The notes beneath the pieces are model-generated. The model had not been told where the DNA came from. It worked only from the letters and a program-made list of their open reading frames with translations, and ran no database searches. This document shows, in pieces, positions 1 through 40,118 of a DNA stretch of 40,118 nucleotides; positions within the stretch are counted from its first letter, which is position 1, and the number at the start of each line of letters is the position of its first letter. The position numbers were made by a program, and so were the translations under genes. The stretch lies in the sequence record PZ379598.1; one strand, written 5' to 3'. Source of the stretch: a phage.

Positions 1-151
1 AGACCAATAGTCCCTGCCTATCGTCCTTCCCTAAGCCATAGCCACAACCTATCGTTGACCTGAAGTCTTGACCATCGGTCTAACCTTATGATATACTGGG
101 GTAGGGCCTTTGGTCTGGACTGAAAGATGGCCTATGGGGGACTTGAGGTTC
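1..151. repeat. Direct terminal repeat, copy at window start
   Basis: Bases 1-151 are identical to 39968-40118; T7-like genomes carry direct terminal repeats of this size. Confidence 0.9.
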
Positions 152-400
152 TTGAACTGTGAGATGTGGTCTCAAACTTTTGGTCCAAAACTCATCGTCA
201 CTACTGTAGGCCACAGCCACTGTAGGTCAAGGACCGTAGGTCAGGCGACACTAGGATAGACCAATAAGTAGGATGACCCTAAGTGAGCTTCTCTTAAGGT
301 GTTACCTAAAGTCCTTGACTACAGTAGCTAAGGTCAGTAGAGTAGCGTCAGCTATGAACTGACCTTAGGTCTTCCGCTCATGAATCGTTACCATGATTGC
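152..400. repeat. Array of short degenerate repeats next to the terminal repeat (CTGTAGG / CCGTAGG / CTTAGGTC units)
   Basis: Repeated 7-9 bp units are visible between the terminal repeat and gene 19.5, positionally like the short repeat arrays flanking the T7 terminal repeats. Confidence 0.5.
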
Positions 401-401
401 G

Positions 402-560
402 TTAATTACACTGAGACACCAGAGAACATACGAGAGTCTCGACCCACCCGACCCACTGACTTCCAGCAGTAACGCCAGAAGCAAGTAGAACAGCAGCAAG
501 AAACCTGTATGTAGCTCGATTGGTCGCCAGAGCTTTAAGTACAGCTTTGGTCTTTGCCAT
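402..560 (-). CDS. gp19.5: gp19.5-like small protein (52 aa)
   Basis: Hand-translated ORF not in the 60-aa-cutoff track: MAKTKAVLKALATNRATYRFLAAVLLASGVTAGSQWVGWVETLVCSLVSQCN, resembling recalled T7 gp19.5 (TYRFL...CS motif). GGAGG lies upstream; it is the last gene, after large terminase. Coordinates +/-2 nt. Confidence 0.6.
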   Translation of the reverse strand: MAKTKAVLKALATNRATYRFLAAVLLASGVTAGSQWVGWVETLVCSLVSQCN

Positions 561-742
561 ATGCTACATACCTCCTGTATCTATGGTCGGTGACTATCTG
601 TATTGGAGGGATTATGATTAATATCACCCTCCTTCCATCGGTGCAAGCCTTAGGTAAGAACTCGGAGTCTGCCTCCTAAGGTCTTGCATAAAGTCTGCAT
701 ATGTATATTCACTATAGTAATACTATAAGTAACCGGGGGTCT

Positions 743-765
743 TCCCTATAGTGATAGTTAAGTCC
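743..765 (-). promoter_or_regulatory. Phage RNAP promoter (phiOR analogue)
   Basis: Plus-strand CCTATAGTGATAGTTAAG equals the minus-strand consensus CTTAACTATCACTATAGGGAAG; it sits downstream of terminase and upstream of gene 19.5. Confidence 0.75.
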
Positions 766-857
766 AAACTCCTTGTAAAACAGTAGGTTAGACTGGTAGT
801 AACTATAGGTTACTAACTGCTTATTAACTCAGTTTTCACCTATAGTTATTCATTCAG

Positions 858-2624
858 CTAGTGGAACGTAACGTATGCCCCTAGTCCAAGCTCGTCGTCC
901 GTATCGTGAGTTACCCGGACCCCATTGTCCCAGAACTCAGTGTGGATGGACTCGAAGCCTTTCCGTGGGTTCTCCATCTGTTCCTCCAGCCACTCCTCAG
1001 TGACTTCACGTTCTCCTTTGTTGGCATCCTTAGCCATAGACTCAACGAAGAACTGTACACCGATAGCCAGCGCATCAAGTCGGTCATCGTGTGCCAAGGC
1101 TCCACGTTCACGAGAGATACGTGTCATCTGGTAGAAGAGAGAGTAGATAGGGTTACGAACACCATCCTTATCAGAGGCCGACTGGTAGTCTTGGACGATA
1201 GCAGCAGCGTTAACGATAAGTCGGTGAGACCCCATGATAGGCTCCAGAACGTCACAGATGCGGAGTTCTTTCTGACCCTTACTCTTCACTTCAGTTACAG
1301 CCGCAGGATGGATACGGGCCGCTACAGGCTTGAATAGCTCAAGGTACATACCATCACCGAAGTTACCCTCAATGACGTATTCGTTGACCTTCCACTTACG
1401 ACCAATCTTAGCCAAGGCTTCCAGCGTAGAGTCTTCATAACCACCACGCATACCACCAACTTCCATAGCGAAGATGTAGCCGTTGAGCTGGTACAGTACC
1501 GCATAACCAGTTTCATCCTTACCACGACCACTAGGGTCAATGACCAGAATCTTCTGGGTGTACGAGCTAAAGGCAGAGCCTACAGTCTGATACGTGTGGT
1601 ACGAGTCACCCATGAGTCCAACGTTAGGAACGTCCTCACGCTTGTTCTGAGGGTTCGGCAACCATTGGTAGACCATTGGGCTGGACGCTGGGTCCAAGTC
1701 GGCTACGATAAGGTCACGGAGCTTCAGAGGGTACTTCTCGGCATCACTCAGGTTCGGGTTAAGCATGAACTGTAGAGCGAAGCCAGCTTTACCGTAGGAC
1801 AGCTCACGTTCCTTCAGGTCCGTATCATCGAAGCGTACTTCATCAGTCGGACGCCAGTAGAAGGACTCAGGGTCCTCTTCCAGCTCTGCCTGAAGCATAG
1901 GAGCCAGACGGTCGCCGTAAGACTGCCAGTCCTTCCTGTCGCGTGGATAACGAGCGGGCCAGATAGTAGTGGTGTACCCACGACCTTCCAGCTCACGGTA
2001 CAGGGTCATCTCGTTCTGAGGAGTACCCAGATAGATGATCGTACCTCCCGGCTTCAGGATAGCGTCGAACTCTTTCACAAGCTCTGATAGACGGTCTCGT
2101 GCAGCCTGAGTCGCTGAGTTGTTCGGAACCTCCACGTCATCGGCAATCAGGATGTCAGCACGACTACCAGTCAACTGACCAGTGATACCAACGGACTTAA
2201 CCGAAGGTGAGTGGTCTGGCTTGGCAGGTCCCACGTCGAAGCTGATAACCGCATCTCGCTGCCCCTGTTTAGGTTTGAGTTCCTGAAGCTGAGGCATGAG
2301 GTCGATGATTCGCTTGATGAAGATGGAGTTCGCATCGGCTCGTTCCTTTGAGGCCGACACAATCATGAACTTCAAGTCTGGGTTATTCCATAGCTTCCAG
2401 ACCACAAAGCCACAGGTCAAAAACGACTTGCCAATACCACGGAACGCCTGAAGGATGAAGCGGCGATTATCCCCAGCAGCCAGCTTCTTACACATATCTA
2501 TCTGGCAGCGGGTTGGAACCGGAAGACTTAGTGCTTTCCAGAGAACGAAGATGAAGAACACGAAGTCGTCCCTCATCCTTTGGACCATTTCTGCCTGTCT
2601 TTCAGCGGGTGTTTTCTTAGACAT
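858..2624 (-). CDS. gp19: Terminase large subunit (T7 gp19-like)
   Basis: 588 aa; near-colinear identity with recalled T7 gp19 ([58 protein letters not shown]). Confidence 0.95.
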
Positions 2625-3054
2625 ATAGTCCCTCCAGCATTAGGTCCCGGACAGCGATAGACTCCTCTAAAGTGGGACGTGTTGTTCGCATATAGGCATT
2701 CCCGCGTTTAACCTGAATCCTATAACCATTCTGGTGACGGGTAACGCACTTCACTCCTGTCTTAGAGTCATAATGGCTACCAGTATTCCAAGTGTTTTCA
2801 GCGGCAGTAACGAGCCGTAAGTTACTTAAGGTATTATTGCTAGGGTTCCTGTAGATGTGGTCTATTTGCATACCATGCGGTATAGGACCATTGGTTAGTT
2901 CCCATATCACACGATGGGCCCGCTTACTGCCTAGACTTCGTGTCTGTACTATCCAATATCCCATCCGACTTAATGTTCCCACAGGCTTTCCAGTCCTAAC
3001 GGAGACCAGACCGGATGGACTAGCCGGGTCCACTTTGTAGTAATCACTTAACAC
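2617..3054 (-). CDS. HNH homing endonuclease
   Basis: 145 aa with an HNH core ([41 protein letters not shown]); overlaps the spanin 3' end and the terminase start. Confidence 0.8.
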
Positions 3055-3496
3055 CTTGGAGCCTCCTTATTGTGTCCTGAAGCGCCTTCTCCTTAAGGTC
3101 TGCCTCCTGAGTTAATCGGATAAGACTTTTAGAAGTTTCTGGGTGTAGTTCGACTCTACCATTAGGGAAGCATCTACTGACATCTGACTCGGTGAGACCT
3201 GAGGTGTTGACTCGGACGCGCAGCCGCTTGTTATCGCGGTTAAGGTCAGCAATAATCCTATCAGTAGAGCCTTCCAGCGCGGACATCTTGTCTTGCCACT
3301 CGGCTGACACTTTGTTGATTTCACCTTGGACAGCAGCCCGTTGATTCTCTCGTGCCTCAAGTTTCGTGATGTACTCATTGTTTACCTTCGCCTCCCACTT
3401 ATTGTCTGCCACCCAGTAGCCAGAACAGAACAGGAGTCCTGCAACCAGCCACGGGATTGCTTTACGTAAAAGTTCGAGCATAGTTGCCCTCCTCAT
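3044..3496 (-). CDS. gp18.5: i-spanin (Rz-like, T7 gp18.5-like)
   Basis: 150 aa; N-terminal membrane anchor then coiled-coil; matches recalled T7 gp18.5 (LRKLIPW..AG.LF, EGSTDRII.DL..DNKRLRVRV, LQDTIR.LQ). Confidence 0.9.
   Translation of the reverse strand: MRRATMLELLRKAIPWLVAGLLFCSGYWVADNKWEAKVNNEYITKLEARENQRAAVQGEINKVSAEWQDKMSALEGSTDRIIADLNRDNKRLRVRVNTSGLTESDVSRCFPNGRVELHPETSKSLIRLTQEADLKEKALQDTIRRLQGVK
3112..3378 (-). CDS. gp18.7: o-spanin (Rz1-like) embedded in the +1 frame of the i-spanin gene
   Basis: Embedded ORF with a hydrophobic stretch followed by a lipobox-like TSGC and a Pro/Ser-rich tail; embedded Rz1 architecture is typical for T7. The true start is probably downstream of the ORF-track start. 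Confidence 0.65.
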   Translation of the reverse strand: MSTSRNLRHERINGLLSKVKSTKCQPSGKTRCPRWKALLIGLLLTLTAITSGCASESTPQVSPSQMSVDASLMVESNYTQKLLKVLSD

Positions 3497-3540
3497 TTCT
3501 CAGAATCCACGTAGCGTCTCCGCCCGTAGTGTGTGTTAAC

Positions 3541-3580
3541 CATAAAGGCCACTACATATAGTAATGACCTTGAGTCTAAC
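3541..3580 (-). promoter_or_regulatory. Putative RNase III processing hairpin (R18.5 position)
   Basis: One of three copies of a conserved element (minus strand ...GACTCAAGGTCATTACTATATGTAGTGGCCTTTATG); resembles the recalled T7 R1.1 hairpin. It sits between small terminase and the spanin gene. Confidence 0.6.
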
Positions 3581-3582
3581 AC

Positions 3583-3846
3583 TTACTGTACACCATACCC
3601 GGTGTCGTTATCCTCAGTAGCTGAGAGCACCTTATCGTACTCCCTGTTCAAAGCCTCCATATCAGCGAGCGTCTTCTCGTCAACAGACACCTTGCTTAGC
3701 ACGAAGTTGTGACGAGCCAGTAGCTTCTCAATGGCGTTGTAAAGCTGAGGTGAACGCTTAGAGTCATCCCGCAGGTCTTGCAGCATGAGTCTAGCACGTT
3801 CAGTATCCAGCATCAAGAGGAACTTCTCTAAGTCCATCTGCGTCAT
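3583..3846 (-). CDS. gp18: Terminase small subunit (T7 gp18-like)
   Basis: 87 aa; matches recalled T7 gp18 (F..MLDT, RSPQLYNAI.KLL.RH.F). Confidence 0.85.
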   Translation of the reverse strand: MTQMDLEKFLLMLDTERARLMLQDLRDDSKRSPQLYNAIEKLLARHNFVLSKVSVDEKTLADMEALNREYDKVLSATEDNDTGYGVQ

Positions 3847-4037
3847 GTTTTACCACCTCCTTTAATCGTTTTGTAGACTAGCACACCAATCTGGACAACG
3901 GTGTACGCGATAGCTGCAACGTAGAACCATTCGTTCAGTGTAAGTCCGAAGAAGAACCGACTGGCACCATCAGCCGCAGCGGTCCCGACGATAGGAGAGG
4001 CTTTAAGGACCTCATTCTTGAAGTCTAACTCAATCAT
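3843..4037 (-). CDS. gp17.5: Holin (T7 gp17.5-like, class II)
   Basis: 64 aa; near-identical core to recalled T7 gp17.5 (KA.PIVGT..AD...R.FFGL.LNEWFYVAAIAYTVVQIG). Confidence 0.9.
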   Translation of the reverse strand: MIELDFKNEVLKASPIVGTAAADGASRFFFGLTLNEWFYVAAIAYTVVQIGVLVYKTIKGGGKT

Positions 4038-4147
4038 AAAACCTCCAGTTTAAAGCGGGTCGTCCGTGACCCAAAGTTGTTACATACGTTGGTTAGCGTG
4101 TAGTTAGTCTCTACCCCCACCAACTTAATGGCAAAATGGTTTGTTTA

Positions 4148-4375
4148 TTACTTCTGTTCAAGAGCAGAAAGTCTGGCTTCGATTCTTTCCAGTTTTCTTC
4201 TCTGATAAGCGGCTTCAGCAAAGAAAATTCCGTCAGGCCGAACACCCCACTCCTCACCCTCTTCGTGAATAACCACCTCGGTGTATACAGGTTCTTCCGT
4301 AGTAGTGACATTACCCTCCTCGTCAGTGTGTTCAACGATTTCATTGTGCGAAAATACCGTACCAGTATTACTCAC
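4148..4375 (-). CDS. Hypothetical acidic protein (75 aa) downstream of the tailspike
   Basis: ORF begins with GTG overlapping the tailspike stop (GTGA overlap), has an acidic N-terminal half and a helical C-terminus (AEAAYQRRKLERIEARLSALEQK). No T7 counterpart between genes 17 and 17.5. Confidence 0.5.
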   Translation of the reverse strand: MSNTGTVFSHNEIVEHTDEEGNVTTTEEPVYTEVVIHEEGEEWGVRPDGIFFAEAAYQRRKLERIEARLSALEQK

Positions 4376-6903
4376 TTAGACATAACAGCTAATGCTTCCT
4401 GCATACGCTTAATAGTACGCCGCATCAACGCAGCCTCTAATATCAGTACTTCCTCGTAACGAATACCGTAGCGGGAACCTGCTGGTGTAATCAGTTTACG
4501 AGAGCCATTGGCATCTTCCTCGTATACATCATCCCAACTGTCGAAGCACAGGAAGCCATAGCTATGTGCATCTATACCGTGACGTTCGAAGGCCTCCTTA
4601 GCTCGCTGAGCGATGATGCCGAAGTGCCATCTAGCTGAGTCTGCACCCTTCTCCTCAATTCGGTCCAAGTACTGAAACTGCACAAAGTCAACTTCAGACC
4701 AAGCATCCAGTAAAGCATCTGAGATATTAAGAGGCTCTGTTTTATCCCTAGCATCTGAGACAACAGTGAATGCTGATTGAGTAAAACCGCCAGACCATGC
4801 TCGACTTGCGGAACCTAATGCGTATGTATTAGTACTATCTGGGGTCATTGCATCAGAACCTAACTGCAAATAACCTGTGCTACTGGTAGGAAGACGCACG
4901 TTGCCGTTGGTGAGGGACACTGTCCGATAAATACCATCAGAAGTAAATAGTCGAACTTGAGAAGATGCACCACCACCTACAGCTAATGACACAGCACCAT
5001 CCCCAAGCATTCTGTACTTATCAGCAGAAGTAAGAACGCCTGAAGGGAGTGACATGGACTTAATCCGCCATTCGAACCTACCTGACATACTACCTATGTA
5101 CTGCCCTAAGGCAGGTGCGTGCACTACGTTACTATTACTAGTGCCGTCAATAGTAGCTGCACCGTCAATAGTACTAACAGAACTGAGAAGGTCGTTTCTC
5201 CTGCCAGGGTGTTTTACCTCTACGAAGTTACGGGTAGAGCCGGATTCGAAAGTAATAACACCTGTAGCACTGTAGCTAGGAAATACAGACGCATAGTTGT
5301 TATTAGCTGTACCTATAAAGCGTGCAATTGTAGCAGTCTGCCCTTGTCCTGAAGAGTTAGTACCATCACATCCTGACATAAGCACATTATTTATGACGTT
5401 ATCAGACCCTTCTACGGTAACGCCATGAGCCTGATTAGCATCAGAAGTTGAGTAATCTACGAGCACGTCTGAGATTAAGTTCGTATTTCCTTTGCCTGCA
5501 ACAACCGCTGCATACTTAGGGTTATTAGCCATCACCCCCTTTATAATGTTATTAGAAGGAGCTATTGGCCCTTCAGTGCCGTTGTAAGTTACATGCTGGC
5601 AATCTGCCCCTATAACATTACTGACTATGTTGTAACTGGCTGTACCTTTCAACTCTACTGCTCCGAACTGAGGGTAGTTCTTAGCAATAACGTTATCTAT
5701 GAGGGAGTTAACTGAGGAGTCAGCAAGTACGCATCCGGCTGCCTTATTAGTAGCATAGCCGGAATAGCCACCTCGAATGCCTTTAATCATAAGTCCATCA
5801 GGTGGCGCATCATTAGGGTATGCGATTAAACTGAAACCAGTACCTTTAACGTTTGAGAAGTTAACGTCACTTACAGTAACATCGCTTCCACCCGCAAGAG
5901 ATACCTGCTGTCCCTGAGTTGTATCAGTCGCCTTATTACTTTCTACCGTAATATTACTTAAGCGACCTGTACGTGGATTGTTAAATACTAAGTAGTTACC
6001 TGTACTGGAACGGTGACTTAGCACGCCACTACCCCTACCGTCTAAGTTACAGTAATTACTATTAATACCAGAACTAGAGAATACACCTTCTGATGCTACG
6101 ACAGCTTTTTGAGAATTTAGTGAAGCAGCTATATTCTCCGTACTATCTGTTACACCATCCCCTTTAGCACCCCAGCCTCGAACATCACCCTCATCACGCC
6201 ATCTTGCCATCTGCAATTCCGGGTAGAGTATTGCCCCTTCCGGGTTTGAAATCTGACTTCTTAAAGCAGCATCACCAACACTAACCCACGCACCTAATCC
6301 AATCCCACCGGAAGTTTCAGGAGTTGAACCAGCAGGAACGTTCTTTGGAAGCGTACCATCCCAGCGGTAATAATCACCATCCTCTTCCCATAGCAGGACC
6401 TCGCTCCATGTTGTAACGTTGTAGCCTTTCTCGAAGGAGCGACGGGTAATATAGCCAATTAGACCAGCTTCCCTGATACTCGCAGCGATTCGGCGTGCTT
6501 CGTCCTCGCTATCCTTAGCGTTGCCAGCAGAGCTACCAGCAGCATCGGCATATTCCTTCGCTAAGTCAACCGTTTGGTCTCGACCTTCTTCTGCAATATG
6601 GATAGCCTGAAGCTCTGAATTGGTCAGGTCACTAGCTGTCAACACTGAGCCATTCCTGAAATCTACCACTAAGTCAGTTCCAGTCTGACGGTGAATACGA
6701 ACTATGTCGAAACCTGATTGGTCAACCAACATCTCAATCATCGTTGGATTAAGGAATCGGTAATCTCGACCAACTTCCAGTACACGGTTCAGGGTAGGGT
6801 TAGAGCTATTCACCAGCGTAACAACAACAAACGTTCTGGCTAGGTAGTCGAACTCAATCCTGTACTGAGTGTTTCCTGAAGGGAATTGTGTAATCGTGGA
6901 CAT
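4372..6903 (-). CDS. gp17: Tail fibre / tailspike: gp17-like N-terminal adaptor, central beta-helix (putative polysaccharide depolymerase), C-terminal intramolecular chaperone (peptidase S74-like)
   Basis: N-terminal ~150 aa match recalled T7 gp17 (EYLAR.FVVVTL, DYRF, LVDF.NGS.L.A.DL). The central region has repetitive N..I.NV..G beta-helix-like segments. The C-terminus has SDARDK (Ser-x4-Lys) and HFGIIAQRAKE resembling S74 chaperone motifs. Confidence 0.85.
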   Translation of the reverse strand: MSTITQFPSGNTQYRIEFDYLARTFVVVTLVNSSNPTLNRVLEVGRDYRFLNPTMIEMLVDQSGFDIVRIHRQTGTDLVVDFRNGSVLTASDLTNSELQAIHIAEEGRDQTVDLAKEYADAAGSSAGNAKDSEDEARRIAASIREAGLIGYITRRSFEKGYNVTTWSEVLLWEEDGDYYRWDGTLPKNVPAGSTPETSGGIGLGAWVSVGDAALRSQISNPEGAILYPELQMARWRDEGDVRGWGAKGDGVTDSTENIAASLNSQKAVVASEGVFSSSGINSNYCNLDGRGSGVLSHRSSTGNYLVFNNPRTGRLSNITVESNKATDTTQGQQVSLAGGSDVTVSDVNFSNVKGTGFSLIAYPNDAPPDGLMIKGIRGGYSGYATNKAAGCVLADSSVNSLIDNVIAKNYPQFGAVELKGTASYNIVSNVIGADCQHVTYNGTEGPIAPSNNIIKGVMANNPKYAAVVAGKGNTNLISDVLVDYSTSDANQAHGVTVEGSDNVINNVLMSGCDGTNSSGQGQTATIARFIGTANNNYASVFPSYSATGVITFESGSTRNFVEVKHPGRRNDLLSSVSTIDGAATIDGTSNSNVVHAPALGQYIGSMSGRFEWRIKSMSLPSGVLTSADKYRMLGDGAVSLAVGGGASSQVRLFTSDGIYRTVSLTNGNVRLPTSSTGYLQLGSDAMTPDSTNTYALGSASRAWSGGFTQSAFTVVSDARDKTEPLNISDALLDAWSEVDFVQFQYLDRIEEKGADSARWHFGIIAQRAKEAFERHGIDAHSYGFLCFDSWDDVYEEDANGSRKLITPAGSRYGIRYEEVLILEAALMRRTIKRMQEALAVMSK

Positions 6904-6953
6904 TATGCCTCCTTTGTGATTTAAATGGAGACCTATGGTAGCGCCTCCAGTTT

Positions 6954-6971
6954 CCTATAGTGATAGTTTAG
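6954..6971 (-). promoter_or_regulatory. Phage RNAP promoter (phi17 analogue)
   Basis: Plus-strand CCTATAGTGATAGTTTAG; upstream of the tail fibre gene. Confidence 0.8.
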
Positions 6972-9900
6972 TCCTTGATGTGGATGCCTTGCTCCTCAAA
7001 CGTTCCAAGCAGCAGCTTCTGGGTAATGGGGTCGTTCGGAACCAGTTCACGTAACGTATTATACATCCCGGTCATGTAGTCACGCTCGTTGACACGAGTA
7101 TCAGCCTTGAGGTAGCCAGCCAAGTTGTAAGCCGAAGCGCCAACGTTAGCAGCATATCCGAAAGCTGGAACCTGCTCCAAGAAGTTACCAACAACATTCA
7201 TCACAGGGTCACTTGTAGCTGCACCATACGCGATGGCACGCTCAGGCTTCTCTGTAGGAGAACGAGGTAGGATAGACGAACGGAGCATCTTAGTGTCCTC
7301 ATATCCAGCGATGCCTCCCAGAATGTTAGCTACCCCAAGTGGGCCACCAAGATGTGAACTACGGGACAGGGCCGCATAGCCAATCATCGTTGGGTCCAGA
7401 GCTTGCTTAAGGTAGTCACGGTCTCGACCATCCTGCATAGCATAAGCCTTGACATGCGCCTGAGCCATGTAGTAGATACCAGCCAGACCCATAGACATCA
7501 CGGTCGACAGTGCAGCGTCAATCGCTCTGTTGTTCTTCGTGGCGTTATAGAAGGTTCGCATGGTTCTCCCATTGATAGACTTGATGACGAAGTTCTTAAA
7601 CTGAAGTACAGTCTTAGCGAGAGGACCATAAGCCTTGGCGTCCATGTTTGACAGCTTATGAGGCCGGAGTAACGTCTCGTCAGCGATGGTGTCACCCATA
7701 CGCCACAGGTCCATAGCCCTTGGGTCCTGACTGAACGCCTTCTTATCCTTGATGGTGTACTTCCCGTCTGGCCCACGAGTCACTGACTCACGGATTAGGG
7801 ACTTAATTCCACTCCACTGCTCGTCAGATATACCAGCGGTCTTCAGCCAGCGGTCATCGAACTTACGCTTACTACCAGTCAGGCTATGCTCCACGATGTC
7901 AGACAGGAAGCCTTGACGTCCAGCATCTAACAGGTAGTTGGTCGTACCGTTGAGGACTTTAGTGAACGGAGAGCGTACTGCAAGTTCACCAGTGTAATAC
8001 TTAGCAGTCCCCAGAGCTGTAGCTGTACCACGACTAAGGTCACTGTAAGATCGCAGACGGTCGATAACATCCTGTTTAGACGGACGGATTGAGTCGTCCA
8101 ATTCTTTACCGAAGATAACATTATGCAGGTCCTTAATCTCCGAGGCCCCAACCTTCTTGTTACGGAAGGCTAGGTCACGGAAAATTGGGACTCCATGAAG
8201 CATTGCACGAACGTTACCACGAGCCAGCATACCACCAATCTCCGTTAAGTTCTGAACACCCATGTAGGCATTCTTAGCGAAGAACGATAGGTCTGTCATT
8301 GTGCGCATCACTGTAGCGAAGGCTGCATCATCAGCACCATCACGTCGAGCACGACCAGTGAGAATCTTCAAGGTGTCACGTAAGGTAGATACCTCACCTT
8401 TCAACTTACCGTCATCCCCAGCCTTGTTCATCATGGTCTCAACCAAGTCCTTCATGTCCTTCGTGGTCTTTCCTGTACCAGCCATGATAGCGATGTCCCC
8501 ATTAATTCTACGGTTGTACGCCGGAACAATCTTGTCCATGTCCCACTCACGCAGATTGTTGACACTGAACGTCTGACCGTTAGGTAGGACGATTGACATA
8601 TCGCTATCGAACAGGTTACGAGCCTCAAGGAAGCTGTTGTTCTCCAGACCCACCAGACCATTGATGTTCTCTTCCATTACGGATGAACGCTCGAACTGCT
8701 CGGTGTGAGAGATACCATAAGCCTTATCGTTGGCGTACTTATCGACCGCAGCCGCAAGTCCTTCTGGAGTCAACGTAGGGTCAGCCTCTAAGAGTGCCTC
8801 GTCCACACGTTTCTTGACCTCAGGTCGAGACGCATAGCTGGTCAACCATGACTTCTTGATGGCCTCCTGTAGTGCCTCTGGACTTCCAAGCTCCTTGATG
8901 TACAGCTCCTTCATCTGTTTGCTATACACATGCGGGACGTAGGTTCCCTTGAAGTGGCTACCCGGAAAGATAGACTGAGCGTCTGGACGACCAAACATCG
9001 CTGGGTTCTCCATCATCTCACGCTTGGCGTCGAACTGGTTCTTCAGTAGGTCATAGACTTTCATTTCTCCCGGAGTCAGTTCAGCCTTCAGGTTTCCGCT
9101 ACCGTCTTCGATAGCCATAGACACACGCTGGTAGATGTCCTGACGGAATGCGCCAGAGTCTCGCCAGAATGCAGTCTGGAAGTACGGGTCCTTTAGTGCC
9201 TCAGTAACCGCATCGTCGATGTCGTTGTAGAACCGATGGTCCACAGAACGAAGTCTCTCGAACACGTCTGACGCAGTTGTCCCGATTTTACCTGAGGCCC
9301 CAGACTGCATACCAGTAGGTGAACGCACTAAGTCAGCAGCTACTCCACGAATCTCAGGGTTCTCAGACCGAAGCAGCTTCAGGCCAATCTCGGTAAGTCC
9401 ACCAAGGTTCACACCAGCAGCGGCACGTTCCGGCTCAATCACTTCGTCAAAGACTTGACGTGTCTTAGGGTTCAGAGGGTTCTCACCAATCAGGATTGAA
9501 CCGTCTTCCAGTCGTACACTTCCCGGCTCATTCGGAACGTCAGCGAACTTAACGCCTTGATGACTAAAGGTCTGCTCACCTTCCTGAATAGGTAGACGAG
9601 ATAGGTCCTGACCATCAACGTTACGAGCAGTCTCACGAGCTTCCAGACGTGTAGCTGGACCAGCAAACTCATTAGTGTTGCGGCCTAAGGCTCTACCTAG
9701 TCCATCAGCGATAGCAGTCATACCGCCACCGAAGAGAGCACCACCAAGGATAGCTTCAGCCACATGAGCATCACCACCAGCCACTGAGGTACGTGCCATC
9801 TCAGACACACCAGCCAGTGCTCCAGATTGAGCCGCCACTGTGAACATCTTGTTTACCAGCTTACCGCCCTTACCAACCTGTCCAGCAATAGGAACGTAGG

Positions 9901-10855
9901 TCAGAGGGTCCACACCAGCGCCAATCACACCAGCGGCTAACTGAGCACCAGTCCCAGCCTTGGCCTTCTCTTGGTCCAACTTCTGGTTCTCAAGCGCCAA
10001 GTTAATAAGCTCGGTCAGGTTCTGAGGAGAGCCTCCAGTAATGACTCCGTAATACTGAGGCAAAACACCAGCGTTACGAATCTGGTCTAGCTCCTCACGA
10101 GACCACTTATGGTTGTTCCATCTGGTTGGGTTGAACACATCGCCAATGACATCCAGTGAGTCCTCAGTCTGACCAGCTCGTATAGCCACGCCGACCATAG
10201 AGTTCTTCACTTCAGCTTCTGTAGCCGCACCGAAACCGAACCACGTAGAGCGGTCCTCTTGCTCCTGCATGGTCTCTCCAGTAGCCTTATAGAACATCTC
10301 ACCGAACGATTCGTTGGGAGCTTCAGGTGCTTGACCATCAATGTTCAGACCAGCAGCGGTCGGAAGGTTCTCACCCAGAGCTACTTTAGGTTTAGCCTTG
10401 AGTCCTTCCGTGAGTGCGTCAAATACGTTAGCGCTTACTGGTGGAGTCTTTGGGCTAATGCCATTGAGTGCTCTTGCGACTCCCTTCTGATAGACTTCTG
10501 GGTCGTACCGGGAGCCTGTCTCATGGTAGCCGATAGCCTCAGACAGAGAGGCGAGGACATCATGGTTCGTCAGGTCGATACTTTGTGTTGCTGGAATACC
10601 AGTCGCAGCCACAACAGAGTTGATGTAGGACTGAGTGTCGTTCTCGCTCGGAGGTGCCCATCTGTTGATAATCTTCTCGATAGAGTCATAACCTTGGCGA
10701 CCGTAGCTTTGAAGGGTTTTCGCTAATGCTCTGACCCCAGATTCAGGACTGTCGAAGATAACGAATGCACCATCATCGCCTATAGCACCTTCCCACTGGT
10801 CTTTGGACTTACGGATATTGCCCGGATTTGCGTTCCTTACACCACGTGTTGCCAT
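6968..10855 (-). CDS. gp16: Internal virion (core/ejection) protein D (T7 gp16-like) with a divergent N-terminal domain
   Basis: 1295 aa; long colinear similarity to recalled T7 gp16 from about residue 185 onward (STWFGF, TRWN.H.W..EEL, VTGGSP.NL, VRSPTGMQSGASGK, MENPAIFG, NGDIAIMG.TGKTTK, RAMDLWR). The first ~180 aa do not resemble the T7 transglycosylase domain. Confidence 0.9.
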   Translation of the reverse strand: MATRGVRNANPGNIRKSKDQWEGAIGDDGAFVIFDSPESGVRALAKTLQSYGRQGYDSIEKIINRWAPPSENDTQSYINSVVAATGIPATQSIDLTNHDVLASLSEAIGYHETGSRYDPEVYQKGVARALNGISPKTPPVSANVFDALTEGLKAKPKVALGENLPTAAGLNIDGQAPEAPNESFGEMFYKATGETMQEQEDRSTWFGFGAATEAEVKNSMVGVAIRAGQTEDSLDVIGDVFNPTRWNNHKWSREELDQIRNAGVLPQYYGVITGGSPQNLTELINLALENQKLDQEKAKAGTGAQLAAGVIGAGVDPLTYVPIAGQVGKGGKLVNKMFTVAAQSGALAGVSEMARTSVAGGDAHVAEAILGGALFGGGMTAIADGLGRALGRNTNEFAGPATRLEARETARNVDGQDLSRLPIQEGEQTFSHQGVKFADVPNEPGSVRLEDGSILIGENPLNPKTRQVFDEVIEPERAAAGVNLGGLTEIGLKLLRSENPEIRGVAADLVRSPTGMQSGASGKIGTTASDVFERLRSVDHRFYNDIDDAVTEALKDPYFQTAFWRDSGAFRQDIYQRVSMAIEDGSGNLKAELTPGEMKVYDLLKNQFDAKREMMENPAMFGRPDAQSIFPGSHFKGTYVPHVYSKQMKELYIKELGSPEALQEAIKKSWLTSYASRPEVKKRVDEALLEADPTLTPEGLAAAVDKYANDKAYGISHTEQFERSSVMEENINGLVGLENNSFLEARNLFDSDMSIVLPNGQTFSVNNLREWDMDKIVPAYNRRINGDIAIMAGTGKTTKDMKDLVETMMNKAGDDGKLKGEVSTLRDTLKILTGRARRDGADDAAFATVMRTMTDLSFFAKNAYMGVQNLTEIGGMLARGNVRAMLHGVPIFRDLAFRNKKVGASEIKDLHNVIFGKELDDSIRPSKQDVIDRLRSYSDLSRGTATALGTAKYYTGELAVRSPFTKVLNGTTNYLLDAGRQGFLSDIVEHSLTGSKRKFDDRWLKTAGISDEQWSGIKSLIRESVTRGPDGKYTIKDKKAFSQDPRAMDLWRMGDTIADETLLRPHKLSNMDAKAYGPLAKTVLQFKNFVIKSINGRTMRTFYNATKNNRAIDAALSTVMSMGLAGIYYMAQAHVKAYAMQDGRDRDYLKQALDPTMIGYAALSRSSHLGGPLGVANILGGIAGYEDTKMLRSSILPRSPTEKPERAIAYGAATSDPVMNVVGNFLEQVPAFGYAANVGASAYNLAGYLKADTRVNERDYMTGMYNTLRELVPNDPITQKLLLGTFEEQGIHIKD

Positions 10856-11286
10856 GTCTTTCTCCTCAATATATTTCGTATGGAAACGACGCTTACCCCG
10901 TATAAGGTGGAAAGCTCAGATACTTTTAATGGACTGGAGCGTATTTCCCTAACAGATTCCTCTGTCAGTATAGCTCTGCCTGCTCCACTACCTCTTGCCT
11001 GTCGGCCTCTGGATACCTTATCTGCAATGTTGTCAGCCTGCGTTCCTACTTCAAGGTGTTCAGGATTTATGCATGATGGATTATCACATTTATGCCTAAC
11101 AACATAGCCATCTGGTATTGGCCCCTTATTTATGGAGTAGGAGAGACGATGTGCCATATACTTAACCCTAGCCACCATTATCCTTCCGTATCCTTCTCCG
11201 TCTAAGTGGCCTGTGAATCGGATACAGCCAGACTCTTCAGCTACTGACAGTTCTGCCAGTCTCTCACTGGCTGTCCCGTTCTTCAT
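10837..11286 (-). CDS. HNH homing endonuclease with C-terminal helix-turn-helix-like tail
   Basis: 149 aa; HNH core (GYGRIMV...HRLSYSINKGPIPDGYVVRHKCDNPSCINPEHLEVGTQADN); wedged between the gp15 and gp16 genes. Confidence 0.8.
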   Translation of the reverse strand: MKNGTASERLAELSVAEESGCIRFTGHLDGEGYGRIMVARVKYMAHRLSYSINKGPIPDGYVVRHKCDNPSCINPEHLEVGTQADNIADKVSRGRQARGSGAGRAILTEESVREIRSSPLKVSELSTLYGVSVVSIRNILRRKTWQHVV

Positions 11287-11288
11287 GT

Positions 11289-13571
11289 TTACTCCTTACC
11301 GATTAGTACGTTTGCGATACCCTCCAGTGAGACGTCATTGTACATCCCACCGCGCTTCTCGATGTTGGCCTCTCGGTCAGCTCGACGTTTGTCGCCAGCA
11401 GCTTTAGTCCCGACGATACGCGAACGCTTGTTAGCGTCACGTTCTGCCTGAGCGTATGCGGCATCTTGTGCCTTCTGCTGTTGTTCGCGGTAGAGTTTAC
11501 CTACAAGTTCTTTATCGTAGCGAATACGAATAGTCCCTGTAGCGTCTTGGAGGAAGATAGAGCCGTTCTGTTCAACAACGGACAACTGAGAGTTCACTAC
11601 CCAAGGGTTGGCCTTAATGAGCTGCTTACGAGCGGTGTCGATAATGTCTCGACCAACCTGCCACGACTCTGGGTTATCCCCGACCATAAGCTGGTGCTTT
11701 GACACCATGCCGATGGACTTACCGTCAGAACCTTCAGACTGGAACGTTACGGTATTTTCATTCAGCCATCGTTGAGTCTGCTGAGTTGCAGCATCAGCGT
11801 TACCTGTACGGTAGTACCATGAGTCCCATACCTTACGAGCACTTGAGTCCAGAGACGTTGGGAGGCGAGACAACTGGGTGTTCTTGGAGTCGTTCTTCAG
11901 CTCCTGCCACGCCTTGTCTGACTCCATGCGCATCTCACGGCTTTGACTTGCAGCTTGCTTATCAGCTTCAATCATCGTCTGAGGGTCCAGACCCATCTTG
12001 TCCATCTGGTCGAACGTAGAGAACAACTGAGCTTGGTCAGGATACAGAGCAGCAAAACTTGAAGGGTCCTGAGTGTAGGCACGACGAAGAGACTCGAAGC
12101 GTTGCATCTTGTCTGGGTCGTACTGTCCACGGATGACCGCAGCTTGCCACTCACCAGCAGCGTCCTGAGTAAGCGTCTGGAATGCATTACGGAACGGACC
12201 GTTGTTAGTGTCAGCTCTTAACAATGCCACCTTCTGAGCGTCCTTAGCAGCCTCAGGGATGTCCATCTGGTCAATCTGCTGTAGCTTTGCAGACGCATAG
12301 TTGTTCATGTCTGAACGCTTGAACTCTCCTGTAGCTTCAGAGACCGGAAGGTCCTCATAGTTGGTGGACACGTTGTCCCCAGCCAGACGTCGCTGATACA
12401 CTTGGTCGATGACCAGTTGCTTGTTCTGAGTCTGGATTAACTTAGTGTTCTCCTTCGCCTGTTCAGCAGACTTACGCTTGACCGCTTCCAGTAAGCTGGC
12501 TTCGGCATTAATAAGCATCTGACGCTGAGGCGTGAGTTCTTCCCCCGGCTGAAGCAGGTTGTTCTGCTCCTTGAGTTTCTGAATCTGGGCCAGACCGATG
12601 GTTGGGTCGTCCTGAAGAATCGCAGACTGAACGCCTAACGATAAGTCTTCCTGATACTTAGCCACCAACTTGTACTCGGTACCTTGAGCCTCAACCACAG
12701 CAGCATTGAAGACGTCAGGGCCTACAATCTCTTCGATGGTAGCATCAATACCGTTAAGGGTGATACGCTCGCCACGGACTTGCTGTAGGAAGTTTGAGCC
12801 TCCTGACTTCTGGATTGCGTCACGGACCGTCTGGGTGATTACCTCTCGTGCTCGCTGGTCCGAAGGGATAGCAGCAGTCGTCAGTCCATCCCGAAGGTAG
12901 GCCATGAAGGTCTTTCCAGACTCAGGCGAACGCATCAGGTCCCCATCGTTAAGGAACGAGTTCATCTCAATACGAGTGTTCAACATTGCTGTCTCTTCAG
13001 ACTGCTTGCTGAAATACTTATTGAAAGACCCATAGATAGCGATGTTTCGGTCTGTGATGTTATCGTTGAACCCGCGCTGAAAGAACTCGTCGGTAGGGTT
13101 AATACCCGCCTCTTCAGCATAGGACTTAGCGGCGTCCTGAAGTCTCTGGTGGCGATACTCTTCCATGTCCTGACGTGTACGGAACTCACCGTTCTGAATC
13201 TTAACGTTAATCTCGTCATCAACCGCAAAGGCAGCGTTACGGCCCGTCTTGACTCGAAGTGCTTCCATAGCGTAAGGGTCATCCTGATACAGCAATGTAC
13301 CGTTCTGAATAGCCTCACGTCTTTGCTGAGGTGTCAGCTTACGGATAATCTCGTTAGACCGCTCGTCGGCCCGTGTCTTCTCCTCGTCTTTGAACTGCTT
13401 GTATAATCCAGTACCAGACTCAACGAAGTTGGTTAACGCCCGAGCAAGACCTGAGTCACCAGTTGGAGCCTGAACGCTGGCTGCTTGATAGTTGACGGCG
13501 ATAGTTTTACCCGGAGCCCTGCCACGACCCATAGTCCGATTAGCCAGAGCTGATTCAATATTACTAGCCAT
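11289..13571 (-). CDS. gp15: Internal virion protein C (T7 gp15-like)
   Basis: 760 aa, located between the gp14 and gp16 homologues; size and position match T7 gp15 (747 aa). Confidence 0.8.
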   Translation of the reverse strand: MASNIESALANRTMGRGRAPGKTIAVNYQAASVQAPTGDSGLARALTNFVESGTGLYKQFKDEEKTRADERSNEIIRKLTPQQRREAIQNGTLLYQDDPYAMEALRVKTGRNAAFAVDDEINVKIQNGEFRTRQDMEEYRHQRLQDAAKSYAEEAGINPTDEFFQRGFNDNITDRNIAIYGSFNKYFSKQSEETAMLNTRIEMNSFLNDGDLMRSPESGKTFMAYLRDGLTTAAIPSDQRAREVITQTVRDAIQKSGGSNFLQQVRGERITLNGIDATIEEIVGPDVFNAAVVEAQGTEYKLVAKYQEDLSLGVQSAILQDDPTIGLAQIQKLKEQNNLLQPGEELTPQRQMLINAEASLLEAVKRKSAEQAKENTKLIQTQNKQLVIDQVYQRRLAGDNVSTNYEDLPVSEATGEFKRSDMNNYASAKLQQIDQMDIPEAAKDAQKVALLRADTNNGPFRNAFQTLTQDAAGEWQAAVIRGQYDPDKMQRFESLRRAYTQDPSSFAALYPDQAQLFSTFDQMDKMGLDPQTMIEADKQAASQSREMRMESDKAWQELKNDSKNTQLSRLPTSLDSSARKVWDSWYYRTGNADAATQQTQRWLNENTVTFQSEGSDGKSIGMVSKHQLMVGDNPESWQVGRDIIDTARKQLIKANPWVVNSQLSVVEQNGSIFLQDATGTIRIRYDKELVGKLYREQQQKAQDAAYAQAERDANKRSRIVGTKAAGDKRRADREANIEKRGGMYNDVSLEGIANVLIGKE

Positions 13572-13582
13572 TAGTCCTCCTC

Positions 13583-14170
13583 TTAGCTATGACCTGTAGG
13601 TGTGCCTTTAGCAGCACTAATCGGTGCGGCACCACCGGAGCTTGATGCCCCAGATATTGACTTGCCAGCAGCGTACCCTTGCATCCCGGCGTTAGCAACA
13701 TTAAGTGCATGAGCTAGTGGGCTGGTCTTGATGATTTTACCTTGACCACGGATAGCAGACTTGGTGTTCTCAATGTTGGCGATACGGTTCCCGAAGATAG
13801 CCGCATAGTCACGGTTGTAGCTTTCGGTAATCCCGGCTCTCTCCTTGACTGTGTCTCCCGCGACTTGACGTTCAATCCTGTCCATAGAGTTACCTTCCAG
13901 ACCGGACTCAGCTACCGCAGCTCGTACCATACCCTGATTGCGGATACCGTTTAACGTGGTCTCTGTCAGTTCAGCCATCTGCTGCTCCTTCAGGTCTCGC
14001 TCCTGCATCTTCAGGTTGGCGTCAGAGTAGTTCATCTGCTTAACCATCTCCTGAGCCTGACGGTTCTGAGCGTCGATAGCAGCACCCTCAGCTTTGGCCT
14101 GACTAGAAGCGGACATAGCGGCACCAGCTACAGCCATAATACCCATGCCGATACTTACCGGCTCGCACAT
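13583..14170 (-). CDS. gp14: Internal virion protein B (T7 gp14-like)
   Basis: 195 aa; matches recalled T7 gp14 (LEGSSMDRI, ENY.RDY.AIF, AAKGT.TG). Confidence 0.85.
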   Translation of the reverse strand: MCEPVSIGMGIMAVAGAAMSASSQAKAEGAAIDAQNRQAQEMVKQMNYSDANLKMQERDLKEQQMAELTETTLNGIRNQGMVRAAVAESGLEGNSMDRIERQVAGDTVKERAGITESYNRDYAAIFGNRIANIENTKSAIRGQGKIIKTSPLAHALNVANAGMQGYAAGKSISGASSSGGAAPISAAKGTPTGHS

Positions 14171-14625
14171 ACGTCCTCCTTAGAGATAGTGAATAGTTGA
14201 AAACGCTCACCAGTTACCTGGCTTACAGTCCAATCATCATGGAATTTAGCGCCAAGCAACTTCAAGAATTTAATGTGAGACTTATTGCCTGACCACACGT
14301 AGTTCCAGATGGTCCCGTATTGGTCTAACATTAAGTCCCTGTACTCAGAGATACACTTTATGAACTCTCGCTTCTCTTTAGGCCCCAGCTTGTAGACCAG
14401 ACCAGAAGTCAAGAACCATACGTTATCCCCTTGGTTTCCACCATAGGCAAACACTTCACCTACACCGTTCGTTAAAACCACAGATGATGGAGATAGATGC
14501 TTAAGCAGTCTTTCAGATAGACCAACGGTTGACCCGTAGTTTGCTTTGCACTCATTAACATCATCTGCTGAAAGATGCCACAGAAAGTAGTGGACATCCT
14601 GTTCCGTAGCCTTGCGAATATACAT
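14155..14625 (-). CDS. Gene 13-position protein (putative internal virion/assembly protein)
   Basis: 156-aa ORF between the phi13-like promoter and gp14; the assignment is positional only, sequence similarity could not be verified from memory. Confidence 0.6.
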   Translation of the reverse strand: MYIRKATEQDVHYFLWHLSADDVNECKANYGSTVGLSERLLKHLSPSSVVLTNGVGEVFAYGGNQGDNVWFLTSGLVYKLGPKEKREFIKCISEYRDLMLDQYGTIWNYVWSGNKSHIKFLKLLGAKFHDDWTVSQVTGERFQLFTISKEDVCASR

Positions 14626-14657
14626 AAAGTCTCCTTATAACCTTAAGGGCCTATAGT

Positions 14658-14677
14658 CCCTATAGTGATAGTTAAGG
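14658..14677 (-). promoter_or_regulatory. Phage RNAP promoter (phi13 analogue) embedded in a 12-bp inverted repeat
   Basis: Plus-strand CCCTATAGTGATAGTTAAGG, flanked by AAGGGCCTATAG (14645-14656) and its exact reverse complement CTATAGGCCCTT (14683-14694). Confidence 0.8.
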
Positions 14678-14701
14678 TAAATCTATAGGCCCTTCAATAA
14701 G

Positions 14702-17059
14702 TTAGACGGAACGAGCTTTCTTAGCGTATGACGCCTCCCAGCCACACCCAACGATGGACACTGGGGTAGGATAGTCTGACTCTAAGGTTAGACTCGTGGT
14801 TAATGCGTTACCATTCATAGCGAAGCGATACTGACCATCCCCAATGTTGGTAGTCCCAATGGTCTGCTGACCAAGGGTGTACCCATTAAAGGTATTCACG
14901 AACTCCCGCTCACCGTTTCTGACAATGAGTCTAAGAGCGCCAGTGTCCTTGTAGTTGACCCAAGCCCGACGAAGTTGTAGACGACCAGTGTCTTCAGACT
15001 GAGTGCCGCTATCGTCTTCAATCTTAATCAGGAACCGTGAGAACTTGTAGGACATCAGATAAGACCGTCCTATGAACACTGTACGTCCTGACCAATCGCC
15101 ATTTAGTATAGCCACAGTTGAGATGTCTGTCAATTCACCAAGGTCCACGTAGGCACCCTGACTGTCAATAAGATAGTACCGACCGGGAGACGGAGCGTTT
15201 CCACCATAAGCAGAACCAATGTCAACCGTAGTCTTATAGGTGTCAACGTTGTATGAGCCAATTGGTATTACCATAGACACCTTGGAGTCAACGTGGAGTC
15301 TATATGGCTCTAACGGAAAGTCGGTTGCCTCCTTGATAAACTTAAGGTGCTCAAGGTCCACGCCGCCTTGGTGCTGACGAACAATGAACATGGTAGAGCC
15401 AATCGAAGCAGACGCCAGAATCTTATCAGCTTTAGGGAACTCCCAGTGCGACCAAGAGGCTTGAAGCTGTACGCCGTCCTTAAACAAGAACTTATAGATG
15501 TAGATTCGGTTGTATGCACCTGTAGAGTTGACGCAGATGTAGTTCTCAGTCCCTGTACCTTGAATGTCAAACACCCCGTTAGGGATATAGGACAGTACGT
15601 GACCAGTGGTATCATCGGCATCCTTCACGTCAGACACATCTGCTACAGCGAAGTATCGCTTAATGCTGGTGAATGACCCACGAGGAGCTGAGAAGAAGAC
15701 TGAGCGTCCTACAGCGAACGGTCTGGCATTATCTCCTAAGGCAAACTCTGAGCCTACATCAAGCTGGATAGACTTCGAGGTAAGCACCCCAGAGCTTGTC
15801 ATCACGAACTGAACCTCATCCGACCAAAGTAGTAGCTGCTCGCTAAACGGAACGGCATACTTAAGGATTGAGATTCGAGGGTGACTTACAGCTACATCAA
15901 TAGGGTCATCATCACTCAGTGTCGCCACACTCTTAGGGAAGAACGAAAAGTAGCTGGCTGAACGGCTCATGATTACGTTCTCGCCTGACAAGAACCCTAG
16001 CCTGTTCCTGTAGAAGAACACATCGTTAATCGTAGCATCCACGAAGCTAGGCATAGGGTTTGTGTCATCATTACCAGCACCACGCTTGGACCAGTCCAGA
16101 GTCTTGAACTCAAAGGAGCCGTCAGATTGTCTCACCAGAGCATGTGGCATTGTGGTGTTATCGAACCCAGTGACCACTCCCGGCTCTACTGTCTCCTTCC
16201 ACGTCTTAGTGTTGGAGTCGTACATCACGTAATATTCATCGGCGCTACTGTTGGTCTCACCTTGAATCTTAATGATGTACCCATTTGGAGCTGCAAGAGG
16301 CAACTTAGAGATTGTTTGCACCGTGTCGAGTACTGGGCTGATTAGCTGGTTAGCATAGCCATCCTCCGTCTCCACTGAGTTAATGTCAGTCCCTGAAGGG
16401 GCAGTGATTAACAGGAATCCAGACCCAAGGTCGAACGTGAAGGTAGGGTAAGCAGCAACAAGAAGGTCTCTCAGAGCTGCACCGATGGCTTGAGCGTCCA
16501 CCTTAGGTGGGTCATTCTCGGCATCATTACCTGCTGGTAGCTTATGCGAGACCTTAACGTCACCGTTGATTCCCACCTTAAGGGTTCGACCATACTGTCC
16601 GCCACGCAGGTTAATTAAAGCTCGTGCTTTGCGGTTATAACCAGAGTGTGACTTCTCGCTTCCACCTTTAACGACAACCTTACGGTTCACGATGAACGTA
16701 TAGTCTGCAACAGTAACGACACGGATGTCATCTCGCGGGTTGGACGACTTAACGTAGTCTACCGCACCGGAAACTGAGTATTGATTACCACTCAAGTCAA
16801 CTACCTGAATGTTTGACCCATTGAACACGATGTAATACTGCTCATGCTCGTCACGGTTAATCAGGTGGAACTTAGGGTTGCTCCCAACGTCGATGTTAAG
16901 ACGTCTCTTGAAGACTGTAGGTGGACGCTTCTGGAGTCCATCACTCTCGGATGACCAGCAGTTAACCTGTGCCTCGCCTTGGTCCGAGAACCTCAGGATG
17001 TCTGGCTGCTGGCTAATGCCACCTTTAAGGTTCTTGATTGATTGAGTAATTAGTGGCAT
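14702..17059 (-). CDS. gp12: Tail tubular protein B (T7 gp12-like)
   Basis: 785 aa; extensive identity with recalled T7 gp12 (SQSIKNLKGGISQQPDILR, GLQKRPP, HLINRDEHEQYY, ILKYAVPFSE, RLQLRRAWVNY, GCGWE). Confidence 0.95.
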   Translation of the reverse strand: MPLITQSIKNLKGGISQQPDILRFSDQGEAQVNCWSSESDGLQKRPPTVFKRRLNIDVGSNPKFHLINRDEHEQYYIVFNGSNIQVVDLSGNQYSVSGAVDYVKSSNPRDDIRVVTVADYTFIVNRKVVVKGGSEKSHSGYNRKARALINLRGGQYGRTLKVGINGDVKVSHKLPAGNDAENDPPKVDAQAIGAALRDLLVAAYPTFTFDLGSGFLLITAPSGTDINSVETEDGYANQLISPVLDTVQTISKLPLAAPNGYIIKIQGETNSSADEYYVMYDSNTKTWKETVEPGVVTGFDNTTMPHALVRQSDGSFEFKTLDWSKRGAGNDDTNPMPSFVDATINDVFFYRNRLGFLSGENVIMSRSASYFSFFPKSVATLSDDDPIDVAVSHPRISILKYAVPFSEQLLLWSDEVQFVMTSSGVLTSKSIQLDVGSEFALGDNARPFAVGRSVFFSAPRGSFTSIKRYFAVADVSDVKDADDTTGHVLSYIPNGVFDIQGTGTENYICVNSTGAYNRIYIYKFLFKDGVQLQASWSHWEFPKADKILASASIGSTMFIVRQHQGGVDLEHLKFIKEATDFPLEPYRLHVDSKVSMVIPIGSYNVDTYKTTVDIGSAYGGNAPSPGRYYLIDSQGAYVDLGELTDISTVAILNGDWSGRTVFIGRSYLMSYKFSRFLIKIEDDSGTQSEDTGRLQLRRAWVNYKDTGALRLIVRNGEREFVNTFNGYTLGQQTIGTTNIGDGQYRFAMNGNALTTSLTLESDYPTPVSIVGCGWEASYAKKARSV

Positions 17060-17068
17060 AGGCCCTCC

Positions 17069-17296
17069 TTAAATCATACTCATTAGGACGTATCCCTCAG
17101 CGATGTCACCAACGTCAGCAATGTGGACAACCTTACGTGCTACCTGTTGTCCAGTATACCCGTTGTCCCACTCATTCAGGATAAGCCAGTCGCCAACCTT
17201 AAAGTCCCGGTCGTTAAGTCTCAGCTCTGCTGTCTTTAGACCTAGTTGTACCGGACCAAAGTGCTGGCGGTGAATCTTCAGGTTGTGACTAGCCAT
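17069..17296 (-). CDS. DUF3850-like (ASCH/PUA-like fold) small protein
   Basis: 75 aa; pattern H.LKI...F..V..G.KT.E.R.NDR.F.VGD.L.L.EWD..YTG characteristic of DUF3850 proteins as I recall them. The start overlaps the gp11 stop by 1 nt; T7 has no gene here. Confidence 0.7.
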   Translation of the reverse strand: MASHNLKIHRQHFGPVQLGLKTAELRLNDRDFKVGDWLILNEWDNGYTGQQVARKVVHIADVGDIAEGYVLMSMI

Positions 17297-17862
17297 TAGT
17301 CCCTCCCGATGTCGGACATCATGTTGTAGCGACCAGTGTCCATCTCGTACTCCATCACCTGCTGGTAGAGTTCTGCTTCCTGCTCACGAAGGTACAGTTC
17401 AGACTCTGGGCTACCGAAGAACTTAGCGTTGAACTCACGGCTAGCCTTGGTAACGATGTAGTCACGGAATACTACAGGCATCTCAGCGAACGGTTTCATC
17501 TCCACCAGTTCGACTGTAATTGGTCCAGTGAAGGTCGTGGACTGAGTGGACAGGTCATAGAGATAGCCCCCCATGTTGCTGTAGTAACTGGTAGCACCAG
17601 CAGTCATGACCCGAAGGTAAGACGGCAGGAATCGAATCCTATTGTCTTGGACATCAGGTGTCAGGACAGCAGCTTCGTTGATGTTAAAGTTCCAGCCTTT
17701 AGCTTGGACCTGACGATTGACACGATGCAGGATACGTTGAGCGTTCGAGACGTCAGCGTTACCTTCGTCAAGCTGTAGGACTGCTGGTTCACCGATAGCT
17801 GCTAACATATCGTTGATGGCATCTAAGTCATCGTTAGCATTCAGTGGAATGTATTGAGCCAT
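17296..17862 (-). CDS. gp11: Tail tubular protein A (T7 gp11-like)
   Basis: 188 aa, immediately downstream of the Tphi-like terminator and upstream of gp12; size and position match T7 gp11. Confidence 0.85.
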   Translation of the reverse strand: MAQYIPLNANDDLDAINDMLAAIGEPAVLQLDEGNADVSNAQRILHRVNRQVQAKGWNFNINEAAVLTPDVQDNRIRFLPSYLRVMTAGATSYYSNMGGYLYDLSTQSTTFTGPITVELVEMKPFAEMPVVFRDYIVTKASREFNAKFFGSPESELYLREQEAELYQQVMEYEMDTGRYNMMSDIGRD

Positions 17863-17977
17863 AGGTTTACTCCTTAACGGTCATAGGCGCTAGACGGTGA
17901 GCTGGACAGCAGGTACGCCCAGAATAAGACGAATAGTGCTAACCCTGTGTAAATAAGGACCATAGTCCCTCCTTAAG

Positions 17978-18016
17978 CAAAAAACCCCTCAAGCACCCGA
18001 AGGCACCCAAGGGGTT
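17978..18016 (-). terminator. Tphi-like intrinsic terminator (for phage RNAP and host)
   Basis: Minus strand AACCCCTTGGGTGCC-TTCG-GGTGCTTGAGGGGTT followed by TTTTTG: about 15-bp stem with G-U pairs, UUCG tetraloop and U-tract; very similar to recalled T7 Tphi and in the same position after gene 10. Confidence 0.85.
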
Positions 18017-18020
18017 TCAA

Positions 18021-19339
18021 TTAGTTTGTGAAAGATACGTTGAAGGAACGCACAGGCGTACCGTCATACCCAACAATCACCAGACCTTCCACGCCAGAGG
18101 TGGCCTTGAAGTAGAGACTGTTGGTTCTACGGGAGTAGCTAACACCATCAGGCGTAGTCACCTCAAGCAGCGACCAATCGGTCACATCTGAAAGCTCAGG
18201 GAAGTCAACCTTCAGGCTGGTTCCCACCGTAGAACTATACGTCTCTAAGGTAGGACCCTCTGTAGAGAGGGCCTTAAAGGTCGTTAACCCGCTTTCGCCG
18301 CTGTGAAAACCAGTGCGCCTGCTGCTTCTGGACGCAGACCACCGTGACCCATAGCGTACTTACCAACAATCAGGTCGCCCTGAGCATCGACGTCACGGTC
18401 ACGTTCCAGCGCCAAGTCACGCAGCTTAACAGTACCTACAGCAGAACGGTGAGAGAACAGGCCCACAACGTTGTCCAGAGCAACTTTAACATCACCAGTA
18501 GCAGTAGCAGTAGCTGGGAAGGCGTGCTTCTGACCAGTCGCAATAGTGATACCATCGGCACCACGAGTTTCCCCAGCACCACCCTGAGTCAAGTGTGGAA
18601 CTTCAACAACCACGAAGCCCATTACGTTACGGATGTTACCAGTCTCTGGGTCAATCAGCGCAGCATAGTTAGCAGCGTTCGGCATCAGAGCCGCGAGGAT
18701 TGCAGAGTAGTTGTCCGGCGTGGTGTAGAAGTAACGGTCGCCAGCAGGAACGTAGTTGGATGTCAGCTTCGCACGAGCAATGGTCAGTTGACCGATGATT
18801 GCTTCACCCAGCTTAGCCGGAGTGTTCAGGTCTGCTTTAGTACCAACTTCCAGCACAGACGCTTTGCCAAGACCAGCGATGTTTTCATCAGATGCAGCCG
18901 GTAGGTTACACAGAATAGCCATCTCAGCCAGTACCGCACCATCGGCAGCGATAGCCAGAGCTTCGCCCAACTGGTTGGAGTACTCGCCAGCCACGTCATA
19001 GTGGTTCATCGCGTCTTCAATGTCGAAAATCATCACATCGGCAGTCAGCAGACCATCAATGGTAATCACTTTCTCGGTATGTTTGATACCTTTACGCTTA
19101 TCGGACAGTCGCTCACCCGGAGCCAGATACACACCAGAGGTGCGACCCATGACCGGGAACTGAGCAGACTTACCGTTCTGAATGGTACGGACAATATGCT
19201 TGTCAGCAGTTACAGAGCGGCGAGTGAATGCTGTCAGGACTTCGCCAGCAAAGACCTTCAGGAACAACGCCAGAGCGTCGGAACCAGATTTGCCTTTACC
19301 TTGGTCTGTACCAACTTTCTGACCCGGAACGTTTGCCAT
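18021..19339 (-). CDS. gp10B: Minor capsid protein 10B produced by -1 programmed frameshift
   Basis: The 10A frame contains G GTT TTC (plus strand 18305-18311) 8 codons before its stop, the same heptamer I recall for the T7 gene 10 shift site. The -1 frame is open from there to 18021, adding about 95 aa and joining the 68-aa track ORF 18021..18227. Confidence 0.7.
18284..19339 (-). CDS. gp10A: Major capsid protein (T7 gp10A-like)
   Basis: 351 aa; strong identity with recalled T7 gp10A (LALFLKVF.GEVLTAF, KSAQFPV.GRT, HTEKVITIDGLLTADV, NAANYAALIDPE.G.IRNVMGF, RSAVGTVKLRDLALER, KYAMGHGGLRPEAAGA). Confidence 0.95.
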   Translation of the reverse strand: MANVPGQKVGTDQGKGKSGSDALALFLKVFAGEVLTAFTRRSVTADKHIVRTIQNGKSAQFPVMGRTSGVYLAPGERLSDKRKGIKHTEKVITIDGLLTADVMIFDIEDAMNHYDVAGEYSNQLGEALAIAADGAVLAEMAILCNLPAASDENIAGLGKASVLEVGTKADLNTPAKLGEAIIGQLTIARAKLTSNYVPAGDRYFYTTPDNYSAILAALMPNAANYAALIDPETGNIRNVMGFVVVEVPHLTQGGAGETRGADGITIATGQKHAFPATATATGDVKVALDNVVGLFSHRSAVGTVKLRDLALERDRDVDAQGDLIVGKYAMGHGGLRPEAAGALVFTAAKAG

Positions 19340-19445
19340 ATGATAATTCTCCTATTCAATTGAAAGATAAAGTTTATTACTTACTGTATGCCCAATCCGT
19401 ATGGACTGAAGTAATAGGGAAACCTTGAGTCTTTCTCTTGGTCTC

Positions 19446-19463
19446 CCTATAGTGATAGTTTAG
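19446..19463 (-). promoter_or_regulatory. Phage RNAP promoter (phi10 analogue, strong class)
   Basis: Plus-strand CCTATAGTGATAGTTTAG; minus strand reads CACTATAGGGAGACC, and the leader begins with a GGAGACC...GGTTTCC stem-loop like the T7 gene 10 leader. Confidence 0.85.
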
Positions 19464-19465
19464 TC

Positions 19466-20386
19466 CTACAGGCTTGAGGCAGCTACCTTAGCGCGAACTT
19501 CCATCGTGTATTTAGCGTCACGCAGGTATCGCGGGTCACTCATAGCCTTAATCATGTCAGCCTTGGAGCTGAATGCTTCGGTCTGAGGAGCCTTAGGTGC
19601 GACCACAGGTTTAGCCTGAGTGGTGATGGTACGCTGAGGTTTAACACCCACAGCTTTACCCAGAGTCTTGCCAGCCAGATTCAGCAGAGCTTTGGTAGTC
19701 GCAATGTCCTTACGAACGATGGCAGCTTCCAATGCTTCACGAGTTGACGGGTCGTTGGACTCAAGGTGTGACAGGATGCGATTAAACTGTTCAGCACCAC
19801 CAGCGTAGCGAACCACACCAGCGGCATACTGTTCAGCCAGAGCTTCCTGACCACGGACAAACGAATCTACGAAGCGCTTGGTGTAACCTGCTTCCTGCAA
19901 CTTAGCGTAGGATGCGTCAGACAGCTTACCGTCCTTGGCGTATTCAGCCTTGATAGCGGTAATTTCATCAGCAGTGACCTTGCCAGCTTCTACAGCAGAA
20001 GACACCATGTCGTCAAATGCAGCTTCGTTTTCATCCAGAGCGGTGACACTTTCGGTCAGCTCTTTCGGTGCATCACCTAGTTCGACGAACTCAGGTTGTT
20101 CACCATCGGTATCAGACTCTTCATAGTCATCGGACCCATGGTCTTCATCACCTTCAGTCTCTTCGACGTTCTCGTCTTCTTCGGCAGCCTCTTCGTTTTC
20201 GGCTTCCAGTTGCTTGAAGGTAATAGCGTCGTCGCCATCACGTACCGCTACGTCCTGTTCAAGCATAGACTTCTGGTGTTCGTTCAGGTCCTCAACGGAG
20301 CCAGTGATTGCATTAGGGCTAACGCCGAACTCGGCATAAACTGATTGGGACATTAAGTCTCTCCTTTGGTAGTTAATAGGTAACAC
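19466..20386 (-). CDS. gp9: Capsid assembly (scaffolding) protein (T7 gp9-like)
   Basis: 306 aa, highly acidic (Glu/Asp-rich centre), located between portal and capsid genes. Confidence 0.85.
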   Translation of the reverse strand: MLPINYQRRDLMSQSVYAEFGVSPNAITGSVEDLNEHQKSMLEQDVAVRDGDDAITFKQLEAENEEAAEEDENVEETEGDEDHGSDDYEESDTDGEQPEFVELGDAPKELTESVTALDENEAAFDDMVSSAVEAGKVTADEITAIKAEYAKDGKLSDASYAKLQEAGYTKRFVDSFVRGQEALAEQYAAGVVRYAGGAEQFNRILSHLESNDPSTREALEAAIVRKDIATTKALLNLAGKTLGKAVGVKPQRTITTQAKPVVAPKAPQTEAFSSKADMIKAMSDPRYLRDAKYTMEVRAKVAASSL

Positions 20387-20433
20387 CTGCCTCGTCTAGT
20401 TGACTCACCTAGAGTTGGACTTACGGTGTTGTT

Positions 20434-20452
20434 CCTATAGTGATAGTTTAGG
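20434..20452 (-). promoter_or_regulatory. Phage RNAP promoter (phi9 analogue)
   Basis: Plus-strand CCTATAGTGATAGTTTAGG, overlapping the portal gene 3' end. Confidence 0.8.
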
Positions 20453-22016
20453 CTTGAGCCATGTCCTCACCAGCTCCCTGACCTACAGCAGCACCCATGT
20501 TAGCACCAGCAGCACTAGCACCTTGGACAACTGCCTGTTGTGACGACTGCTCAGCCATGCGCTGAATCTTCTCGTCTTGCGTCAGGAGTAGGCCAGCGGT
20601 GTCGATACCCAGAGCGTTCAGGAGTCGCAGCTTAAGGGTCGGCAAATTGATGTCCGGGTCCTGAGATAGCGGCTGAAGACCAGTCATCATGTTAACCGCC
20701 TGAGTCAGCTTCTCCAAGTCCTGACCACGGCCCAGAGCTTCCAGACCAGTTGAGACAGTAGGCTCTACCGCTTCTTTCGGAAGGTCAGGAATCATGCCAG
20801 CAGACTGAAGTTGGTTCATCAGCACACGGACGATAGGTAACTGAAGCTCTTGTGACTGTACTGAGTACACGCCACCTAAGGTCGCCTCCAGTTCGCCAGC
20901 AACATAACGAATCTCTTCAGCAGTGACACGCTCTGCATTACGCTGAACAGCACTATTAAGAAGGAAGGCCCAGCCTAAACGTTGCTCGATAGCGTCAGCC
21001 ACCGACTTGGCAATCGTAAAGTCCTGACCTTTCGTCAGTTGCAGGAAGTTGATGTCCTCAACGCGACCAGCCACGAACTCACCTGTAGCCGCCTTGTTCA
21101 GACGACGAGGTTGCGTGATACCGTTCGGGTTAACGAGACCCACCACCTTGGAGGCTACCTTAGCCATTTTGGTAATAGCTTCTGTAATCGTCTCCAGCGA
21201 GTTCAGGTCTCCCAGATACTCCTCGCAGTAGGAACGACCATAGTCTTCACCATCCAGTCGAACCATTCGTACCGGGATGTATGGACATGCAGTCAGTGGG
21301 TAGGAACCCTCGGTCCCTGCTACCTCAATGCCTTCCACTTCCTCATAACGTAGATACTCGTCGTCTTGACGGTAGATGTGCGTATATACTTCCAGCTCTG
21401 TGTCAGGCTCATAGTCGTCTGCGTTGAGTTGTGACTTAACGTCTTCCGGTAGAGCACTAAACGCTACCTTGTCGAGAGTCACAATCTGCAAGATATTACC
21501 GAAAGCATCGCGTTGAACAACGTAGGACACTAAGCGGTACATTCGCATAGGACTGTAAGTACCCTGTTCAGGCTCTGGAATGTAAAGCAGACAGTTACCG
21601 GAGACGATAAGCTGCTTCAGAGCTTCGAACAATGGCACACGGAAACTGTTAGTCTCCATGTAGGCCATCAACACACGCTCGACCATAGCAAGCCCTTCGT
21701 CAACACGAGCAGCAGCCTCTGAGTCCTGACTCAAGGTCTTGGCCTCATATTCGGAGACTGTCAGTCGCATCCACGGTGACTGAGGGAATAACGCCAACAT
21801 CAGCTTTGCAGCCAAGTTGTTCAAGCAGCGAGCACCTACAGCTTGCCACGGAGTGGTATATTCAGTAGACGAGTTGTCTGATTCCTTAGGAAACAGTGAC
21901 GGGATAGTGACAGCAGCACAGTTCTGTGCGCGGGTCTCGTAAGGCTGTCGTCCGTTCTTCAATCTATCATAAACTGACTTAGCGCCTTCAGCAGCGAACC
22001 CTTCACGTTCAGCCAT
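20448..22016 (-). CDS. gp8: Portal (head-tail connector) protein (T7 gp8-like)
   Basis: 522 aa, at the gene 8 position directly upstream of scaffold and capsid; size matches T7 gp8 (536 aa). Confidence 0.9.
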   Translation of the reverse strand: MAEREGFAAEGAKSVYDRLKNGRQPYETRAQNCAAVTIPSLFPKESDNSSTEYTTPWQAVGARCLNNLAAKLMLALFPQSPWMRLTVSEYEAKTLSQDSEAAARVDEGLAMVERVLMAYMETNSFRVPLFEALKQLIVSGNCLLYIPEPEQGTYSPMRMYRLVSYVVQRDAFGNILQIVTLDKVAFSALPEDVKSQLNADDYEPDTELEVYTHIYRQDDEYLRYEEVEGIEVAGTEGSYPLTACPYIPVRMVRLDGEDYGRSYCEEYLGDLNSLETITEAITKMAKVASKVVGLVNPNGITQPRRLNKAATGEFVAGRVEDINFLQLTKGQDFTIAKSVADAIEQRLGWAFLLNSAVQRNAERVTAEEIRYVAGELEATLGGVYSVQSQELQLPIVRVLMNQLQSAGMIPDLPKEAVEPTVSTGLEALGRGQDLEKLTQAVNMMTGLQPLSQDPDINLPTLKLRLLNALGIDTAGLLLTQDEKIQRMAEQSSQQAVVQGASAAGANMGAAVGQGAGEDMAQA

Positions 22017-22027
22017 TCGTCACCTCC

Positions 22028-22276
22028 TTATATAGAAATACCGCCACCAGATGTACGAGAGACCTGAAGGCTACGCTTACCGGAGCGCTTCACTTTCTTC
22101 TCGTCAGATGCGGTTGTTTCAGTATCCACATCCTCCACTTTGTCGTTCGGTACTTCCACTGGTGCTGCTGGGGTCTGAGCCTCAACAACCTTAGGTGCAT
22201 CGTTAGAACCAAGACCAACGGTCCCTAAAGCACCTTTTACTACTTTACTGAAGGCCTTACTGATTGATTTACCCAC
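22028..22276 (-). CDS. gp7.3: Tail/virion protein (T7 gp7.3-like)
   Basis: 82 aa; MGK N-terminus and C-terminal KRSL.VSR.SGGGI.I as in recalled T7 gp7.3. Confidence 0.75.
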   Translation of the reverse strand: MGKSISKAFSKVVKGALGTVGLGSNDAPKVVEAQTPAAPVEVPNDKVEDVDTETTASDEKKVKRSGKRSLQVSRTSGGGISI

Positions 22277-22673
22277 GGTTAATCTCCTTAGTTGTTACGA
22301 TGTCTACCGACCTAGAAACATGCTTGACACGAGAATACCAGCCAAGACCCCAACGCTTGCACTCTTCGTCTATGATGTGTCTGACAGTCTCAAGAACCTT
22401 GCGGGAGGACTGCGAGTCACGACGAATAGCGACGATTGAAAGGTCAAGACCAGGAGTCGGTCGGTGCCAAGATGTGGTAGCCAGCATGTAGAGATACGCT
22501 ACTGGTTGACCTGAGACATCGTAGATTGTGTACTCTTCACCGTCGAACTCGTCAGCAATACGGTAAGTATGAGCCTTGAAGTCCTCGAATGACTTGAAGT
22601 TAGACTGCCCGTCTTCCCAGAGGCGACAGGCGCACATGTGGCGACCTTCGCGTGAGTTGAGATATGGTAGCAT
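22269..22673 (-). CDS. T7 gp7-position protein (host-range/virion protein)
   Basis: 134-aa ORF between the gp6.7 and gp7.3 homologues; positional assignment (T7 gp7 is 133 aa). Confidence 0.65.
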   Translation of the reverse strand: MLPYLNSREGRHMCACRLWEDGQSNFKSFEDFKAHTYRIADEFDGEEYTIYDVSGQPVAYLYMLATTSWHRPTPGLDLSIVAIRRDSQSSRKVLETVRHIIDEECKRWGLGWYSRVKHVSRSVDIVTTKEINRG

Positions 22674-22677
22674 TGTC

Positions 22678-22902
22678 TTACCCCATGTTTACGCCAGAGG
22701 CTCGCATAGCGCGGCTCACTGACGATTTATCTTTAGGTGCAGACTCCTTCTTAACCTTAAGGTCTTTGATACCTTTGGTCTCGTTTGTGTCCACATCCGA
22801 TTCAGCCCCGATGTCAACTGACGCAACTTCCTCACTCAGGGGTGCTGGTTCAGGTGCTTGGACAGAAGGCTTCGGAGTGCTAATCTTTGGACTGAAACAC
22901 AT
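22678..22902 (-). CDS. gp6.7: Virion protein (T7 gp6.7-like)
   Basis: 74 aa; N-terminal MCFSPKI and EPAPL as in recalled T7 gp6.7. Confidence 0.8.
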   Translation of the reverse strand: MCFSPKISTPKPSVQAPEPAPLSEEVASVDIGAESDVDTNETKGIKDLKVKKESAPKDKSSVSRAMRASGVNMG

Positions 22903-22916
22903 AGTCCCTCCTACAG

Positions 22917-23189
22917 TTAATCGAACTGAACGGTATCTTTCAGCTCACGACGCATAGCAACCGCAGAGTCGAGAGTGTCAGAGCAATACTGGAGACCCTT
23001 GATGAACCCGGCAATGAACGCATCGCTGTAGCCTTGCTGCTTGAGGAGACTGATAGCTCCCATCTTCTCAGCGTAGCTTGCGTTGAACAATACGTGCAGG
23101 AACTGGATGGCAGACTGGGAGATGTTAGGGACATCAAGTCTTTCTTCCTGTAACTGCTTAACAACGTTTTCAATAGCATTAATCGCCAT
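22917..23189 (-). CDS. gp6.5: T7 gp6.5-like protein
   Basis: 90 aa; the central motif QGYSDAFI.G.I.GL.Y resembles recalled T7 gp6.5; position matches. Confidence 0.65.
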   Translation of the reverse strand: MAINAIENVVKQLQEERLDVPNISQSAIQFLHVLFNASYAEKMGAISLLKQQGYSDAFIAGFIKGLQYCSDTLDSAVAMRRELKDTVQFD

Positions 23190-23252
23190 CTTGAATCTCC
23201 TTTAAGTTAAGACTAAAGTCTATCTTATAGTAATATCTTAGGTCCTAAAGTC

Positions 23253-23270
23253 CCTATAGTGATAGTTTAG
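23253..23270 (-). promoter_or_regulatory. Phage RNAP promoter (phi6.5 analogue), followed by a degenerate second copy at about 23225-23242
   Basis: Plus-strand CCTATAGTGATAGTTTAG; 30 bp further along the minus strand lies CTTATAGTAATATCTTAGG, matching 13 of 18 consensus positions. Confidence 0.8.
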
Positions 23271-23323
23271 TGTTTCACCTATGGATGACTGTCGGATTGA
23301 TAGGATATGACTATCTGTTAGAC

Positions 23324-23416
23324 TCAGTGTTTAGGACGGTTGTTCGACCCGAACCACTTGTACATGCAGTAAAGGGCCAGAAGTCCGACCCAGTAAATTA
23401 CATGGATGGTGTCCAT
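23324..23416 (-). CDS. Small hydrophobic ORF (30 aa), gene 6.3-position
   Basis: Hand-found ORF MDTIHVIYWVGLLALYCMYKWFGSNNRPKH with AAGGAGGT 6 nt upstream of the ATG; overlaps the exonuclease 3' end in another frame. Coordinates +/-2 nt. Confidence 0.4.
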   Translation of the reverse strand: MDTIHVIYWVGLLALYCMYKWFGSNNRPKH

Positions 23417-24264
23417 AGGATGACCTCCTTGGACTTAGGGTCGTAGTCGGAGGCTCGGCAAATACGAGCTACCTGAGCTTGGACCAGAAGTTCCTCCTCG
23501 GTCATCCCAGCTTTAGCAGCCAGAGTCACCATGCAGTCCCACAGCGTCATGTCTTCACGCTTAGGATACTTCTTCCACTCAGTCTTAATCTGGCCTTTGT
23601 TCTTTCCAGTCTTAAGCTCACGGCTCTCCTGCACGAAGTAGTACGGCTCGTCAAGGAACGCACGAGTGGTGTCCTCACCCATCCCCAGAATCCCGCCGTA
23701 GCCATCTGTAGTGTCACCCTTGATGGTCTGCTCCATGTGCCAGTAGTCTGCCTCAGCAGTCGTATGACTCAGAATTTCACCAGTGGTTAACCAGAAGAAC
23801 TCACAGTTCGGGATGGTCTTGAAGTCCTTGTCACAGGACACCAGAACCGCATGGTCACATCCGACAATCTGAGGTCTGGTCCCGATGATACCCATACAGT
23901 CATCACCCTCAAGCGTTGGACGCAGGAAGCTGTTGAACCGTGGGTCAGCCATCACTTCGGCTACGAACTTCTTGTAACCTACAGGCTTGCGAGAACCCTT
24001 ACGGTTAGCCTTATAGGTAGGTAGGACGTCCTTACGCCAGTTGTAATCGTCAGTGAAGCACATCACAATCTTAGCGTCTTTCCACGCCTTGCGCTTCTTA
24101 ACGATTTCAGCGATGGTGTTCTCAAGGATACGACGAGCCTTTGCATGGTCGCAGATAAGGGTCCAGATGTCATCGCCCCAGTCAGTCTCGTCCTCGGCAG
24201 CAGCCATAGATGAAAACACTAAGTAGTCACCATCTAACACAAGAGCTATTTTCTTTTCGCTCAC
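23398..24264 (-). CDS. gp6: 5'-3' exonuclease (T7 gp6-like)
   Basis: Strong identity with recalled T7 gp6 (CDHAKAR.ILE, KAW, NWRK...YKANRK, KPVGY, LEGDD.MG.I, SCDKDFKTIPNC, TIKGD.TDGY.GI, LWDC, AKAGMTEE). Likely start is GTG at about 24264 (GGAGG 6 nt upstream, GTGA overlap with the gp5.7 stop); the track ORF extends to 24318. Confidence 0.9.
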   Translation of the reverse strand: MSEKKIALVLDGDYLVFSSMAAAEDETDWGDDIWTLICDHAKARRILENTIAEIVKKRKAWKDAKIVMCFTDDYNWRKDVLPTYKANRKGSRKPVGYKKFVAEVMADPRFNSFLRPTLEGDDCMGIIGTRPQIVGCDHAVLVSCDKDFKTIPNCEFFWLTTGEILSHTTAEADYWHMEQTIKGDTTDGYGGILGMGEDTTRAFLDEPYYFVQESRELKTGKNKGQIKTEWKKYPKREDMTLWDCMVTLAAKAGMTEEELLVQAQVARICRASDYDPKSKEVILWTPSM

Positions 24265-24470
24265 AGGCATCCTCCATGTTGGTTCAGGAACTTGGTGCCA
24301 GCAGCGGTAATCTCCCACGCACCGTTGTTACGCCCGTCCATAGACAGACAGCTCAGATGTCCACGACTCGCAGCCTCAGCCACCAGTGCCGCATTGTTGC
24401 GCACGTAGTTGGACTGGAAGGTCTTCGGGCAGGACTTAAGGGCCGCTAGGACCCGTAAGTATTCACTCAT
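24261..24470 (-). CDS. gp5.7: T7 gp5.7-like protein
   Basis: 69 aa; near-identical to recalled T7 gp5.7 (MS.YL.VL.A.KSCPKTFQSNYVRNNA.LVAEAASRGH.SCL...GRN.GAWEITA.GT.FL...GGC). Confidence 0.9.
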   Translation of the reverse strand: MSEYLRVLAALKSCPKTFQSNYVRNNAALVAEAASRGHLSCLSMDGRNNGAWEITAAGTKFLNQHGGCL

Positions 24471-24760
24471 TGCTTGACCTCGAATCGCAGGTTAGATACT
24501 CCGAACTGGTCATAACCAAAGTCGTCTACCAGCTCCTCCTTGATGGTCTTCTTGAGGGCAATTTCAAGGGCAGACTCAGGGCCTGACTCGATTGCGGTTT
24601 TGACCAGAGCCAACTGAAGACCATCCAGCTTCTCACCCTCAGCGTAGGCTTTAGTCATCTCAGCCAGTTGGCGACACATGGTATCTTCTTCCTTTGAGTT
24701 AACAACCATCTTCAGATCAAAACTCACACGAATACGTTTAGTAATAGCCATTAGTGACAC
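24467..24760 (-). CDS. gp5.5: T7 gp5.5-like protein (in T7, binds host H-NS)
   Basis: 97 aa; position and the N-terminal MA.TK...VSFD pattern match my recollection of gp5.5, with moderate certainty. Confidence 0.6.
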   Translation of the reverse strand: MSLMAITKRIRVSFDLKMVVNSKEEDTMCRQLAEMTKAYAEGEKLDGLQLALVKTAIESGPESALEIALKKTIKEELVDDFGYDQFGVSNLRFEVKQ

Positions 24761-25176
24761 TCCTTCTTAACAAGTTTGCGCTCACGGTTCGTCTTAATGA
24801 CGTGTTCGCGTTTTGTAATACACTGTAGATGCTCTATGTTGCAGCACCCACGGTTCAAGCACAAATGGTCTATTTCGTAGCCATTTGGTATAGGTCCGCG
24901 CTTCTGCTCCCACACCCATCGGTGGAACATGAAGGCGAACTTGTTGCCCTTCCTGTAGCTTCCCATGGAGTACCGGAAGTACCCATCTTGGTTCCTCTTG
25001 TGGGACACGCAGACGATACATCCGGTAGGCATGGTGTGGAAGCGTATGGTCTGGGTTCGAGGGTCAATGACACTCTTTCCACGTTGGTCCAATCTTACCC
25101 TCCGTATCAAGTTCACACTTGAAGTTATAGAAGCGTCCGACCTCGCGCATCGCCTCTTGAGCAATACGGACGACAT
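24751..25176 (-). CDS. HNH homing endonuclease overlapping the DNA polymerase 3' end
   Basis: 141 aa with an HNH core (CIVCVSHKRNQDGYFRY...FHRWVWEQKRGPIPNGYEIDHLCLNRGCCNIEHL); AGGAGA upstream of the ATG at 25176. The first ~113 nt overlap the polymerase C-terminal codons in another frame. Confidence 0.75.
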   Translation of the reverse strand: MSSVLLKRRCARSDASITSSVNLIRRVRLDQRGKSVIDPRTQTIRFHTMPTGCIVCVSHKRNQDGYFRYSMGSYRKGNKFAFMFHRWVWEQKRGPIPNGYEIDHLCLNRGCCNIEHLQCITKREHVIKTNRERKLVKKECH

Positions 25177-27235
25177 CTTCTGCTATCTCCTGAGTACGGC
25201 ACGCTATCTGCAATTCATCGTGAATCCAAGCCATTAGCGCAAAGTCGCCGTCCCATCCGTTACCGTAACCAGCCTCTTCAAGTTTCTTCTCAGTCAGTAC
25301 CATCCAGTGCTTACAGACAACCGCACCGTCCCCCTGAAGTAGGGCGTTAAGTGCTGAGTGTGGAGACCGGATGTGAATACGACGACCATCCAGACCTTTC
25401 AGCCAGCGACGTTTCCACTTGACGATATTCTCACCGTCCACCCACTTAGAGTCTGAGATTAACGTATTACTCACAGCTTCCCTGAGGTCCTTGATGGCTG
25501 GTGTACCCTCAATGAATTTCTTCATCAGAGCTGAACCTTCCTTCTTACCACCGCCTACTATCAGTCCAATCTTAGCGGCCCCTGCACCATACAGGAACGC
25601 GTAGATGAACGTCTTAGCGTTGTTACGGAAAGCCTCATGGTCGTGGTTAGACTTATCGCGTTGGACGTTAGGTGCTAACCCAGCGTTTACTGCGTTGGCC
25701 CAGTGGATGTCACCTTCTACCACAGTCTTCGCATATGCACCACCGTCAAACGGAGCCGCTCTGTTCCCAAGACAACGAAGCTCAAGACCTGAGGCATCCA
25801 CACCAACTTGAATCCAAGGGTCTGGCTTACCGTCCTTCTTGTTCCACGCTGCACCGAAAGCACCACGGCAAGTCTCACCATATGGAGCACCGTTAGCCGG
25901 GACCTGAGCCATGTTTGGTGAACTATGGGTCGCACGTCCGGTTACTGCCCCGCATGGGTTTATTGAGCCGTGCATACGTCCGTCTGGACCTACAAGTTTC
26001 AACCATGCGTTCTTACCTTCAGCAGCCTGACCGATGCGCTTCTGGACTACCAGGTACTCACGGACCAGCTCTACGCAAGCCTGAGCCTCTGCGTCTGGTA
26101 ACTTAACGTGTTCCAACGTCTCGTCATCGACTACAGGTTTCCCGGTGTCAGTGAAGTCCACAGGCTCCCAGCCACGCTCCATCAGAACTTTCGCTAAGTG
26201 GTCTCCGCTTCCCGGATTAAACTCAACGTAAGTGATAGGTGTGAACGGCGCTCCCTCCATCGTGTCTCGTGAGTCGAACTCGCAAGGCTCCAGACCTAAG
26301 CGTTGAGCTTTGTTCTTCGGCTTCTTGAATACTGACCCGACCTTCGGATACACGACTCGCGGATACTTCGGAAGGTCCTTGCCTGTCCGTGGGTGCTTGA
26401 AGAACTCCTTGCCTCCCTTTGGTGCGTACCAGCTGCCGAAAGTCGAACGCAGCTTGTCCAGCAGCTCTGCACGTTTGACGGTGAGTTCACGATATAAACC
26501 TTCGACCATCTCGGTGTTCATCGGATAGCCGTTACGCTCCATCTTCGCACAGGTCCACGCAGCATCATGTTCCAGACGCAACGCATAAATCTGGTCGAAA
26601 GCGAACTGTTCAGACTGGAAGTAATACTTGTCAGTCAGGAACTTCTTGAACAGCGCCAGCGTGACCACAACGTCTTGAACGTTATAGTCCAGCATCTCCT
26701 GAGACGGGAACATCCATTCGTCCCCAGCCTTATATTCGATACCTTCGGCCTTGCACTTGGCAACGTAATCGTGTTTGTACTCACCCTTCATCTCACCAAG
26801 ACGATAGCCCCAAGCCTCAAGAGACTGGCGTCCCATCATCTTAGGAGGCAGACGACCAGCTTTCACCGCGCCCATGTCTGAGAACTTAATGTTTGGATAC
26901 ATCAAGCGGCCTAGCACCAAGGTATCAATCATCTTGTGTTTCGGGAAGTTAAAACGTTTCCCAAAGTACAGACGCTTCAGCTTGTCTATAGCAGGGACGT
27001 CATAGTTGATACCGTTGTGAAATACCAGCATACCATCAGGCGATGCGGCAATCTCTTCAACTTTATGAACATACTCTTTGAAGCCACCGACGATACCGAC
27101 CATCGGAGCTACCCCATACTTAAGGGTCTCATTCGACTCGGCGTTAATCAGGACCCCACAGTGAAACTGGGAGACTGTATCAAGGAGACCGTTGGTCTCG
27201 ATGTCAGAACCCCAGATACTCTTAAGGTCAAACAT
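25064..27235 (-). CDS. gp5: DNA polymerase (T7 gp5-like, family A)
   Basis: Identity with recalled T7 gp5 (DIE.N.LL..V..FHCGV, FHNG..YDVPA, LEAWGYRLGEMKGEYK, DYNVQDVVVT, C-terminal LDTEGK.GP.W..CH). Start taken at internal ATG 27235 (GGAGGA 6 nt upstream); the track start at 27271 lies inside the upstream hairpin. Confidence 0.95.
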   Translation of the reverse strand: MFDLKSIWGSDIETNGLLDTVSQFHCGVLINAESNETLKYGVAPMVGIVGGFKEYVHKVEEIAASPDGMLVFHNGINYDVPAIDKLKRLYFGKRFNFPKHKMIDTLVLGRLMYPNIKFSDMGAVKAGRLPPKMMGRQSLEAWGYRLGEMKGEYKHDYVAKCKAEGIEYKAGDEWMFPSQEMLDYNVQDVVVTLALFKKFLTDKYYFQSEQFAFDQIYALRLEHDAAWTCAKMERNGYPMNTEMVEGLYRELTVKRAELLDKLRSTFGSWYAPKGGKEFFKHPRTGKDLPKYPRVVYPKVGSVFKKPKNKAQRLGLEPCEFDSRDTMEGAPFTPITYVEFNPGSGDHLAKVLMERGWEPVDFTDTGKPVVDDETLEHVKLPDAEAQACVELVREYLVVQKRIGQAAEGKNAWLKLVGPDGRMHGSINPCGAVTGRATHSSPNMAQVPANGAPYGETCRGAFGAAWNKKDGKPDPWIQVGVDASGLELRCLGNRAAPFDGGAYAKTVVEGDIHWANAVNAGLAPNVQRDKSNHDHEAFRNNAKTFIYAFLYGAGAAKIGLIVGGGKKEGSALMKKFIEGTPAIKDLREAVSNTLISDSKWVDGENIVKWKRRWLKGLDGRRIHIRSPHSALNALLQGDGAVVCKHWMVLTEKKLEEAGYGNGWDGDFALMAWIHDELQIACRTQEIAEDVVRIAQEAMREVGRFYNFKCELDTEGKIGPTWKECH

Positions 27236-27258
27236 GGTTAATCCTCCGTTTAGTCTAA

Positions 27259-27299
27259 TCATAAAGGCCACTCTATGTGAATGACCTTGAGTCTAGACC
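27259..27299 (-). promoter_or_regulatory. Putative RNase III processing hairpin (R4.7 position, before the DNA polymerase gene)
   Basis: Minus strand GACTCAAGGTCATTCACATAGAGTGGCCTTTATGATTAGAC: a 10-bp stem with G-U pairs, nearly identical to my recollection of the T7 R1.1 core (AAGGUCAUUCGCAAGAGUGGCCUUUAUGAUUGACC). Confidence 0.65.
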
Positions 27300-27499
27300 T
27301 AGAAGTCTGTACGCAAGAAGTGGTACATAAACTTCCGGTTAGCTTTCTTCCATGCCTTAGAGTCGAACCTCTGGTCTCCCAGAATGTTGGACAGGAAGGT
27401 TGCTTCATCGCTCCACCATTTGTACATGAACCGATGGTAGCGAGCTTTAAGTTTCTTAAACACTAATGGTGTCCTCCGTATGGTGACTTCCAATCGCAC
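27299..27499 (-). CDS. Hypothetical basic protein (56-66 aa), gene 4.x position
   Basis: ORF between primase-helicase and DNA polymerase; Lys/Arg/Trp-rich (KARYHRFMYKWW). Probable start is the internal GTG at about 27469 with GGAGGA 8 nt upstream. Confidence 0.5.
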   Translation of the reverse strand: MRLEVTIRRTPLVFKKLKARYHRFMYKWWSDEATFLSNILGDQRFDSKAWKKANRKFMYHFLRTDF

Positions 27500-27514
27500 T
27501 CAGGGCATTGACAT

Positions 27515-29218
<1,704 letters not shown>

Positions 29219-29268
29219 TCACTCCTTAATCACAAATGCGAACAGAGGGACAGGACTCACGGTCCCAT

Positions 29269-29288
29269 CCCTAAGGTGATAGTTTAGG
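29269..29288 (-). promoter_or_regulatory. Variant phage promoter upstream of the primase-helicase gene
   Basis: Plus-strand CCCTAAGGTGATAGTTTAGG (two mismatches to the consensus in the TATAG box), preceded by a GGGAC...GTCCC hairpin at about 29248-29267. Confidence 0.55.
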
Positions 29289-29499
29289 CTTTGAAGAACT
29301 GAGACAACTGGTCGGCTTTGGTGTCAGCCTGACGCGCCTTCATGCCAGCTTCCAGTGACGCGATGGTCAGCTTGTCAGCCAGAGCAGCAGCATCAGCCGC
29401 ACCATCGGCAGTCTTCTCTGCTACCTTTCGTTCCATAACCTCAGCACGACGATAACCACGCACCACCAGACGACCAAGAAATTCGATAAGTTTAATCAT
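29284..29499 (-). CDS. Hypothetical helical protein (71 aa)
   Basis: ORF between lysozyme and primase; Ala/Lys/Glu-rich with predicted amphipathic helices and C-terminal QLSQFFKA. Confidence 0.55.
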   Translation of the reverse strand: MIKLIEFLGRLVVRGYRRAEVMERKVAEKTADGAADAAALADKLTIASLEAGMKARQADTKADQLSQFFKA

Positions 29500-29522
29500 T
29501 GAGTGTTCTCCTTTAGAGTTTA

Positions 29523-29981
29523 TTAACCGTGGTCGGAAGTGACCAGTTCGTTAGTGTTAAGCCAGCGCTGCAAGTCGAAACTTGGGCAAGCCTTTGGTGC
29601 TACATCGTGGTGAGCCTTTATTTCTGCCTGAGGATACAAGTCCTTCAGGTCAGCCAGCTTGTTGCGCAGGGAGTTCATCTGGGCTGGAGTGAAGTTAGCT
29701 TCAAACTTGCCCTTAGCGTCAATTCCACCTACAAGGCAGACGCCTACAGACCGTGAGTTCCAGTCCTTAACGTGTGACCCTACGACATTGACAGGGCGTC
29801 CCTCTTCCACAGTACCATCGCGCTTGATGATAAAGTGGTAGCCTACGTCCAGCCAGCCTTGCTGCTTGTGCCACATACGGATGGTCTCTACCCCGATGTC
29901 CATCTCTGGCTTGGTAGCCGAACAGTGAACGAAGATAGCGTCGGTCCGGGACCGTGGATTGAACTGTACCTTACTTACCAT
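29523..29981 (-). CDS. gp3.5: Lysozyme / N-acetylmuramoyl-L-alanine amidase (T7 gp3.5-like)
   Basis: 152 aa; near-identical core to recalled T7 lysozyme (VQF..R..TDAIFVHCSATKP, QGWLDVGYHFIIKRDGTVE.GR, GVCLVGGID.KGKF.ANFTPAQM, HH.VAPKACPSFDL.RW, NELVTSD). Confidence 0.95.
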   Translation of the reverse strand: MVSKVQFNPRSRTDAIFVHCSATKPEMDIGVETIRMWHKQQGWLDVGYHFIIKRDGTVEEGRPVNVVGSHVKDWNSRSVGVCLVGGIDAKGKFEANFTPAQMNSLRNKLADLKDLYPQAEIKAHHDVAPKACPSFDLQRWLNTNELVTSDHG

Positions 29982-30465
29982 TGTACACCACCAATTCTAC
30001 GACAACCAGATTCAGGTGCTGGGTGAAGCGTTGTGCGTCCGTGGTGTGCATCTGGAGATGCTTATGGTTGAAGACGTGTGAGTTGCTAATCTTCACGTAA
30101 ACTTCTTCAGGCTTTCCATGGACGATGAACGTCTGGCCTACACCAATCTTGTCGATGGTCAGGACTTCACGCTTCAAAGTCACAGGCGGTACGCTCGAAG
30201 CTGGCAGGACTTGAGTGGTTTGGACACCAGTGAGTTTCTCTTCCGGCTTGATTTCCTCAAGTTTCCAATTAAGGACCCATGCTCCCCACATACCATCAGG
30301 CTGAGTATTGCATCCGTTAGACCCATGTTTGTATGCGCCTGGAGTCTGGCACTCAACTAGGGTCATTCTTGAATCTGGTACGGGGTCATTCTCACACTTG
30401 GTAACTATAGTCCCACTAGGCCAGCCATGCGCATCTACTAACAGTTTAAACTTCTTGCTCATCAC
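29971..30465 (-). CDS. Hypothetical protein (164 aa) inserted between endonuclease I and lysozyme
   Basis: ORF with an ATGA start overlap on the gp3 stop and an 11-nt overlap with the lysozyme start; no motif I can assign; T7 has no gene at this junction. Confidence 0.65.
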   Translation of the reverse strand: MMSKKFKLLVDAHGWPSGTIVTKCENDPVPDSRMTLVECQTPGAYKHGSNGCNTQPDGMWGAWVLNWKLEEIKPEEKLTGVQTTQVLPASSVPPVTLKREVLTIDKIGVGQTFIVHGKPEEVYVKISNSHVFNHKHLQMHTTDAQRFTQHLNLVVVELVVYNGK

Positions 30466-30914
30466 TTAACTCCTTTCTTCTTGGGGATGAGTATACCTGA
30501 AGGAAGACGTACAGTCGCCTCTCGAAGCCACTCAACCGGGATGAATTTATCGGCATACTTATAGCCGTTCTTTTCGCACCATGCGCCATACGTGGTTGGA
30601 GACCCTTTGTATAACTTGGAGCGTGAACTTGAGAACACGAACCGGATGTCTAACTCTGGGTGCTGTTCTCGTACCAGAAGGTGCTTCTTACGGTCATCAC
30701 TATCGAAGATACCTTTGGTCTCCACGATGATACCGTTAGGAAGGATAAAATCTGGTGTGTACTTGTGGTCGGAAGCCGGAATCACATAGTTGATATAATG
30801 GCTTTCGTACTCCGCTTTGACGCCGTTCTGTTCCAGCCACTGCTGGTTCTTGGCTTCAAGTCCAGAGCGGTAGGCACCCACAGAGTGCCCCCGTTTTGCA
30901 GACCATTGGGCCAT
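30462..30914 (-). CDS. gp3: Endonuclease I, Holliday junction resolvase (T7 gp3-like)
   Basis: 150 aa; strong identity with recalled T7 gp3 (VGA.RSGLE, YVIPAS.H.YTPDF.LPNGI.VETKG, SDDRKKHLL.REQHPELDIR.VFSSSR.KLYKGSPT.YG). Confidence 0.95.
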   Translation of the reverse strand: MAQWSAKRGHSVGAYRSGLEAKNQQWLEQNGVKAEYESHYINYVIPASDHKYTPDFILPNGIIVETKGIFDSDDRKKHLLVREQHPELDIRFVFSSSRSKLYKGSPTTYGAWCEKNGYKYADKFIPVEWLREATVRLPSGILIPKKKGVK

Positions 30915-31612
30915 TAGAAGTCGTAATCGCCACCAGAGCTGGAGTCGTCACCACCTTCGGAACCATCATCACCGAAGTCATCAGACCCGAAGTCACCATC
31001 GGTTGACGCTTTGTACCCAGTACCGAGGTCTTCATCGTCACCCCAGCCACCATCACCACCAGCACCATCACCTTTCCACTCCTTCAGTTCTACCAGAAGG
31101 CATGACTCAAGCTGGAGCTTAACGCTTGCACCAGTCGCAGCGTTCCACTTGAACGGCAGTACTTTGAACTTGACCTTCAGTTTGGAGCCAGCGCCAATAT
31201 TCGGGACGTCACGGATTAACTTAGCATCAGTGTCGTAGAACCGTAATACGATAGGCTCTGACTTGCCGTCTTTCAGGTAAGACGCAAAGCATTTAAACTT
31301 AAGGGTAACAGTACCGTCACCATTCTCAATCCACGGCATGTCGCCTTCTCGTGGTTCAATAGGCTTCTTGCCACGCTGAACCTGAGGTGGGTTCTTCTCG
31401 TGGTCTGCGAGTGCTTTTGCATACGCATCGTCGTGAATCTTCTGTAAGACATCAATCATCTTACGGACATTATGGTTGCTCAGGTCGAATGTCAGGTTAA
31501 CCTTATGCTCACCACGCTCGTTAAACTTGGTGTCTGCTTTGTTCAGCCATGCGTAAGGCTCAACGATACCAGCTACCGGAGTGGTGAAAGTCTTCAGTTG
31601 CTTTTTAGTCAT
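30914..31612 (-). CDS. gp2.5: Single-stranded DNA-binding protein (T7 gp2.5-like)
   Basis: 232 aa; matches recalled T7 gp2.5 (NPP...RGKKP..P.EGDMP, NGDGT.T.KFKC.AS, GSKLKVK, KWN...GASVKLQLES, acidic C-terminal tail ending in F). Confidence 0.95.
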   Translation of the reverse strand: MTKKQLKTFTTPVAGIVEPYAWLNKADTKFNERGEHKVNLTFDLSNHNVRKMIDVLQKIHDDAYAKALADHEKNPPQVQRGKKPIEPREGDMPWIENGDGTVTLKFKCFASYLKDGKSEPIVLRFYDTDAKLIRDVPNIGAGSKLKVKFKVLPFKWNAATGASVKLQLESCLLVELKEWKGDGAGGDGGWGDDEDLGTGYKASTDGDFGSDDFGDDGSEGGDDSSSGGDYDF

Positions 31613-31654
31613 CGGTGTAAATCTCCTAATTTAAAGTTACTAACTGGACGTCTG

Positions 31655-31673
31655 TCCTACAGTGATAGTTTAG
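31655..31673 (-). promoter_or_regulatory. Phage RNAP promoter (variant, upstream of the SSB gene)
   Basis: Plus-strand CCTACAGTGATAGTTTAGG (one mismatch in the TATAG box); overlaps the gp2 stop codon. Confidence 0.65.
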
Positions 31674-31828
31674 GTCTCAGGACGAATCCGTCCGACCATA
31701 AACCCAGCGTCCTCATACTCTTGGGACTTCAGGGTAGCCTCTTCAAGAGACTTTGCGTACACCGGAACCTCGAAGGACTGGGTACGTCCCTCAAGTTCCA
31801 CGATGTATTTCTTCTCTACGTCAGTCAT
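31670..31828 (-). CDS. gp2: Host RNA polymerase inhibitor (T7 gp2-like)
   Basis: Hand-translated 52-aa [55 protein letters not shown], resembling recalled T7 gp2 (SFEVP.YA..L.EA......Y..AGF.V.R.RP); AAGGAG 8 nt upstream. Coordinates +/-2 nt. Confidence 0.65.
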
Positions 31829-31906
31829 AGACCACGCTCCTTCCATAAGTTGTAGAGCTGAAGGTAATCGACGTTACCTGTCTCCTCAAATTTACGCTCG
31901 CACCAC

Positions 31907-32350
31907 TCACTCGGAAGCATAGCACTTACCTTTATGTAGGTAGAACAGCTCCTGATAGAAGGCTGCTTTGTTCAGGTCCTTCTCCATAGTCGCCAGCTCT
32001 GACTTCTTACCAGCCCGGAGTCGATACTTAAGGACGTTACCCATGCAGAAGCCACGGAACTCACTGACAGTCATGGACCGAGCGATAATCTCAATGGACT
32101 CCACGCCGTCAAAGACCTGATAGTGAGATGGCTTACGGACGCTATCTTCCTGACCTATGGTTGTCGGCTCGGACTGCGCCTGCTTGGTAATACTTAAGGA
32201 ACTAATGGAGTGAGTGAGTGGTTCAGATAAACGGGGCCACTTAACAACAGCTACATGCTCATTCTTAACCACTATCACCTTGCCACAGGAGCGTCCCGCG
32301 TGCGCTCCAACTGGTCCAACATAGTTAACTGTATCCCCCACCTTAACCAT
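31907..32350 (-). CDS. gp1.7: Nucleotide kinase (T7 gp1.7-like)
   Basis: 147 aa; C-terminal region matches recalled T7 gp1.7 (KPSHY..FD..E.IE.IARSMTV..F.G.C.GN.LKYRLRAGKKSELA..EKDL.KA.FY.ELF..HK.KCYA). Confidence 0.85.
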   Translation of the reverse strand: MVKVGDTVNYVGPVGAHAGRSCGKVIVVKNEHVAVVKWPRLSEPLTHSISSLSITKQAQSEPTTIGQEDSVRKPSHYQVFDGVESIEIIARSMTVSEFRGFCMGNVLKYRLRAGKKSELATMEKDLNKAAFYQELFYLHKGKCYASE

Positions 32351-32603
32351 TGATCACCTCCTTCACGAACTCAATAAACAGACGAACGCGAGGCCACTTG
32401 GTGTATACCACAGGTACGTCGGTCTCACGCTTCTGGCGAGCCTCTTCAGCTTTGCCGTGAGTAATCAGAGCATAGACTGTAGGTGACAGCTTAACGGCCT
32501 TCCCGAAGTATCCCAGCTTCTCGTTGCGCTTAATGCAAGCGAACGGGTTGTTAGACAGGTGGAAGGTATCGGTATAACGGTTGAACATTAAGTTCTTAGA
32601 CAT
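32343..32603 (-). CDS. Hypothetical protein, gene 1.6-position
   Basis: 86-aa ORF immediately downstream of a phage promoter; positional analogue of T7 gene 1.6, similarity not verified. Confidence 0.6.
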   Translation of the reverse strand: MSKNLMFNRYTDTFHLSNNPFACIKRNEKLGYFGKAVKLSPTVYALITHGKAEEARQKRETDVPVVYTKWPRVRLFIEFVKEVING

Positions 32604-32631
32604 AGAGTCTCCTTTTGTTGTTGATGGTTGT

Positions 32632-32651
32632 CCTATAGTGATAGCTTAGGG
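32632..32651 (-). promoter_or_regulatory. Phage RNAP promoter (first promoter after the early terminator)
   Basis: Plus-strand CCTATAGTGATAGCTTAGGG. Confidence 0.8.
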
Positions 32652-32679
32652 TCTAACTGGTGGCCCAGACGATAGCTTG

Positions 32680-32726
32680 CTAGCACAAAGCAAAGAAACC
32701 CAGCAGTCCGCGAAGACCACTGGGTT
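32680..32726 (-). terminator. Early (TE-like) intrinsic terminator after the ligase gene
   Basis: Minus strand CCCAGTGGTC-TTCG-CGGACTGCTGGG followed by TTTCTTTGCTTTG: GC-rich stem, UUCG tetraloop, U-rich tail, directly after the ligase stop as T7 TE follows gene 1.3. Confidence 0.75.
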
Positions 32727-32735
32727 GACATTTAG

Positions 32736-33782
32736 TTAGCTCTTAACGGTTGGATTGTCTTCCGTTCCACGCCAGCACTTGAAGCTAGGGTGACGAAGAG
32801 AGCCATCAGGGAACCGCTCCATGAATAGCACTTCACACTGCCAGCCTTCGTATGGATTGATTCCACCGAGAATATATGTATCAGTGTTACAGGCTTCCGT
32901 AAACTCAGCCTTCTGTTCTTCAGTCAGACCACAGGCGTTAACCACCATGCCATCCTCAAGCAGAACCTCGAAGCCGATGACCTTGCCCTCGTTAGCCTTA
33001 CCCTGAGTCCCCCACACGAGACCACACACGGTCCCGTCGATGGTCTCCTCAGGCTTCATCTTCCACATGCCTGACTTCTTGCCACGCTTATATTTACCCA
33101 GTGGGTCCTTGACTACCAGACCCTCGTGTCCTTCCAGACGCTTCTGTTCGTACAGGGAGTTGAGCGACTCAAGGTCATAGACCGTGTGTGACTCAGACAG
33201 AGCCCAGTCGATTTCCGGGAAGTATTTCTGGAGGAGAGGGACGATAGCTTCGGCCTTCAGGCGTGTGACGCTATGGATAGGACCTTCGGCTTTCGGGTCA
33301 GCAATGGTTGTCATGTCGATGACACCGTAGACCACAACCTGAAGTCGTGACCGGGATCCCCAGAACGGGAGCTTCTTTCCACCAGTCGCCGGCGAATAGT
33401 ATTCAGCGAACTCCTCGTTGTTAGGCTTGAGCCACTTCGTTCGGATGAGACCTGAGGAGGTGTTGAAGTCTACACCTTTGACCATGACCTCGCCATCAAT
33501 CATCATGCCCACACCTTCGTAGCCGGATTGACGCAGGAACCATCGCCAGTCAGCTTGGGTCCACGCATTACCTAACTCAGAGTTCATCCACTCCAAGGCT
33601 GGTAGAGGTTTCGACTCGCGGCTAAGCCAGTAGGTCTCACCTTCACGCAGGACCAGGAGGTTCAGGCGCACACCATCGTACTTCACTTCAGCTTCCAGAG
33701 ACCCGGCTGCTTCCAGTGCCTTCTTAATGCCAGACTCAGAGTAATCTACAGCGCGGTGAGGGTTGGTCTTGATAGTTGTCAT
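32736..33782 (-). CDS. gp1.3: ATP-dependent DNA ligase (T7 gp1.3-like)
   Basis: 348 aa; IKTNP..AV, the active-site lysine motif E.KYDGVR, EGHEGL.VKDP, YKRGKKSG.WKMKP, EGKVIGFEVLLE and C-terminal DGSLRHPSF...RGTEDNP as in recalled T7 ligase. Confidence 0.95.
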   Translation of the reverse strand: MTTIKTNPHRAVDYSESGIKKALEAAGSLEAEVKYDGVRLNLLVLREGETYWLSRESKPLPALEWMNSELGNAWTQADWRWFLRQSGYEGVGMMIDGEVMVKGVDFNTSSGLIRTKWLKPNNEEFAEYYSPATGGKKLPFWGSRSRLQVVVYGVIDMTTIADPKAEGPIHSVTRLKAEAIVPLLQKYFPEIDWALSESHTVYDLESLNSLYEQKRLEGHEGLVVKDPLGKYKRGKKSGMWKMKPEETIDGTVCGLVWGTQGKANEGKVIGFEVLLEDGMVVNACGLTEEQKAEFTEACNTDTYILGGINPYEGWQCEVLFMERFPDGSLRHPSFKCWRGTEDNPTVKS

Positions 33783-34033
33783 TATTTCCAGCTCCTATAA
33801 GCGTTAAGTTGCTGCAAGCACCATTGCTCACAGTTAAAGATTTCGTGTTCGGTAAACTCGCGGGAGACCAGAAGCCTTCCACCGTCTGCTTCAATGATTC
33901 TGACCAATACCATGCGGGAGTACGGCGAGTCATCCATTAGGACCTCAAGTCCTGCCTCGCTCATCCAGCGGTGGGTCCGCCCTAACGATGACCACTGGCT
34001 CGGGGATGCGTCGAATAACCAACGTTTACTCAT
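33782..34033 (-). CDS. gp1.2: T7 gp1.2-like protein (in T7, inhibitor of host dGTPase)
   Basis: 83 aa; C-terminal half resembles recalled T7 gp1.2 (RI.E..G.L...........E..FN.C..WL....Y..W). Confidence 0.7.
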   Translation of the reverse strand: MSKRWLFDASPSQWSSLGRTHRWMSEAGLEVLMDDSPYSRMVLVRIIEADGGRLLVSREFTEHEIFNCEQWCLQQLNAYRSWK

Positions 34034-34036
34034 GGC

Positions 34037-34216
34037 TTACACTCCTACGAAATACTTCTCTTGGTTAACCAGAGAGTCTTTACCTTCAGCGTTTCGGAAA
34101 GCGCCTTTGATACCACCACCACGCTTGGTCTTGTTCAGTTTGCGGCCCTTCGGGATGTAACCTTCAGTCTGCTGACGTTCACGGATGCGCTCGAAGTTGA
34201 TAGTGTTCTGATACAT
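34037..34216 (-). CDS. gp1.1: T7 gp1.1-like small basic protein (59 aa)
   Basis: Hand-translated ORF MYQNTINFERIRERQQTEGYIPKGRKLNKTKRGGGIKGAF... containing KGRKLNKTKR, identical to the motif in recalled T7 gp1.1; just below the 60-aa track cutoff. Confidence 0.7.
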   Translation of the reverse strand: MYQNTINFERIRERQQTEGYIPKGRKLNKTKRGGGIKGAFRNAEGKDSLVNQEKYFVGV

Positions 34217-34249
34217 ACGGTTAAATCTCCAGTAGTGTTTATTTAGGGT

Positions 34250-34293
34250 TAATCATGAAGGCCACGACTTTGAGTCATGACCTTGAGTCTAAT
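34250..34293 (-). promoter_or_regulatory. Putative RNase III processing hairpin (R1.1 position)
   Basis: Minus strand GACTCAAGGTCATGACTCAAAGTCGTGGCCTTCATGATT; third copy of the conserved element, in the leader between the phi1.1-like promoter and gene 1.1. Confidence 0.6.
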
Positions 34294-34313
34294 CCTATAG
34301 TGATAGTTTAGGG
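34294..34313 (-). promoter_or_regulatory. Phage RNAP promoter (phi1.1 analogue)
   Basis: Plus-strand CCTATAGTGATAGTTTAGGG. Confidence 0.8.
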
Positions 34314-34333
34314 TTAACCTCTTCTGCGTTGGA

Positions 34334-34603
34334 TTAAAGTGAATACTGCGAGTGCTCCCAGCCACATGGCCAGTAACTGTATGTCTGTCGTTTGGCCTGC
34401 TCCAGCTTGGACACTGCGTCCTTCAGGTACTTCTCGTGGCTGGACTCGACCAGATATACAAGAGTCTTGAACGGGATGTTAAGCTGCTTGGACATCTCGG
34501 TAGGGATGACCGTGGTCTTCACCAGACCCTTGCCGTTGTGTTCTGTTACGGTCACGATTTGAGTCCCACCATTAACGCCAGTATGCTTGTGTGCAAATTT
34601 CAT
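34334..34603 (-). CDS. Hypothetical protein (89 aa)
   Basis: ORF with AAGGAGAG 4 nt upstream of the ATG; lies between RNAP and the phi1.1 promoter, where T7 has no gene. Confidence 0.65.
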   Translation of the reverse strand: MKFAHKHTGVNGGTQIVTVTEHNGKGLVKTTVIPTEMSKQLNIPFKTLVYLVESSHEKYLKDAVSKLEQAKRQTYSYWPCGWEHSQYSL

Positions 34604-34613
34604 AACTCTCTCC

Positions 34614-34844
34614 TTATCTAATTAGAGGGAATGACGGATACTGAATGCGCTCGTCTTCCATCCACGCGTTAAGAACTTCATCAATCGAAGCTATAAGGTT
34701 GTACTCGTTAGGTTGAATCCACCCAGTCACACCCGACTGTAATCTGTCTCTGAGAATGATTAAATCCTTATAAGTCAGCTCTACATGGCAACGTCCCGAC
34801 CCATCGTTGAATACCCTGTTGTGTGCTACAAGTTTCATTGACAT
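34614..34844 (-). CDS. Hypothetical protein (76 aa)
   Basis: ORF with AGGAGGAG upstream, 15 nt after the RNAP stop; no recognisable motif. Confidence 0.65.
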   Translation of the reverse strand: MSMKLVAHNRVFNDGSGRCHVELTYKDLIILRDRLQSGVTGWIQPNEYNLIASIDEVLNAWMEDERIQYPSFPLIR

Positions 34845-34859
34845 ATACTCCTCCTGTTG

Positions 34860-37541
34860 TTAAGCGAATGCAAAGTCTGAAGACAAGATGTCTTCGATAT
34901 TCAGTTTACCTTTCTTCGGAAGCTCAGGCAACTTGTCTCTCTGGCTCTCGTGAAGCTGGTATTCAAACTGCTCGTAGAAGTCAAGCAGCACATCGTTGTC
35001 GCGGTATGTCTCGACCATCGTCTCACGGACTCCACGGAACAGATACTCAGCGTCAGCCGGGATGGTCCCGAAGCTATCGTGAATCACTGCGAATGACATC
35101 ACGCCATATTTGCGGTGCGTGTGGACTACAGTCTTGCGGAGGTGGCTACCATCTTGTGAGTGGACGAAGTTCGGGCTAATGCCTGACTCCTGCTTGTGCT
35201 TGTCCAGCTCTTTCTTCGTGCCTTTGTTGACGGTAGGCTGAAGGTTGAATGACCCTAAGAACATCAGGTTCAGACGAGTGGTGTCCTTCTTGCGGTATTC
35301 CTGCCAGACAGGGAAACCATCAGGTGTGACCCAGTGTACCGGAAGACAAGGCTTCAGGATTTCTCCAGTCTTCTTGTCCTTCACTTCAGCAGCAAGCAGC
35401 TTGGCAGCACCCTGAAGCCATTTCATCGCGTCAACCGCAGCAACTACGGTCACACTCACAGCTTCCCAAATCATCTTAGCCATGAAGCGAGATGCTTGGC
35501 TTGGTTCAGTGAACATAGCGCCAGACCCTGAGTCAATCGCTGGCATCACGATGTCCTCGTAAACTTGGTCTGCGAAGCCGTACTCTTTCGACCCGTAGGC
35601 CAGAGTCATGACCGAACGCTTAGTGACCTTTCGTGACATACCGTAGGTCAGCCACTGACGGGCAAGCTCTCGTGTCCCCAGCTTGAGACGCTCGGTAATC
35701 TCACCAGTTTTCTTGTCCTCGTGAGTTACCATCTCGTTGTCCGTACCGTTAACCAGTAGGACTTTAAGCTCCTCCTCAATGCGGTCAGACACGATGCGGT
35801 AGATGTCTTGGACCTTACCGGATGGCGTCAGGTTTACTGCATGTCCACCGATGTGGTCGCGAAGCATAGCGCTGAAGTGCTGAATCCCAGAGCAGGACCC
35901 ATCGAACGCTATCGGCAGCGAGCAGGAGTAAGACAAGCCGTGGTGCATTACGCCAGCATACTCGAAGCAGAACGCTAGGAAGCAGAACGGAGAGTCTAAC
36001 TTGCCCCACCACTCAATGCTATCCATCGGTGCCTTGGCAGCAGCCATGATGTTGTCGTGGTTATCTTCCACCCACTTGATACGCTCCTCGAAGGTGACTT
36101 TATCGACACCCGCGCAGTTTGCACCGTGGACCTTCAGCCATTTGAAACCATCAGCACCAATAGGCTTACCGACTGCCAGAGTCAGAAGACCCTTTTGCAT
36201 GTCGTTACCCTGAGGGTTGAACATCGGCACAGCGTAGACGCGACCGCGCCAGTCCATGTTATACGGGAACCAGATGGCCTTGAACTGAGAGAACTTGTTC
36301 GCTTGGTTGACGATAAAGCTCAGTGACAATCTTCGTGACTGTCTGGCCTTCTCGCGGCGATAGATACCAGCAGCAGCCTTCTTCCATGCCTTGAGTTCTT
36401 CTTCAGTCTCACCCGCATAGTCCTCAGGCTTCAGCGGTTCCATCTGAGGGATGTCATCAATAGGCGTGTTGTTCAGCTTCTCGACCATGTTCACCACTTC
36501 CAGAACCTTCTTGTTCACTTTCCAAGGTGTATTCTGAATGATGTTCACAGCGTCATAGACTTCAGGCATATACACGTCTTCGTAGCGTGCTACCGCAGAC
36601 TTAGACCCTAAGCGAATCAGTGGTAATGGTCTGCGTCCTTTGGCCCAGTACCCACCGCCTACGACACCAGTCCACGGCTTAGGTGGAACGACGCAAGGCT
36701 GGTAGACTGGAGCTATACCCGCAAGGCTGAATCCTCGTTGTGCCATCTTCTTGACCCAGAAGTCTGACAGGTGGACCATCTCAACGTCAGCCGCTGCATT
36801 GCCAGCACCGTAACGCTTAAGCTCGACCAGTTGTGTGGACTGGATGACAATCTCCAGCATCTTGATTCCAACGTGGACAGCCTCGGTCGGACTCCAAGTC
36901 CCCCACGCATCTTCCAGTTGGCCTTGCTCCAGCATGGATGCCTCGACCGCTTGCATGTAGGCTTTCTTGTAGGACGCCCCGGCCCGCTTATTCAGGTTAT
37001 CAGCTATCGCCTTCTTGAAGTGCTCTTTCTCCTTGTCACGGATGCGACCGAAGCGGATTTCGTCCTCAAGTGTGCGACCTATCGCTGAGGCCATCGGTGT
37101 AATCGGTATCCCTTCAGGCTTGACCAGCTTGGAGAGTATGACCTTCAGTATGATAACCGCAGCAGACTCGCAGGAGATGCGCAAAGAGCGGACCTTTACG
37201 GCCTTCTCTTCAGTGCTCAACATGGTGAACGCTACGCTCGGACGAGAGGTTGACAGCTTCCCGTCTGGACCTTCATGCCACTCCTTGACGGCTTGCGCAA
37301 TCTTAGGGACCAGAGTCTGCATCAAAGGCTTGGCGACCTGATTGTCTGCCAGTTCCCCTCGCTCAGTCTGTCTCTCAAGGTTCTTGATGAAACGTCGCTC
37401 GCCTTCAGTGTATGCCTCGTGCTCAAGCTGAAGCTGTTTGACTGCAAGGTCTTGCCCGTAGTGGTCAGCCAGTAGGTTAAACGGCTCAATGGCGTTCGAC
37501 ACATCAGAGAAGTCGTGCTTGTCAATAGAGATGACGCTCAT
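34860..37541 (-). CDS. gp1: Single-subunit DNA-directed RNA polymerase (T7 gp1-like)
   Basis: 893 aa; colinear with recalled T7 RNAP from the N-terminus (DFSD...PFN.LADHYG, LEHE.Y..GE.RF) through the C-terminal FAFA. Confidence 0.97.
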   Translation of the reverse strand: MSVISIDKHDFSDVSNAIEPFNLLADHYGQDLAVKQLQLEHEAYTEGERRFIKNLERQTERGELADNQVAKPLMQTLVPKIAQAVKEWHEGPDGKLSTSRPSVAFTMLSTEEKAVKVRSLRISCESAAVIILKVILSKLVKPEGIPITPMASAIGRTLEDEIRFGRIRDKEKEHFKKAIADNLNKRAGASYKKAYMQAVEASMLEQGQLEDAWGTWSPTEAVHVGIKMLEIVIQSTQLVELKRYGAGNAAADVEMVHLSDFWVKKMAQRGFSLAGIAPVYQPCVVPPKPWTGVVGGGYWAKGRRPLPLIRLGSKSAVARYEDVYMPEVYDAVNIIQNTPWKVNKKVLEVVNMVEKLNNTPIDDIPQMEPLKPEDYAGETEEELKAWKKAAAGIYRREKARQSRRLSLSFIVNQANKFSQFKAIWFPYNMDWRGRVYAVPMFNPQGNDMQKGLLTLAVGKPIGADGFKWLKVHGANCAGVDKVTFEERIKWVEDNHDNIMAAAKAPMDSIEWWGKLDSPFCFLAFCFEYAGVMHHGLSYSCSLPIAFDGSCSGIQHFSAMLRDHIGGHAVNLTPSGKVQDIYRIVSDRIEEELKVLLVNGTDNEMVTHEDKKTGEITERLKLGTRELARQWLTYGMSRKVTKRSVMTLAYGSKEYGFADQVYEDIVMPAIDSGSGAMFTEPSQASRFMAKMIWEAVSVTVVAAVDAMKWLQGAAKLLAAEVKDKKTGEILKPCLPVHWVTPDGFPVWQEYRKKDTTRLNLMFLGSFNLQPTVNKGTKKELDKHKQESGISPNFVHSQDGSHLRKTVVHTHRKYGVMSFAVIHDSFGTIPADAEYLFRGVRETMVETYRDNDVLLDFYEQFEYQLHESQRDKLPELPKKGKLNIEDILSSDFAFA

Positions 37542-37614
37542 ACTTAAAGTCCTTGTTATTAGTCTTTCACTTAAAGTCTCTTTGGTCTTTCACTTGGAGT
37601 CTTAGACCTTGAGT

Positions 37615-37633
37615 CCTATAGTGATAGTTAAGT
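37615..37633 (-). promoter_or_regulatory. Phage RNAP promoter directly upstream of the RNAP gene
   Basis: Plus-strand CCTATAGTGATAGTTAAGTC, about 75 nt upstream of the RNAP start codon; the leader contains two copies of AGTCTTTCACTT. Confidence 0.7.
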
Positions 37634-37638
37634 CAGAA

Positions 37639-37965
37639 TTACTTGCATATCAGCGGGTTAGCGTGGAGATGACTGAAGTCACCATGAGTCGTGTGCTTGA
37701 TGGTTGACCGTTGGTCTATCGCCTTCCATCCTGAGACTAAAAGTTTACCATCGTCAGTGATTGGTCGTCCACCATACACCAGACACATTAGTTCGGACTT
37801 ATGGCCCTCAGCCCGTAGTCTTGCTTGCAGTACCCGGTCCCGCTCCTGCTGTTGACGTGCGGAGTGACTTGACGTTCCGTGACGATACCCGGTAGCCAGT
37901 AGGCTTAACATTTGCATGTCTGCGTCCATAGAGTGTACCAGATTAATCCCGTATGACTTGTTCAT
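37639..37965 (-). CDS. Hypothetical early protein (108 aa)
   Basis: ORF whose ATG overlaps the upstream stop (TAATG); contains His-rich segments (HGTSSH, HTTHGDFSHLH); no confident family assignment. Confidence 0.6.
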   Translation of the reverse strand: MNKSYGINLVHSMDADMQMLSLLATGYRHGTSSHSARQQQERDRVLQARLRAEGHKSELMCLVYGGRPITDDGKLLVSGWKAIDQRSTIKHTTHGDFSHLHANPLICK

Positions 37966-38168
37966 TACAGTTTGCTCCCAAGTGTTGCTATATCCCAGAC
38001 GTTCGCTAAGTTACGCATGAATCGTCCGTTAGGTTGACGTACAGTCCAGCTACCCAGACGTACATATTTGAATTTGTAGACTTTACGCGCTTTGTTGATG
38101 TCTCTCACCAGCACGTAGGCGATAAGTCCATAGCCTATGGCTATCAATAGTGCGATACTCATAGTCAT
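37965..38168 (-). CDS. Small membrane protein (67 aa), early region
   Basis: MTMSIALLIAIGYGLIAYVLV... with one predicted transmembrane helix; its ATG overlaps the stop of the upstream 34-aa ORF (ATGA). The track reports a 124-aa ORF (37965..38339) starting at a GTG with no ribosome-binding site. Confidence 0.55.
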   Translation of the reverse strand: MTMSIALLIAIGYGLIAYVLVRDINKARKVYKFKYVRLGSWTVRQPNGRFMRNLANVWDIATLGSKL

Positions 38169-38269
38169 AAGCCCCATAACAGTTGAGTAAGGACCGGTAG
38201 TTTGCAGACTAGAGTAAACATTCCCCACACTACGAAGCCTGAGATAGTCCAGATGATTGCAGTGCTCAT
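38165..38269 (-). CDS. Micro membrane protein (34 aa), early region
   Basis: Hand-found ORF MSTAIIWTISGFVVWGMFTLVCKLPVLTQLLWGL with AGGAG 6 nt upstream of the ATG; hydrophobic throughout; in the +1 frame relative to the 124-aa track ORF. Confidence 0.5.
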   Translation of the reverse strand: MSTAIIWTISGFVVWGMFTLVCKLPVLTQLLWGL

Positions 38270-38401
38270 AGTTAACTCCTATCAATGTAAGTGGTAATCT
38301 TTGAGGCCACCTATCAGTCGATGACCTCTCGTCTATCACTCAGTACCATCACGTCAGTGTTATGGTCAAGCTATGATTTGGTTCTCTCCTGTTTATTTAG
38401 G

Positions 38402-38629
38402 TTACTCGCCGTCTCCTTCTGTAAGGCTATCGTCTATTAATTCAAATTTACCGTTTGAGTGTTGGATAGCCTCTTGTCCGCAATGGTCGCAAACCACCAG
38501 TTTATCGAACCCGTCAAACTCGTCACCTGCTACGCAAGAAAGTACGAATTTATGATTGGTGCATACTTCTTGCGTTTCACCGAAAATTGCTCGAAAACCT
38601 TTGGTTATGGCACCAGTGATTGTGTTCAT
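38402..38629 (-). CDS. Hypothetical Cys-rich early protein (75 aa, possible zinc ribbon)
   Basis: ORF with GAGAGGGAAG upstream; four Cys (C-x8-C ... C-x2-C) and an acidic C-terminus; preceded by the same 21-bp leader motif as the Ocr-like gene. Confidence 0.65.
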   Translation of the reverse strand: MNTITGAITKGFRAIFGETQEVCTNHKFVLSCVAGDEFDGFDKLVVCDHCGQEAIQHSNGKFELIDDSLTEGDGE

Positions 38630-38841
38630 ATCTTCCCTCTCAGTTGTTAATGACTATCAGTCAGGCCACCAGCATTGATGACCTGTAGTCTGTCACTTAG
38701 CGTGTAAACTGTCGTGTATACGCTTGCGTCTCCTGTAGACCACTTTCAAGAGACGCATAGCCCAATCGTGGTCTAACTGCCCGGTCTTGACCATAAGCCG
38801 GGCGTTAGTGACGTGGTGCTGGCAGAGGCCATAAGTTACCA

Positions 38842-39345
38842 TCACTCGCAGTCCTCAGCAGCAGGGTCAAACACTACGTTATCATTGATGTCTTCCACCT
38901 GAAGGTGGCGACCTATCACATAGTTGACCTTGGCACATGCAGTAGCGACCTCAAGAGCTACAGCTTGCACAATTATTGCGCCTGTTTTAGCGTCAACTAC
39001 CCAATATTCATCCTCTTCGTCTGCCTCTTCATCCTCAAACCAGACTACATCCAAGCTATTAGACACGTCGTTATAAAGTGCCTCATAGATGCGAGCTTGT
39101 AGGATACGCGTTACGTCCTTGGTTTCAGGTATCATCCCAGAGTCTTCGAACTCGTTGTCTATACCATCAGCAGCCATCACCGTAAAAATCTCGTGGTAAT
39201 AGTGTGGAACCTGACCGTCTACGACCTCATGCAGCGCATCGCTGTAGTCGTCATCTTGAGTCAGGTGGTCGTACTGAATACGCTCGATAAATGCCTCAAC
39301 GGTTGCAGCCAGCAGCTCATAGTATGCGTTAGCATTACGTTCCAT
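38842..39345 (-). CDS. ocr: Ocr-like DNA-mimic anti-restriction protein (T7 gp0.3-like) with C-terminal extension
   Basis: 167 aa; residues 1-110 align with recalled T7 Ocr (NIRYDD..D.DD..DA.H...[35 protein letters not shown]); very acidic; about 50 extra C-terminal residues. Confidence 0.85.
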
Positions 39346-39379
39346 AGTTATATCCTCTCAAAGTTAATTATGTGTTAAT

Positions 39380-39470
39380 GACTATCAGTCAGGGCCTTCA
39401 GATGTAGACTCAAAGGCCCTGTAGTTAGTCGCTATCGGCGCACATTAAGAGTTTATCCAGATTGTTAAAG
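39380..39470 (-). promoter_or_regulatory. R0.3-like RNase III processing region in the early leader
   Basis: Minus strand contains CTCTTTAACAATCTGGATAAACTCTT, closely matching the recalled T7 leader CTCTTTAACAATCTGGTAAATAGCTCTT, followed by a perfect 9-bp hairpin CAGGGCCTT...AAGGCCCTG. Confidence 0.6.
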
Positions 39471-39535
39471 AGCATTCCCTTCAGTCAGAGGACTTCAGGT
39501 AGACCATTCAGTGTTGGTCATCACCGTTGTTTCGA

Positions 39536-39574
39536 TGTGGTACATATTACTTTAAGTCGTTACTGCCTGTCAAC
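39536..39574 (-). promoter_or_regulatory. Host sigma70 early promoter (T7 A3-like)
   Basis: Minus strand TTGACA - 18 nt - TAATAT followed by GTACCACATCGAAAC, paralleling the recalled T7 A3 promoter (TTGACA ... TACGAT GTACCACATGAAAC). A weaker TTGACT-containing candidate lies at about 39675-39715. Confidence 0.65.
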
Positions 39575-39789
39575 TACTTTCTGTCGGTTGCCTGTTGTTC
39601 GTATGTCTTACAGGCTGACTACTTAACCGGACCGGTCCGGCGTCTTCACTATCCGGTTGTTGCCGTGTCGTGTTGACGGAAGCTATTAGGCCATAGTCTG
39701 GACCTATAGTCAATAGGTAATTCGAAATAATATTGATTAAGCTATCGTCGGCCCCATGGTGTAAGAGGATATAGTCTTTGACTAACATG

Positions 39790-39960
39790 TCTTAGACCTT
39801 AAGTCTATAGCCTTGTGTCTATTAACTGTAGGTCTATGACTGTAGGTGTTGGTGTCTTATGGTTGAGACTGTAGGTTAGTGAGACTGTAGGTTATGACTT
39901 ATGGTTGTGAGAGGTAGGCTGTGACCTATGGTTGTGACTTATGGTTATACAGATAGAGAC
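39790..39960. repeat. Array of short repeats next to the terminal repeat (CTGTAGGT and TTATGGTT units, about 4 copies each)
   Basis: Tandem short repeats lie between the early promoter region and the terminal repeat, analogous to the CCTAAAG-type repeats at the T7 left end. Confidence 0.55.
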
Positions 39961-39967
39961 TCAAAGA

Positions 39968-40118
39968 AGACCAATAGTCCCTGCCTATCGTCCTTCCCTA
40001 AGCCATAGCCACAACCTATCGTTGACCTGAAGTCTTGACCATCGGTCTAACCTTATGATATACTGGGGTAGGGCCTTTGGTCTGGACTGAAAGATGGCCT
40101 ATGGGGGACTTGAGGTTC
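39968..40118. repeat. Direct terminal repeat, copy at window end
   Basis: Identical to bases 1-151; the repeat may extend beyond the window edge. Confidence 0.9.

Follow-up and report, generated by a model that had tools for sequence, protein, structure and literature searches.

GenBank records have contained annotated promoters of the K1F/Kayfunavirus class since about 2005-2008; synthetic biology has used this class since 2012, and its biochemical characterisation followed in 2025. The genome record of phage EcoDS1 (EU734172) contains 11 annotated 'promoter' features, including a site upstream of gene 1, which coincide with its 11 matches to the sequence described below; one extra look-alike with three mismatches is located near its right end. 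Both EcoDS1 and Ro45lw (MK301532) carry 23-bp 'promoter' features of the depositors at the orthologous matches, and the promoter names used in these records are phi, phi1.6, phi2.5, phi6.5, phi9, phi13, phi17 and phiOR. The purified RNA polymerase (RNAP) of the Kayfunavirus Ro45lw transcribes from the minimal promoter ACTTAACTATCACTATAGGGA with a start at G (Takatsuki et al. 2025, PMC12272871), and it is the only enzyme of this group for which G at +1 was shown experimentally. For the Kayfunavirus phage Sparklingdew, the consensus CTWAACTATCACTATAGG was printed (PMC13298934). No K1F-type promoter data were present in PMC4837284 or PMC4925675.

The K1F specificity loop and promoter were also made into a T7-orthogonal pair, T7(K1F)/PK1F (Temme et al. 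2012, PMC3458549). In that work, T7 RNAP with the K1F loop was active on a K1F-consensus promoter and orthogonal to the T7, T3 and N4-subfamily pairs, and PK1F was designed by exchanging T7 -12 to -7 for the K1F subfamily consensus. Residual non-cognate activity within this engineered set was noted in a later paper. The pair is a chimera on the T7 backbone with T7 promoter flanks, and not the native enzyme. The exchanged loop is given as equivalent to T7 Q744-I761, where both K1F and the phage analysed here read TTRLNLMFLGSFNLQPTV, and the K1F consensus computed here for -12 to -7, the region reported as used in PK1F, is ACTATC. The PK1F string itself reportedly reads TAATAACTATCACTATAGGGAGA.

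The window, that is, the whole analysed stretch of 40,118 nucleotides (PZ379598.1), contains a complete K1F-like, T7-related genome in reverse orientation with terminal repeats of 151 bp. The DNA identity to many Kayfunavirus records is 94-96% over 85-91% of 25 kb, and the gene order is collinear with K1F, with amino-acid identities of mostly 90-100%. Judged by these sequence comparisons, the genome belongs to Kayfunavirus. It is almost certainly an ordinary member of this group, in which the eleven sites described below would form the complete promoter set of the phage's own T7-type RNAP; the promoter function is predicted from the near-identity of the sites to those of characterised relatives.

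With up to three mismatches, the 18-mer CTAAACTATCACTATAGG has 11 matches in the window, all on the minus strand, which is the coding strand, so that all sites are co-directional with the genes. The chance expectation, obtained from 100 dinucleotide-preserving shuffles, is 0.03 matches, which confirms the eleven sequence copies described as phage promoters in an earlier note on this DNA. Its statement that all eleven share the 18-mer is loose; an exact copy is present at five out of eleven sites (6954, 19446, 20434, 23253 and 34294). Five more differ by one base, with A replaced by T at -14 (745, 14659 and 37615), by G at -12 (32632) or by G at -3 (31656), and the site at 29270, which reads CACCTTAGG, differs by two. 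Three start coordinates of the earlier note were off by one (14658, 29269 and 31655 instead of 14659, 29270 and 31656).

A 23-bp position weight matrix, as the earlier note had suggested, was built from the 11 sites and used to scan both strands. The sites score 30.8-37.3 bits (25.0-36.0 in leave-one-out), and the best position outside the set on either strand reaches 15.3 bits (+1 at 23225), followed by 9.1 bits (+1 at 712). No further, weaker promoters were detected with this matrix on both strands, and the gap of more than 15 bits indicates that no member is missing and that the set has a sharp boundary. The small-sample-corrected information content over -17 to +6 is 31.9 bits; for T7, with 17 annotated promoters, it is 33.8 bits.

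The set thus consists of a sequence of about 23 bp (-17 to +6), within the range of about 10-20 copies per genome of about 40 kb, on the coding strand only. CTATCAC at -11 to -5, including CAC at -7 to -5, TA at -2 to -1 and GG at +1/+2 are constant in all eleven sites, A is present at -12 in ten out of eleven, and two sites vary at -4 and -3. The initiation half corresponds to CACTATAG(G) with G at +1. The recognition bases at -12 to -7 are ACTATC (consensus CTWAACTATCACTATAGG), in agreement with the K1F/Kayfunavirus class as represented by K1F, EcoDS1, Ro45lw and Sparklingdew. The sites lie 30-110 nt upstream of start codons, each directly before a gene or gene block whose K1F or T7 ortholog has a promoter, and ten out of eleven are placed as in T7. 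The description of each site as intergenic is inexact, since in four of them the preceding gene (2, 3.7, 8 or 16) ends with the TAA at -15 to -13.

All predicted promoters are located on the minus strand. The first, ACTTAACTATCACTATAGGACTC (37611..37633, +1 37616), precedes the RNAP gene 1 by 75 nt and is identical to K1F site 2475; its EcoDS1 ortholog is annotated as a promoter. It has no T7 counterpart, so that the earlier statement of a matching T7 promoter for each site applies to the other ten. The site downstream of gene 1/1.1, at the T7 phi1.1A/B position (34290..34312, +1 34295, CCTAAACTATCACTATAGGATTA), is identical to K1F site 5553. The next site, phi1.6 (32628..32650, +1 32633, CCTAAGCTATCACTATAGGACAA), is flanked by the ligase gene (1.3) and gene 1.6; it is identical to K1F site 7184 and annotated under this name in EcoDS1 and Ro45lw. 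phi2.5 (31652..31674, +1 31657, CCTAAACTATCACTGTAGGACAG) contains the gene 2 stop and possesses G at -3, a variant also present in K1F, EcoDS1 and Ro45lw. The promoter upstream of the primase-helicase gene 4, at the T7 phi3.8 position (29266..29288, +1 29271, CCTAAACTATCACCTTAGGGATG), contains the gene 3.7 stop and is the most divergent of the set (30.8 bits; 25.0 in leave-one-out); its variant CACCTTAGG is also found in K1F and EcoDS1.

Among the sites of the structural region, phi6.5 (23249..23271, +1 23254, ACTAAACTATCACTATAGGGACT) is identical to K1F site 17178, and phi9 (20430..20452, +1 20435, CCTAAACTATCACTATAGGAACA) contains the stop of the portal gene 8. phi10, upstream of the major capsid gene (19442..19464, +1 19447, ACTAAACTATCACTATAGGGAGA), is the only site with the GGGAGA start of T7 class III. 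phi13 is located at 14655..14677 (+1 14660, CCTTAACTATCACTATAGGGACT), and phi17, upstream of the tail spike gene, at 6950..6972 (+1 6955, ACTAAACTATCACTATAGGAAAC), where it contains the gene 16 stop. phiOR is found downstream of the terminase gene 19 (741..763, +1 746, ACTTAACTATCACTATAGGGAAG), and its stretch from -17 to +4 is verbatim the 21-mer that was determined by experiment as the minimal promoter of Ro45lw. Between genes 10 and 11, a putative Tphi-like terminator for the phage RNAP is present on the minus strand (17982..18022, AACCCCTTGGGTGCCTTCGGGTGCTTGAGGGGTTTTTTGCT), similar to EcoDS1, where a terminator is annotated at the orthologous place. No phiOL-type phage promoter was detected at the left end of the genome (window 38,000-40,118). 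A sigma-70 scan of this end gave 3 matches, compared with 4.0 expected from shuffles; as these are no commoner than in shuffles, nothing is claimed about host promoters.

Gene 1 (34860..37541, minus strand) encodes a single-subunit RNAP of 893 aa with 100% identity to that of vB_EcoP-U8, 99.4% to K1F, 95% to Ro45lw and 64% to T7. Similar polymerases are present in 174 phage records at 95% identity or more; 47 of these reach at least 99%, and the other 127 lie at 95-99%. The equivalents of the catalytic residues D537, K631 and D812 of T7 are conserved, as are Y639 and H784, so the same genome harbours a T7-like RNAP with catalytic residues and specificity loop. The loop codons are located at 35202..35297 on the minus strand (residues 749-780, T7 739-770) and encode YRKKDTTRLNLMFLGSFNLQPTVNKGTKKELD, which is identical to K1F over T7 739-770. 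Positions 748, 756 and 758 have been described as specificity determinants (PMC11880802); they are N/N/Q in the window RNAP and N/R/Q in T7, which corresponds to the K1F type. Compared with T7, R756N and Q754S are changed in the loop, and N748, Q758 and R746 are kept.

The comparison with the promoter sets of related phages, also suggested in the earlier note, revealed the same sites in K1F (NC_007456 / DQ111067) and EcoDS1. K1F likewise possesses eleven sites, which precede the same genes in unchanged order, and shares the off-consensus variants, namely T at -14, G at -12, G at -3 and CACCTTAGG. Nine out of eleven sites are identical to K1F over -17 to +6. The two others differ by one or two bases, at -17 in the gene 4 promoter and within +3 to +6 in phiOR, in both cases outside the recognition core. 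The RNAP differs from K1F by five substitutions (residues 113, 117, 330, 348 and 374). A change of specificity relative to K1F through these substitutions was rejected because none of them is in the specificity loop. Residues 113 and 117 are part of an 11-residue insertion adjoining the AT-rich recognition loop; an effect through this loop was also rejected, as the bases at -17 to -13 are alike in the window phage and K1F. The RNAP of Ro45lw differs by 48 amino acids; the specificity-loop stretch accounts for two of these differences (window M760L and T775S).

Promoter recognition probably follows the model of T7. The polymerase would bind duplex DNA from -17 to -5, with -17 to -13 read by its N-terminal AT-rich recognition loop and the major groove at about -12 to -7 by the specificity loop; TATA at -4 to -1 would then be melted, and the RNA would start at the G of TATA|GG. 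At -12 to -8 the window reads ACTAT and T7 reads CGACT, a shift in specificity that would accompany the K1F-type loop. In the loop, R756, which reads the -9 base pair in T7, is replaced by N, and Q754 by S; T at -8 and C at -7 are kept. These residue-to-base contacts are carried over from the T7 RNAP-promoter crystal structure, and not from a K1F structure, and should be regarded as putative. N748 is kept although -11/-10 differ from T7 (CT vs GA), which indicates that a simple reading of one base by one residue is incomplete. As in T7, the sites would split the genome in two. The early genes and those of DNA metabolism would be served by class II-like promoters that are weaker and deviate from the consensus, namely the one before gene 1 and those placed like phi1.1, phi1.6, phi2.5 and phi3.8. 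Consensus promoters would precede the structural genes (6.5, 9, 10, 13 and 17), in addition to phiOR, with the Tphi-like terminator after gene 10.

The earlier note had proposed that the promoter defines the specificity of the encoded polymerase and could represent a new orthogonal RNAP/promoter pair. Its observations of a T7-like initiation box and of other recognition bases were both correct. The initiation half is CACTATAGG, and the recognition half differs from those of T7, T3, SP6 and K11 in 6-8 of 19 bases; the consensus sequences of these four phages score from -3 to 12 bits with the window matrix, far from the scores of the sites themselves. However, this consensus is already known as the K1F/Kayfunavirus promoter, with identical consensus and loop in K1F and annotations in EcoDS1 and Ro45lw. 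It has also been published as an orthogonal pair (PMC3458549) and with a purified enzyme and its minimal promoter (PMC12272871). In addition to the 174 records with closely similar polymerases, the 15-mer AACTATCACTATAGG is present in at least 120 IMG/VR stretches. The earlier note named prior characterisation of the consensus with a known phage RNAP as evidence against its proposal, and this consensus has been annotated, engineered and characterised in vitro. A new, so far undescribed specificity is therefore extremely improbable.

In T7, the promoters phiOL, phiOR and phi1.1A/B have additional roles in replication and concatemer processing. The repeats could primarily be a dispersed signal of another kind, for example a selfish repeat or sites for replication, packaging or recombination, and the location of phiOR in the non-coding right end, adjoining a palindromic promoter-like sequence, is consistent with this. 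Nonetheless, all eleven sites are oriented like the genes, at the short distances from start codons given above and at T7-orthologous places, and carry the T7-like initiation core. Moreover, a purified RNAP with 95% identity initiates specifically at an identical sequence (PMC12272871), which makes a different primary role hardly credible. The eleven repeats can thus be regarded as the standard promoter set of a K1F-like coliphage, and the proposal of a promoter set as correct but ordinary. Descriptions, annotations and applications of the specificity class already exist. The reading from sequence alone recovered the promoter set and a specificity unlike the textbook enzymes, and the practical yield is confined to a clean genome annotation, which covers the 11 promoters with their strength-variant positions, the loop of the RNAP and the Tphi terminator.

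The promoter upstream of gene 1, together with the missing phiOL, is the only feature that lacks a parallel in T7. If this promoter is active, the polymerase could transcribe its own gene, which we consider possible but rather doubtful. Such positive feedback could alter the early-to-middle switch and the transcription-coupled genome entry compared with T7. In the relatives K1F and EcoDS1 the site is conserved and annotated, and Ro45lw possesses a variant with A at -2 (CACTAAAGG, compared with CACTATAGG in the window). No functional study of it was found in the accessible literature. It is a minor regulatory variation in a known system, and not a new kind of element.

Similar to T7, the phage uses a 23-bp promoter with the -7 to +2 core CACTATAGG, the layout phi1.1, 1.6, 2.5, 3.8, 6.5, 9, 10, 13, 17 and OR, a promoter-embedded TAA that serves as stop of the upstream gene, and Tphi after gene 10. 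T7 possesses 17 sites (TAATACGACTCACTATAGGGAGA), whereas the window possesses 11 and lacks phiOL, phi1.3, phi4c, phi4.3 and phi4.7, with the promoter upstream of gene 1 as an addition. The embedded TAA lies at -15 to -13 in the window and at -17 to -15 in T7, and -17 to -13 reads MCTWA in the window and TAATA in T7.

Bases 1-151 of the window recur unchanged at its other end, 39968-40118. These perfect direct terminal repeats show that the window spans an entire linear phage genome, written as the reverse complement of the orientation customary for T7. Megablast with 25 kb of it retrieved about 100 phage records with at least 80% query coverage. Identity is 93-96.5% in the best matches, and among the matches listed almost all belong to Kayfunavirus, the K1F-like members of the T7 subfamily Studiervirinae. 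Between genes 0.3 and 19, proteins of phage K1F are collinear on the minus strand, with identities mostly of 90-100%. Gene 1 (34860-37541, minus strand) is an 893-aa ORF for a single-subunit RNA polymerase (RNAP), which shares 100% identity with that of vB_EcoP-U8, 99.4% with K1F, 95% with Ro45lw, and 64% with T7. Forty-seven phage records carry an RNAP at least 99% identical to that of the window, and 127 carry one at 95-99%.

The tail spike (4372-6903, minus strand) has 843 aa compared with 1064 aa in the K1F endosialidase, with which it shares only the first 263 residues (93.5%), and possesses the Pfam domains Phage_T7_tail, Tail_spike_N, and a C-terminal Peptidase_S74 chaperone. As the receptor-binding part is unlike that of K1F, the host capsule specificity may be different. 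At 24751-25176 (minus strand), the K1F counterpart is an HNH gene with 47% identity; in K1F the HNH gene is embedded in a DNA polymerase gene that is split (joined), whereas the DNA polymerase ORF of the window looks uninterrupted.

Allowing three mismatches at most, a search of the whole window for CTAAACTATCACTATAGG revealed exactly 11 sites, all on the minus strand, against a chance expectation of 0.03 in shuffled sequence. This is in agreement with the eleven promoter copies reported in the earlier note. Nonetheless, only five sites match exactly; a single mismatch is present in another five and two mismatches in the last, so that the single shared sequence claimed for them holds for five of the eleven, and three of the proposed coordinates were off by one base. 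Cut out from -17 to +6, with the first G after TATA as +1, the sites give the consensus MCTWAACTATCACTATAGGRA, without variation at -16, -15, -13, -11 to -5, -2, -1, +1, and +2. The information content, corrected for small samples, is 31.9 bits, compared with 33.8 bits for the 17 promoters in the annotated T7 record. A weight matrix derived from these sites, as the earlier note had proposed, scores its members at 30.8-37.3 bits (25.0-36.0 with leave-one-out), and the best non-member position on both strands reaches only 15.3 bits. The low chance expectation and the wide score gap indicate that the promoter set is real, complete, and sharply bounded. The predicted specificity other than that of T7, T3, SP6, and K11 was borne out, the weight-matrix comparison using background consensus strings for the last three.

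An equivalent of phiOL was not detected at the left end of the genome by mismatch search or weight matrix on both strands. The 15.3-bit position, 29 nt downstream of phi6.5 at about 23220-23242 (minus strand), is a degenerate look-alike, CCTAAGATATTACTATAAGATAG. A palindromic look-alike pair, CTTATAGTATTACTATAGT and ACTATAGTAATACTATAAG, occupies both strands at 707-745, about 34 nt downstream of phiOR. These look-alikes may have decayed from duplicated sites, or may serve as a signal for pausing or processing.

Each of the eleven sites directly precedes a gene or a block of genes, and ten have a positional counterpart in T7 (T7 promoter names in brackets). With the position of +1, they are found after gene 1.1 (34295; phi1.1A/B), between ligase and gene 1.6 (32633; phi1.5/1.6), before gene 2.5 (31657; phi2.5), gene 4 (29271; phi3.8), gene 6.5 (23254; phi6.5), gene 9 (20435; phi9), gene 10 (19447; phi10), gene 13 (14660; phi13), and gene 17 (6955; phi17), and after gene 19 (746; phiOR). 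The exception is the site before gene 1 (37616). The earlier description of all sites as intergenic and matched to T7 is also inexact for four promoters, in which the TAA at -15 to -13 also serves the preceding gene as its stop codon: gene 2 at phi2.5 (31670-31672), gene 3.7 at the gene 4 promoter (29284-29286), gene 8 at phi9 (20448-20450), and gene 16 at phi17 (6968-6970), all on the minus strand. T7 shows the same economy with TAA at -17 to -15; the overlap is thus preserved despite a two-base register shift.

Sites that depart from the consensus (G at -12, G at -3, CACCTTAGG) are all located in the early and DNA-metabolism half, like the class II promoters of T7, and GGGAGA, the T7 class III start, is present only at the capsid gene promoter. 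Between gene 10 (capsid) and gene 11, at 17982-18022 (minus strand), there is a terminator like Tphi of T7 (AACCCCTTGGGTGCCTTCGGGTGCTTGAGGGGTTTTTTGCT), a hairpin with a T-run behind it. The roughly 260 nt separating it from the gene 10 stop are open sequence, which fits a frameshifted 10B extension of the kind annotated in phage EcoDS1. A 45-nt direct repeat, 84% identical, is present between genes 18 and 18.5 (3535-3579) and immediately after the promoter at the phi1.1 position (34248-34292). The copies lie at the places of the T7 RNase III sites R18.5 and R1.1, and are therefore probably RNase III processing hairpins.

The promoter at 37611-37633 (minus strand) lies 75 nt upstream of the RNAP gene start at 37541, a place where T7 lacks a phage promoter. 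From its position, self-transcription and positive feedback of the RNAP gene are possible. K1F and EcoDS1 share this conserved site, which has A at -2 in Ro45lw. A functional study of it was not found in the literature accessible to search. Its location is the only mildly unusual point, and it is already annotated in relatives.

Placement, the cognate RNAP, and the annotations of relatives argue that the sites are phage RNAP promoters, as had been proposed. The analysis establishes the sequence and placement of the sites, the cognate enzyme, and its loop; we infer the mechanism from the T7 RNAP-promoter model. The RNAP would bind duplex DNA from -17 to -5, reading -17 to -13 with its N-terminal AT-rich recognition loop and the major groove around -12 to -7 with the specificity loop; TATA would then be melted and RNA started at G. 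The window promoter has ACTAT where T7 has CGACT at -12 to -8, and also differs at -17 to -13. The specificity loop (T7 residues 744-761) is QTRLNLMFLGQFRLQPTI in T7 and TTRLNLMFLGSFNLQPTV in the window, identical to K1F. Residues 748, 756, and 758, named as specificity determinants (PMC11880802), are N, N, and Q in the window compared with N, R, and Q in T7. R746 and Q758 are retained, likewise C at -7 and T at -8 of the promoter, and R756 of T7, reader of the -9 pair, is N in the window, with -9 altered from C to A. However, N748 is unchanged although -11 and -10 differ from T7, so a one-to-one reading of residues and bases is incomplete.

K1F possesses eleven matches in the same order and with the same variant bases, nine of them identical to the window over all 23 positions. 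Eleven 'promoter' features of 23 bp in the EcoDS1 GenBank record correspond to the matches in that genome, including one before gene 1, and these promoters are likewise annotated in the Ro45lw record. For the Kayfunavirus Sparklingdew, the consensus CTWAACTATCACTATAGG was given in a 2026 genome note (PMC13298934). In IMG/VR, the 15-mer AACTATCACTATAGG occurs in at least 120 stretches, many on contigs of about 40 kb, and most of those among the matches listed share the upstream bases MCTW. The RNAP of the Kayfunavirus Ro45lw has been purified, its start mapped to G, and its minimal promoter defined as ACTTAACTATCACTATAGGGA (Takatsuki et al. 2025, PMC12272871); this 21-mer is present verbatim at phiOR of the window. 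Temme et al. 2012 (PMC3458549) sorted phage RNAPs by loop and found an identical promoter binding region inside each loop subfamily. They equipped T7 RNAP with the loop of K1F, placed the K1F consensus at -12 to -7 of the T7 promoter, and reported the resulting pair as orthogonal to the T7, T3, and N4-subfamily pairs. The suggestion of a new orthogonal RNAP/promoter pair is therefore unsupported, because the consensus is already characterised for a K1F-type RNAP, an outcome that the earlier note had itself set against novelty. Comparison with the promoters of K1F, EcoDS1, Ro45lw, and Sparklingdew gives the same consensus, and the promoters of the window are a K1F-type set that is already known.

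Follow-up and report, generated by a model that had tools for sequence, protein, structure and literature searches.

A probable homing endonuclease cassette between the spanin and large terminase genes of a Kayfunavirus

What does an HNH endonuclease gene do when it lies, overlapping at both ends, between the spanin and large terminase (terL) genes of a T7-like phage? The question is raised by sequence record PZ379598.1, a complete Kayfunavirus genome of 40,118 nt, analyzed here over its full length (the window). A sequence-only reading of the window had described a 145-aa HNH endonuclease overlapping both neighbors, had remarked that T7 has no gene here, and had offered two explanations: a selfish homing endonuclease or a packaging helper. 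The ORF, overlaps of 8 nt and 11 nt, and a match to the HNH_3 family are all seen. The local layout is as follows.

858..2624, minus strand: large terminase (gp19), 588 aa, T7 type (Pfam PF22530, E 6e-38; phrog_38)
2617..3054, minus strand: ORF of the putative HNH-AP2 homing endonuclease, 145 aa, 438 nt, GTG start, TAA stop
3044..3496, minus strand: Rz-like i-spanin (gp18.5), 150 aa (ORF and profile matches)
3112..3378: o-spanin ORF, nested within the i-spanin ORF
3062-3069, minus strand: strong Shine-Dalgarno TAAGGAGG of the HNH gene, formed by Rz codons I-R-R and separated from the GTG by 7 nt

The HNH ORF shares its first 11 nt (3044-3054) with the end of the Rz-like i-spanin (Rz/gp18.5) ORF and its last 8 nt (2617-2624) with the beginning of the large terminase ORF. 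The terminase matches PF22530, the T7 RNaseH-like domain, and weakly Terminase_6N. At the corresponding T7 junction the gene order is 18, 18.5/18.7, 19, which agrees with the remark that T7 lacks the gene. No phage promoter lies inside or beside the HNH gene, promoter copies being absent between 764 and 6952. Without a phage promoter of its own, the HNH cassette is read from late transcripts that also encode packaging and lysis genes.

The HNH ORF is far beyond chance. It matches Pfam HNH_3 (PF13392) over aa 44-87 (E 9.6e-19; 67.2 bits, where the cut-off is 24.8) and phrog_99, 'HNH endonuclease', at E 1e-37, and at least 14 phage records, among them CR44b (gene 3.8A), UKE1, TH16, and ST16, keep it at 94-98% aa identity. 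Nor is the gene new: it is annotated in CR44b as 3.8A and has been described for Hafnia phage Ca (PMC8861465). The ORF shares its site, its overlaps, and 94-98% aa identity with CR44b 3.8A, Hafnia phage Ca ORF48, and other Kayfunavirus genes labeled 'HNH homing endonuclease', all of which represent one and the same gene. The family is very large: its cluster representatives in the protein library number more than 300,000, and the window itself holds two more HNH_3 ORFs, at 10837-11286 and 24751-25176. Our answer to the opening question is that the ORF probably encodes a free-standing, HNH_3/I-HmuI-like homing endonuclease with a C-terminal AP2 domain, and that it forms a mobile cassette at the Rz/terL site in some members of Kayfunavirus. 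The protein is considered first, and can be divided as follows.

2926..3054, minus strand: N-terminal β-strand region, aa 1-43, aligning with the N-terminal DNA-binding part of I-HmuI
2794..2925, minus strand: HNH_3 (ββα-metal) nuclease core, aa 44-87 (Pfam match)
2860-2862, 2857-2859, 2821-2823, and 2794-2796, minus strand: predicted catalytic residues D65, H66, N78, and N87, respectively
2632..2757, minus strand: predicted C-terminal AP2-like DNA-binding domain, aa 100-141, three strands and a helix

A PDB sequence search with the HNH protein returned nothing meaningful, and fold comparison was used instead. The top Foldseek match of the protein model is I-HmuI, the nicking homing endonuclease of Bacillus phage SPO1 (PDB 1u3e), with probability 1.00. 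As modeled, the protein is I-HmuI-like, that is, it is predicted to have the ββα-metal fold and an N-terminal β DNA-binding region. As to whether the catalytic motif might be inactive, D65, H66, N78, and N87 are all present in the alignment; these four, which we take to be the counterparts of I-HmuI D74, H75, N87, and N96, occupy positions conserved at 81, 96, 98, and 92%, respectively, in 276 related domains. The likeness to I-HmuI is one of fold, sequence identity being only ~21-25%. Moreover, I-HmuI is intron-encoded whereas the HNH protein is free-standing, and I-HmuI ends in a helix-turn-helix module in place of the AP2-like domain. The assignment of that domain is a prediction from the model and from relatives: Pfam AP2 is found in 6 of 14 aligned sequences (five of eight distant relatives and one closer homologue) and is not detected in the HNH protein, whether the whole sequence or its C-terminal fragment alone is searched, even at E ≤ 10, a threshold at which the Pfam search of the protein returned only PF13392. 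The nearest T7 relative is gp3.8, a member of the same Pfam family with 37.6% identity over aa 13-105, which accounts for the name 3.8A chosen by the CR44b annotators. The gp3.8 alignment stops at aa 105, without the AP2-like tail, and, like the remaining HNH_3 ORFs in T7-like phages, gp3.8 sits at a different locus (the early/middle region in T7).

Is the gene a fixed part of the terminase region? Among relatives it is polymorphic at a fixed Rz/terL site rather than present in all, which settles a point that the sequence-only reading had raised. In the phage collection, about 14 records carry the window-type allele (allele A) and about 145 related records have an empty Rz/terL junction; a 64%-identical allele (allele B) occupies the same site in about 40 records. 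A junction search found the HNH/terL junction in at least 46 records. HNH+ and HNH-less contigs coexist in one metagenome, and within the same phage collections. The true empty site is of the NS1 / L012-L020 type. KM02 was also considered as an empty site and rejected: its alignment is that of a deletion scar, which is rare (3 records in a junction-specific search). In the three isolated phages that bear the scar, KM02, Penshu1, and vB_EcoP-R1, 128 of the 145 HNH codons are gone, and their terL genes are 98% identical. The KM02-type scar is a 384-nt in-frame deletion joined at GGACC; 23 nt at the start of the ORF and 31 nt at its end remain, and the terL Shine-Dalgarno GGAGGG survives. The two copies of the microhomology, identified from the KM02-type alignment, lie 384 nt apart in the window.

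3027..3031, minus strand: GGACC microhomology, upstream copy
2643..2647, minus strand: GGACC microhomology, downstream copy

The HNH gene is dispensable for packaging.

The boundaries of the insertion reach into both neighbors. In HNH-less relatives, such as LM33P1, ST64, and CHRF_30111, the empty junction reads …CAGCAAGAGAAGGAGGTGAAACCTTGAGTCAAGACTTAGCGGCGCGTCAGGCGCTTATGACTGCCCGTATGAAGGCAGACTTCGTG…, with a conserved sequence around an AAGGAGG - TTGA start/stop overlap in which the terL TTG overlaps the Rz stop. These relatives have a different terL leader with a TTG start (MSQDLAARQALMTARMKA). The cassette begins at the Rz end and stops at about codon 19 of terL. Its 3′ end brings terL a replacement Shine-Dalgarno, ATG, and N-terminal leader, as follows.

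2630..2635, minus strand: Shine-Dalgarno GGAGGG of the large terminase gene, in the last HNH codons, 5 nt before the terL ATG (2622-2624)
2568..2624, minus strand: cassette-linked terL leader, ATG and first ~19 codons, from comparison with HNH-less relatives

All of the MSKKTP-type terL leaders found are joined to an HNH 3′ end. The Rz C-terminus is likewise remodeled, ending ..IRRLQGVK in the window versus ..IRKLQQEKEAKP in HNH-less relatives. The first ~20 terL residues are variable among T7-like genera anyway, a point against the homing explanation. A donor genus for the cassette-type leader was sought and the attempt set aside, the leaders of other T7-like genera being too variable to tell.

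Evidence that the cassette moves comes from other sites and from its flanks. NS1 has no HNH gene at its Rz/terL site but carries a copy between genes 17 and 17.5. Over 478 nt, this ectopic copy is 90% identical at the nt level to the allele-B cassette, and it retains 43 nt of the terL leader that follows the HNH stop. In a distant phage (L032), a 50%-identical member lies directly upstream of a terL gene that is only 76% identical. Rz alleles assort independently of the HNH gene. Two near-isogenic pairs, CHRF_30030/CHRF_30111 and ST16/ST64, are near-identical outside a segment of about -600 to +700 nt around the terL ATG. Between CHRF_30030 and CHRF_30111, 50-nt steps into terL show 37, 13, 14, 6, and 8 differences, and then ~0 beyond +700; ST16 and ST64 show the same island pattern. 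The island was carried over to the window by homology, with approximate ends.

1925..3225 (approximate), minus strand: polymorphic island, HNH+ versus near-isogenic HNH-less phages, comprising the last ~170 nt of Rz, the HNH gene, and the first ~700 nt of terL

The flanking gradient is compatible with homing without proving it. We infer homing from comparative patterns, and general recombination among mosaic phages could yield the same patterns.

The proposed route is as follows. In a mixed infection, the enzyme would nick or cut the HNH-less allele at the empty junction or close to it, the putative target being the AAGGAGG - TTGA overlap together with the naive terL leader. Repair off the HNH+ genome would then copy in the gene along with flanking markers; that is, intronless homing with co-conversion. 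HNH+ genomes would be immune, because their junction is split and their leader is different. The HNH gene can also disappear through deletion between short repeats, and it is able to move elsewhere in the genome. A precedent is found in SegF, SegG, and MobE of T4-like phages, for which intronless homing, localized marker exclusion, and co-conversion of flanks have been described (PMC2993671). Like the HNH gene, these are intergenic, lie between conserved essential genes, and are variably present (PMC2993671). The HNH gene shows comparative signatures like theirs. The Seg proteins are GIY-YIG enzymes, whereas MobE is an HNH enzyme. Unlike SegF, SegG, and MobE, the HNH cassette brings with it the translation start and the leader of the essential gene that follows.

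Of the two explanations first offered, the selfish homing endonuclease is the one that has held, through the polymorphism, the NS1 locus, the co-conversion-like gradients, and the fold; the packaging helper has not. The latter proposes that the HNH protein helps the large terminase to cut concatemers, as HK97 gp74 and the GVE2 HNH protein do for theirs, and we regard it as highly improbable. It is true that the gene lies directly upstream of terL, overlaps it, is co-transcribed with it late, and is under purifying selection (see below), and that gp74-type proteins, of about 100-120 aa, are likewise small His-Me finger proteins encoded beside a terminase gene. According to Kala et al. 2014, phages with gp74-type HNH proteins are reportedly of the cos type, and the gene is both conserved and essential in them. 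By contrast, the present gene is optional and sits beside a T7-type terminase, and it is absent from many relatives that have this terminase. HK97 gp74 has no sequence similarity to the HNH protein (BLASTP E 0.17) and belongs to a different Pfam family, PF01844 as opposed to PF13392 plus AP2. The gp74-type proteins pair with Terminase_1-type terminases in long-tailed phages (PMC8861465), whereas the terminase here is of the T7 type (PF22530) and the genome ends are 151-nt direct terminal repeats rather than cos ends. The 145 related records with an empty junction, the isolation of KM02, Penshu1, and vB_EcoP-R1 with most of the codons deleted, and the NS1 copy located away from terL all count against the helper as well. 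A role in packaging of the HK97 gp74 kind is therefore unsupported: homology is lacking, the terminase belongs to another family, and relatives that lack the gene, or carry it deleted, are viable.

Hafnia phage Ca (vB_HpaA_yong1, MK610268) bears on several of the alternatives. Its Rz/terL overlaps and a spontaneous 397-bp deletion have been described, and the deleted genomes dominate small plaques whereas intact genomes dominate large ones (PMC8861465). The authors raise the packaging idea, and the correlation can be counted in its favor. Small plaques, when replated, gave 83% large plaques, so that plaque size is not simply heritable (PMC8861465). No direct repeats of 5 nt or more explain the 397-bp deletion; only a 4-nt TGGA pair fits. 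The yong1 record also has a 1-nt insertion near codon 19 of the HNH gene, a frameshift variant. The plaque sizes hint at a role of the region in fitness beyond selfish spread (PMC8861465), a point against the homing explanation.

Might it be the cassette DNA that matters rather than the enzyme, the HNH protein of the window copy perhaps being inactive? The region would then be kept because expression of terL, and the C-terminus of Rz, now depend on the cassette's Shine-Dalgarno, ATG, and leader. We consider this distinctly unlikely as an account of the gene. It draws on the cassette linkage of the terL Shine-Dalgarno, ATG, and first ~19 codons, on natural deletions that retain exactly the terL signals, in frame, on the plaque-size correlation in Hafnia phage Ca, and on two substitutions private to the window copy, D68Y and A133S, by which it differs from the CR44b 3.8A and Hafnia phage Ca copies. 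On the other side are the dispensability of the HNH interior in the scar-bearing phages, the replating result, and the record of selection. Pairwise dN/dS values of the HNH gene are mostly 0.05-0.20 (all but one allele-A comparison), and the value between the two allele-B copies is 0.06. Values of 0.05-0.2 along the whole ORF show that the protein, and not only the DNA ends, has been under selection in the lineage.

The first of the private substitutions lies near the active site.

2851..2853, minus strand: codon 68, TAC (Tyr), a window-specific substitution; GAC (Asp) in all relatives

The D68Y SNP is at 2853 (versus PDP21P1, AN17P1, and UKE1). Tyr68 is two residues past the catalytic His66, at a position that in the family is Asn in 61% and Asp in 35% (Asn/Asp 96%; 276 related domains). 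D68Y makes the activity of the window copy uncertain, and the two changes together may have weakened it. Has the window gene, then, been recently inactivated, a homing endonuclease heading for loss? This is very unlikely in our estimation. Beyond the place of Tyr68, the case consists of the deletions and the yong1 frameshift among relatives, and of a local excess of changes: between the window and PDP21P1, three of the five differences in 2001-3700 fall inside the 438-nt HNH gene, and two of them are non-synonymous. Against it, the ORF is unbroken and encodes all four canonical catalytic residues, and three substitutions are too few for a test. Relaxed selection, considered on the basis of the three-in-five excess, was rejected as resting on too small a sample (binomial P about 0.1, an estimate).

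A homing endonuclease at the Rz/terL junction thus remains our preferred reading, and its meaning for new biology is small, free-standing HNH homing endonuclease genes being common in T7-like and other lytic phages. A further proposal, which we think unlikely, is that the selfish cassette has been wired into terminase expression by replacing a weak TTG start or, less likely, that the HNH protein aids a T7-type terminase. If the wiring were true, loss of or damage to the cassette would alter the output of terminase, and perhaps of spanin, and hence fitness, an addiction by gene-expression entanglement. The plaque-size correlation in Hafnia phage Ca would follow from either expression entanglement or HNH aid to terminase. 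For annotation, the start of the HNH gene is the GTG; several records shorten the gene or label it 'hypothetical'. For engineering and therapy, it is of use that the Rz/terL junction naturally tolerates an insertion and that the HNH gene is removable from it in frame. Finally, the near-isogenic HNH+ and HNH-less pairs offer a system at hand for the study of intronless homing in T7-like phages.

The sequence-only reading described an HNH ORF lying between the spanin and terminase genes and overlapping both, and the ORF coordinates bear this out. The layout is as follows.

2617–3054, minus strand: HNH ORF, 145 aa, GTG start
3044–3496, minus strand: Rz-like i-spanin ORF, overlapped by the HNH ORF by 11 nt
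3112–3378: o-spanin ORF, embedded in the i-spanin ORF
858–2624, minus strand: large terminase ORF (terL), overlapped by the HNH ORF by 8 nt
3062–3069: strong HNH Shine-Dalgarno, TAAGGAGG, formed from Rz codons Ile-Arg-Arg, 7 nt before the GTG
2630–2635: terminase Shine-Dalgarno, GGAGGG, lying with the terL ATG inside the last codons of the HNH ORF

An exact 151-nt direct terminal repeat (1–151 = 39968–40118) shows that the window holds an entire T7-like genome, given as the reverse complement of the usual map. It is 99.7% identical to Kayfunavirus PDP21P1 over the 1.7-kb region compared (window 2000–3700). A phage-promoter-like 20-mer, with a minus-strand form resembling CCTAAACTATCACTATAGGA, occurs in 12 copies spaced as expected for phage RNA polymerase promoters.

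744–763, 6953–6972, 14658–14677, 19445–19464, 20433–20452, 23223–23271: promoter-like 20-mers
29269–29288, 31655–31674, 32631–32650, 34293–34312, 37614–37633: promoter-like 20-mers (remainder)

A scan of the window found none from 764 to 6952. Since the closest copies are those at 6953–6972 and 744–763, the HNH ORF lacks its own promoter and is expressed from late transcripts. The window also contains a 45-nt repeat (3535–3579 and 34248–34292; 84% identity between copies), possibly an RNA processing hairpin. One copy lies between Rz and the small terminase gene, in the spacer that in T7 contains the R18.5 RNase III site.

The HNH protein matches Pfam HNH_3 at aa 44–87 (67 bits) and phrog_99 over almost its full length, and its AlphaFold2 model, from a 14-sequence alignment, has a mean pLDDT of 88.9. 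Of the 14 aligned relatives, 6 have a Pfam AP2 match; the window HNH sequence searched alone has none. At E ≤ 1e-3, this very large family has 304,354 cluster representatives. D65, H66, N78, and N87 are all present in the motif, at positions conserved in 81, 96, 98, and 92% of 276 related domains, respectively; I-HmuI residues D74, H75, N87, and N96 are colinear with them. Residue 68 is Tyr in the window protein and Asp in every close relative (D68Y), the wider family having Asn (61%) or Asp (35%) there. A133S is a second change private to the window copy. Pairwise dN/dS is 0.05–0.20 in all allele-A comparisons but one and 0.06 between two copies of allele B, the second version of the gene; thus, the protein is under purifying selection.

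Two further HNH_3 ORFs are present in the window. One (10837–11286, minus strand) encodes 149 aa, matches zf-His_Me_endon weakly, and lies between two large internal virion protein ORFs, overlapping the downstream one by 19 nt; it, too, is probably a free-standing homing endonuclease gene. The other (24751–25176, minus strand, 141 aa), which as listed shares 113 nt of its 5′ part with the DNA polymerase ORF (25064–27271) at the 3′ end of the latter, has the position of the T7 gene 5.3-like endonucleases.

Among relatives, the Rz/terL junction exists in four states. In the empty state, the terL TTG start is overlapped by the Rz stop (...AAGGAGGTGAAACCTTGAGT...); this junction is found in 145 phage records, in IMG/VR contigs L012–L020, and in Citrobacter phage NS1. 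Allele A, the window version (≥90% aa identity), occurs in 14 records, with Escherichia, Salmonella Typhi, Citrobacter, and Hafnia as hosts. Allele B, encoding a protein 64% identical to that of allele A, occupies the same site in about 40 records. Finally, KM02, Penshu1, and vB_EcoP-R1 carry a deletion scar, in which 23 nt from the start of allele A and 31 nt from its end are left; the two pieces meet, with the reading frame preserved, at GGACC, a 5-nt microhomology (window 3027–3031 and 2643–2647). Metagenome 3300045988 contains both HNH+ and HNH-less phages, and single isolate collections do too. The presence/absence comparison proposed in the sequence-only reading reveals a polymorphic site.

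A 50%-identical lineage member lies directly upstream of terL in contig L032, the terL of which is only 76% identical. In other T7-like viral contigs, unrelated ORFs of about 205 aa lie between Rz and terL (L024 2368–2985, in which a Pfam scan finds no domain; L040 2261–2875), as do small ORFs of 53–61 aa (L031 2822–2983, L038 2823–2999, L029 2814–2999), which marks the junction as an insertion hot spot. Record OR786095.1, "Staphylococcus phage MBBL139", has the Kayfunavirus HNH/terL junction at 94.8% identity and is probably mislabelled or contaminated. The HNH gene of Hafnia phage Ca (vB_HpaA_yong1, MK610268) has one extra base in a T run near codon 19 that puts it out of frame with every other copy; this base may be genuine variation or a sequencing error. 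Only a 46-aa remnant is annotated in GenBank, and the Ca paper gives a 143-aa ORF starting at another GTG (PMC8861465).

The gene travels with terL initiation signals. Allele B diverges from the empty site right after the Shine-Dalgarno that serves terL in empty genomes, so the inserted gene takes over terL's ribosome-binding site. The allele A join is ~15 nt farther upstream, and Rz is shortened to ...IRRLQGVK. In all HNH+ and scar genomes, the terL leader is ATG-initiated and ends (V/T)QRMRD; in all empty genomes, it is TTG-initiated and reads MSQDLAARQALMTARMKA or a variant. Both types rejoin at ...DFVFF, beyond which terL is 92–100% identical. Every ATG-type leader found in the phage collection has an HNH 3′ end attached.

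In NS1, the Rz/terL site is empty, and allele B is found instead between genes 17 and 17.5.

L004 (NS1) 3269–3721 plus flanks, minus strand: ectopic allele-B HNH cassette, between tail fibre and holin genes

The block is 90% identical to allele B over 478 nt, beginning exactly at the HNH start codon and ending 43 nt beyond the HNH stop, within the terL leader. The stop is changed from TAA to CAA, adding QENTR to the protein, and a ~45-nt duplication of local intergenic sequence flanks the insert. The terL leader fragment indicates that the gene moved between loci, carrying a piece of its old neighbor.

Exchange at the original site has also left a signature. CHRF_30030 (HNH+) and CHRF_30111 (empty) are nearly identical over the 4 kb compared, save from about −600 to +700 nt of the terL ATG; counted per 50 nt into terL, differences number 37, 13, 14, 6, and 8, then about zero. 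ST16 and ST64 show the same pattern. In the window, L003, L008, L011, L012, L013, and L004, the 5′ half of Rz (window 3250–3450) has two alleles, about 66% identical, that assort independently of HNH state, a sign that mosaic recombination is dense within the spanin gene.

Taken with the family, fold, and selection, the polymorphic site and its scars, the NS1 locus, and the island of divergence with its gradient make a free-standing HNH-AP2 homing endonuclease, one option of the sequence-only reading, the best-supported identity. We infer cleavage, its target, and immunity of HNH+ alleles, as follows. In a mixed infection, the enzyme would nick or cleave HNH-less relatives at the empty junction or in the adjoining naive leader, and recombinational repair would then copy the gene and flanking markers into the cut genome. 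Such intronless homing is known from the Seg and Mob endonucleases of T4 (PMC2993671).

The other option, that the protein assists terminase, fails on every defining feature that can be tested. The protein has no similarity to HK97 gp74 (E 0.17), which belongs to PF01844; the window terminase is T7-type rather than Terminase_1, and the genome has terminal repeats. Moreover, most relatives lack the gene, and three viable isolates, with terL 98% identical, have lost almost all of it. The sole contrary observation comes from Hafnia phage Ca, which carries the same gene: more than 98% of the genomes in small plaques carried a spontaneous deletion of 397 bp, whereas large plaques had >98% intact genomes, and the authors, citing the gp74 work, speculated on effects on terminase or lysin expression (PMC8861465). 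These data are hard to interpret, as replated small plaques gave 83% large plaques (PMC8861465). A cis effect on terL translation, plausible because the cassette bears terL initiation signals, is at least as likely a cause as protein function; we keep it as the main novel possibility, though an improbable one.

CR44b gene 3.8A and several other records are annotated as predicted homing endonucleases, and the position, overlaps, and deletability of the gene were described in PMC8861465; thus, the gene itself is already known and ordinary. Added here are a caveat for the window copy (D68Y), the definition of the empty site, two alleles, scar, cassette-borne terL leader, and ectopic copy, and the identification of near-isogenic pairs fit for a homing test.

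Follow-up and report, generated by a model that had tools for sequence, protein, structure and literature searches.

A chimeric tailspike with a predicted K5 heparosan lyase body in a K1F-like phage

The window (the whole stretch of DNA that was analysed) is a complete K1F-like genome of 40,118 bp with 151-bp terminal repeats, and its tailspike gene very probably codes for the only receptor-binding tailspike of this Kayfunavirus, a K1F-like relative of T7, with specificity for the K5 capsule of E. coli. The gene is a chimera in which codons 1–253 of K1F gene 17 are joined to codons 41–632 of K1-5-type kflA. Since the body of the protein is assigned as a K5 heparosan lyase, its receptor can be named, namely the capsule of E. 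coli K5. Both the enzyme activity and the K5 specificity are predicted from near-identical characterised homologues. The tailspike is of an ordinary, known kind, near-identical proteins having already been sequenced, named and structurally solved.

The gene is flanked by gene 16 and the holin gene, as is gene 17 in K1F, and the calculated mass of the tailspike precursor is 90.1 kDa. The gene and the motif preceding it are as follows.

4372..6903, minus strand: tailspike gene in the T7 gene 17 position, a single open reading frame with an ATG start and 843 codons plus TGA (open reading frame list)
6950..6967, minus strand: phage-RNA-polymerase promoter-like motif ACTATCACTATAGGAAAC, 46 nt before the ATG of the spike gene and immediately behind the stop codon of gene 16

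The promoter-like motif has 10 matches in the window at three or fewer mismatches, all on the minus strand, compared with 0.05 expected by chance. By analogy with T7-like phages, the copy at 6950..6967 is probably the late promoter of the spike gene. A scan for sigma-70 promoters and terminators around the gene returned nothing above chance; the promoter that probably matters here belongs to the phage-polymerase class. No near copy of the tailspike gene was found in complete E. coli genomes; the matches there were partial, at ~65% identity, and annotated 'tail fiber domain-containing protein', indicating that the genomes of that collection do not carry the tailspike as a prophage gene.

A preliminary description had divided the spike into an adaptor, a depolymerase-like body and an S74 chaperone, and all three modules are present in this order. 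The matches to Phage_T7_tail, Tail_spike_N and Peptidase_S74 all scored above the curated Pfam cut-offs. The body, which determines the receptor assignment, has the following coordinates.

4759..6144, minus strand: K5 heparosan lyase body, aa 254–715, predicted, like KflA, to form a beta-helix that leads into a stalk of triple beta-helix
5584..5655, minus strand: stretch with E417, K419 and Y440, candidate catalytic residues of the lyase, mapped from KflA with an offset of +211

Residues 254–716 of the spike share 95.7% amino-acid identity with the crystal structure of 'K5 lyase' (PDB 2x3h), with 20 differences and no insertions or deletions, in agreement with the beta-helix depolymerase-like body proposed earlier. 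Such matches, like those to the Pfam domains, lie far outside the range of chance. Similarly, the spike is 94.9% identical to residues 41–632 of the 'K5 lyase' gp46 of phage K1-5, again with no insertions or deletions, and, from end to end, 96.4% identical to a 'Tail spike protein' (PDB 9vvr), with 30 amino-acid differences. The 9vvr entry contains 18 chains, a number compatible with six trimers; a literature search found no publication describing it. The tail spike profile phrog_14895 scored 1293.8 bits over aa 209–843. At the nucleotide level, the gene is 99.5% identical to those of the Kayfunavirus phages vB_EcoP-101120B2, PM129-139 and others, and the spike gene of the 101120B2 lineage was published by its authors under the name K5 lyase.

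KflA is described as a trimeric beta-helical capsule depolymerase in which a triple-stranded beta-helix follows the main helix (PMC8822698, PMC3594737). Its substrate is K5 heparosan, which is cleaved by beta-elimination, and recombinant K5 depolymerase degrades the K5 capsule. The idea of a polysaccharide-degrading body is supported but has to be narrowed: the body would not be a generic depolymerase but specifically a K5 heparosan lyase acting by beta-elimination, rather than a sialidase-type hydrolase. A single-sequence AlphaFold2 model of the 843-aa spike gave a mean pLDDT of 33 and a pTM of 0.24, too low for the model to be used; the predicted beta-helical, trimeric fold can be considered safe on the strength of ~96% identity to 2x3h and 9vvr together with the published descriptions of KflA. 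A spike of this type would cut the K5 polymer by beta-elimination, allowing the virion to advance through the capsule until it reaches the outer membrane.

The catalytic residues of KflA are reportedly E206, K208 and Y229 (gp46 numbering), as identified in the work of Thompson et al. in 2010 on the KflA structure. They map to E417, K419 and Y440 of the spike, where the residue types agree (E, K and Y). All three candidates are unchanged, being absent from the lists of differences between the spike and 9vvr, 2x3h, K1-5 and 101120B2.

Amino-acid changes might nonetheless have shifted the target of the lyase away from the classical K5 capsule to a different one. In favor of this idea, the nearest relative differs at 11 codons, 10 of them with an amino-acid change, and all lie in the body or the chaperone domain; position 490 exists in three states (N, R and S) in close relatives; and point mutations built up in the spike gene of sister phages during host-range breeding. 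We consider such retargeting very improbable, because ~95% identity to KflA and gp46 has been kept with zero insertions or deletions, and because the capsule specificity of tailspikes normally changes by replacement of the whole body, as in the K1F/K5 swap in this very gene. Given the 20 differences from the KflA body and five residues (G379, N490, S518, V576 and S781) that occur in none of the relatives compared, a shifted specificity stays formally conceivable. The same five residues and the excess of nonsynonymous codon differences hint at ongoing positive selection that retunes the substrate groove or the host range, a proposal that we put forward only tentatively and consider rather doubtful. 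The gene is 99.5% identical to that of its nearest relative, compared with ~95% for the flanks, a contrast that points to a cassette in recent spread which has begun to diversify.

Alternatively, the spike could bind heparosan or heparan-type glycans without cleaving them, as an adhesin like the tail fibre protein of ES17 (ES17-TFP). ES17-TFP, which was modelled on 2x3h, resembles K5 lyase in structure and bound heparan sulfate, while depolymerase activity was not detected; the 20 exchanges that separate the spike from the crystallised body of KflA could be read in the same way. However, ES17-TFP is a distant relative (E 4e-12 to 2x3h), whereas the spike is 95–96% identical to enzymes with measured activity and retains the candidate catalytic residues, so that a purely adhesive role appears very unlikely. 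An endosialidase or other hydrolase-type body like that of the K1F spike, from the type phage of the genus, can be dismissed as practically negligible despite the K1F-type N-terminal 253 aa and downstream relic, because the propeller domains are missing: End_beta_propel (PF12217), End_beta_barrel and End_tail_spike (PF12219) were found in K1F gp17 but not in the spike by the same Pfam scan, End_N_terminal appeared in the spike only as a sub-threshold 20-residue fragment (aa 246–265), and the two proteins show no similarity outside the N-terminus and the chaperone domain.

The predicted lyase body is preceded by an N-terminal module derived from K1F, within which two domains were identified.

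6145..6903, minus strand: K1F-derived N-terminal module, aa 1–253, consisting of a tail adaptor, a helical stretch, Tail_spike_N and a short neck
6559..6876, minus strand: T7 gp17-type tail-attachment domain (Phage_T7_tail, PF03906), aa 10–115 (Pfam, E 2e-15)
6271..6438, minus strand: Tail_spike_N (PF18668), aa 156–211 (Pfam, E 3e-19)

Residues 1–253 are 94% identical to the product of codons 1–253 of K1F gene 17, corresponding to 96.3% nucleotide identity in a blastn match that ends at 6145. The Phage_T7_tail domain scored 57.2 bits against a curated cut-off of 25.2, and chains of T7 gp17 (PDB 7boz, 8dsp and 8e4g) matched spike aa 6–116. The preliminary description had limited the resemblance to T7 gp17 to the first ~150 aa. 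This is roughly right for the detectable similarity (aa 6–116 with 7boz), but the module conserved in the genus, as in K1F gene 17, reaches aa 253, and Tail_spike_N had been overlooked. Tail_spike_N is also present in K1F gp17, in the tailspikes of CBA120 and in the K5 lyase of the N4-like phage UE-S5b; PDB entries 4oj5, 5w6h, 6nw9 and 9occ matched the spike at aa ~150–225. Both the PF03906 domain and the location of the gene, with gene 16 on one side and the holin gene on the other, identify the N-terminus as a T7 gp17-type adaptor. Judged from these similarities, spike trimers would attach to the tail through the gp17-type domain (aa ~1–150), and Tail_spike_N and the neck, up to aa 253, would connect this adaptor to the lyase body. 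A branched two-spike system (G7C or KP32 type) built on Tail_spike_N was rejected because no further spike gene bearing a docking peptide lies beside the tailspike gene.

The C-terminus of the spike contains a Peptidase_S74 domain with the following features.

4375..4758, minus strand: C-terminal intramolecular chaperone and predicted self-cleaving domain (Peptidase_S74), aa 716–843, 14.7 kDa (Pfam)
4756..4758, minus strand: S716, at which the SDARDK motif starts
4741..4743, minus strand: K721, in Ser-x4-Lys spacing with S716
4606..4620, minus strand: GIIAQ (within HFGIIAQ), aa 762–766 (motif search)

Peptidase_S74 (PF13884) was detected at aa 716–776 (E 5e-14; 52.7 bits against a cut-off of 22). 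The match covers profile positions 1–57 of 58, and position 1 falls on S716. PDB entries 3gud, 3gw6, 4uw8, 6eu4 and 7y5s matched this region, and the S74-domain structures of endoNF, GA-1 gp12 and T5 pb1 matched aa 682–838. S716 and K721 align column for column with S911 and K916 of endoNF, residues that are indispensable for auto-cleavage of that protein. The S74-like module with its SDARDK dyad and GIIAQ motif, as recognised earlier from the sequence alone, was therefore borne out by both the Pfam match and the endoNF alignment. Processing is also known from the K5 depolymerase that is 95% identical to the spike, which has a precursor of 67 kDa and runs at 52 kDa 'after proteolysis'. By homology, autoproteolysis of the spike would convert the 90.1-kDa precursor into fragments of 75.4 and 14.7 kDa. 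The last 128 residues would act as an intramolecular chaperone that nucleates trimerisation of the preceding triple beta-helix, and would then remove themselves at Ser716 through the Ser716/Lys721 dyad, leaving a mature spike of ~75 kDa.

In endoNF, R897 (R1250 in T5 pb1) is the folding-sensor arginine of the preceding triple beta-helix. In an ungapped alignment, R701 of the spike is one position off endoNF R897, lying 15 residues before the dyad serine as compared with 14 residues in endoNF and T5. The side of the serine on which the scissile bond lies is disputed: the GenBank annotation of K1F and the T5 pb1 structure place the serine on the released domain, whereas the chain in 2x3h ends with the serine.

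The chimeric structure of the gene is delimited by two joints.

6140..6150, minus strand: left recombination joint, at codons T252-D253-S254-T255 in a GDGxTDxT motif
4361..4371, minus strand: right recombination joint, with K1-5-type sequence to 4368 (4 nt past the lyase stop) and K1F gene 17 sequence from 4361

Codons 252–843 of the spike correspond to K1-5 gp46 from codon 41 onward. At the left joint, a three-way DNA alignment showed that K1F and K1-5 have the 11-nt word ACTGATGATAC in common; by blastn, K1F homology stops at 6145 and K1-5 gp46 homology begins at 6150. At the right joint, blastn boundaries and alignment revealed no notable homology between the parents, and this joint is identical in 7 of 7 K5-lyase Kayfunaviruses compared.

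Directly downstream of the tailspike gene lies the following relic.

4148..4375, minus strand: what is left of a K1F-type endosialidase gene, namely its 3' end with the final ~72 codons of the chaperone domain

In the window, the relic is an open frame of 75 codons, of which 71 of 72 aa are identical to aa 993–1064 of K1F gp17, and 94% nucleotide identity to K1F continues from the relic into the holin gene. Its GTG overlaps the TGA of the spike gene in a different frame and is immediately preceded by a TAA. No Pfam match was found in the relic frame, and between the spike and holin genes it is the only open reading frame, with no other large unassigned one nearby. The relic is frameshifted in 101120B2 and has been lost through three different deletions, in 22664UKE3-2/SHAK7854, in Midid and in IME177/ZG49; among the K5-lyase Kayfunaviruses compared, the frame is intact in this window alone.

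This frame could be a working gene, translated by coupling at the GTG into a small trans-acting helper of spike trimerisation. The overlap with the spike TGA, the intact frame and its near identity to the coiled coil that ends the chaperone domain of K1F all fit this idea. However, the frame is disrupted in the nearest relative and was deleted three independent times in viable K5-lyase Kayfunavirus isolates, it has no upstream ribosome-binding site of its own, and the spike already has a complete chaperone domain. A function for the 75-aa product therefore seems highly improbable, and we rejected it in view of the decay in sister phages. Instead, the relic suggests a record of a past K1-to-K5 specificity swap. 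Judging from the exact joints and the decay of the endosialidase relic, a single event would have replaced the K1 sialidase of a K1F-type phage by a K5 lyase.

The tailspike most likely sets the host range of the phage, predicted to be E. coli with a K5 capsule, and is thus relevant to the choice and engineering of therapeutic phages and as a source of a heparosan-degrading enzyme. With near-identical genes already present in GenBank and the PDB, the modest added value of our analysis is evolutionary: the same chimeric module recurs in N4-like phages, amounting to a tidy, datable exchange of a receptor module between three phage families.

Compared with known systems, the spike is closest to those of 9vvr, vB_EcoP-101120B2, PM129-139, AN17P1 and AN24P4, which are likewise 843 aa long with the same architecture; it differs from that of 101120B2 at 10 aa, and its Kayfunavirus relatives have the same chimeric joints. 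K1F gp17 (endoNF) resembles the spike in its N-terminal 253 aa (94% identical, including Phage_T7_tail and Tail_spike_N), its genome position, the genes downstream, the type of chaperone and the Ser/Lys dyad. In contrast, the catalytic parts are unrelated, since K1F has a sialidase with a beta-propeller and the spike a predicted lyase with a beta-helix, and the chaperone domains share only ~31% identity. Like the S74 domains of endoNF, GA-1 gp12 and T5 pb1, that of the spike combines the Pfam match with the Ser-x4-Lys spacing, an HFG(V/I)IAQ motif and a C-terminal helix.

The body and chaperone are 95–96% identical to KflA of coliphage K5A (2x3h) and to gp46 of K1-5, an SP6-like Vectrevirus, and the substrate and beta-elimination chemistry of these proteins are those predicted for the spike. 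KflA and gp46 have a 40-residue N-terminus that begins with MAKLTKP and docks on a separate adaptor, gp37; in the spike, the 253-aa K1F gp17 module replaces this peptide, and the spike is thus predicted to bind the tail directly. Furthermore, K1-5 has a second spike, an endosialidase, whereas the phage of the window has one spike gene. The K5 lyase of the N4-like Gamaleyavirus phages UE-S5b, UE-M6, UE-S5a and UE-M3 is 91% identical to the spike from aa 156 to the end. This match spans the K1F-derived aa 205–253, indicating the same chimeric lineage of the module, and the UE-S5b protein and the spike both contain Tail_spike_N and Peptidase_S74. However, the first ~100 aa of the UE-phage protein differ and lack the T7 gp17 domain, and its gene resides in a 73-kb Schitoviridae genome, adjoining an endosialidase gene.

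The tailspike gene is a single minus-strand ORF of 843 codons with an ATG start, which fills 4372..6903 of the window. Three Pfam domains were found in its product (hereafter the spike), each above the curated cut-off:

aa 10-115, Phage_T7_tail
aa 156-211, Tail_spike_N (PF18668)
aa 716-776, Peptidase_S74

A PDB sequence search matched aa 6-116 to T7 gp17 structures, and the SDARDK and GIIAQ motifs start at aa 716 and aa 762, respectively. These results bear out the gp17 adaptor and the S74-like C-terminal module proposed in a preliminary description, which had put the gp17-like N-terminus at ~150 aa; the adaptor stands, but the conserved N-terminal module was underestimated and Tail_spike_N overlooked. 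The depolymerase-like body proposed there can be narrowed to a K5 lyase. The full-length spike is 96.4% identical, with 30 differences, to an 843-aa 'Tail spike protein' (PDB 9vvr, 18 chains), and aa 254-716 are 95.7% identical to 'K5 lyase' (PDB 2x3h; KflA of coliphage K5A). K1-5 gp46, annotated as K5 lyase, is 94.9% identical to the spike from residue 41 to its end. Sequence comparison supports the spike as a putative K5 heparosan lyase tailspike carrying a K1F-type adaptor and a Peptidase_S74 chaperone domain.

The catalytic residues of KflA were reportedly placed at E206, K208 and Y229 by Thompson et al. in 2010. We take E417, K419 and Y440 (gp46 offset +211) to be the candidate catalytic residues of the spike; all three are invariant across the compared sequences. 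KflA has been described as a trimeric beta-helical lyase whose main helix is followed by a triple-stranded beta-helix (PMC8822698, PMC3594737). Single-sequence structure prediction of the spike reached a pLDDT of 33 and gained nothing over the solved structures. Sixteen phage-collection records covered at least 80% of the spike gene, 14 of them, all Kayfunavirus, at full length. The top nucleotide identity in this collection, 99.5%, was shared by vB_EcoP-101120B2 (hereafter 101120B2), 101120B1-2 and PM129-139. Searching complete E. coli genomes for the gene returned only partial matches at ~65% identity. Separately, a partial tandem duplication gives the lyase gene of phage ZG49 (409..3649) two copies of window aa 447-683, and the annotation splits this gene into two 'tail spike protein' ORFs (686 and 386 aa). 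Either a genuine rearrangement or an assembly artefact could account for the duplication.

The upstream neighbor of the spike gene is gene 16 (1295 aa). Downstream lie a T7-family holin, gene 18, an Rz-like spanin, an HNH endonuclease and the large terminase, and the minus strand carries all long ORFs of the window. Positions 1..151 are identical to 39968..40118; either a direct terminal repeat, as in a complete linear T7-like genome, or an assembly overlap would account for this. Kayfunavirus genomes share 95-97% identity with the window backbone. Together, the end repeat, the minus-strand ORFs and this backbone point to a complete K1F-like T7-type genome in reverse orientation, with the spike ORF in the gene 17 position. 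Additional features are as follows:

2617..3054, minus strand, HNH endonuclease gene (Pfam HNH_3, E 1e-18)
4148..4375, minus strand, 75-codon ORF (the relic), 71/72 aa identical to K1F gp17 aa 993-1064
741, 6950, 14655, 19442, 20430, 23249, 31652, 32628, 34290 and 37611, minus strand, ACTATCACTATAGG sites (motif count)

The 10 occurrences of ACTATCACTATAGG on the minus (coding) strand compare with 0.05 expected by chance, and one copy (6950..6967) lies immediately upstream of the spike gene. These sites are presumably promoters of the phage RNA polymerase. Scanning around the spike gene for sigma-70-type sites showed no enrichment. The HNH gene is squeezed between the spanin and large terminase genes, overlapping each of them. 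In 101120B2, to which the window aligns poorly over part of this region, an annotated HNH homing endonuclease occupies the matching place; K1F, ZG49 and Mt1B1_P3 lack the gene.

The boundaries of the joints in the spike gene were set by blastn of the window against K1F and K1-5. Positions 7100..6145 (spike codons 1-253) match codons 1-253 of K1F gene 17 at 96.3% identity, and 6150..4368 (codons 252-843, the stop and 4 nt) are 95.4% identical to K1-5 gp46 from codon 41. Beyond them, K1F sequence resumes at 94.2% identity in 4361..3700, first with the 3'-terminal 214 nt of gene 17 and then with the holin gene and gene 18. At the left joint, which falls in a GDGxTDDT motif, K1F and K1-5 have the 11-nt word ACTGATGATAC in common; at the right joint, alignment of these two parental sequences revealed no homology between them. 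Since K1F gp17 carries Phage_T7_tail and Tail_spike_N at matching positions, the whole 253-aa N-terminal module is native to the genus, the import comprising only the body and chaperone domain. The 40-residue N-terminus of gp46 (MAKLTKP...), which docks to the adaptor gp37, is missing from the imported piece. Each of the seven compared K5-lyase Kayfunaviruses has the identical right joint, pointing to a single origin.

Just 3' of the spike gene, the relic is what remains of the 3' end of a K1F-type endosialidase gene and corresponds to the last part of the chaperone domain. Its GTG overlaps the spike TGA in a different frame and is immediately preceded by a TAA. The relic is intact in the window, carries two frameshifts in 101120B2 (where it is annotated 'tail fiber protein'), and has been lost by three distinct deletions, in 22664UKE3-2/SHAK7854, Midid and IME177/ZG49, indicating a dispensable gene fragment. 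Full-length genes with this 3' end occur in endosialidase phages, including K1F, vB_EcoP_F and Mt1B1_P3. The K1 capsule is the target of the K1F endosialidase, and the host range of Mt1B1_P3 follows K1-capsulated strains. Set against these full-length counterparts, the relic suggests that a K1-specific ancestor was converted to K5. In the relic-holin intergenic region (~4095..4125, minus strand), a ~25-nt segment (GGGGTAGATGTTAGAAGGTT...) present in K1F, 22664UKE3-2 and SHAK7854 is missing from the window and 101120B2.

The module also occurs outside this genus. In the N4-like Gamaleyavirus UE-S5b group, the K5 lyase is 91% identical to the spike from aa 156 on; in UE-S5b itself it is a 784-aa protein (3064..5418) in a 73-kb genome, adjoining an endosialidase gene. 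This lyase contains the K1F-derived stretch (spike aa 205-253), with a sequence switch within Tail_spike_N, indicating that the chimeric module is present in three phage families and has moved between them. Between the spike gene (4372..6114, codons 263-801) and 101120B2 (1018..3549), 11 codons differ, 10 of them non-synonymously and one synonymously; all lie within aa 263-801, with no codon difference in the N-terminal 253 aa. Only 12 of the 112 mismatches over 4.7 kb aligned to 101120B2 lie inside the gene, so that the flanks are ~95% identical versus 99.5% for the gene. G379, N490, S518, V576 and S781 are absent from every compared relative, and close relatives have N, R or S at position 490. 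The pattern fits a recently shared cassette that may be diversifying now, in agreement with the point mutations reported to accumulate in the K5 lyase gene during host-range breeding of sister phages.

Spike aa 682-838 match the chaperone domains of the K1F endosialidase endoNF (3gw6), GA-1 gp12 (3gud), T5 pb1 (4uw8) and two further spikes, with which the spike shares the HFGIIAQ motif and a C-terminal helix. Spike S716/K721 align with endoNF S911/K916, a dyad indispensable for self-cleavage, and R701 is one position off the endoNF folding-sensor arginine R897 in an ungapped alignment. Sources disagree over the side of the serine on which the cut falls: it belongs to the released fragment according to the K1F record and in the T5 structure, but chain 2x3h terminates with it. 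The calculated mass of the precursor is 90.1 kDa, which would divide into 75.4 kDa (aa 1-715) and 14.7 kDa (aa 716-843). Recombinant K5 depolymerase runs at 52 kDa 'after proteolysis', with a listed precursor of 67 kDa (K1-5 gp46 and KflA), and homology with this enzyme supports the predicted self-cleavage of the spike.

Our additions are small: the recombination joints, the decaying relic and the surplus of amino-acid changes. The spike is already known by sequence, structure and name, 'K5 lyase' being the term used for its gene by the authors of the 101120B2-group phages.

Follow-up and report, generated by a model that had tools for sequence, protein, structure and literature searches.

Between the genes for two internal virion proteins, gp15 and gp16, the phage genome in record PZ379598.1 carries a small open reading frame (ORF). 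A sequence-only reading took it for a free-standing homing endonuclease gene (HEG) that had invaded a conserved junction. This raises the question of whether the ORF is an HEG, a nuclease retained for other reasons, the relic of an old invasion, or not an independent nuclease at all. In this regard, we compared the locus with those of related phages: about 35 loci of 4-7 kb were fetched, about 6 kb around the site was compared, and junction alignments were anchored on the gp15 stop and the gp16 start. On the evidence, the likely answer is a free-standing HEG of the T7 gp7.7 / Pfam HNH_3 family whose product is predicted to be active. An HEG at the gp15/gp16 site is not new: GenBank records already label the orthologue "predicted homing endonuclease" or "HNH endonuclease".

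Genomic context of the HNH gene

The window, by which we mean the entire 40,118-nt stretch analysed, is the complete genome of a Kayfunavirus, a K1F-like coliphage. The 149-aa ORF proposed in the sequence-only reading is real and lies on the minus strand, which had been left unstated; it starts with ATG and ends with TAA at 10837..10839. It is the middle one of three HNH_3 ORFs in the window (2617..3054, 10837..11286 and 24751..25176) and had thus been correctly called the second HNH endonuclease. The gene is placed precisely between the gp15 stop and gp16 start codons, inside the late operon, and the 19-nt overlap with the gp16 start that had been described proved exact (Table 1). In Citrobacter phage CR44b, the products of genes 15 and 16 carry the annotation internal virion protein and have been detected by mass spectrometry. 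The window gp16 is co-linear with gene 16 of this phage and likewise with the genes annotated as gene 16 in phages pO91, HC13 and ST20. The window gp16 is presumed to carry the putative target site of the HEG.

A promoter scan with the motif (A/T)A(A/G)CTATCACTATAGG found nine copies genome-wide, but the interval from 14679 to 6974 contains none, so the HEG lacks its own promoter. After the nearest upstream promoter-like site, the next one lies at 6948..6974.

Table 1 Features at and around the gp15/gp16 junction of the window.
Feature	Position	Strand	Basis
HEG, T7 gp7.7 family, 149 aa	10837..11286 (including stop)	-	ORF list, Pfam HNH_3, PHROG, T7 gp7.7 match
gp15, internal virion (core) protein C, 760 aa, upstream neighbour	11289..13571	-	ORF; co-linear with CR44b gene 15
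gp16, internal virion protein D, lytic transglycosylase domain, 1295 aa, downstream neighbour	6968..10855	-	ORF; co-linearity
Dual-coding overlap, 19 nt	10837..10855	-	HEG W-Q-H-V-V-stop and gp16 codons 1-7 M-A-T-R-G-V-R, in different frames
GAGGAG, predicted Shine-Dalgarno of gp16, within HEG 3' end	10862..10867	-	Sequence; predicted function
AAGGAG, made by the last two gp15 codons	11292..11297	-	Junction comparison
Phage-RNA-polymerase promoter-like site (CTTAACTATCACTATAGGGA), nearest upstream of HEG	14653..14679	-	Motif scan
HEG N-terminal beta-rich region, residues 1-42, with invariant Cys21	11161..11286	-	
HEG HNH (beta-beta-alpha-metal) catalytic core, residues 43-86	11029..11160	-	Pfam, conservation in 59 homologues, AF2
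HEG three-helix C-terminal helix-turn-helix (HTH) module, residues 105-149, family motif R-x-T-W-x-H-V at end	10840..10974	-	
Divergent tract at gp16 5' end, codons 1-112, about 336 nt, adjoining HEG	10520..10855	-	Identity, pS, mosaic blocks

Protein family and predicted structure

The homology to the HNH family on which the earlier reading depends was found in both profile collections. The core covers positions 1-44 of 46 of the Pfam HNH_3 profile (PF13392; E 1.2e-13, 50.9 bits against a cut-off of 24.8), and PHROG HNH families matched with a best E of 1.5e-34. An identical protein is present in public databases (P0001). In a 59-sequence alignment of homologues, C21, H65, C67, D68, C72, H77 and N86 are invariant, and N69, N74 and H46 are conserved in at least 90%. 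Within this set, His65 would be the catalytic residue and Asn86 a metal ligand, while Cys67, Cys72 and His77 are probable zinc ligands; the invariant Cys/His set suggests a structural zinc site.

The protein is laid out in three parts, an N-terminal beta region, the HNH (His-Me finger) core and a C-terminal HTH module. The AF2 model (mean pLDDT 93.7) places two strands (residues 62-65 and 78-81) and a helix (83-92) in the core, which is the beta-beta-alpha-metal fold of HNH / His-Me finger nucleases. By analogy with I-HmuI, the N-terminal region is probably a DNA-contacting domain.

Distribution of the HEG and architecture of the junction

The HEG occupies the identical site in at least 24 of about 222 related phage records and is missing from about 200. 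Copies 97-100% identical to that of the window occur in PDP21P1, 22664UKE3-2, SD6, T147P5, ST20 and CHRF_10022. The inferred insertion proved real, as close relatives lack 429-431 nt at exactly this point. Their empty junctions are intact, reading TAA+CATA+ATG or TAA+TAACA+ATG (that is, TAACATA or TAATAACA directly followed by ATG), and the common HEG-lacking type, for example in pO91, reads …GGTAAGGAGTAACATAATGGCGACTCGTGGTATTCGCAAT…. Synteny comparison with relatives lacking the insert, which had been suggested as a check, thus shows presence and absence at a single precise junction among genomes that are 90-97% identical, a pattern expected of a homing gene.

The junction also indicates how the two genes may be translated. 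AAGGAG, at the end of gp15, is the predicted Shine-Dalgarno sequence of gp16 in genomes without the HEG, and in the window it is predicted to serve the HEG instead. In PH1061, SD6 and ST20, the HEG ATG occupies the exact position of the gp16 ATG of empty sites (after TAACATA). GAGGAG, located 6 nt ahead of the gp16 ATG, is found in all HEG-carrying loci compared and is missing from empty sites. We infer that the HEG takes over the ribosome-binding site and start position of gp16 and supplies gp16 with a new, putatively functional GAGGAG.

Five substitutions always accompany the HEG, at gp16 nt 6, 9, 18, 19 and 21; all are synonymous in gp16 and create the Gln, His and stop codons of the HEG. 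They are fully explained by the dual-coding overlap and therefore neither locate the target nor prove immunity. Locating the target from these positions was rejected, since each change is required by the overlapping HEG frame.

Divergent gp16 tract and HEG alleles

Compared with close HEG-lacking relatives, the gp16 5' end is only 63-67% identical over nt 1-60 and 72-84% over nt 60-300, against 92-97% elsewhere. In successive blocks of this tract pS was 0.76-0.91, 0.62-0.69 and 0.40-0.53, whereas the rest of gp16 gave 0.10-0.21 and gp15 showed ordinary divergence (pS 0.13-0.19). The last identity bins of some loci (35-57%) were ignored, being an artefact of loci that end early. The raised divergence is thus one-sided, confined to the gp16 flank, and such a local rise beside the insert is expected of a homing gene. 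Close to synonymous saturation, the first ~336 nt of gp16 look like a one-sided co-conversion tract. Its breakpoints differ among ST20, SD6, PH1061 and CR44b, and we presume it to be a co-conversion or immunity tract that is mosaic among relatives. Amino-acid changes also fall within it (pN 0.08-0.22), which makes ordinary allelic variation of the gp16 N-terminus a possible source, and the general mosaicism of T7-like phages over the ~6 kb compared could explain part of the pattern.

HEG and tract do not always travel together. The HEG of SD6 is 99% identical to that of the window while its gp16 tract is 82% identical; in PH1061 the HEG is 71% and the tract 94% identical. Judging from these values, HEG alleles and the gp16 tract have been reassorted among genomes. 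Complete linkage was rejected: HC13 and MirsaeidiM_Esher6/7 have the HEG-type gp16 start without an HEG, and in SD6 the HEG is accompanied by no more than the first ~50 nt of the tract.

The alleles found at this site fall into at least three groups, with pS of 0.66-0.77, near saturation, although the gp15 genes of their genomes are 95-98% identical. For pairs with estimable dS, HEG dN/dS was 0.03-0.31, which indicates purifying selection on the alleles at this site.

Proposed homing mechanism and alternative explanations

The HNH profile matches, the synteny, the one-sided tract and the diverged alleles under purifying selection together support the free-standing homing endonuclease that had been proposed. 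In a mixed infection with an HEG-lacking relative, the enzyme would bind a long, asymmetric site, either at the gp15/gp16 junction or within the first tens of nucleotides of gp16, and nick or cut it; the single HNH domain suggests a nick, as for I-HmuI. Replication would convert the nick into a break, and the T7-type recombination machinery would repair it with the HEG-carrying genome as template, so that the HEG is copied in along with a stretch of the donor gp16 5' end that varies in length. The donor site may be protected because the insert splits the junction, because the gp16 5' sequence differs, or both.

An accessory nuclease that benefits the phage, with homing lost or never present and the patchiness due to ordinary recombination and loss, is an alternative that we consider unlikely. 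Its possible roles include marker exclusion against co-infecting relatives, breakdown of competitor or host DNA, and tuning of gp16 translation. Strong purifying selection over deeply diverged alleles would suit such a nuclease, as would its embedding in the gp16 translation signals, from which any loss must be precise, and the wide spread of the family (563 homologues, many in other contexts). HEGs have also been argued to shape genetic exchange and competition in other phages (PMC10448857). However, about 90% of close relatives manage with a simpler junction and no HEG, so the gene can be dispensed with; and break repair from a donor would be expected to leave a one-sided tract whose end-points vary. 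Moreover, cutting rivals is mechanistically equal to homing, so that this explanation differs from homing more in emphasis than in mechanism.

Much less probable is that the gene is the remnant of an old invasion, decaying or already inactive, and kept only because its deletion would damage gp16 expression. Truncated relatives do exist in databases (P0038 and P0041, 130 aa; P0042, 122 aa; P0046, 123 aa; P0056, 90 aa), so decay occurs in some lineages, and the HEG-type gp16 start of HC13 and Esher6/7 fits a cycle in which the gene is gained and lost. The window copy, however, is full length with all conserved catalytic and zinc-site residues intact, all nine alleles compared are exactly 149 aa long, and dN/dS is well under 1. 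Finally, a chance reading frame or a structural or packaging component (a virion protein, or a terminase-associated HNH protein like HK97 gp74) is scarcely credible despite the location among virion-protein genes and the known terminase-adjacent HNH packaging factors, discussed for another HEG (PMC8861465): profile E-values of 1e-13 to 1e-34 exclude chance, most relatives lack the gene, the terminase large subunit gene (858..2624) lies ~8 kb away and is adjoined by a different HNH ORF (2617..3054), and in CR44b the record notes "matches in mass spectrometry analysis" for genes 14, 15 and 16 and carries no such note for the orthologue 7.7C, so we rejected both the terminase-associated and the virion-protein role.

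Beyond the homing endonuclease itself, a broader reading joins three parts, namely entry enabled by the overlap, resistant empty alleles, and a full cycle of invasion, spread and loss with marker exclusion; as a whole we put it forward only tentatively and think it rather doubtful. Firstly, the ancestral C-terminus …T-W-x-H-V, which is conserved in distant HEG homologues, would have been encodable in the -1 frame of the conserved gp16 start M-A-T-R-G, so that element and host gene came to have 19 nt in common, and gp16 translation would now depend on the ribosome-binding site within the HEG. Secondly, HC13 and Esher6/7 would represent naturally resistant empty alleles. Thirdly, a single genus would then show the whole course of invasion, spread together with a linked gp16 N-terminal allele, and loss, the endonuclease acting mainly as a weapon that drives the linked gp16 allele through co-infecting populations.

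Implications

The locus adds a further example of HEGs at junctions of essential phage genes and does not define a new type of element. HEGs have been located at the boundaries of exchanged segments (PMC10448857). The window HEG marks a recombination hot spot at the gene 16 start; annotators and phage engineers should therefore expect mosaic gp16 N-termini. Careless deletion of the HEG would probably lower gp16 expression, because the HEG carries the predicted gp16 ribosome-binding site. Kayfunavirus genomes that have the HEG and genomes that lack it are available in number, as are several deeply diverged alleles and both sequence types of empty site, and the genus is therefore well suited as a natural system in which to test whether members of the T7 gp7.7 family home and exclude markers.

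Comparison with known systems

One annotated orthologue is gene 7.7C of CR44b (YP_009007181), with 83% amino-acid identity. Further orthologues at the site are found in the Kayfunavirus records TM1, PH1061, CHRF_10022, GA2A, EFA-1 and EPr2. Like the window HEG, these genes sit between genes 15 and 16, encode 149 aa and overlap gene 16 by 19 nt; their annotations read "predicted homing endonuclease" (CR44b 7.7C), "HNH homing endonuclease" (TM1) or HNH endonuclease, with an HTH at aa 106-127. The CR44b and window genes are nevertheless different alleles, with synonymous sites near saturation (pS 0.66).

T7 gp7.7 (NP_041994, annotated as HNH endonuclease) is 48% identical (E 8e-39), with HEG residues 21-148 matching residues 4-130. 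The similarity runs over the full length of gp7.7, spanning both the HNH core and the HTH tail, and the gp7.7 end, TWRHI, conforms to the TWxH[VI] pattern of the family; T7 gp3.8, by comparison, shows a mere 34% identity over 32 residues. Both gp7.7 and the window HEG are small free-standing genes of a T7-like late region. However, gp7.7 lies between genes 7.3 and 8 and, at 130 aa, lacks the first ~20 residues of the window protein. We know of no cleavage, nicking or homing activity for T7 gp7.7.

I-HmuI of Bacillus phage SPO1 (PDB 1U3E), an intron-encoded HNH nicking homing endonuclease, has the same modular order: a beta region that binds DNA at the N-terminus is followed by the HNH core, a helical linker and finally the HTH. 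The relation is visible at the fold level only, as sequence identity is just 17-21% and a PDB sequence search with the HEG protein gave no match at E up to 1. To our knowledge, I-HmuI has no structural zinc site. Whereas I-HmuI is encoded in a group I intron of a DNA polymerase gene, the window HEG is intergenic and free-standing, and gp15 and gp16 are complete without splicing. An Rfam search for an intron near this HEG or the polymerase-associated HNH gene found none at gathering thresholds and, at E up to 1, nothing above chance level; the "intron-less junction" of the earlier reading is thus a misnomer, no intron being involved.

Other free-standing phage HEGs, namely T4 MobE and the Seg proteins, T3 gene 5.3 / I-TslI ("collaborative homing") and the HEGs of ICP1, act by cutting an essential gene next to them. 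They resemble the window HEG in lying intergenically beside an essential conserved gene, in being sporadically distributed and in carrying flanking sequence along. They occupy other sites, and the Seg proteins belong to the GIY-YIG nuclease family. The window HEG differs from them in that it also appears to take its neighbour's ribosome-binding site, and it has 19 nt of coding sequence in common with that neighbour.

Insertion between gp15 and gp16

The window spans an entire T7-like genome, given in reverse, with all long ORFs on the minus strand. Among public records, Kayfunavirus PDP21P1 is the closest (96.5% identity over the tested region); related phages are K1F-like, with Escherichia, Salmonella and Citrobacter as hosts. 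We compared 34 loci of relatives around the 149-aa homing endonuclease gene (HEG), lining up each by its gp15 stop and gp16 start codons. The junction in empty sites is gp15-…GGTAAGGAG-TAA-CATA-ATG-gp16 or …TAA-TAACA-ATG…, and filled sites carry 429–432 additional nt from the TAA to the gp16 ATG. The sequence-only reading had proposed an insertion overlapping the gp16 start by 19 nt; relatives with a clean empty junction, about 429 nt shorter, and the position of the gp16 ATG agree with it on both points.

The insert is distributed sporadically. Among about 222 related phage records, the extra DNA was found in the 20 best-covering rows (18 distinct phages), and all other rows listed showed a match broken in two, with a gap of about 429 nt. 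Searching with only the insert gave 18 records that have a related gene at the equivalent position, and a second, more distant allele occupies the site in six further records (GA2A, TM1, Ro45lw, Pipis), so that at least 24 records carry a gene here.

The ATG of the HEG lies at the position of the gp16 ATG in empty sites (TAACATA|ATG) in PH1061, SD6 and ST20; therefore, the insert has captured the ribosome-binding site AAGGAG, which the final gp15 codons make up, and brings its own GAGGAG for gp16. A phage promoter motif (…CTATCACTATAGG…) with nine genome copies was absent between 14679 and 6974 in the genome motif scan, and the HEG is therefore transcribed within the late operon. The nine promoter-like copies, of phage-RNA-polymerase type, delimit the transcription units of the window.

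Features of the gp15/gp16 junction and of the other HNH genes
Feature	Position	Strand	Remarks
Terminase large subunit	858..2624		Overlapped by HNH_3 ORF 2617..3054
Third HNH_3 ORF	2617..3054	-	145 aa; E 9.6e-19
Rz-like lysis gene	3044..3496		Overlapped by HNH_3 ORF 2617..3054
gp16	6968..10855	-	1295 aa, downstream of HEG; co-linear with gene 16 of Citrobacter phage CR44b
gp16 ATG	10855..10853	-	19 nt before HEG end
GAGGAG	10862..10867	-	Predicted new gp16 ribosome-binding site; 6 nt upstream of displaced gp16 start
HEG	11286→10837	-	ATG start, 149 aa, TAA end
gp15	11289..13571	-	760 aa, upstream of HEG; co-linear with gene 15 of CR44b
97-aa ORF	24467..24760	-	After HNH_3 ORF 24751..25176
HNH_3 ORF	24751..25176	-	141 aa; 3' end of DNA polymerase ORF; E 9.5e-20
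DNA polymerase ORF	25064..27271	-	113-nt overlap with HNH_3 ORF 24751..25176
Promoter-like motif, (A/T)A(A/G)CTATCACTATAGG(G/A)(A/C)	starts 37635, 34314, 32652, 23273, 20454, 19466, 14679, 6974, 765	-	Nine copies

Protein family and domains

The HNH core and helix-turn-helix (HTH)-like tail noted from the sequence were both recovered. Residues 43–86 match Pfam HNH_3 (E 1.2e-13; 50.9 bits, cut-off 24.8), and matches to PHROG HNH families reach E 1.5e-34. The database search returned 563 homologues, one of them identical, and an alignment of 59 homologues showed C21, H65, C67, D68, C72, H77, G81, N86 and R95 to be invariant. Since these key residues are kept, the predicted catalytic His and metal-binding Asn are intact, and so is a probable structural zinc site. 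In the C-terminal 45 residues, three predicted helices match HTH DNA-binding domains such as those of Tc3 transposase and Hin, and an HTH is annotated at aa 106–127 in the CR44b record; Pfam alone did not recognise the tail, and a sequence-level PDB search gave no match. The tail module, ending R-x-T-W-x-H-V, is kept in distant homologues and duplicated in some, so the tail is a DNA-binding unit that can be repeated, consistent with published domain shuffling in phage HEGs (PMC10448857). In homologues P0068, P0094 and P0101, a second copy of the 'LTExxVxxIR…TWxHV' module follows the first.

Divergent tract and gp16 start alleles

Against the closest relatives without the HEG (loci L005, L006, L007, L026 and L012), the last 500 nt of gp15 are 95–100% identical, whereas gp16 identity is 63–67% over the first 60 nt, 72–84% to about nt 300 and 92–97% beyond. 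Synonymous differences per synonymous site (pS) fall from 0.76–0.91 (codons 1–17) through 0.62–0.69 (18–60) to 0.40–0.53 (61–112), against 0.10–0.21 in the remaining gp16 and 0.13–0.19 in gp15. Thus, the first ~336 nt of gp16 appear to derive from a different and far more distant source than the remaining genome; by these comparisons, this tract is confined to the downstream side of the insert. It is also a mosaic: ST20, SD6, PH1061 and CR44b match the window over differing lengths (SD6 for about the first 50 nt only) and then revert to the common type, and HEG alleles and gp16 tract have been reassorted relative to each other. At least three allele groups occupy the site (window/SD6/ST20; CR44b/LNA5/PH1061; GA2A/TM1/locus L024), with synonymous sites between them near saturation (pS 0.66–0.77). 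Repeated break repair from a donor genome would most simply account for the tract, its mosaicism, the reassortment and the deep alleles, a pattern agreeing with that of other phage HEGs (PMC10448857).

The first 33 nt of the HEG (11254..11286, minus strand; ATGAAGAACGGGACAGCCAGTGAGAGACTGGCA) are identical in all four aligned HEG-carrying sequences, which represent two allele groups elsewhere near synonymous saturation, and contain a small inverted repeat, CCAGT-GAGAG-ACTGG. Gene conversion spreading from the conserved gp15 end could explain this identity, as could a constraint on translation initiation.

Five gp16 substitutions (nt 6, 9, 18, 19, 21), all synonymous in gp16, accompany the HEG in every allele group. 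They convert W-R-L-V-V-F… to W-Q-H-V-V-stop, restoring the conserved TWxHV end of the family and supplying the stop codon. We rejected them as proof of target-site immunity or of the cut position, since each is demanded by the overlapping HEG frame; they may serve both HEG coding and immunity. Three genomes (HC13, MirsaeidiM_Esher6 and Esher7) have the endonuclease-type gp16 start without the HEG. In Escherichia phage HC13 (locus L029; 1856..1862 region) and MirsaeidiM_Esher7 (L030) this start reads ATGGCAACACGTGGTGTAAGG, preceded by TAATAATA. These may be resistant empty alleles remaining after HEG loss, or the gp16 allele where the element first settled.

Mechanism and alternatives

Homing at the gp16 start is the most likely mechanism, and the HNH/HTH architecture, the precise insert and the flanking tract support both the observation and the homing endonuclease interpretation of the sequence-only reading. 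During co-infection, the enzyme would recognise a long, asymmetric target in a HEG-lacking genome, located at the gp16 start or slightly inside gp16, and would nick or cut it there, and recombinational repair would copy in the HEG with a variable stretch of donor gp16; carriers would presumably be immune. The sequence data show the protein family, its predicted fold, the intact active-site residues, the precise anatomy of the insertion, its sporadic occurrence, the tract beside it and purifying selection; cleavage, its position, the choice between nick and double-strand cut, and carrier immunity are inferred. An accessory nuclease kept for competition between phages would overlap mechanistically with homing. 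The gene could also be read as a decaying relic; all alleles compared are exactly 149 aa long, with dN/dS of 0.03–0.31, indicating purifying selection. A packaging or virion role is contradicted by the location of the HEG and by the mass-spectrometry notes in the CR44b GenBank record, where the products of genes 15 and 16 were seen in virions.

Comparison with known systems

The other HNH genes of the window vary similarly among relatives. The region of ORF 2617..3054 is sporadic (at least 80% covered in 14 of 261 related records; ~370 nt missing in Ro45lw) and corresponds to the HEG with 397-bp deletion variants in Hafnia phage Ca (PMC8861465). The polymerase-end region is ~310 nt shorter in PM129 and ZCEC02, and the annotation of CLB_P1 has the polymerase split and includes a homing endonuclease. 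A putative group I intron with gp5.3 has been described in K1F (PMC4925675); Rfam found no intron at ORF 24751..25176.

A HEG at the gp15/gp16 site is not new. Identical or 97–100% identical proteins are present in public databases, and HNH or homing endonucleases are annotated at this site in TM1, PH1061, CHRF_10022, EFA-1 and EPr2. Our description adds that the HEG and gp16 overlap in dual-coding sequence and the HEG takes over the ribosome-binding site, that the divergent tract is one-sided, and that some empty sites have an endonuclease-type gp16 start; all of these leave the HEG category unchanged. Papers on related phages routinely class such genes as mobile elements (PMC4925675, PMC8861465). 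Similarity to T7 gp3.8 is only marginal, whereas T7 gp7.7 shares 48% identity over residues 21–148 (E 8e-39), and the CR44b orthologue has the GenBank annotation '7.7C, predicted homing endonuclease', together with an HTH motif.

Follow-up and report, generated by a model that had tools for sequence, protein, structure and literature searches.

The gene 16 product of phage T7 (gp16; PDB 7eyb, 7k5c, 6yt5) starts with a lytic transglycosylase domain of the SLT/GH23 type (PF01464) with the catalytic residue E37. This domain comprises residues 1-156, and residues 157-228 form a 'molecular tape' that binds gp15 (PMC8954989). In phage SP6 a lysozyme is located on the internal head protein gp36, and the gp15-like proteins of K1E/K1-5 possess lysozyme activity (PMC5380687, PMC8954989).

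Enzymes of the Enc34/M4Lys type are known from lysis cassettes. ORF39 of the Hafnia phage Enc34 (PDB 7q47) and M4Lys of the Salmonella phage BSPM4 are proteins of ~230-260 aa with a C-terminal transmembrane domain. Enc34 ORF39deltaC lyses outer-membrane-permeabilised cells of E. coli, P. aeruginosa and H. alvei (PMC8943055). M4Lys degrades purified peptidoglycan, the products identified by LC-MS indicating an N-acetylglucosaminidase, and the same study also points to a possible endopeptidase activity (PMC7143992). Within this type, activity is known for Enc34 ORF39deltaC and M4LysdeltaTMD only (PMC8943055, PMC7143992), and the bond specificity of the family is that of the one LC-MS study on M4Lys. 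In Enc34, catalysis is assigned to Glu131, whose conserved partners are Trp79 and Tyr95; the crystals did not contain a bound sugar (PMC8943055). The literature that we found naming PHA02564, the designation of the domain in CDD (entry 'V virion protein'), concerns endolysins.

Here we describe gp16 of a phage whose DNA was analysed over a stretch of 40,118 nucleotides (sequence record PZ379598.1, hereafter called the window). With a probability of about 0.85, the N-terminal SLT/GH23 domain of T7 gp16 (aa 1-156) is replaced in this phage by a module of ~130 aa belonging to the Enc34/M4Lys type, which would act at entry.

Results

The phage and its gene 16

As judged by the order of genes assigned by PHROGs, the window represents the genome of a T7-like phage, with its genes on the minus strand. 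A megablast search with the positions 9900-11400 matched 216 phage records, the best of which was Kayfunavirus PDP21P1 (96%), and this match places the phage by sequence among the K1F-like phages (Autographiviridae, Studiervirinae, Kayfunavirus). At least 80% of the query was covered in 15 of the 216 records, as expected of carriers of the HNH insert described below. Besides the RNA polymerase (34860-37541), a gp3.5-type amidase (29523-29981) and the tail spike (gene 17 product, 4372-6903, minus strand), genes for a ssDNA-binding protein, tail proteins, gp13, gp14, an Rz-like spanin and the large terminase were seen. The tail spike is chimeric: up to about aa 217 it consists of an N-terminal adaptor like that of T7 (phrog_27367), to which a tail-spike body (aa 209-843) is joined that matched phrog_14895 with 1294 bits; this gene 17 product differs from the endosialidase-type annotation of K1F.

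The homologue of gene 16 (encoding internal virion protein D, an ejectosome component) is the ORF at 6968-10855 on the minus strand, which encodes 1295 aa. Its ATG is located at 10855 with GAGGAG 8 nt upstream, and the protein starts with MATRGVRNANPGNIRKSKDQWEGAIGDDGAFVIFDSPESGVRALAKTLQSY. The ORF is flanked by the tail spike homologue and by a homologue of gene 15 (internal virion protein C; 11289-13571, minus strand; phrog_1339, 1106 bits), with whose product gp16 is expected to pair in the periplasmic tunnel. According to the PHROG assignments and the neighbouring ORFs, the order gp13-gp14-gp15-gp16-tail fibre/spike is present, with a HNH homing-endonuclease ORF (10837-11286, minus strand; phrog_6254, 1.5e-34) intercalated between genes 15 and 16. 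The last 19 nt of this ORF overlap the start of gp16, and most Kayfunavirus relatives lack it at this site. The peptides that a preliminary description of this DNA had cited for an atypical N-terminus were located on the minus strand at the start of the gp16 ORF, the positions 10300-10855 corresponding to aa 1-185.

The body of gp16 matched phrog_342 with 1093 bits. By phmmer, a near-identical protein of 1295 aa named 'Gp29' (PDB 9vvp_L) was matched over its full length with 2812 bits. The entry 9vvp holds four chains of this protein, and our literature search did not find a paper describing it. The gp16 orthologue of CR44b is annotated with 'matches in mass spectrometry analysis'.

Extent of the replaced region

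In a phmmer search of all PDB chains, T7 gp16 (7eyb_I and 6yt5_G, 'peptidoglycan transglycosylase gp16') aligned with the window protein from residue 125 only, and no T7 gp16 alignment was obtained upstream of it. With 7eyb_I, the residues 125-1294 of the query were paired with T7 152-1314 (1305 bits, E=0), in agreement with the earlier view that the rest of the protein resembles gp16. A BLASTP comparison of aa 1-180 with T7 aa 1-210 was without significance (E 1.1 and 1.8). In a three-way alignment, the junction lies directly upstream of GI[ST]PK, a motif common to the window protein (aa 132-136), T7 and phiA020. By these alignments the foreign block runs from aa 1 to about aa 131 (10463-10855), and the break is a clean domain boundary just before GI[ST]PK. 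The T7 transglycosylase domain ends at this same point. Thus, of the first ~180 residues that had been described as unlike T7, aa 1 to about 131 are indeed so, while the residues 132-185 proved to be homologous to T7; their poor conservation accounts for the overlong estimate.

The junction is followed by a weakly conserved linker of aa 132-206 (10238-10462, minus strand), which begins with GISPK and was delimited by the three-way and HMMER alignments. It is the counterpart of the T7 'molecular tape' (157-228), by analogy to which it would bind gp15. Gene position and length class are shared with T7, the two sequences are about 55-60% identical from aa 125 onwards, and in both an N-terminal wall-degrading module is succeeded by a linker (gp15-binding in T7) and a membrane/cytoplasmic body. 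Apart from its N-terminal module, gp16 is on this evidence a normal T7-type ejection protein.

Identity of the N-terminal domain

By sequence and fold matches, the region of aa 1-131 (10463-10855, minus strand) was assigned to the Enc34/M4Lys-type (PHA02564) muralytic domains, in place of the T7 SLT domain. A phmmer search of the PDB with aa 1-180 yielded the Enc34 endolysin's catalytic domain (7q47_A, E 3.6e-13, query 3-123). The isolated N-domain matched phrog_873, 'endolysin', at 1.9e-51 and also PHROGs with annotations as a head protein, a tape measure protein and a 'tail injection transglycosylase', and tblastn gave identities of 36-40% to Chi-like and Enc34-like endolysins. An AlphaFold2 model, for which an alignment of 51 homologous sequences served as input, reached a mean pLDDT of 92.3 and a pTM of 0.85. 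When this model was compared with the PDB by Foldseek, 7q47 was the sole return (TM 0.83, E 1e-9). The predicted fold of the N-domain is the distinctive all-helical one of the Enc34 catalytic domain. Neither the whole protein nor the N-domain had a Pfam or NCBIfam match in the copies searched, in which we found no Pfam-A or NCBIfam model for the Enc34/PHA02564 domain. Because PHROGs, the sequence search of the PDB and the fold search all identify the domain, this silence reflects a gap in the libraries and not novelty. Hence, the domain swap in the wall-penetrating module that had been proposed was borne out, the new domain being a homologue, by sequence as well as by fold, of the Enc34 endolysin's catalytic domain. 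The suggestion of a different muralytic activity is supported by the match to the Enc34 type, a family with demonstrated peptidoglycan degradation (PMC8943055, PMC7143992).

The preliminary description had also named the outcome that would speak against a swap, i.e. a divergent yet ordinary SLT/GH23 domain with an intact catalytic Glu. The GenBank label 'peptidoglycan lytic exotransglycosylase' of related phages would fit a highly divergent lytic transglycosylase of this kind, as would the very distant common ancestry of the Enc34-type, GH73 and GH23 enzymes for which the Enc34 authors argue (PMC8943055). However, all comparisons to the T7 SLT domain were negative. The Pfam SLT model (PF01464) was absent from the whole window protein and from aa 1-200 even at E<=1, whereas in the control, T7 gp16, it was found at 2.6e-31; hhalign of the N-domain family profile against the T7 SLT domain gave a probability of 0.12%; and the BLASTP comparison was non-significant, as mentioned above. 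A GH23 fold whose catalytic Glu lies close to the start of the domain (as E37 in T7) was not found in the N-domain, for which both structure prediction and fold search gave the Enc34 fold. Thus, we rejected the identity as a divergent SLT domain, which we regard as very improbable.

Conserved residues and selection

In the HMMER alignment to 7q47, the residues Trp79, Tyr95 and Glu131 of Enc34 correspond to W66, Y77 and E112 of the window protein. E112 (codon GAG, 10520-10522), situated in the motif HETG, is the predicted catalytic Glu. This residue and Y77 (TAC, 10625-10627) were invariant in the 51 homologues, and W66 (TGG, 10658-10660) was conserved in at least 90% of them. The signature RNANPGNIR (aa 7-15, 10811-10837; like the three codons on the minus strand) departs at position 9 from the family consensus RNNNPGNIR, whose N10, P11, N13, I14 and R15 were invariant and whose N9 was at least 90% conserved in the same set. 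Position 9 is occupied by A in the window protein, HC13, PDP21P1 and ST20, by S in CR44b and by N in EcoDS1 and K1F. All seven phages keep W66, Y77 and E112, and HETG was present in every Kayfunavirus gp16 examined, where the family has HENG with N113 at least 90% conserved. In the gp16 proteins of Minipunavirus, E112 and Y77 are kept and Tyr replaces W66. Enc34 ORF39 and M4Lys, about 36-39% identical to the N-domain, exhibit HENG; the domain described here forms the N-terminus of a presumably capsid-packaged ejection protein instead of belonging to a lysis cassette.

For the codons 1-131, the comparison of the window with EcoDS1 revealed a dN of 0.12 and a dS of 1.16 (omega 0.10). Therefore, the N-domain is under purifying selection and maintained by it. 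These data also bear on the assumption that the domain is inactive, its only use being that of a structural 'wing' attached to the gp15 tunnel or of an anchor that binds peptidoglycan. In its favour, the transglycosylase activity of T7 is dispensable under standard conditions (PMC8954989, citing Moak and Molineux), and Kayfunavirus gp16 departs from the family consensus at N113T, in some members also at N9. Nevertheless, E112 and Y77 were kept in seven Kayfunavirus and two Minipunavirus proteins and W66 in the seven Kayfunavirus proteins, despite an allele dS above 1. Together with the low omega and the largely invariant signature residues forming the groove, this makes an inactive domain unlikely.

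Divergence from EcoDS1 was unevenly distributed along the gene, the dS of 1.16 in codons 1-131 falling to 0.11 in codons 132-230 and amounting to 0.20 in the rest. At the nucleotide level, gene 15 of the two phages keeps 94-100% identity as far as its 3' end, while gene 16 is 68-84% identical from nt 1 to about nt 350 and 96-99% from about nt 360. The divergent patch of gene 16 starts at the insertion point of the HNH ORF 10837-11286. This mosaic pattern suggests a homing-associated co-conversion or the exchange of a cassette. The GC content was 45-47% in the HNH ORF and about 52% in its flanks, as in the N-domain (about 52%). A second small variant segment at aa ~93-110 (positions ~10500-10575) also occurs in HC13, though not in PDP21P1 or ST20. 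CR44b has a divergent HNH allele at the same site (53-73% identity). Altogether the genome contains three ORFs for HNH endonucleases, all on the minus strand. The second one (2617-3054) adjoins the spanin and terminase genes, and the third (24751-25176) overlaps the 3' end of a 735-aa ORF (25064-27271, minus strand), which we assume to encode the DNA polymerase. A scan for promoters and terminators disclosed nothing beyond the expectation from shuffled sequences.

Distribution of the domain

A tblastn search with aa 1-125 in 50,697 phage records matched 780 of them. In 224 records the identity was at least 60%, and among the matches listed these were all K1F-like genomes of ~38-40 kb or fragments thereof. 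The remaining matches (<60%) were endolysins, structural proteins, tape measure proteins and the like. A T7-type SLT N-terminus was found in 1222 records. K1F, the type species, carries the same gp16 N-domain, and judged by the sequences the Enc34-type N-terminus is a genus-wide trait of Kayfunavirus gp16. Within this lineage, the N-terminus that had been described as atypical is thus the standard one of the genus, K1F included. In K1F, EcoDS1, CR44b and other members, gp16 is the same protein with an N-domain 82-97% and a body about 97-99% identical to those of the window; the differences are allelic only, and the aa 93-110 variant links the window to HC13. We did not find an explicit published statement that gp16 of the K1F type is devoid of the SLT motif; the K1F genome paper (J Bacteriol 2005) was outside the coverage of our search.

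A second genus of the Studiervirinae, Minipunavirus, shares the Enc34-type N-domain at the same junction, as seen in gp16 of the Morganella phages MmP1, phiA020 and Lilpapawes. There, the domain is only 41-47% identical and has the exchanges P11V/I, R15M and W66Y at positions where the 51 other homologues show no or almost no variation. The catalytic Glu is retained (QENG). The exchanges may indicate either a fast-evolving lineage or altered contacts to the substrate. In a neighbour-joining tree of the domain, built to tell a single acquisition from two, Kayfunavirus and Minipunavirus were weakly supported sisters (bootstrap value 46/100).

Within a database of 1.84 billion cluster representatives (50%-identity clusters), a profile search revealed 18,269 members of the family at E<=0.001 and 12,760 at E<=1e-10. 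In these, the domain often resides at the N-terminus, in the middle or at the C-terminus of proteins of 500-1400 aa. Architectures of the Enc34/PHA02564 domain are promiscuous, ranging from stand-alone proteins of ~135 aa, called 'structural protein (P5)' in their source records, to the 500-1400-aa fusions, and one protein of 762 aa has four matched stretches. The module also occurs inside virion proteins of other phages, namely tape measure proteins, a 'tail injection transglycosylase' and structural proteins of Uetakevirus. The closest annotated phage relatives beyond the T7-like phages are the Uetakevirus podophages SPC32H and Tyrion (49-51% identity). In Salmonella phage SPC32H (2954-5767) and Enterobacter phage Tyrion (2242-4755), the domain lies in the middle of 'putative structural' proteins of ~840-940 aa. 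If these are ejection proteins, the same module would be used in parallel.

Discussion

In this phage, the N-terminus of gp16 is most likely, by analogy to T7, a virion-borne enzyme for local cleavage of peptidoglycan during DNA ejection. Gp16 would be part of the core inside the capsid and leave the particle through the tail upon infection. In the periplasm, the location being carried over from T7, the N-domain would then cut the peptidoglycan locally, and this opening would allow the gp15-gp16 tunnel to span the wall, as conceived for T7 (PMC8954989). The role of a virion-associated lysin is favoured because the phage encodes a gp3.5 amidase and a spanin of its own for lysis, and because the N-domain fills the slot of the T7 transglycosylase. 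One might argue for an auxiliary endolysin that functions late in infection rather than at entry, since the characterised members of the Enc34/M4Lys type are endolysins (PMC8943055, PMC7143992). Yet the N-domain is fused to a putative capsid-core protein of 1295 aa without an adjacent transmembrane or signal segment, the phage possesses a standard gp3.5 amidase and an Rz-like spanin, and the position is exactly that of the entry-associated transglycosylase domain of T7. We consider a late action extremely improbable. A function of the N-domain as lysis enzyme was likewise rejected in view of the separate gp3.5 amidase at 29523-29981.

The virion-associated lysin would differ from its T7 counterpart in both sequence and chemistry. 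T7 gp16 carries the SLT/GH23 domain with E37, whereas the module found here is unrelated in sequence and has the predicted catalytic residue E112. By analogy to M4Lys and to Enc34, whose active site is GH73-like, GlcNAc-beta-1,4-MurNAc would be the bond that is cut, and cleavage would be hydrolytic. The enzyme is thus probably an N-acetylglucosaminidase and not a lytic transglycosylase like that of T7; a hydrolytic cut of this kind would not produce the 1,6-anhydro-MurNAc that is formed by T7 gp16.

Many Kayfunavirus gp16 proteins (e.g. of HC13, OL362276; ST20, OQ860980; P762, MW876471) carry the name 'peptidoglycan lytic exotransglycosylase' or 'peptidoglycan transglycosylase', and that of JSS1 is annotated as 'endo-type membrane-bound chitopentaose'. 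None of these proteins contains an SLT domain. The names appear to have been transferred from T7 via the conserved body of gp16, and the proteins are probably not lytic transglycosylases. A correction of the annotation touches about 224 K1F-like records, many of them candidates for phage therapy. Since the very large Enc34/M4Lys class is without a model in the copies of Pfam and NCBIfam searched, standard pipelines miss the domain.

The divergent patch next to the HNH ORF raises the question of how mobile the module is. There is a small chance that the gp16 N-domain is an exchangeable cassette within and between genera of the Studiervirinae, the exchange being helped by HNH co-conversion, and that it constitutes a hidden determinant of the host range or of the range of conditions. 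If this is true, the swap of a lytic transglycosylase for a hydrolytic N-acetylglucosaminidase, possibly with an endopeptidase side activity, would alter the host walls and growth states that can be penetrated.

Like the proteins of SP6 (gp36) and K1E/K1-5, gp16 of this phage is an internal ejection protein to which a muralytic module has been added, type and carrier of the module differing by lineage; the enzyme families and the positions in the protein are different in those phages. The phage described here adds one more clear case in which podovirus ejection proteins have exchanged their muralytic modules at a fixed junction. The swap is a trait abundant in the databases, by which a characterised enzyme family is employed in a known role. 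The feature is genuine but unremarkable and leaves the picture of T7-like DNA injection unchanged. T7 and K1F represent a natural pair for asking whether the chemistry of bond cleavage matters in wall penetration.

Follow-up and report, generated by a model that had tools for sequence, protein, structure and literature searches.

Gene 11.05 of a Kayfunavirus phage: an accessory gene between the tail tubular genes that encodes a minimal ASCH/PUA-like protein of the DUF3850 family

We identified the 75-aa open reading frame between the two tail tubular genes of this T7-like phage as gene 11.05, a known and annotated accessory gene of Kayfunavirus whose product is a minimal ASCH/PUA-like beta-barrel that stands alone and belongs to the DUF3850 family. 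As a sequence feature the gene is ordinary and presents no anomaly, and comparison with related genomes shows an accessory gene that is conserved among Kayfunavirus phages and can yet be dispensed with. Regarding its function, we tentatively propose, with a probability of about 0.4 and by analogy with ASCH enzymes, that this small protein hydrolyses, or at any rate binds specifically, cytidine that is N4-acylated or carries a similar modification.

The window, i.e. the whole stretch of DNA that was analysed (40,118 bp), is a complete T7-like genome in reversed orientation, with the T7-like genes on the minus strand. It carries a perfect 151-bp direct terminal repeat (1-151 and 39968-40118), which indicates that the window is the whole linear genome. 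As a whole it was assigned to Kayfunavirus (Autographiviridae, Studiervirinae), the genus in which its close relatives are classified, and Escherichia phage vB_EcoP-U8 is 99.4% identical to it over the 1.4 kb tested. The gene and its immediate surroundings comprise the following features:

17069..17296, minus strand: gene 11.05-type CDS, ATG start, 75 aa, 8.5 kDa, pI 6.4
17296..17862, minus strand: gp11, tail tubular protein A (gatekeeper), the upstream coupling partner (PF17212 Tube, E=6e-46)
14702..17059, minus strand: gp12, tail tubular protein B (nozzle), the downstream gene (PF25675, E=0, 1096 bits)
17301..17307, minus strand: Shine-Dalgarno sequence GGGAGGG of gene 11.05, inside the last gp11 codons (GGG AGG G..)
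17060..17068, minus strand: 9-nt spacer GGAGGGCCT from the gene 11.05 stop to the gp12 ATG, carrying the gp12 ribosome-binding site

The product of the gene is MASHNLKIHRQHFGPVQLGLKTAELRLNDRDFKVGDWLILNEWDNGYTGQQVARKVVHIADVGDIAEGYVLMSMI. An earlier, sequence-only reading of this DNA had noted the ORF at 17069-17296 without giving its strand; the ORF is real and lies on the minus strand, and the plus-strand ORFs that run across the same region (56 and 38 aa) found no support. That reading had also claimed translational coupling to gp11, and the junction GGGAGGGACTAATG bears this out: in the pentamer TAATG (17298..17294) the last A of the gp11 TAA is the first base of the gene 11.05 ATG, and the Shine-Dalgarno sequence lies 5 nt before this ATG, within the end codons of gp11. 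Given the stop overlap and the position of the Shine-Dalgarno sequence, translation of gene 11.05 is coupled to that of gp11. Ahead of its ATG, the frame of gene 11.05 is free of stops over 29 codons, which prompted the idea of a gp11-11.05 fusion produced by -1 frameshifting. However, no slippery heptamer of the form X XXY YYZ occurs in the last 29 codons of gp11, and the idea was rejected as unsupported. In T7, as had been stated, nothing is annotated between genes 11 (24228-24818) and 12 (24842-27226), which are separated by 23 non-coding bases only.

Three further elements bear on how the gene is transcribed:

19445..19464, minus strand: phage-RNAP promoter copy of repeat family D1, the phi10 equivalent, upstream of gene 10
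17986..18003, minus strand: T-phi-like hairpin and trailing T run, found by terminator scan, upstream of gene 11 as T-phi is in T7
14658..14677, minus strand: phage-RNAP promoter copy of repeat family D1, the phi13 equivalent, downstream of gene 12

Repeat family D1 amounts to 12 promoter copies in the genome (reverse complement CCTAAACTATCACTATAGGA). The copy at 19445..19464 is the nearest promoter upstream of gene 11.05, no other copy of the family lies between 14677 and 19445, and the copy at 14658..14677, as predicted from the sequence, closes the transcription unit that holds the gene. The T7 layout for comparison is phi10, T-phi, 11, 12, phi13. From the arrangement of these elements and from T7 we infer that gene 11.05 is part of the late (class III) transcript together with genes 11 and 12; given that the T-phi-like hairpin stands upstream of gene 11, genes 11, 11.05 and 12 would be reached by read-through. 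Directly after this hairpin and before gene 11 lies a hydrophobic 29-codon ORF (17874-17963, minus strand; MVLIYTGLALFVLFWAYLLSSSPSSAYDR), which resembles a single transmembrane helix, is preceded by a strong Shine-Dalgarno sequence (AAGGAGGGACTATG) and goes under 'hypothetical protein' in the records of some relatives (PP889465, MZ234024), with no Pfam or PHROG match. Between the major capsid gene and the terminator there is a 68-aa ORF (18021-18227, minus strand) that matches phrog_7473, a function-less label, and is called 'major head protein' in one record; it may be a separate-gene stand-in for the T7 10B extension.

The motifs from which the ORF had been assigned to DUF3850 and ASCH are all found in the protein (H4-N-L-K-I, N28-D-R-D-F-K-V-G-D36 and E42-W-D-N-G-Y-T-G49), and profile searches agree with the assignment. 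PF12961 (DUF3850) matches with E=1.9e-19 and 70.1 bits, residues 4-73 aligning to model positions 2-76 of 77, and PF04266 (ASCH, PUA-like clan) matches with E=1.4e-5 and 26.2 bits over model positions 2-61 of 103 only; both matches are significant and exceed the Pfam gathering scores (22.9 for DUF3850 and 21.2 for ASCH). The outcome that the sequence-only reading had named as refuting its assignment, a lack of profile matches, thus did not occur. A domain scan of the product returned these two families only, with no nuclease or recombinase domain, and an NCBIfam scan returned no match. PHROG 986, named 'RNA-binding protein', matches at 2.8e-35, a label that is itself a computational prediction. 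Structure prediction, which had been suggested as a check, gave an AF2 model with a pLDDT of 97.1 from a 56-sequence alignment, and its fold agrees with that of PDB 3IUW (Enterococcus faecalis EF_NP_814290), the sole solved DUF3850 relative (E=1e-10, and 5e-25 with the profile). The latter is a bacterial or prophage structural-genomics protein deposited as 'activating signal cointegrator', and provides a fold but no mechanism. A flexible catalytic loop at residues 21-30 was considered on the basis of a pLDDT of 61 with a 22-sequence alignment, and was discarded at a pLDDT of 96 with 56 sequences.

The protein contains the semi-conserved ASCH octapeptide GxKxx(E/T)xR in its 'GKER' form, G19-L-K21-T-A-E24-L-R26, followed by N28-D29-R30. 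A DUF3850 profile search collected 16,175 cluster representatives at E<=1e-3, and in the wider family approximately half of the proteins have extra, heterogeneous domains. K21, E24, R26, D29 and R30 are invariant among 150 DUF3850 representatives, and H4, L6, K7, G19, N28, G35, D36, E42, G49, Y69 and V70 reach a conservation of 90% or more in both the 56- and the 150-sequence alignments. The window protein has every one of these residues and conforms to the DUF3850 core H.LK...G.K..E.R.NDR...GD...E...TG...GYV.LS.

A 728-nt query spanning the slot was covered to at least 80% in about 164 phage records; gene 11.05 is present in roughly 80% of the Kayfunavirus-like records, and in 144 records the protein passes a threshold of 95% identity, with values of 96-100%. 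Metagenomic T7-like contigs, whose proteins are 67-77% identical, keep both the slot and the gp11 overlap, and a Pectobacterium phage has a homologue in the same slot, again with the overlap. The dN/dS of the gene is 0.06-0.25 at a dS of ~1-3, next to 0.03-0.22 for gp11 and 0.04-0.23 for gp12, and these ratios show purifying selection. Low dN/dS together with the same slot in ~164 records and in metagenomic relatives shows that this is not a chance ORF. Moreover, 22 Kayfunavirus-type sequences, the most divergent of them 47% identical, retain every family-invariant residue, and the base composition is fully ameliorated (GC of 0.487 for the gene vs 0.499 for the genome).

About 42 close relatives, including K1F, SH4, IME278 and Esher6, are without the gene, and their junctions are of two types. 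In the K1F type (K1F and about 13 records) gp11 ends GGG AGG GAC TAATG, and gp12 starts where gene 11.05 would. In the SH4 type (about 28 records) gp11 ends GGT CGA GAC TAA, followed by T-AGGAGGTGAT-ATG (SH4, locus positions 1740-1770, and IME278 compared with window 17296-17310); GGT CGA encodes the same Gly-Arg as GGG AGG but forms no Shine-Dalgarno sequence, and gp12 uses the separate AGGAGGTGAT site. The choice of synonymous codons at the end of gp11 therefore goes with the presence or absence of a gene start that overlaps the gp11 stop. Aligned with K1F and Vec13, the window carries exactly 237 bp that K1F lacks, i.e. the CDS plus the 9-nt spacer, flanked by an imperfect 12-13-nt ribosome-binding-site repeat, GGAGGG(A/C)CT(A)ATG; a K1F junction query hits gene-carrying genomes in two pieces, with a span of 308 nt vs 71 nt. 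In the gp11 tree there are three gene-lacking lineages, each nested among gene-carrying ones, and the gp11 of IME278 is 97.5% identical to that of a gene-carrying relative. This nesting implies that loss, gain or recombinational replacement happened three times or more. Since the K1F type retains the gp11 codons that bear the Shine-Dalgarno sequence, its junction is probably a secondary deletion, and the SH4-type junction could be either ancestral or a replacement that has spread. In Enterobacter phage B1 (ORF table of PMC12785254) a 75-aa ORF40 overlaps the gp11 stop and an extra hypothetical ORF41 of 158 aa precedes gp12; the junction of genes 11 and 12 can thus hold additional cargo.

GenBank records already label the product as a DUF3850 domain-containing or RNA-binding protein (Vec13 gp42, LM33_P1, vB_EcoP_F and others), and the name gene 11.05 comes from the record of Citrobacter phage CR44b. 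The copies in CR44b and other Kayfunavirus phages share with the window gene the slot, the TAATG overlap and an N-terminal MASH. Nevertheless, the CR44b protein (22053-22277) is only 45% identical to that of the window and, unlike it, has lost N28-D29-R30 (N-D-R to S-I-P) and carries E24D, while its slot, its overlap and its second half (GDWLI..EWDNG.TG.QV.RKV.H) are kept. This variant is a singleton among 163 records. The sequence-only reading had called the presence of such a gene in the structural operon unexpected. This holds insofar as T7 has no counterpart, but the gene is a standing and annotated feature of the genus, and non-structural genes are common in the structural operons of T7-type phages. 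Indeed, the second of three homing-endonuclease genes in this genome lies in the structural operon:

2617-2964, minus strand: HNH_3 homing-endonuclease gene, between the terminase and an Rz-like gene
10837-11286, minus strand: HNH_3 homing-endonuclease gene, between gp15 and gp16, in the structural operon
24751-25176, minus strand: HNH_3 homing-endonuclease gene, beside the DNA polymerase gene

On the reading that we prefer, gene 11.05 would encode a non-tail protein that is made late and acts in the cytoplasm of the infected cell, as an enzyme for a modified pyrimidine or at least a binder specific to it. Its most probable chemistry would be that of the 'GKER' ASCH proteins, in which K21 and E24, together with R26, would hydrolyse the N4-acyl group of cytidine (ac4C), the candidate substrate being ac4C in tRNA or as a nucleoside or nucleotide in free form. 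A substrate choice specific to DUF3850 could then be due to the invariant D29 and R30. The pay-off might lie in salvaging nucleotides, in retuning host tRNA or in undoing a host acylation.

The analogy has two branches. The first leads to YqfB, the E. coli N4-acetylcytidine amidohydrolase, whose catalytic residues are K21, T24, R26 and E74 (PMC9599836). Using hhalign and hmmsearch, K21, E24 and R26 of the window protein fall onto K21, T24 and R26 of YqfB (G19-R-K-T-I-T-I-R26), but the similarity to YqfB/ASCH is marginal (hhalign probability of 21%, profile E-values of 0.14-0.44), and BLASTP of the product against YqfB gave no alignment, so that the link is made by profile and fold only. YqfB (PDB 1TE7, 9KYF) has Thr24 and Glu74, whereas the window protein has Glu24 and no counterpart of Glu74: the alignment ends near YqfB residues 49-56 and the protein stops at residue 75, and the complete YqfB catalytic set (Lys21, Thr24, Arg26, Glu74) is accordingly absent.

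The second branch, the GKER-type ASCH proteins (T. thermophilus TthASCH, PDB 2DP9; human EOLA1; the TRIP4 ASCH domain), is closer, with the beta-barrel and G-x-K-x-x-E-x-R in common. A 2026 preprint reports that 19 ASCH proteins of the GKTR and GKER types strip ac4C from tRNA, and that neither the Lys nor the Glu can be spared in TthASCH, EOLA1 and TRIP4 (10.64898/2026.02.27.708502, from the same laboratory as the YqfB paper). This activity is contested, as an earlier study, cited in the same preprint, detected no action on ac4C by the GKER proteins ZmASCH, TRIP4 and EOLA1. The essential pair of the GKER type, K21 and E24, is present in the window protein and is invariant in its family. Differences lie in size and in the residues that follow the octapeptide: GKER ASCH proteins have 110-160 aa with extra C-terminal elements, while DUF3850 has ~75 aa and adds the invariant D-R. 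The assayed ASCH enzymes span 103-160 aa, and the window protein, at 75 aa, is without their C-terminal third. No DUF3850 member is among the 19 proteins of the preprint, which makes no mention of phage, 3IUW or Enterococcus.

The slightly acidic product (pI 6.4) was counted in favour of an enzyme. To our knowledge, YqfB-type enzymes show no nucleic acid binding in gel shifts. On the other hand, ac4C in E. coli is virtually confined to position 34 of a single tRNA, and so little of the mark counts against a clear benefit to the phage. The CR44b copy, with its loss of N28-D29-R30 and its E24D, likewise speaks against the enzyme reading, singleton though it is. A bolder version of the enzyme reading, namely that the product of gene 11.05 is smaller than any other ASCH enzyme known and is the first phage eraser of an acyl mark on RNA or nucleotides, which would strip N4-acyl groups from host tRNA or nucleotides, we regard as improbable. 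If true, a late-made eraser would retune decoding or cancel an acylation-based stress or defence response of the host, and it would provide a chemistry for a family of more than 16,000 representatives scattered over phage accessory regions. Gene 11.05 would be a clean test case, given that it is a bare 75-residue DUF3850 in a tractable T7-like phage with natural, isogenic-like relatives without the gene. Likewise, the claim of ac4C deacetylation by ASCH proteins becomes testable on a large, phage-enriched DUF3850 family.

Homologues in other genomes occupy diverse positions. A lambdoid Erwinia phage has its homologue behind the replication genes, in the nin region; in Kagunavirus the homologue lies within a run of small genes, and in P2-like phages it follows gene A. 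Among the four nearest neighbours at 74 viral loci outside Kayfunavirus we found no recurring partner, the 290 proteins falling into 205 clusters of which the largest has 6 members. Those neighbours that match Pfam include DnaB, lambda P, NinB/H/X, SSB, RdgC, Dam-type and C5 methyltransferases and DUF551, and none of them is a tail protein. With the other homologues away from tail genes, the slot between tail genes is peculiar to the Kayfunavirus group and says little about function. Prophage-encoded fusions of ParB-CTPase and DUF3850 that are enriched in phages and lie beside parA have been described, one of which binds CTP (PMC12704722). They share with the window protein the DUF3850 module, the association with phages and a cytidine-nucleotide theme; however, they are two-domain proteins adjoining parA, while the window protein is a bare domain with neither ParB nor ParA as a neighbour.

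Instead of a catalyst, the protein could be a non-catalytic reader, its PUA-like pocket binding RNA or a modified DNA or RNA base as YTH, EVE and SRA domains do, and acting late, with transcripts of the phage or the host, tRNA or methylated progeny DNA as conceivable targets. We consider such a reader unlikely, though to be taken seriously. The net acidic charge (pI 6.4) speaks against it, the 'RNA-binding' label rests on prediction, and five invariant charged residues within 75 aa, including the ASCH Lys/Glu pair, look more like an active site than like a binding surface.

Another explanation is counter-defence, in which the protein would hydrolyse or sequester a nucleotide-derived signal, or reverse the modification made by an acetyltransferase-type toxin. 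The distribution of the gene would suit such a role, being patchy, with three or more independent events of loss or replacement and yet strong selection where the gene is present, and so would the occurrence of a stand-alone module without a fixed partner in the accessory regions of unrelated phages. Moreover, ASCH genes accompany GNAT-EVE operons (PMC7641849), and the authors who described the ParB-DUF3850 fusions speculated on an anti-defence role for these (PMC12704722). Late expression from late-entering DNA of the T7 type is nevertheless poor timing for a first-line inhibitor. PADLOC yielded only a partial match of 14 bits to PDC-M07B (E=0.007, 34 residues), which we take as noise, and two phage accessory-gene screens do not mention ASCH, PUA or K1F. 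Overall, we think a counter-defence role rather doubtful.

A passenger, neutral or selfish, is another option: the gene would do nothing for the phage and would stay as a small cassette that is hard to delete cleanly between two essential, coupled genes. The clean 237-bp unit bounded by GGAGGG(A/C)CT(A)ATG repeats would fit this, as would the other cargo taken up by the slot (the 158-aa ORF of phage B1) and the dispensability of the gene in about 42 relatives. A passenger would hardly be expected, however, to show a dN/dS as low as that of gp12 (0.06-0.25), to keep its invariant residues in 22 sequences down to 47% identity, to have an ameliorated base composition (GC of 0.487 vs 0.499) and to be served by gp11 end codons that are recoded to give its Shine-Dalgarno sequence. 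We therefore hold this explanation to be quite improbable. A homing-endonuclease or otherwise self-mobile cassette was rejected: the product has no nuclease or recombinase domain, the flanks consist only of the 12-13-nt ribosome-binding-site repeat, and the HNH genes lie elsewhere.

Finally, a tail component or tail-assembly chaperone, which the position between gp11 and gp12 might suggest, is very unlikely, given that K1F, SH4, IME278 and about 40 others have near-identical gp11 and gp12 without the gene, as T7 and T3 also lack it, that homologues at the other loci compared never adjoin tail genes, that ASCH matches score far above hub matches, and that the CR44b record carries virion mass-spectrometry notes on gp11 and gp12 and none on 11.05, which is weak evidence for so small a protein. 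Virion proteomics was sought for other gene-carrying Kayfunavirus phages, and the papers on BD523 and Pkp-1 contain no virion mass spectrometry; for phage B1, only six large proteins were identified, from gel bands (PMC12785254), which leaves the notes of the CR44b record as the one usable source.

Other features of the genome deserve a brief mention. An ARAGORN search over the whole window returned no tRNA; the record of the near-identical U8 lists a tRNA-Thr (36843-36921) that separates the primase/helicase gene from a small ORF. Flanked by the genes for endonuclease I and amidase is a 163-aa ORF (29971-30462, minus strand) that has no Pfam match and matches only phrog_16385 and phrog_15211, both function-less labels; it is another accessory gene of the lineage.

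Follow-up and report, generated by a model that had tools for sequence, protein, structure and literature searches.

In T7, Condron, Atkins and Gesteland reportedly described in 1991 a programmed -1 frameshift in gene 10A/10B. The efficiency of this frameshift is about 10%, and T7 display exploits the external C-terminus of 10A/10B, C-terminal fusions to 10B being displayed. For the T7 details used here, we relied on a 2016 review (PMC5009743) and on the T7 sequence itself. Gene 10 of T7 carries the sequence G GTT TTC A, at which the shift is established (PMC5009743), and frameshifting there reportedly needs the CCCC tract of a terminator located more than 200 nt downstream (PMC5009743).

Several related phages provide further points of reference. 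Gene 10b of K1F is described as a -1 frameshift product that adds 44 triplets, and fusion of GFP to the end of this -1 frame gives stable fluorescent phage (PMC6277420). For gp10B of Kvp1, whose unique C-terminal residues are 327-372, mass spectrometry of a virion band proved that a -1 shift occurs at TTTTCA (PMC2579914). In T3 and phiYeO3-12, 10B carries an Ig-like (Big_2) capsid extension that is also gained via -1 frameshifting (PMC5009743).

The stretch of DNA analyzed here, referred to as the window (40,118 bases), is an essentially complete genome of a K1F-like coliphage, a podophage of the T7 group (genus Kayfunavirus), and its capsid region is 99% identical to those of Escherichia phages vB_EcoP-U8, 101136BS1, and LM33_P1. 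Because the genome is given in reverse orientation, its late genes lie on the minus strand, as do all features discussed below. We consider it very probable (roughly 0.86) that ribosomes in this phage, as in T7, undergo a programmed -1 shift at G GUU UUC and so produce a longer, 10B-type capsid protein.

The probable slip site at the end of gene 10A

Gene 10A (19339..18284), recognized from the ORF list and Pfam, encodes a major capsid protein of 351 aa and 36.5 kDa that matches Pfam family PF21703 (Gp10A-like) with an E-value of 7.5e-104; the closest solved chains are 9vvq, and next 7y23 (Kp9) and T7 10A (2xvr). The 3' end of the gene reads ...GCA CTG GTT TTC ACA GCG GCG AAA GCG GGT TAA, with the zero-frame stop at 18286..18284. 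The putative slip site, G GUU UUC, occupies 18311..18305, where GUU and UUC are zero-frame codons 344 and 345, and it is directly followed by a conserved A at 18304. The original prediction had placed this heptamer eight codons before the capsid stop, which proved correct, GTT being the eighth sense codon upstream of the gene 10A TAA. It had also pointed out that T7 gene 10 contains the same G GTT TTC, and both the T7 sequence and the review bear this out (PMC5009743). The heptamer does not have the X XXY YYZ form, as it begins with G GU.

The pattern alone is without significance, because a single copy of the octamer GGTTTTCA is present in the 40-kb window against a chance expectation of 1.1, and because -1 ORFs that continue far beyond stop codons are frequent elsewhere in this compact genome, where genes abut and such ORFs are the genes that follow. 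Judged from the comparison of sequences, the significance of the heptamer comes instead from where it lies, the frame it is in, and the way relatives have conserved it.

The loci retrieved comprised 17 annotated ones from deposited phages, T3, Kp9, and 58 from IMG/VR. The 77 loci compared sample T7, K1F, Kayfunavirus, Przondovirus, Pektosvirus, Ningirsuvirus, and IMG/VR contigs, and the capsid gene was located in 74 of them. In all 74—a count that overstates the independent observations because much of the sample consists of closely related genomes—GTT TTC stands in the capsid frame, 5-8 codons ahead of the stop, the extension occupies the -1 frame, which is uninterrupted from the slip site onward, and the +1 frame is closed after 3-13 codons. 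Across these loci, the open stretch of the -1 frame begins 31 nt or more ahead of the capsid stop and extends 43-99 codons beyond it. The spacing from slip site to stop is 5, 7, or 8 codons depending on the lineage, with the -1 relationship kept throughout, and extension lengths by lineage are 88, 91, 93, 94, 96, and 103 aa.

The base preceding GTTTTC is G in 68 of these loci, C in three, and A in two, and one locus reads GGTTTTCG; an A follows NGTTTTC in 73 of the 74. Because the base before GTTTTC varies, the conserved core is GTTTTCA. The same constraint is visible in codon choice: among 70 unique capsid genes, the slip-site Val (GTT) is the only single-codon column out of 15 invariant-Val columns, and the Phe after it is always encoded by TTC. 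Over the whole of these 70 genes, 18 of 179 invariant-residue columns are single-codon columns.

A change of frame might also arise by slippage of RNA polymerase, adding a U within the U4 run, or by a ribosomal shift elsewhere in the overlap. Protein data cannot separate a polymerase slip from a ribosomal one, because the protein sequence produced by an inserted U is identical to that produced by a -1 ribosomal slip. T7-type and bacterial polymerases slip appreciably at tracts far longer than U4, however, and the run of four U here is far shorter than such tracts. Other shift positions are formally possible in the window, where the -1 frame is already open 73 nt ahead of the 10A stop, and a shift at that stop could draw on a hairpin ~10 nt 3' of it. 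In some relatives, however, the -1 frame opens just 31 nt before the capsid stop, so the shift must be confined to a short stretch, and GTTTTC is the sole invariant slippery element in this ~31-nt permissible stretch across relatives. The stop-adjacent codons vary by lineage (GGT TAA, GCG TAA, GCC TAA, GCT TAA, CCT TAA, and GAG TAA) and provide no conserved re-pairing. Furthermore, the shift has been mapped to Phe codons in T7 and Kvp1 (PMC2579914, PMC5009743). Overall, polymerase slippage or a shift at another position appears highly improbable.

A programmed -1 slip of the ribosome at the heptamer is thus the preferred reading, and it would proceed as follows. Most ribosomes on the late capsid mRNA would end gene 10 in frame, giving the 351-aa 10A, and a minority would slip back by 1 nt at G GUU UUC. 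The Phe-tRNA would re-pair from UUC to UUU, with the preceding Val-tRNA helping weakly or not at all, and the slipped ribosomes would then read HSGESG... past the 10A stop and end 94 codons on, just before the terminator. A slip dominated by Phe-tRNA is favored because GGU allows only poor re-pairing of Val-tRNA, and the AGU or CGU of some relatives still poorer; this dominance is therefore suggested both by codon-anticodon rules and by the variability of position 1. For the window phage, the slip at the heptamer, its efficiency, and the surface location of the product are predictions, with T7 as the reference for efficiency and for surface exposure.

The -1 extension and its annotation

From the slip site onward, the -1 frame forms an ORF of 94 codons plus TAA (18305..18021), delineated by translation, pN/pS, tblastn, and PHROG searches, and its stop (18023..18021) stands directly ahead of the main late terminator. 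The original prediction of about 95 open -1 codons at 18021-18311 is matched by 94 sense codons, and the interval has the heptamer and the -1 stop as its exact ends. The 94 residues, HSGESGLTTFKALSTEGPTLETYSSTVGTSLKVDFPELSDVTDWSLLEVTTPDGVSYSRRTNSLYFKATSGVEGLVIVGYDGTPVRSFNVSFTN, begin with HSGESG and end with NVSFTN. Joined to residues 1-345 of 10A, they would give a 10B of 439 aa and 46.1 kDa with the predicted trans-frame junction peptide YAMGHGGLRPEAAGALVFHSGESGLTTFK. The net gain over 10A in the window is 88 aa (351 vs 439 aa), compared with 53 aa in T7; set against the earlier estimate of an extension of about 95 versus about 53 aa, the tails are 94 and 56 aa and the net gains 88 and 53 aa. 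A search of the literature retrieved nothing specific reporting an extension of this type (PHROG 7473, see below) as a frameshift product, nor the junction peptide.

Selection on the extension was estimated as pN/pS by the Nei-Gojobori method from 17 unique Kayfunavirus-type and 44 unique Przondovirus-type extension sequences. The ratio in the -1 frame is 0.27 for the Kayfunavirus type and 0.29 for the Przondovirus type, versus 1.3-1.6 in the other two frames. For extension residues 9-27, which span the stretch from the 10A stop to the first candidate start, the corresponding values are 0.26 and 0.35. By this measure, purifying selection acts on the extension in no frame but -1, and it covers the stretch that precedes any possible start as well. 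As for synonymous sites, the Przondovirus group has seven invariant codons right after the slip site, and equally long runs occur elsewhere in the extension.

These values bear on the possibility that the -1 ORF is a relic without meaningful expression and the heptamer a coincidence. Such a reading would agree with the chance-level occurrence of the heptamer, with two natural variants (L028 and L070) that carry truncated extensions, and with K1F, a phage of the same genus that is without the Ig-like domain described below. A relic would not, however, be expected to show strong frame-specific purifying selection over all 94 codons in two diverged groups, to be spread over 455 phage records and at least four genera among the loci inspected, to encode a domain that is predicted to fold with confidence, or to keep its slip-site codons invariant. 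We regard it as barely credible, the least probable of the readings considered. The truncated variants may instead indicate that the extension domain is dispensable.

The manner in which the extension has been annotated would suggest a different origin, namely an independent minor capsid or decoration gene of ~68 aa that is translated unfused, from its own GTG at 18227 or by termination-reinitiation. Nearly all GenBank records and gene callers do give a separate CDS of 68-87 aa, and small Ig-like decoration proteins exist in other phages, for example N4. In all records inspected, the extension is annotated as a separate small ORF or is without annotation; the GenBank name of the separate CDS is either "hypothetical" or "minor capsid protein". 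In a collection of 5.8 billion proteins, no fused, capsid-length product was found among the 120 best-scoring proteins, in which the extension appears only as small ORFs, mostly on contigs of ~40 kb.

The starts chosen in these annotations nevertheless vary between genomes, the products being 68, 73, 75, 76, 83, 84, or 87 aa long, and are not conserved. The window's -1 ORF contains no ATG, and the Shine-Dalgarno duplex at its first GTG (18227) is negligible, with -2.9 kcal/mol as against -7 to -13.5 kcal/mol for real late genes. In addition, the 20-27 codons upstream of the annotated starts align across genera and experience, in the -1 frame, the same purifying selection as the rest, and an independent gene would not require a -1 frame constantly open back to the slip site. 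An unfused gene is therefore very unlikely. Because selection precedes the starts, initiation signals are absent, and the starts vary, the separate-gene annotation is better explained as an artefact of ORF calling, and we judge the GTG-initiated 68-aa ORF (18227..18021), a "hypothetical protein" in relatives, to be such an artefact.

Frameshifting at the heptamer thus remains the preferred origin of the extension, and the earlier proposal of a 10B-type capsid variant holds for the mechanism, which is backed by the 74 loci, by selection confined to the -1 frame, and by the absence of a start. It does not hold for a T7-like cargo, which is replaced here by an unrelated Ig-like domain.

The tail domain and downstream RNA structure

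According to a confident AlphaFold model, the tail consists of a 20-residue linker and an Ig-like beta-sandwich of ~74 residues. The linker, extension residues 1-20 (HSGESGLTTFKALSTEGPTL; 18305..18246), extends across the 10A stop and has AlphaFold pLDDT values of 47-50, which predict disorder. The remaining residues, 21-94 (18245..18024), are predicted to adopt a seven-strand fold that contains the conserved motif VTDWSxLEV...RRTNxLYFK. The model displays the Ig-like beta-sandwich fold shared with domains appended to other phage proteins (T3 10B, the C-terminal domain of lambda gpV, and Hoc-type proteins), and its fold matches include the N4 decoration protein.

At the sequence level, the only PHROG matched by the tail is PHROG 7473 ("unknown function"), with an E-value of 6.8e-37 over residues 15-94 against positions 2-82 of the 82-position profile. 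A Pfam search at E<=0.1 gave no family for the tail, Big_2 included, and hence no sequence membership in a curated Ig-like family, be it Big_2, I-set, FN3, or another. By tblastn, the extension domain is present in 455 phage records, mainly those of Klebsiella, Escherichia, Salmonella, Enterobacter, and Pectobacterium phages, and within the inspected loci it is spread over four genera or more. Common ancestry with T7 10B was considered for the tail and rejected, as the two belong to different PHROGs (7473 vs 12582) and the window's tail replaces that of K1F between identical flanks. Homology to T3 10B was likewise rejected, a BLASTP comparison with the T3 tail giving an E-value of 0.48.

Because residues 1-345 are common to 10A and 10B, 10B should co-assemble into the HK97-fold shell, and because the 10A/10B C-terminus is external in T7, the Ig-like domain should sit on the exterior of the capsid. 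No solved structure includes the tail: 9vvq, 7y23 (Kp9), and the T7 entries have only a chain of 10A length. Its absence from cryo-EM models is what is expected for a flexible tail on a minority of subunits, yet it has no value as support. A weak role of the domain in binding glycans or surfaces may be inferred.

With respect to RNA signals, the stimulatory stem-loop or pseudoknot that the original prediction had suggested seeking downstream of the heptamer is absent from the canonical position: RNA folding gave no stable structure whose start lies 5-9 nt 3' of the heptamer, and no Rfam family matches at the site. The nearest well-formed hairpin, GGCCCUCU-CUAC-AGAGGGUC (18273..18254), was found by folding; this candidate modulator starts 31 nt 3' of the heptamer and thus ~10 nt past the 10A stop. 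At the homologous position, Przondovirus has a hairpin of 18 bp that is 98.9% paired and lies 19 nt 3' of the heptamer. This hairpin shows two compensatory pairs (G-C/A-U and U-A/C-G) with wobble intermediates, which alter the amino acids encoded, and its observed score was reached by 0 of 500 shuffles. A third subtype carries a UUCG-loop hairpin at the same position. RNAalifold, run on an alignment that mixes the extension types, recovered three pairs only, and a single consensus RNA structure for all extension types was rejected, the hairpins being lineage-specific in sequence and shared in position. The spacing of the hairpin is too long for a canonical stimulator, and synonymous conservation there is not uniquely elevated.

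The late-transcript terminator (18014..17979), identified by a terminator scan and by alignment with K1F and T7, is a T-phi-like hairpin followed by a U run; it contains CCCC at 18014..18011 and begins 6 nt after the -1 stop. Every lineage with the Ig-like cassette has a structured RNA at the equivalent place shortly 3' of the 10A stop, 19-31 nt beyond the slip site. This hairpin could influence ribosomes that are terminating or queued, or work together with the distal terminator. One might speculate that it is a non-canonical regulator of the 10A:10B ratio and that the Ig-like domain of 10B is an adhesin for capsule or mucus glycans, a combined proposal that we consider rather unlikely. If true, the role of the hairpin might explain the long-range requirement in T7, and the role as an adhesin would matter for phages whose hosts are encapsulated (K1 E. 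coli, Klebsiella, and Pectobacterium).

Significance and comparison with known systems

The frameshift mechanism itself is already well known, and with regard to mechanism the window adds nothing beyond T7 save for the candidate conserved hairpin. The Ig-like cargo, by contrast, is uncharacterised and has been systematically mis-annotated in databases, and its recognition as a capsid frameshift tail corrects the database records of PHROG 7473 ORFs. This type of extension is more common than the T7-type tail: the T7 tail used as a query retrieves 160 phage records, with Escherichia and Yersinia phages at the top, compared with the 455 given above. In addition, K1F-like phages and Klebsiella therapy phages would gain a natural and probably dispensable position for surface display.

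The closest counterpart of the window's mechanism is T7, with which it shares a homologous capsid gene, G GUU UUC A located 5-8 codons before the stop, and a -1 tail that ends just before the T-phi terminator, whose AACCCCUUGGG...CUUGAGGGGUUUUUUG core is common to both. In both phages, a canonical structure adjacent to the slip site is absent. Their tails, however, are unrelated: that of T7 is 56 aa long, rich in Ala and Glu, and not a folded Ig-like domain, whereas that of the window is 94 aa long and is predicted to form a beta-sandwich. The distance from slip site to terminator differs as well, being about 290 nt in the window and about 200 nt in T7. Kvp1 shares the shift core motif TTTTCA with the window, but its tail, judged from the published residue numbers, would be much shorter.

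T3 resembles the window in the nature of its cargo, a C-terminal Ig-like domain of ~85-90 aa that is gained via a -1 shift close to the 3' end of gene 10. The slip site of T3, in contrast, is without GTTTTC and is reported at Lys codons (probably C CCA AAG), whereas that of the window is a Phe site. The T3 domain matches PHROG 215 and Ig families of tail proteins, whereas that of the window matches PHROG 7473 only, and no sequence similarity between the two domains is detectable.

K1F, the type species of Kayfunavirus, has a capsid 3' end that is identical to that of the window at the nucleotide level through GGTTTTCA, and the two are identical again from the last codon and stop of the extension (AAC TAA) through the terminator. 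Between these same boundaries, K1F carries a T7-type tail of 48 aa, 43 of them past the stop, and the window carries the Ig-like cassette; the short tail of T7 and K1F corresponds to PHROG 12582, a "head protein". Overall, the region from slip site to terminator behaves as a swappable cassette that exists in at least three forms, namely the short tail of T7 and K1F, the Big_2 domain of T3, and the Ig-like domain of PHROG 7473 found in the window.

Hairpin, stop codons, and an invariant codon run

Every lineage with an Ig-like tail carries a hairpin directly 3' of the stop codon of 10A, the major capsid protein gene, and in the window this hairpin lies at 18254..18273 on the minus strand. In relatives (comparison loci L004-L073), it is found ~19 nt 3' of the heptamer, at columns 27-69 of alignment A4; overall, its distance from the slip site is 19-31 nt, which is a non-canonical spacing. 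The Przondovirus hairpin is 18 bp long and includes two compensatory pairs, which alter the encoded amino acids and keep the pairing.

Many Przondovirus capsid genes close with a doubled stop, the second lying in frame two codons after the first (TAA GCG TAA; A4 columns 17-25). Other Przondovirus-type loci have a sense codon in place of the first stop, and the length of 10A therefore differs by two residues, with the -1 frame left unaffected. Within the extension itself, a 7-codon run at codons ~62-72, corresponding to the RRTNSLYFK region (window about 18090..18122), shows zero synonymous variation in both the Kayfunavirus-type and the Przondovirus-type sets. This invariance could stem from extreme constraint on the codons, from an RNA element, or from recombination in the recent past.

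Neighboring ORFs and labels in deposited records

Between the terminator and gene 11, the minus strand encodes a 29-aa hydrophobic ORF, MVLIYTGLALFVLFWAYLLSSSPSSAYDR (window 17874..17963), which is preceded by a strong Shine-Dalgarno sequence, AAGGAGGG. A Pfam search with this ORF gave no match, and some relatives list it as 'hypothetical'. Further along the same strand, a 75-aa ORF (17069..17296) separates tail tubular gene 11 from tail tubular gene 12. It codes for a protein with a DUF3850/ASCH (PUA-like) domain (Pfam, E 1.9e-19) and is an unexpected insert within the structural module; T7 does not have this ORF at that position.

Labeling of the capsid and tail ORFs is inconsistent among the deposited records inspected. 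The 10A ORF itself is named 'minor capsid protein 10B' in vB_EcoP-U8 (locus L001, 1562-2611) and 'minor capsid protein' in IME278, and the tail ORF is variously labeled 'hypothetical', 'minor capsid protein', or 'major head protein', or is left without annotation, as in Kp9 (capsid structure 7Y23).

Natural variants and apparent exchange of the extension

Two IMG/VR loci carry altered extensions. In L028 (IMGVR_UViG_2974604219_000001, about 1495-1780), a deletion takes the C-terminal half of the extension together with the terminator, and the N-terminal half is joined in frame to the small hydrophobic ORF. In L070 (IMGVR_UViG_3300045988_007064), GGTTTTCG is present and the extension is truncated at its 3' side. 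These variants suggest that the Ig-like domain may be dispensable, or else that the two sequences are assembly errors.

A cassette exchange emerges when the window (18021..18311, minus strand) is compared with K1F (locus L007, 1140-1380). The two are identical at the nucleotide level up to and including GGTTTTCA, and identity resumes at the final AAC TAA and runs through the terminator. Judged from this alignment, the slip site and the terminator have the appearance of boundaries at which recombination swaps the capsid cargo: between the identical blocks, K1F has a wholly different sequence, encoding a 48-aa T7-type tail in contrast to the 94-aa Ig-like tail of the window.
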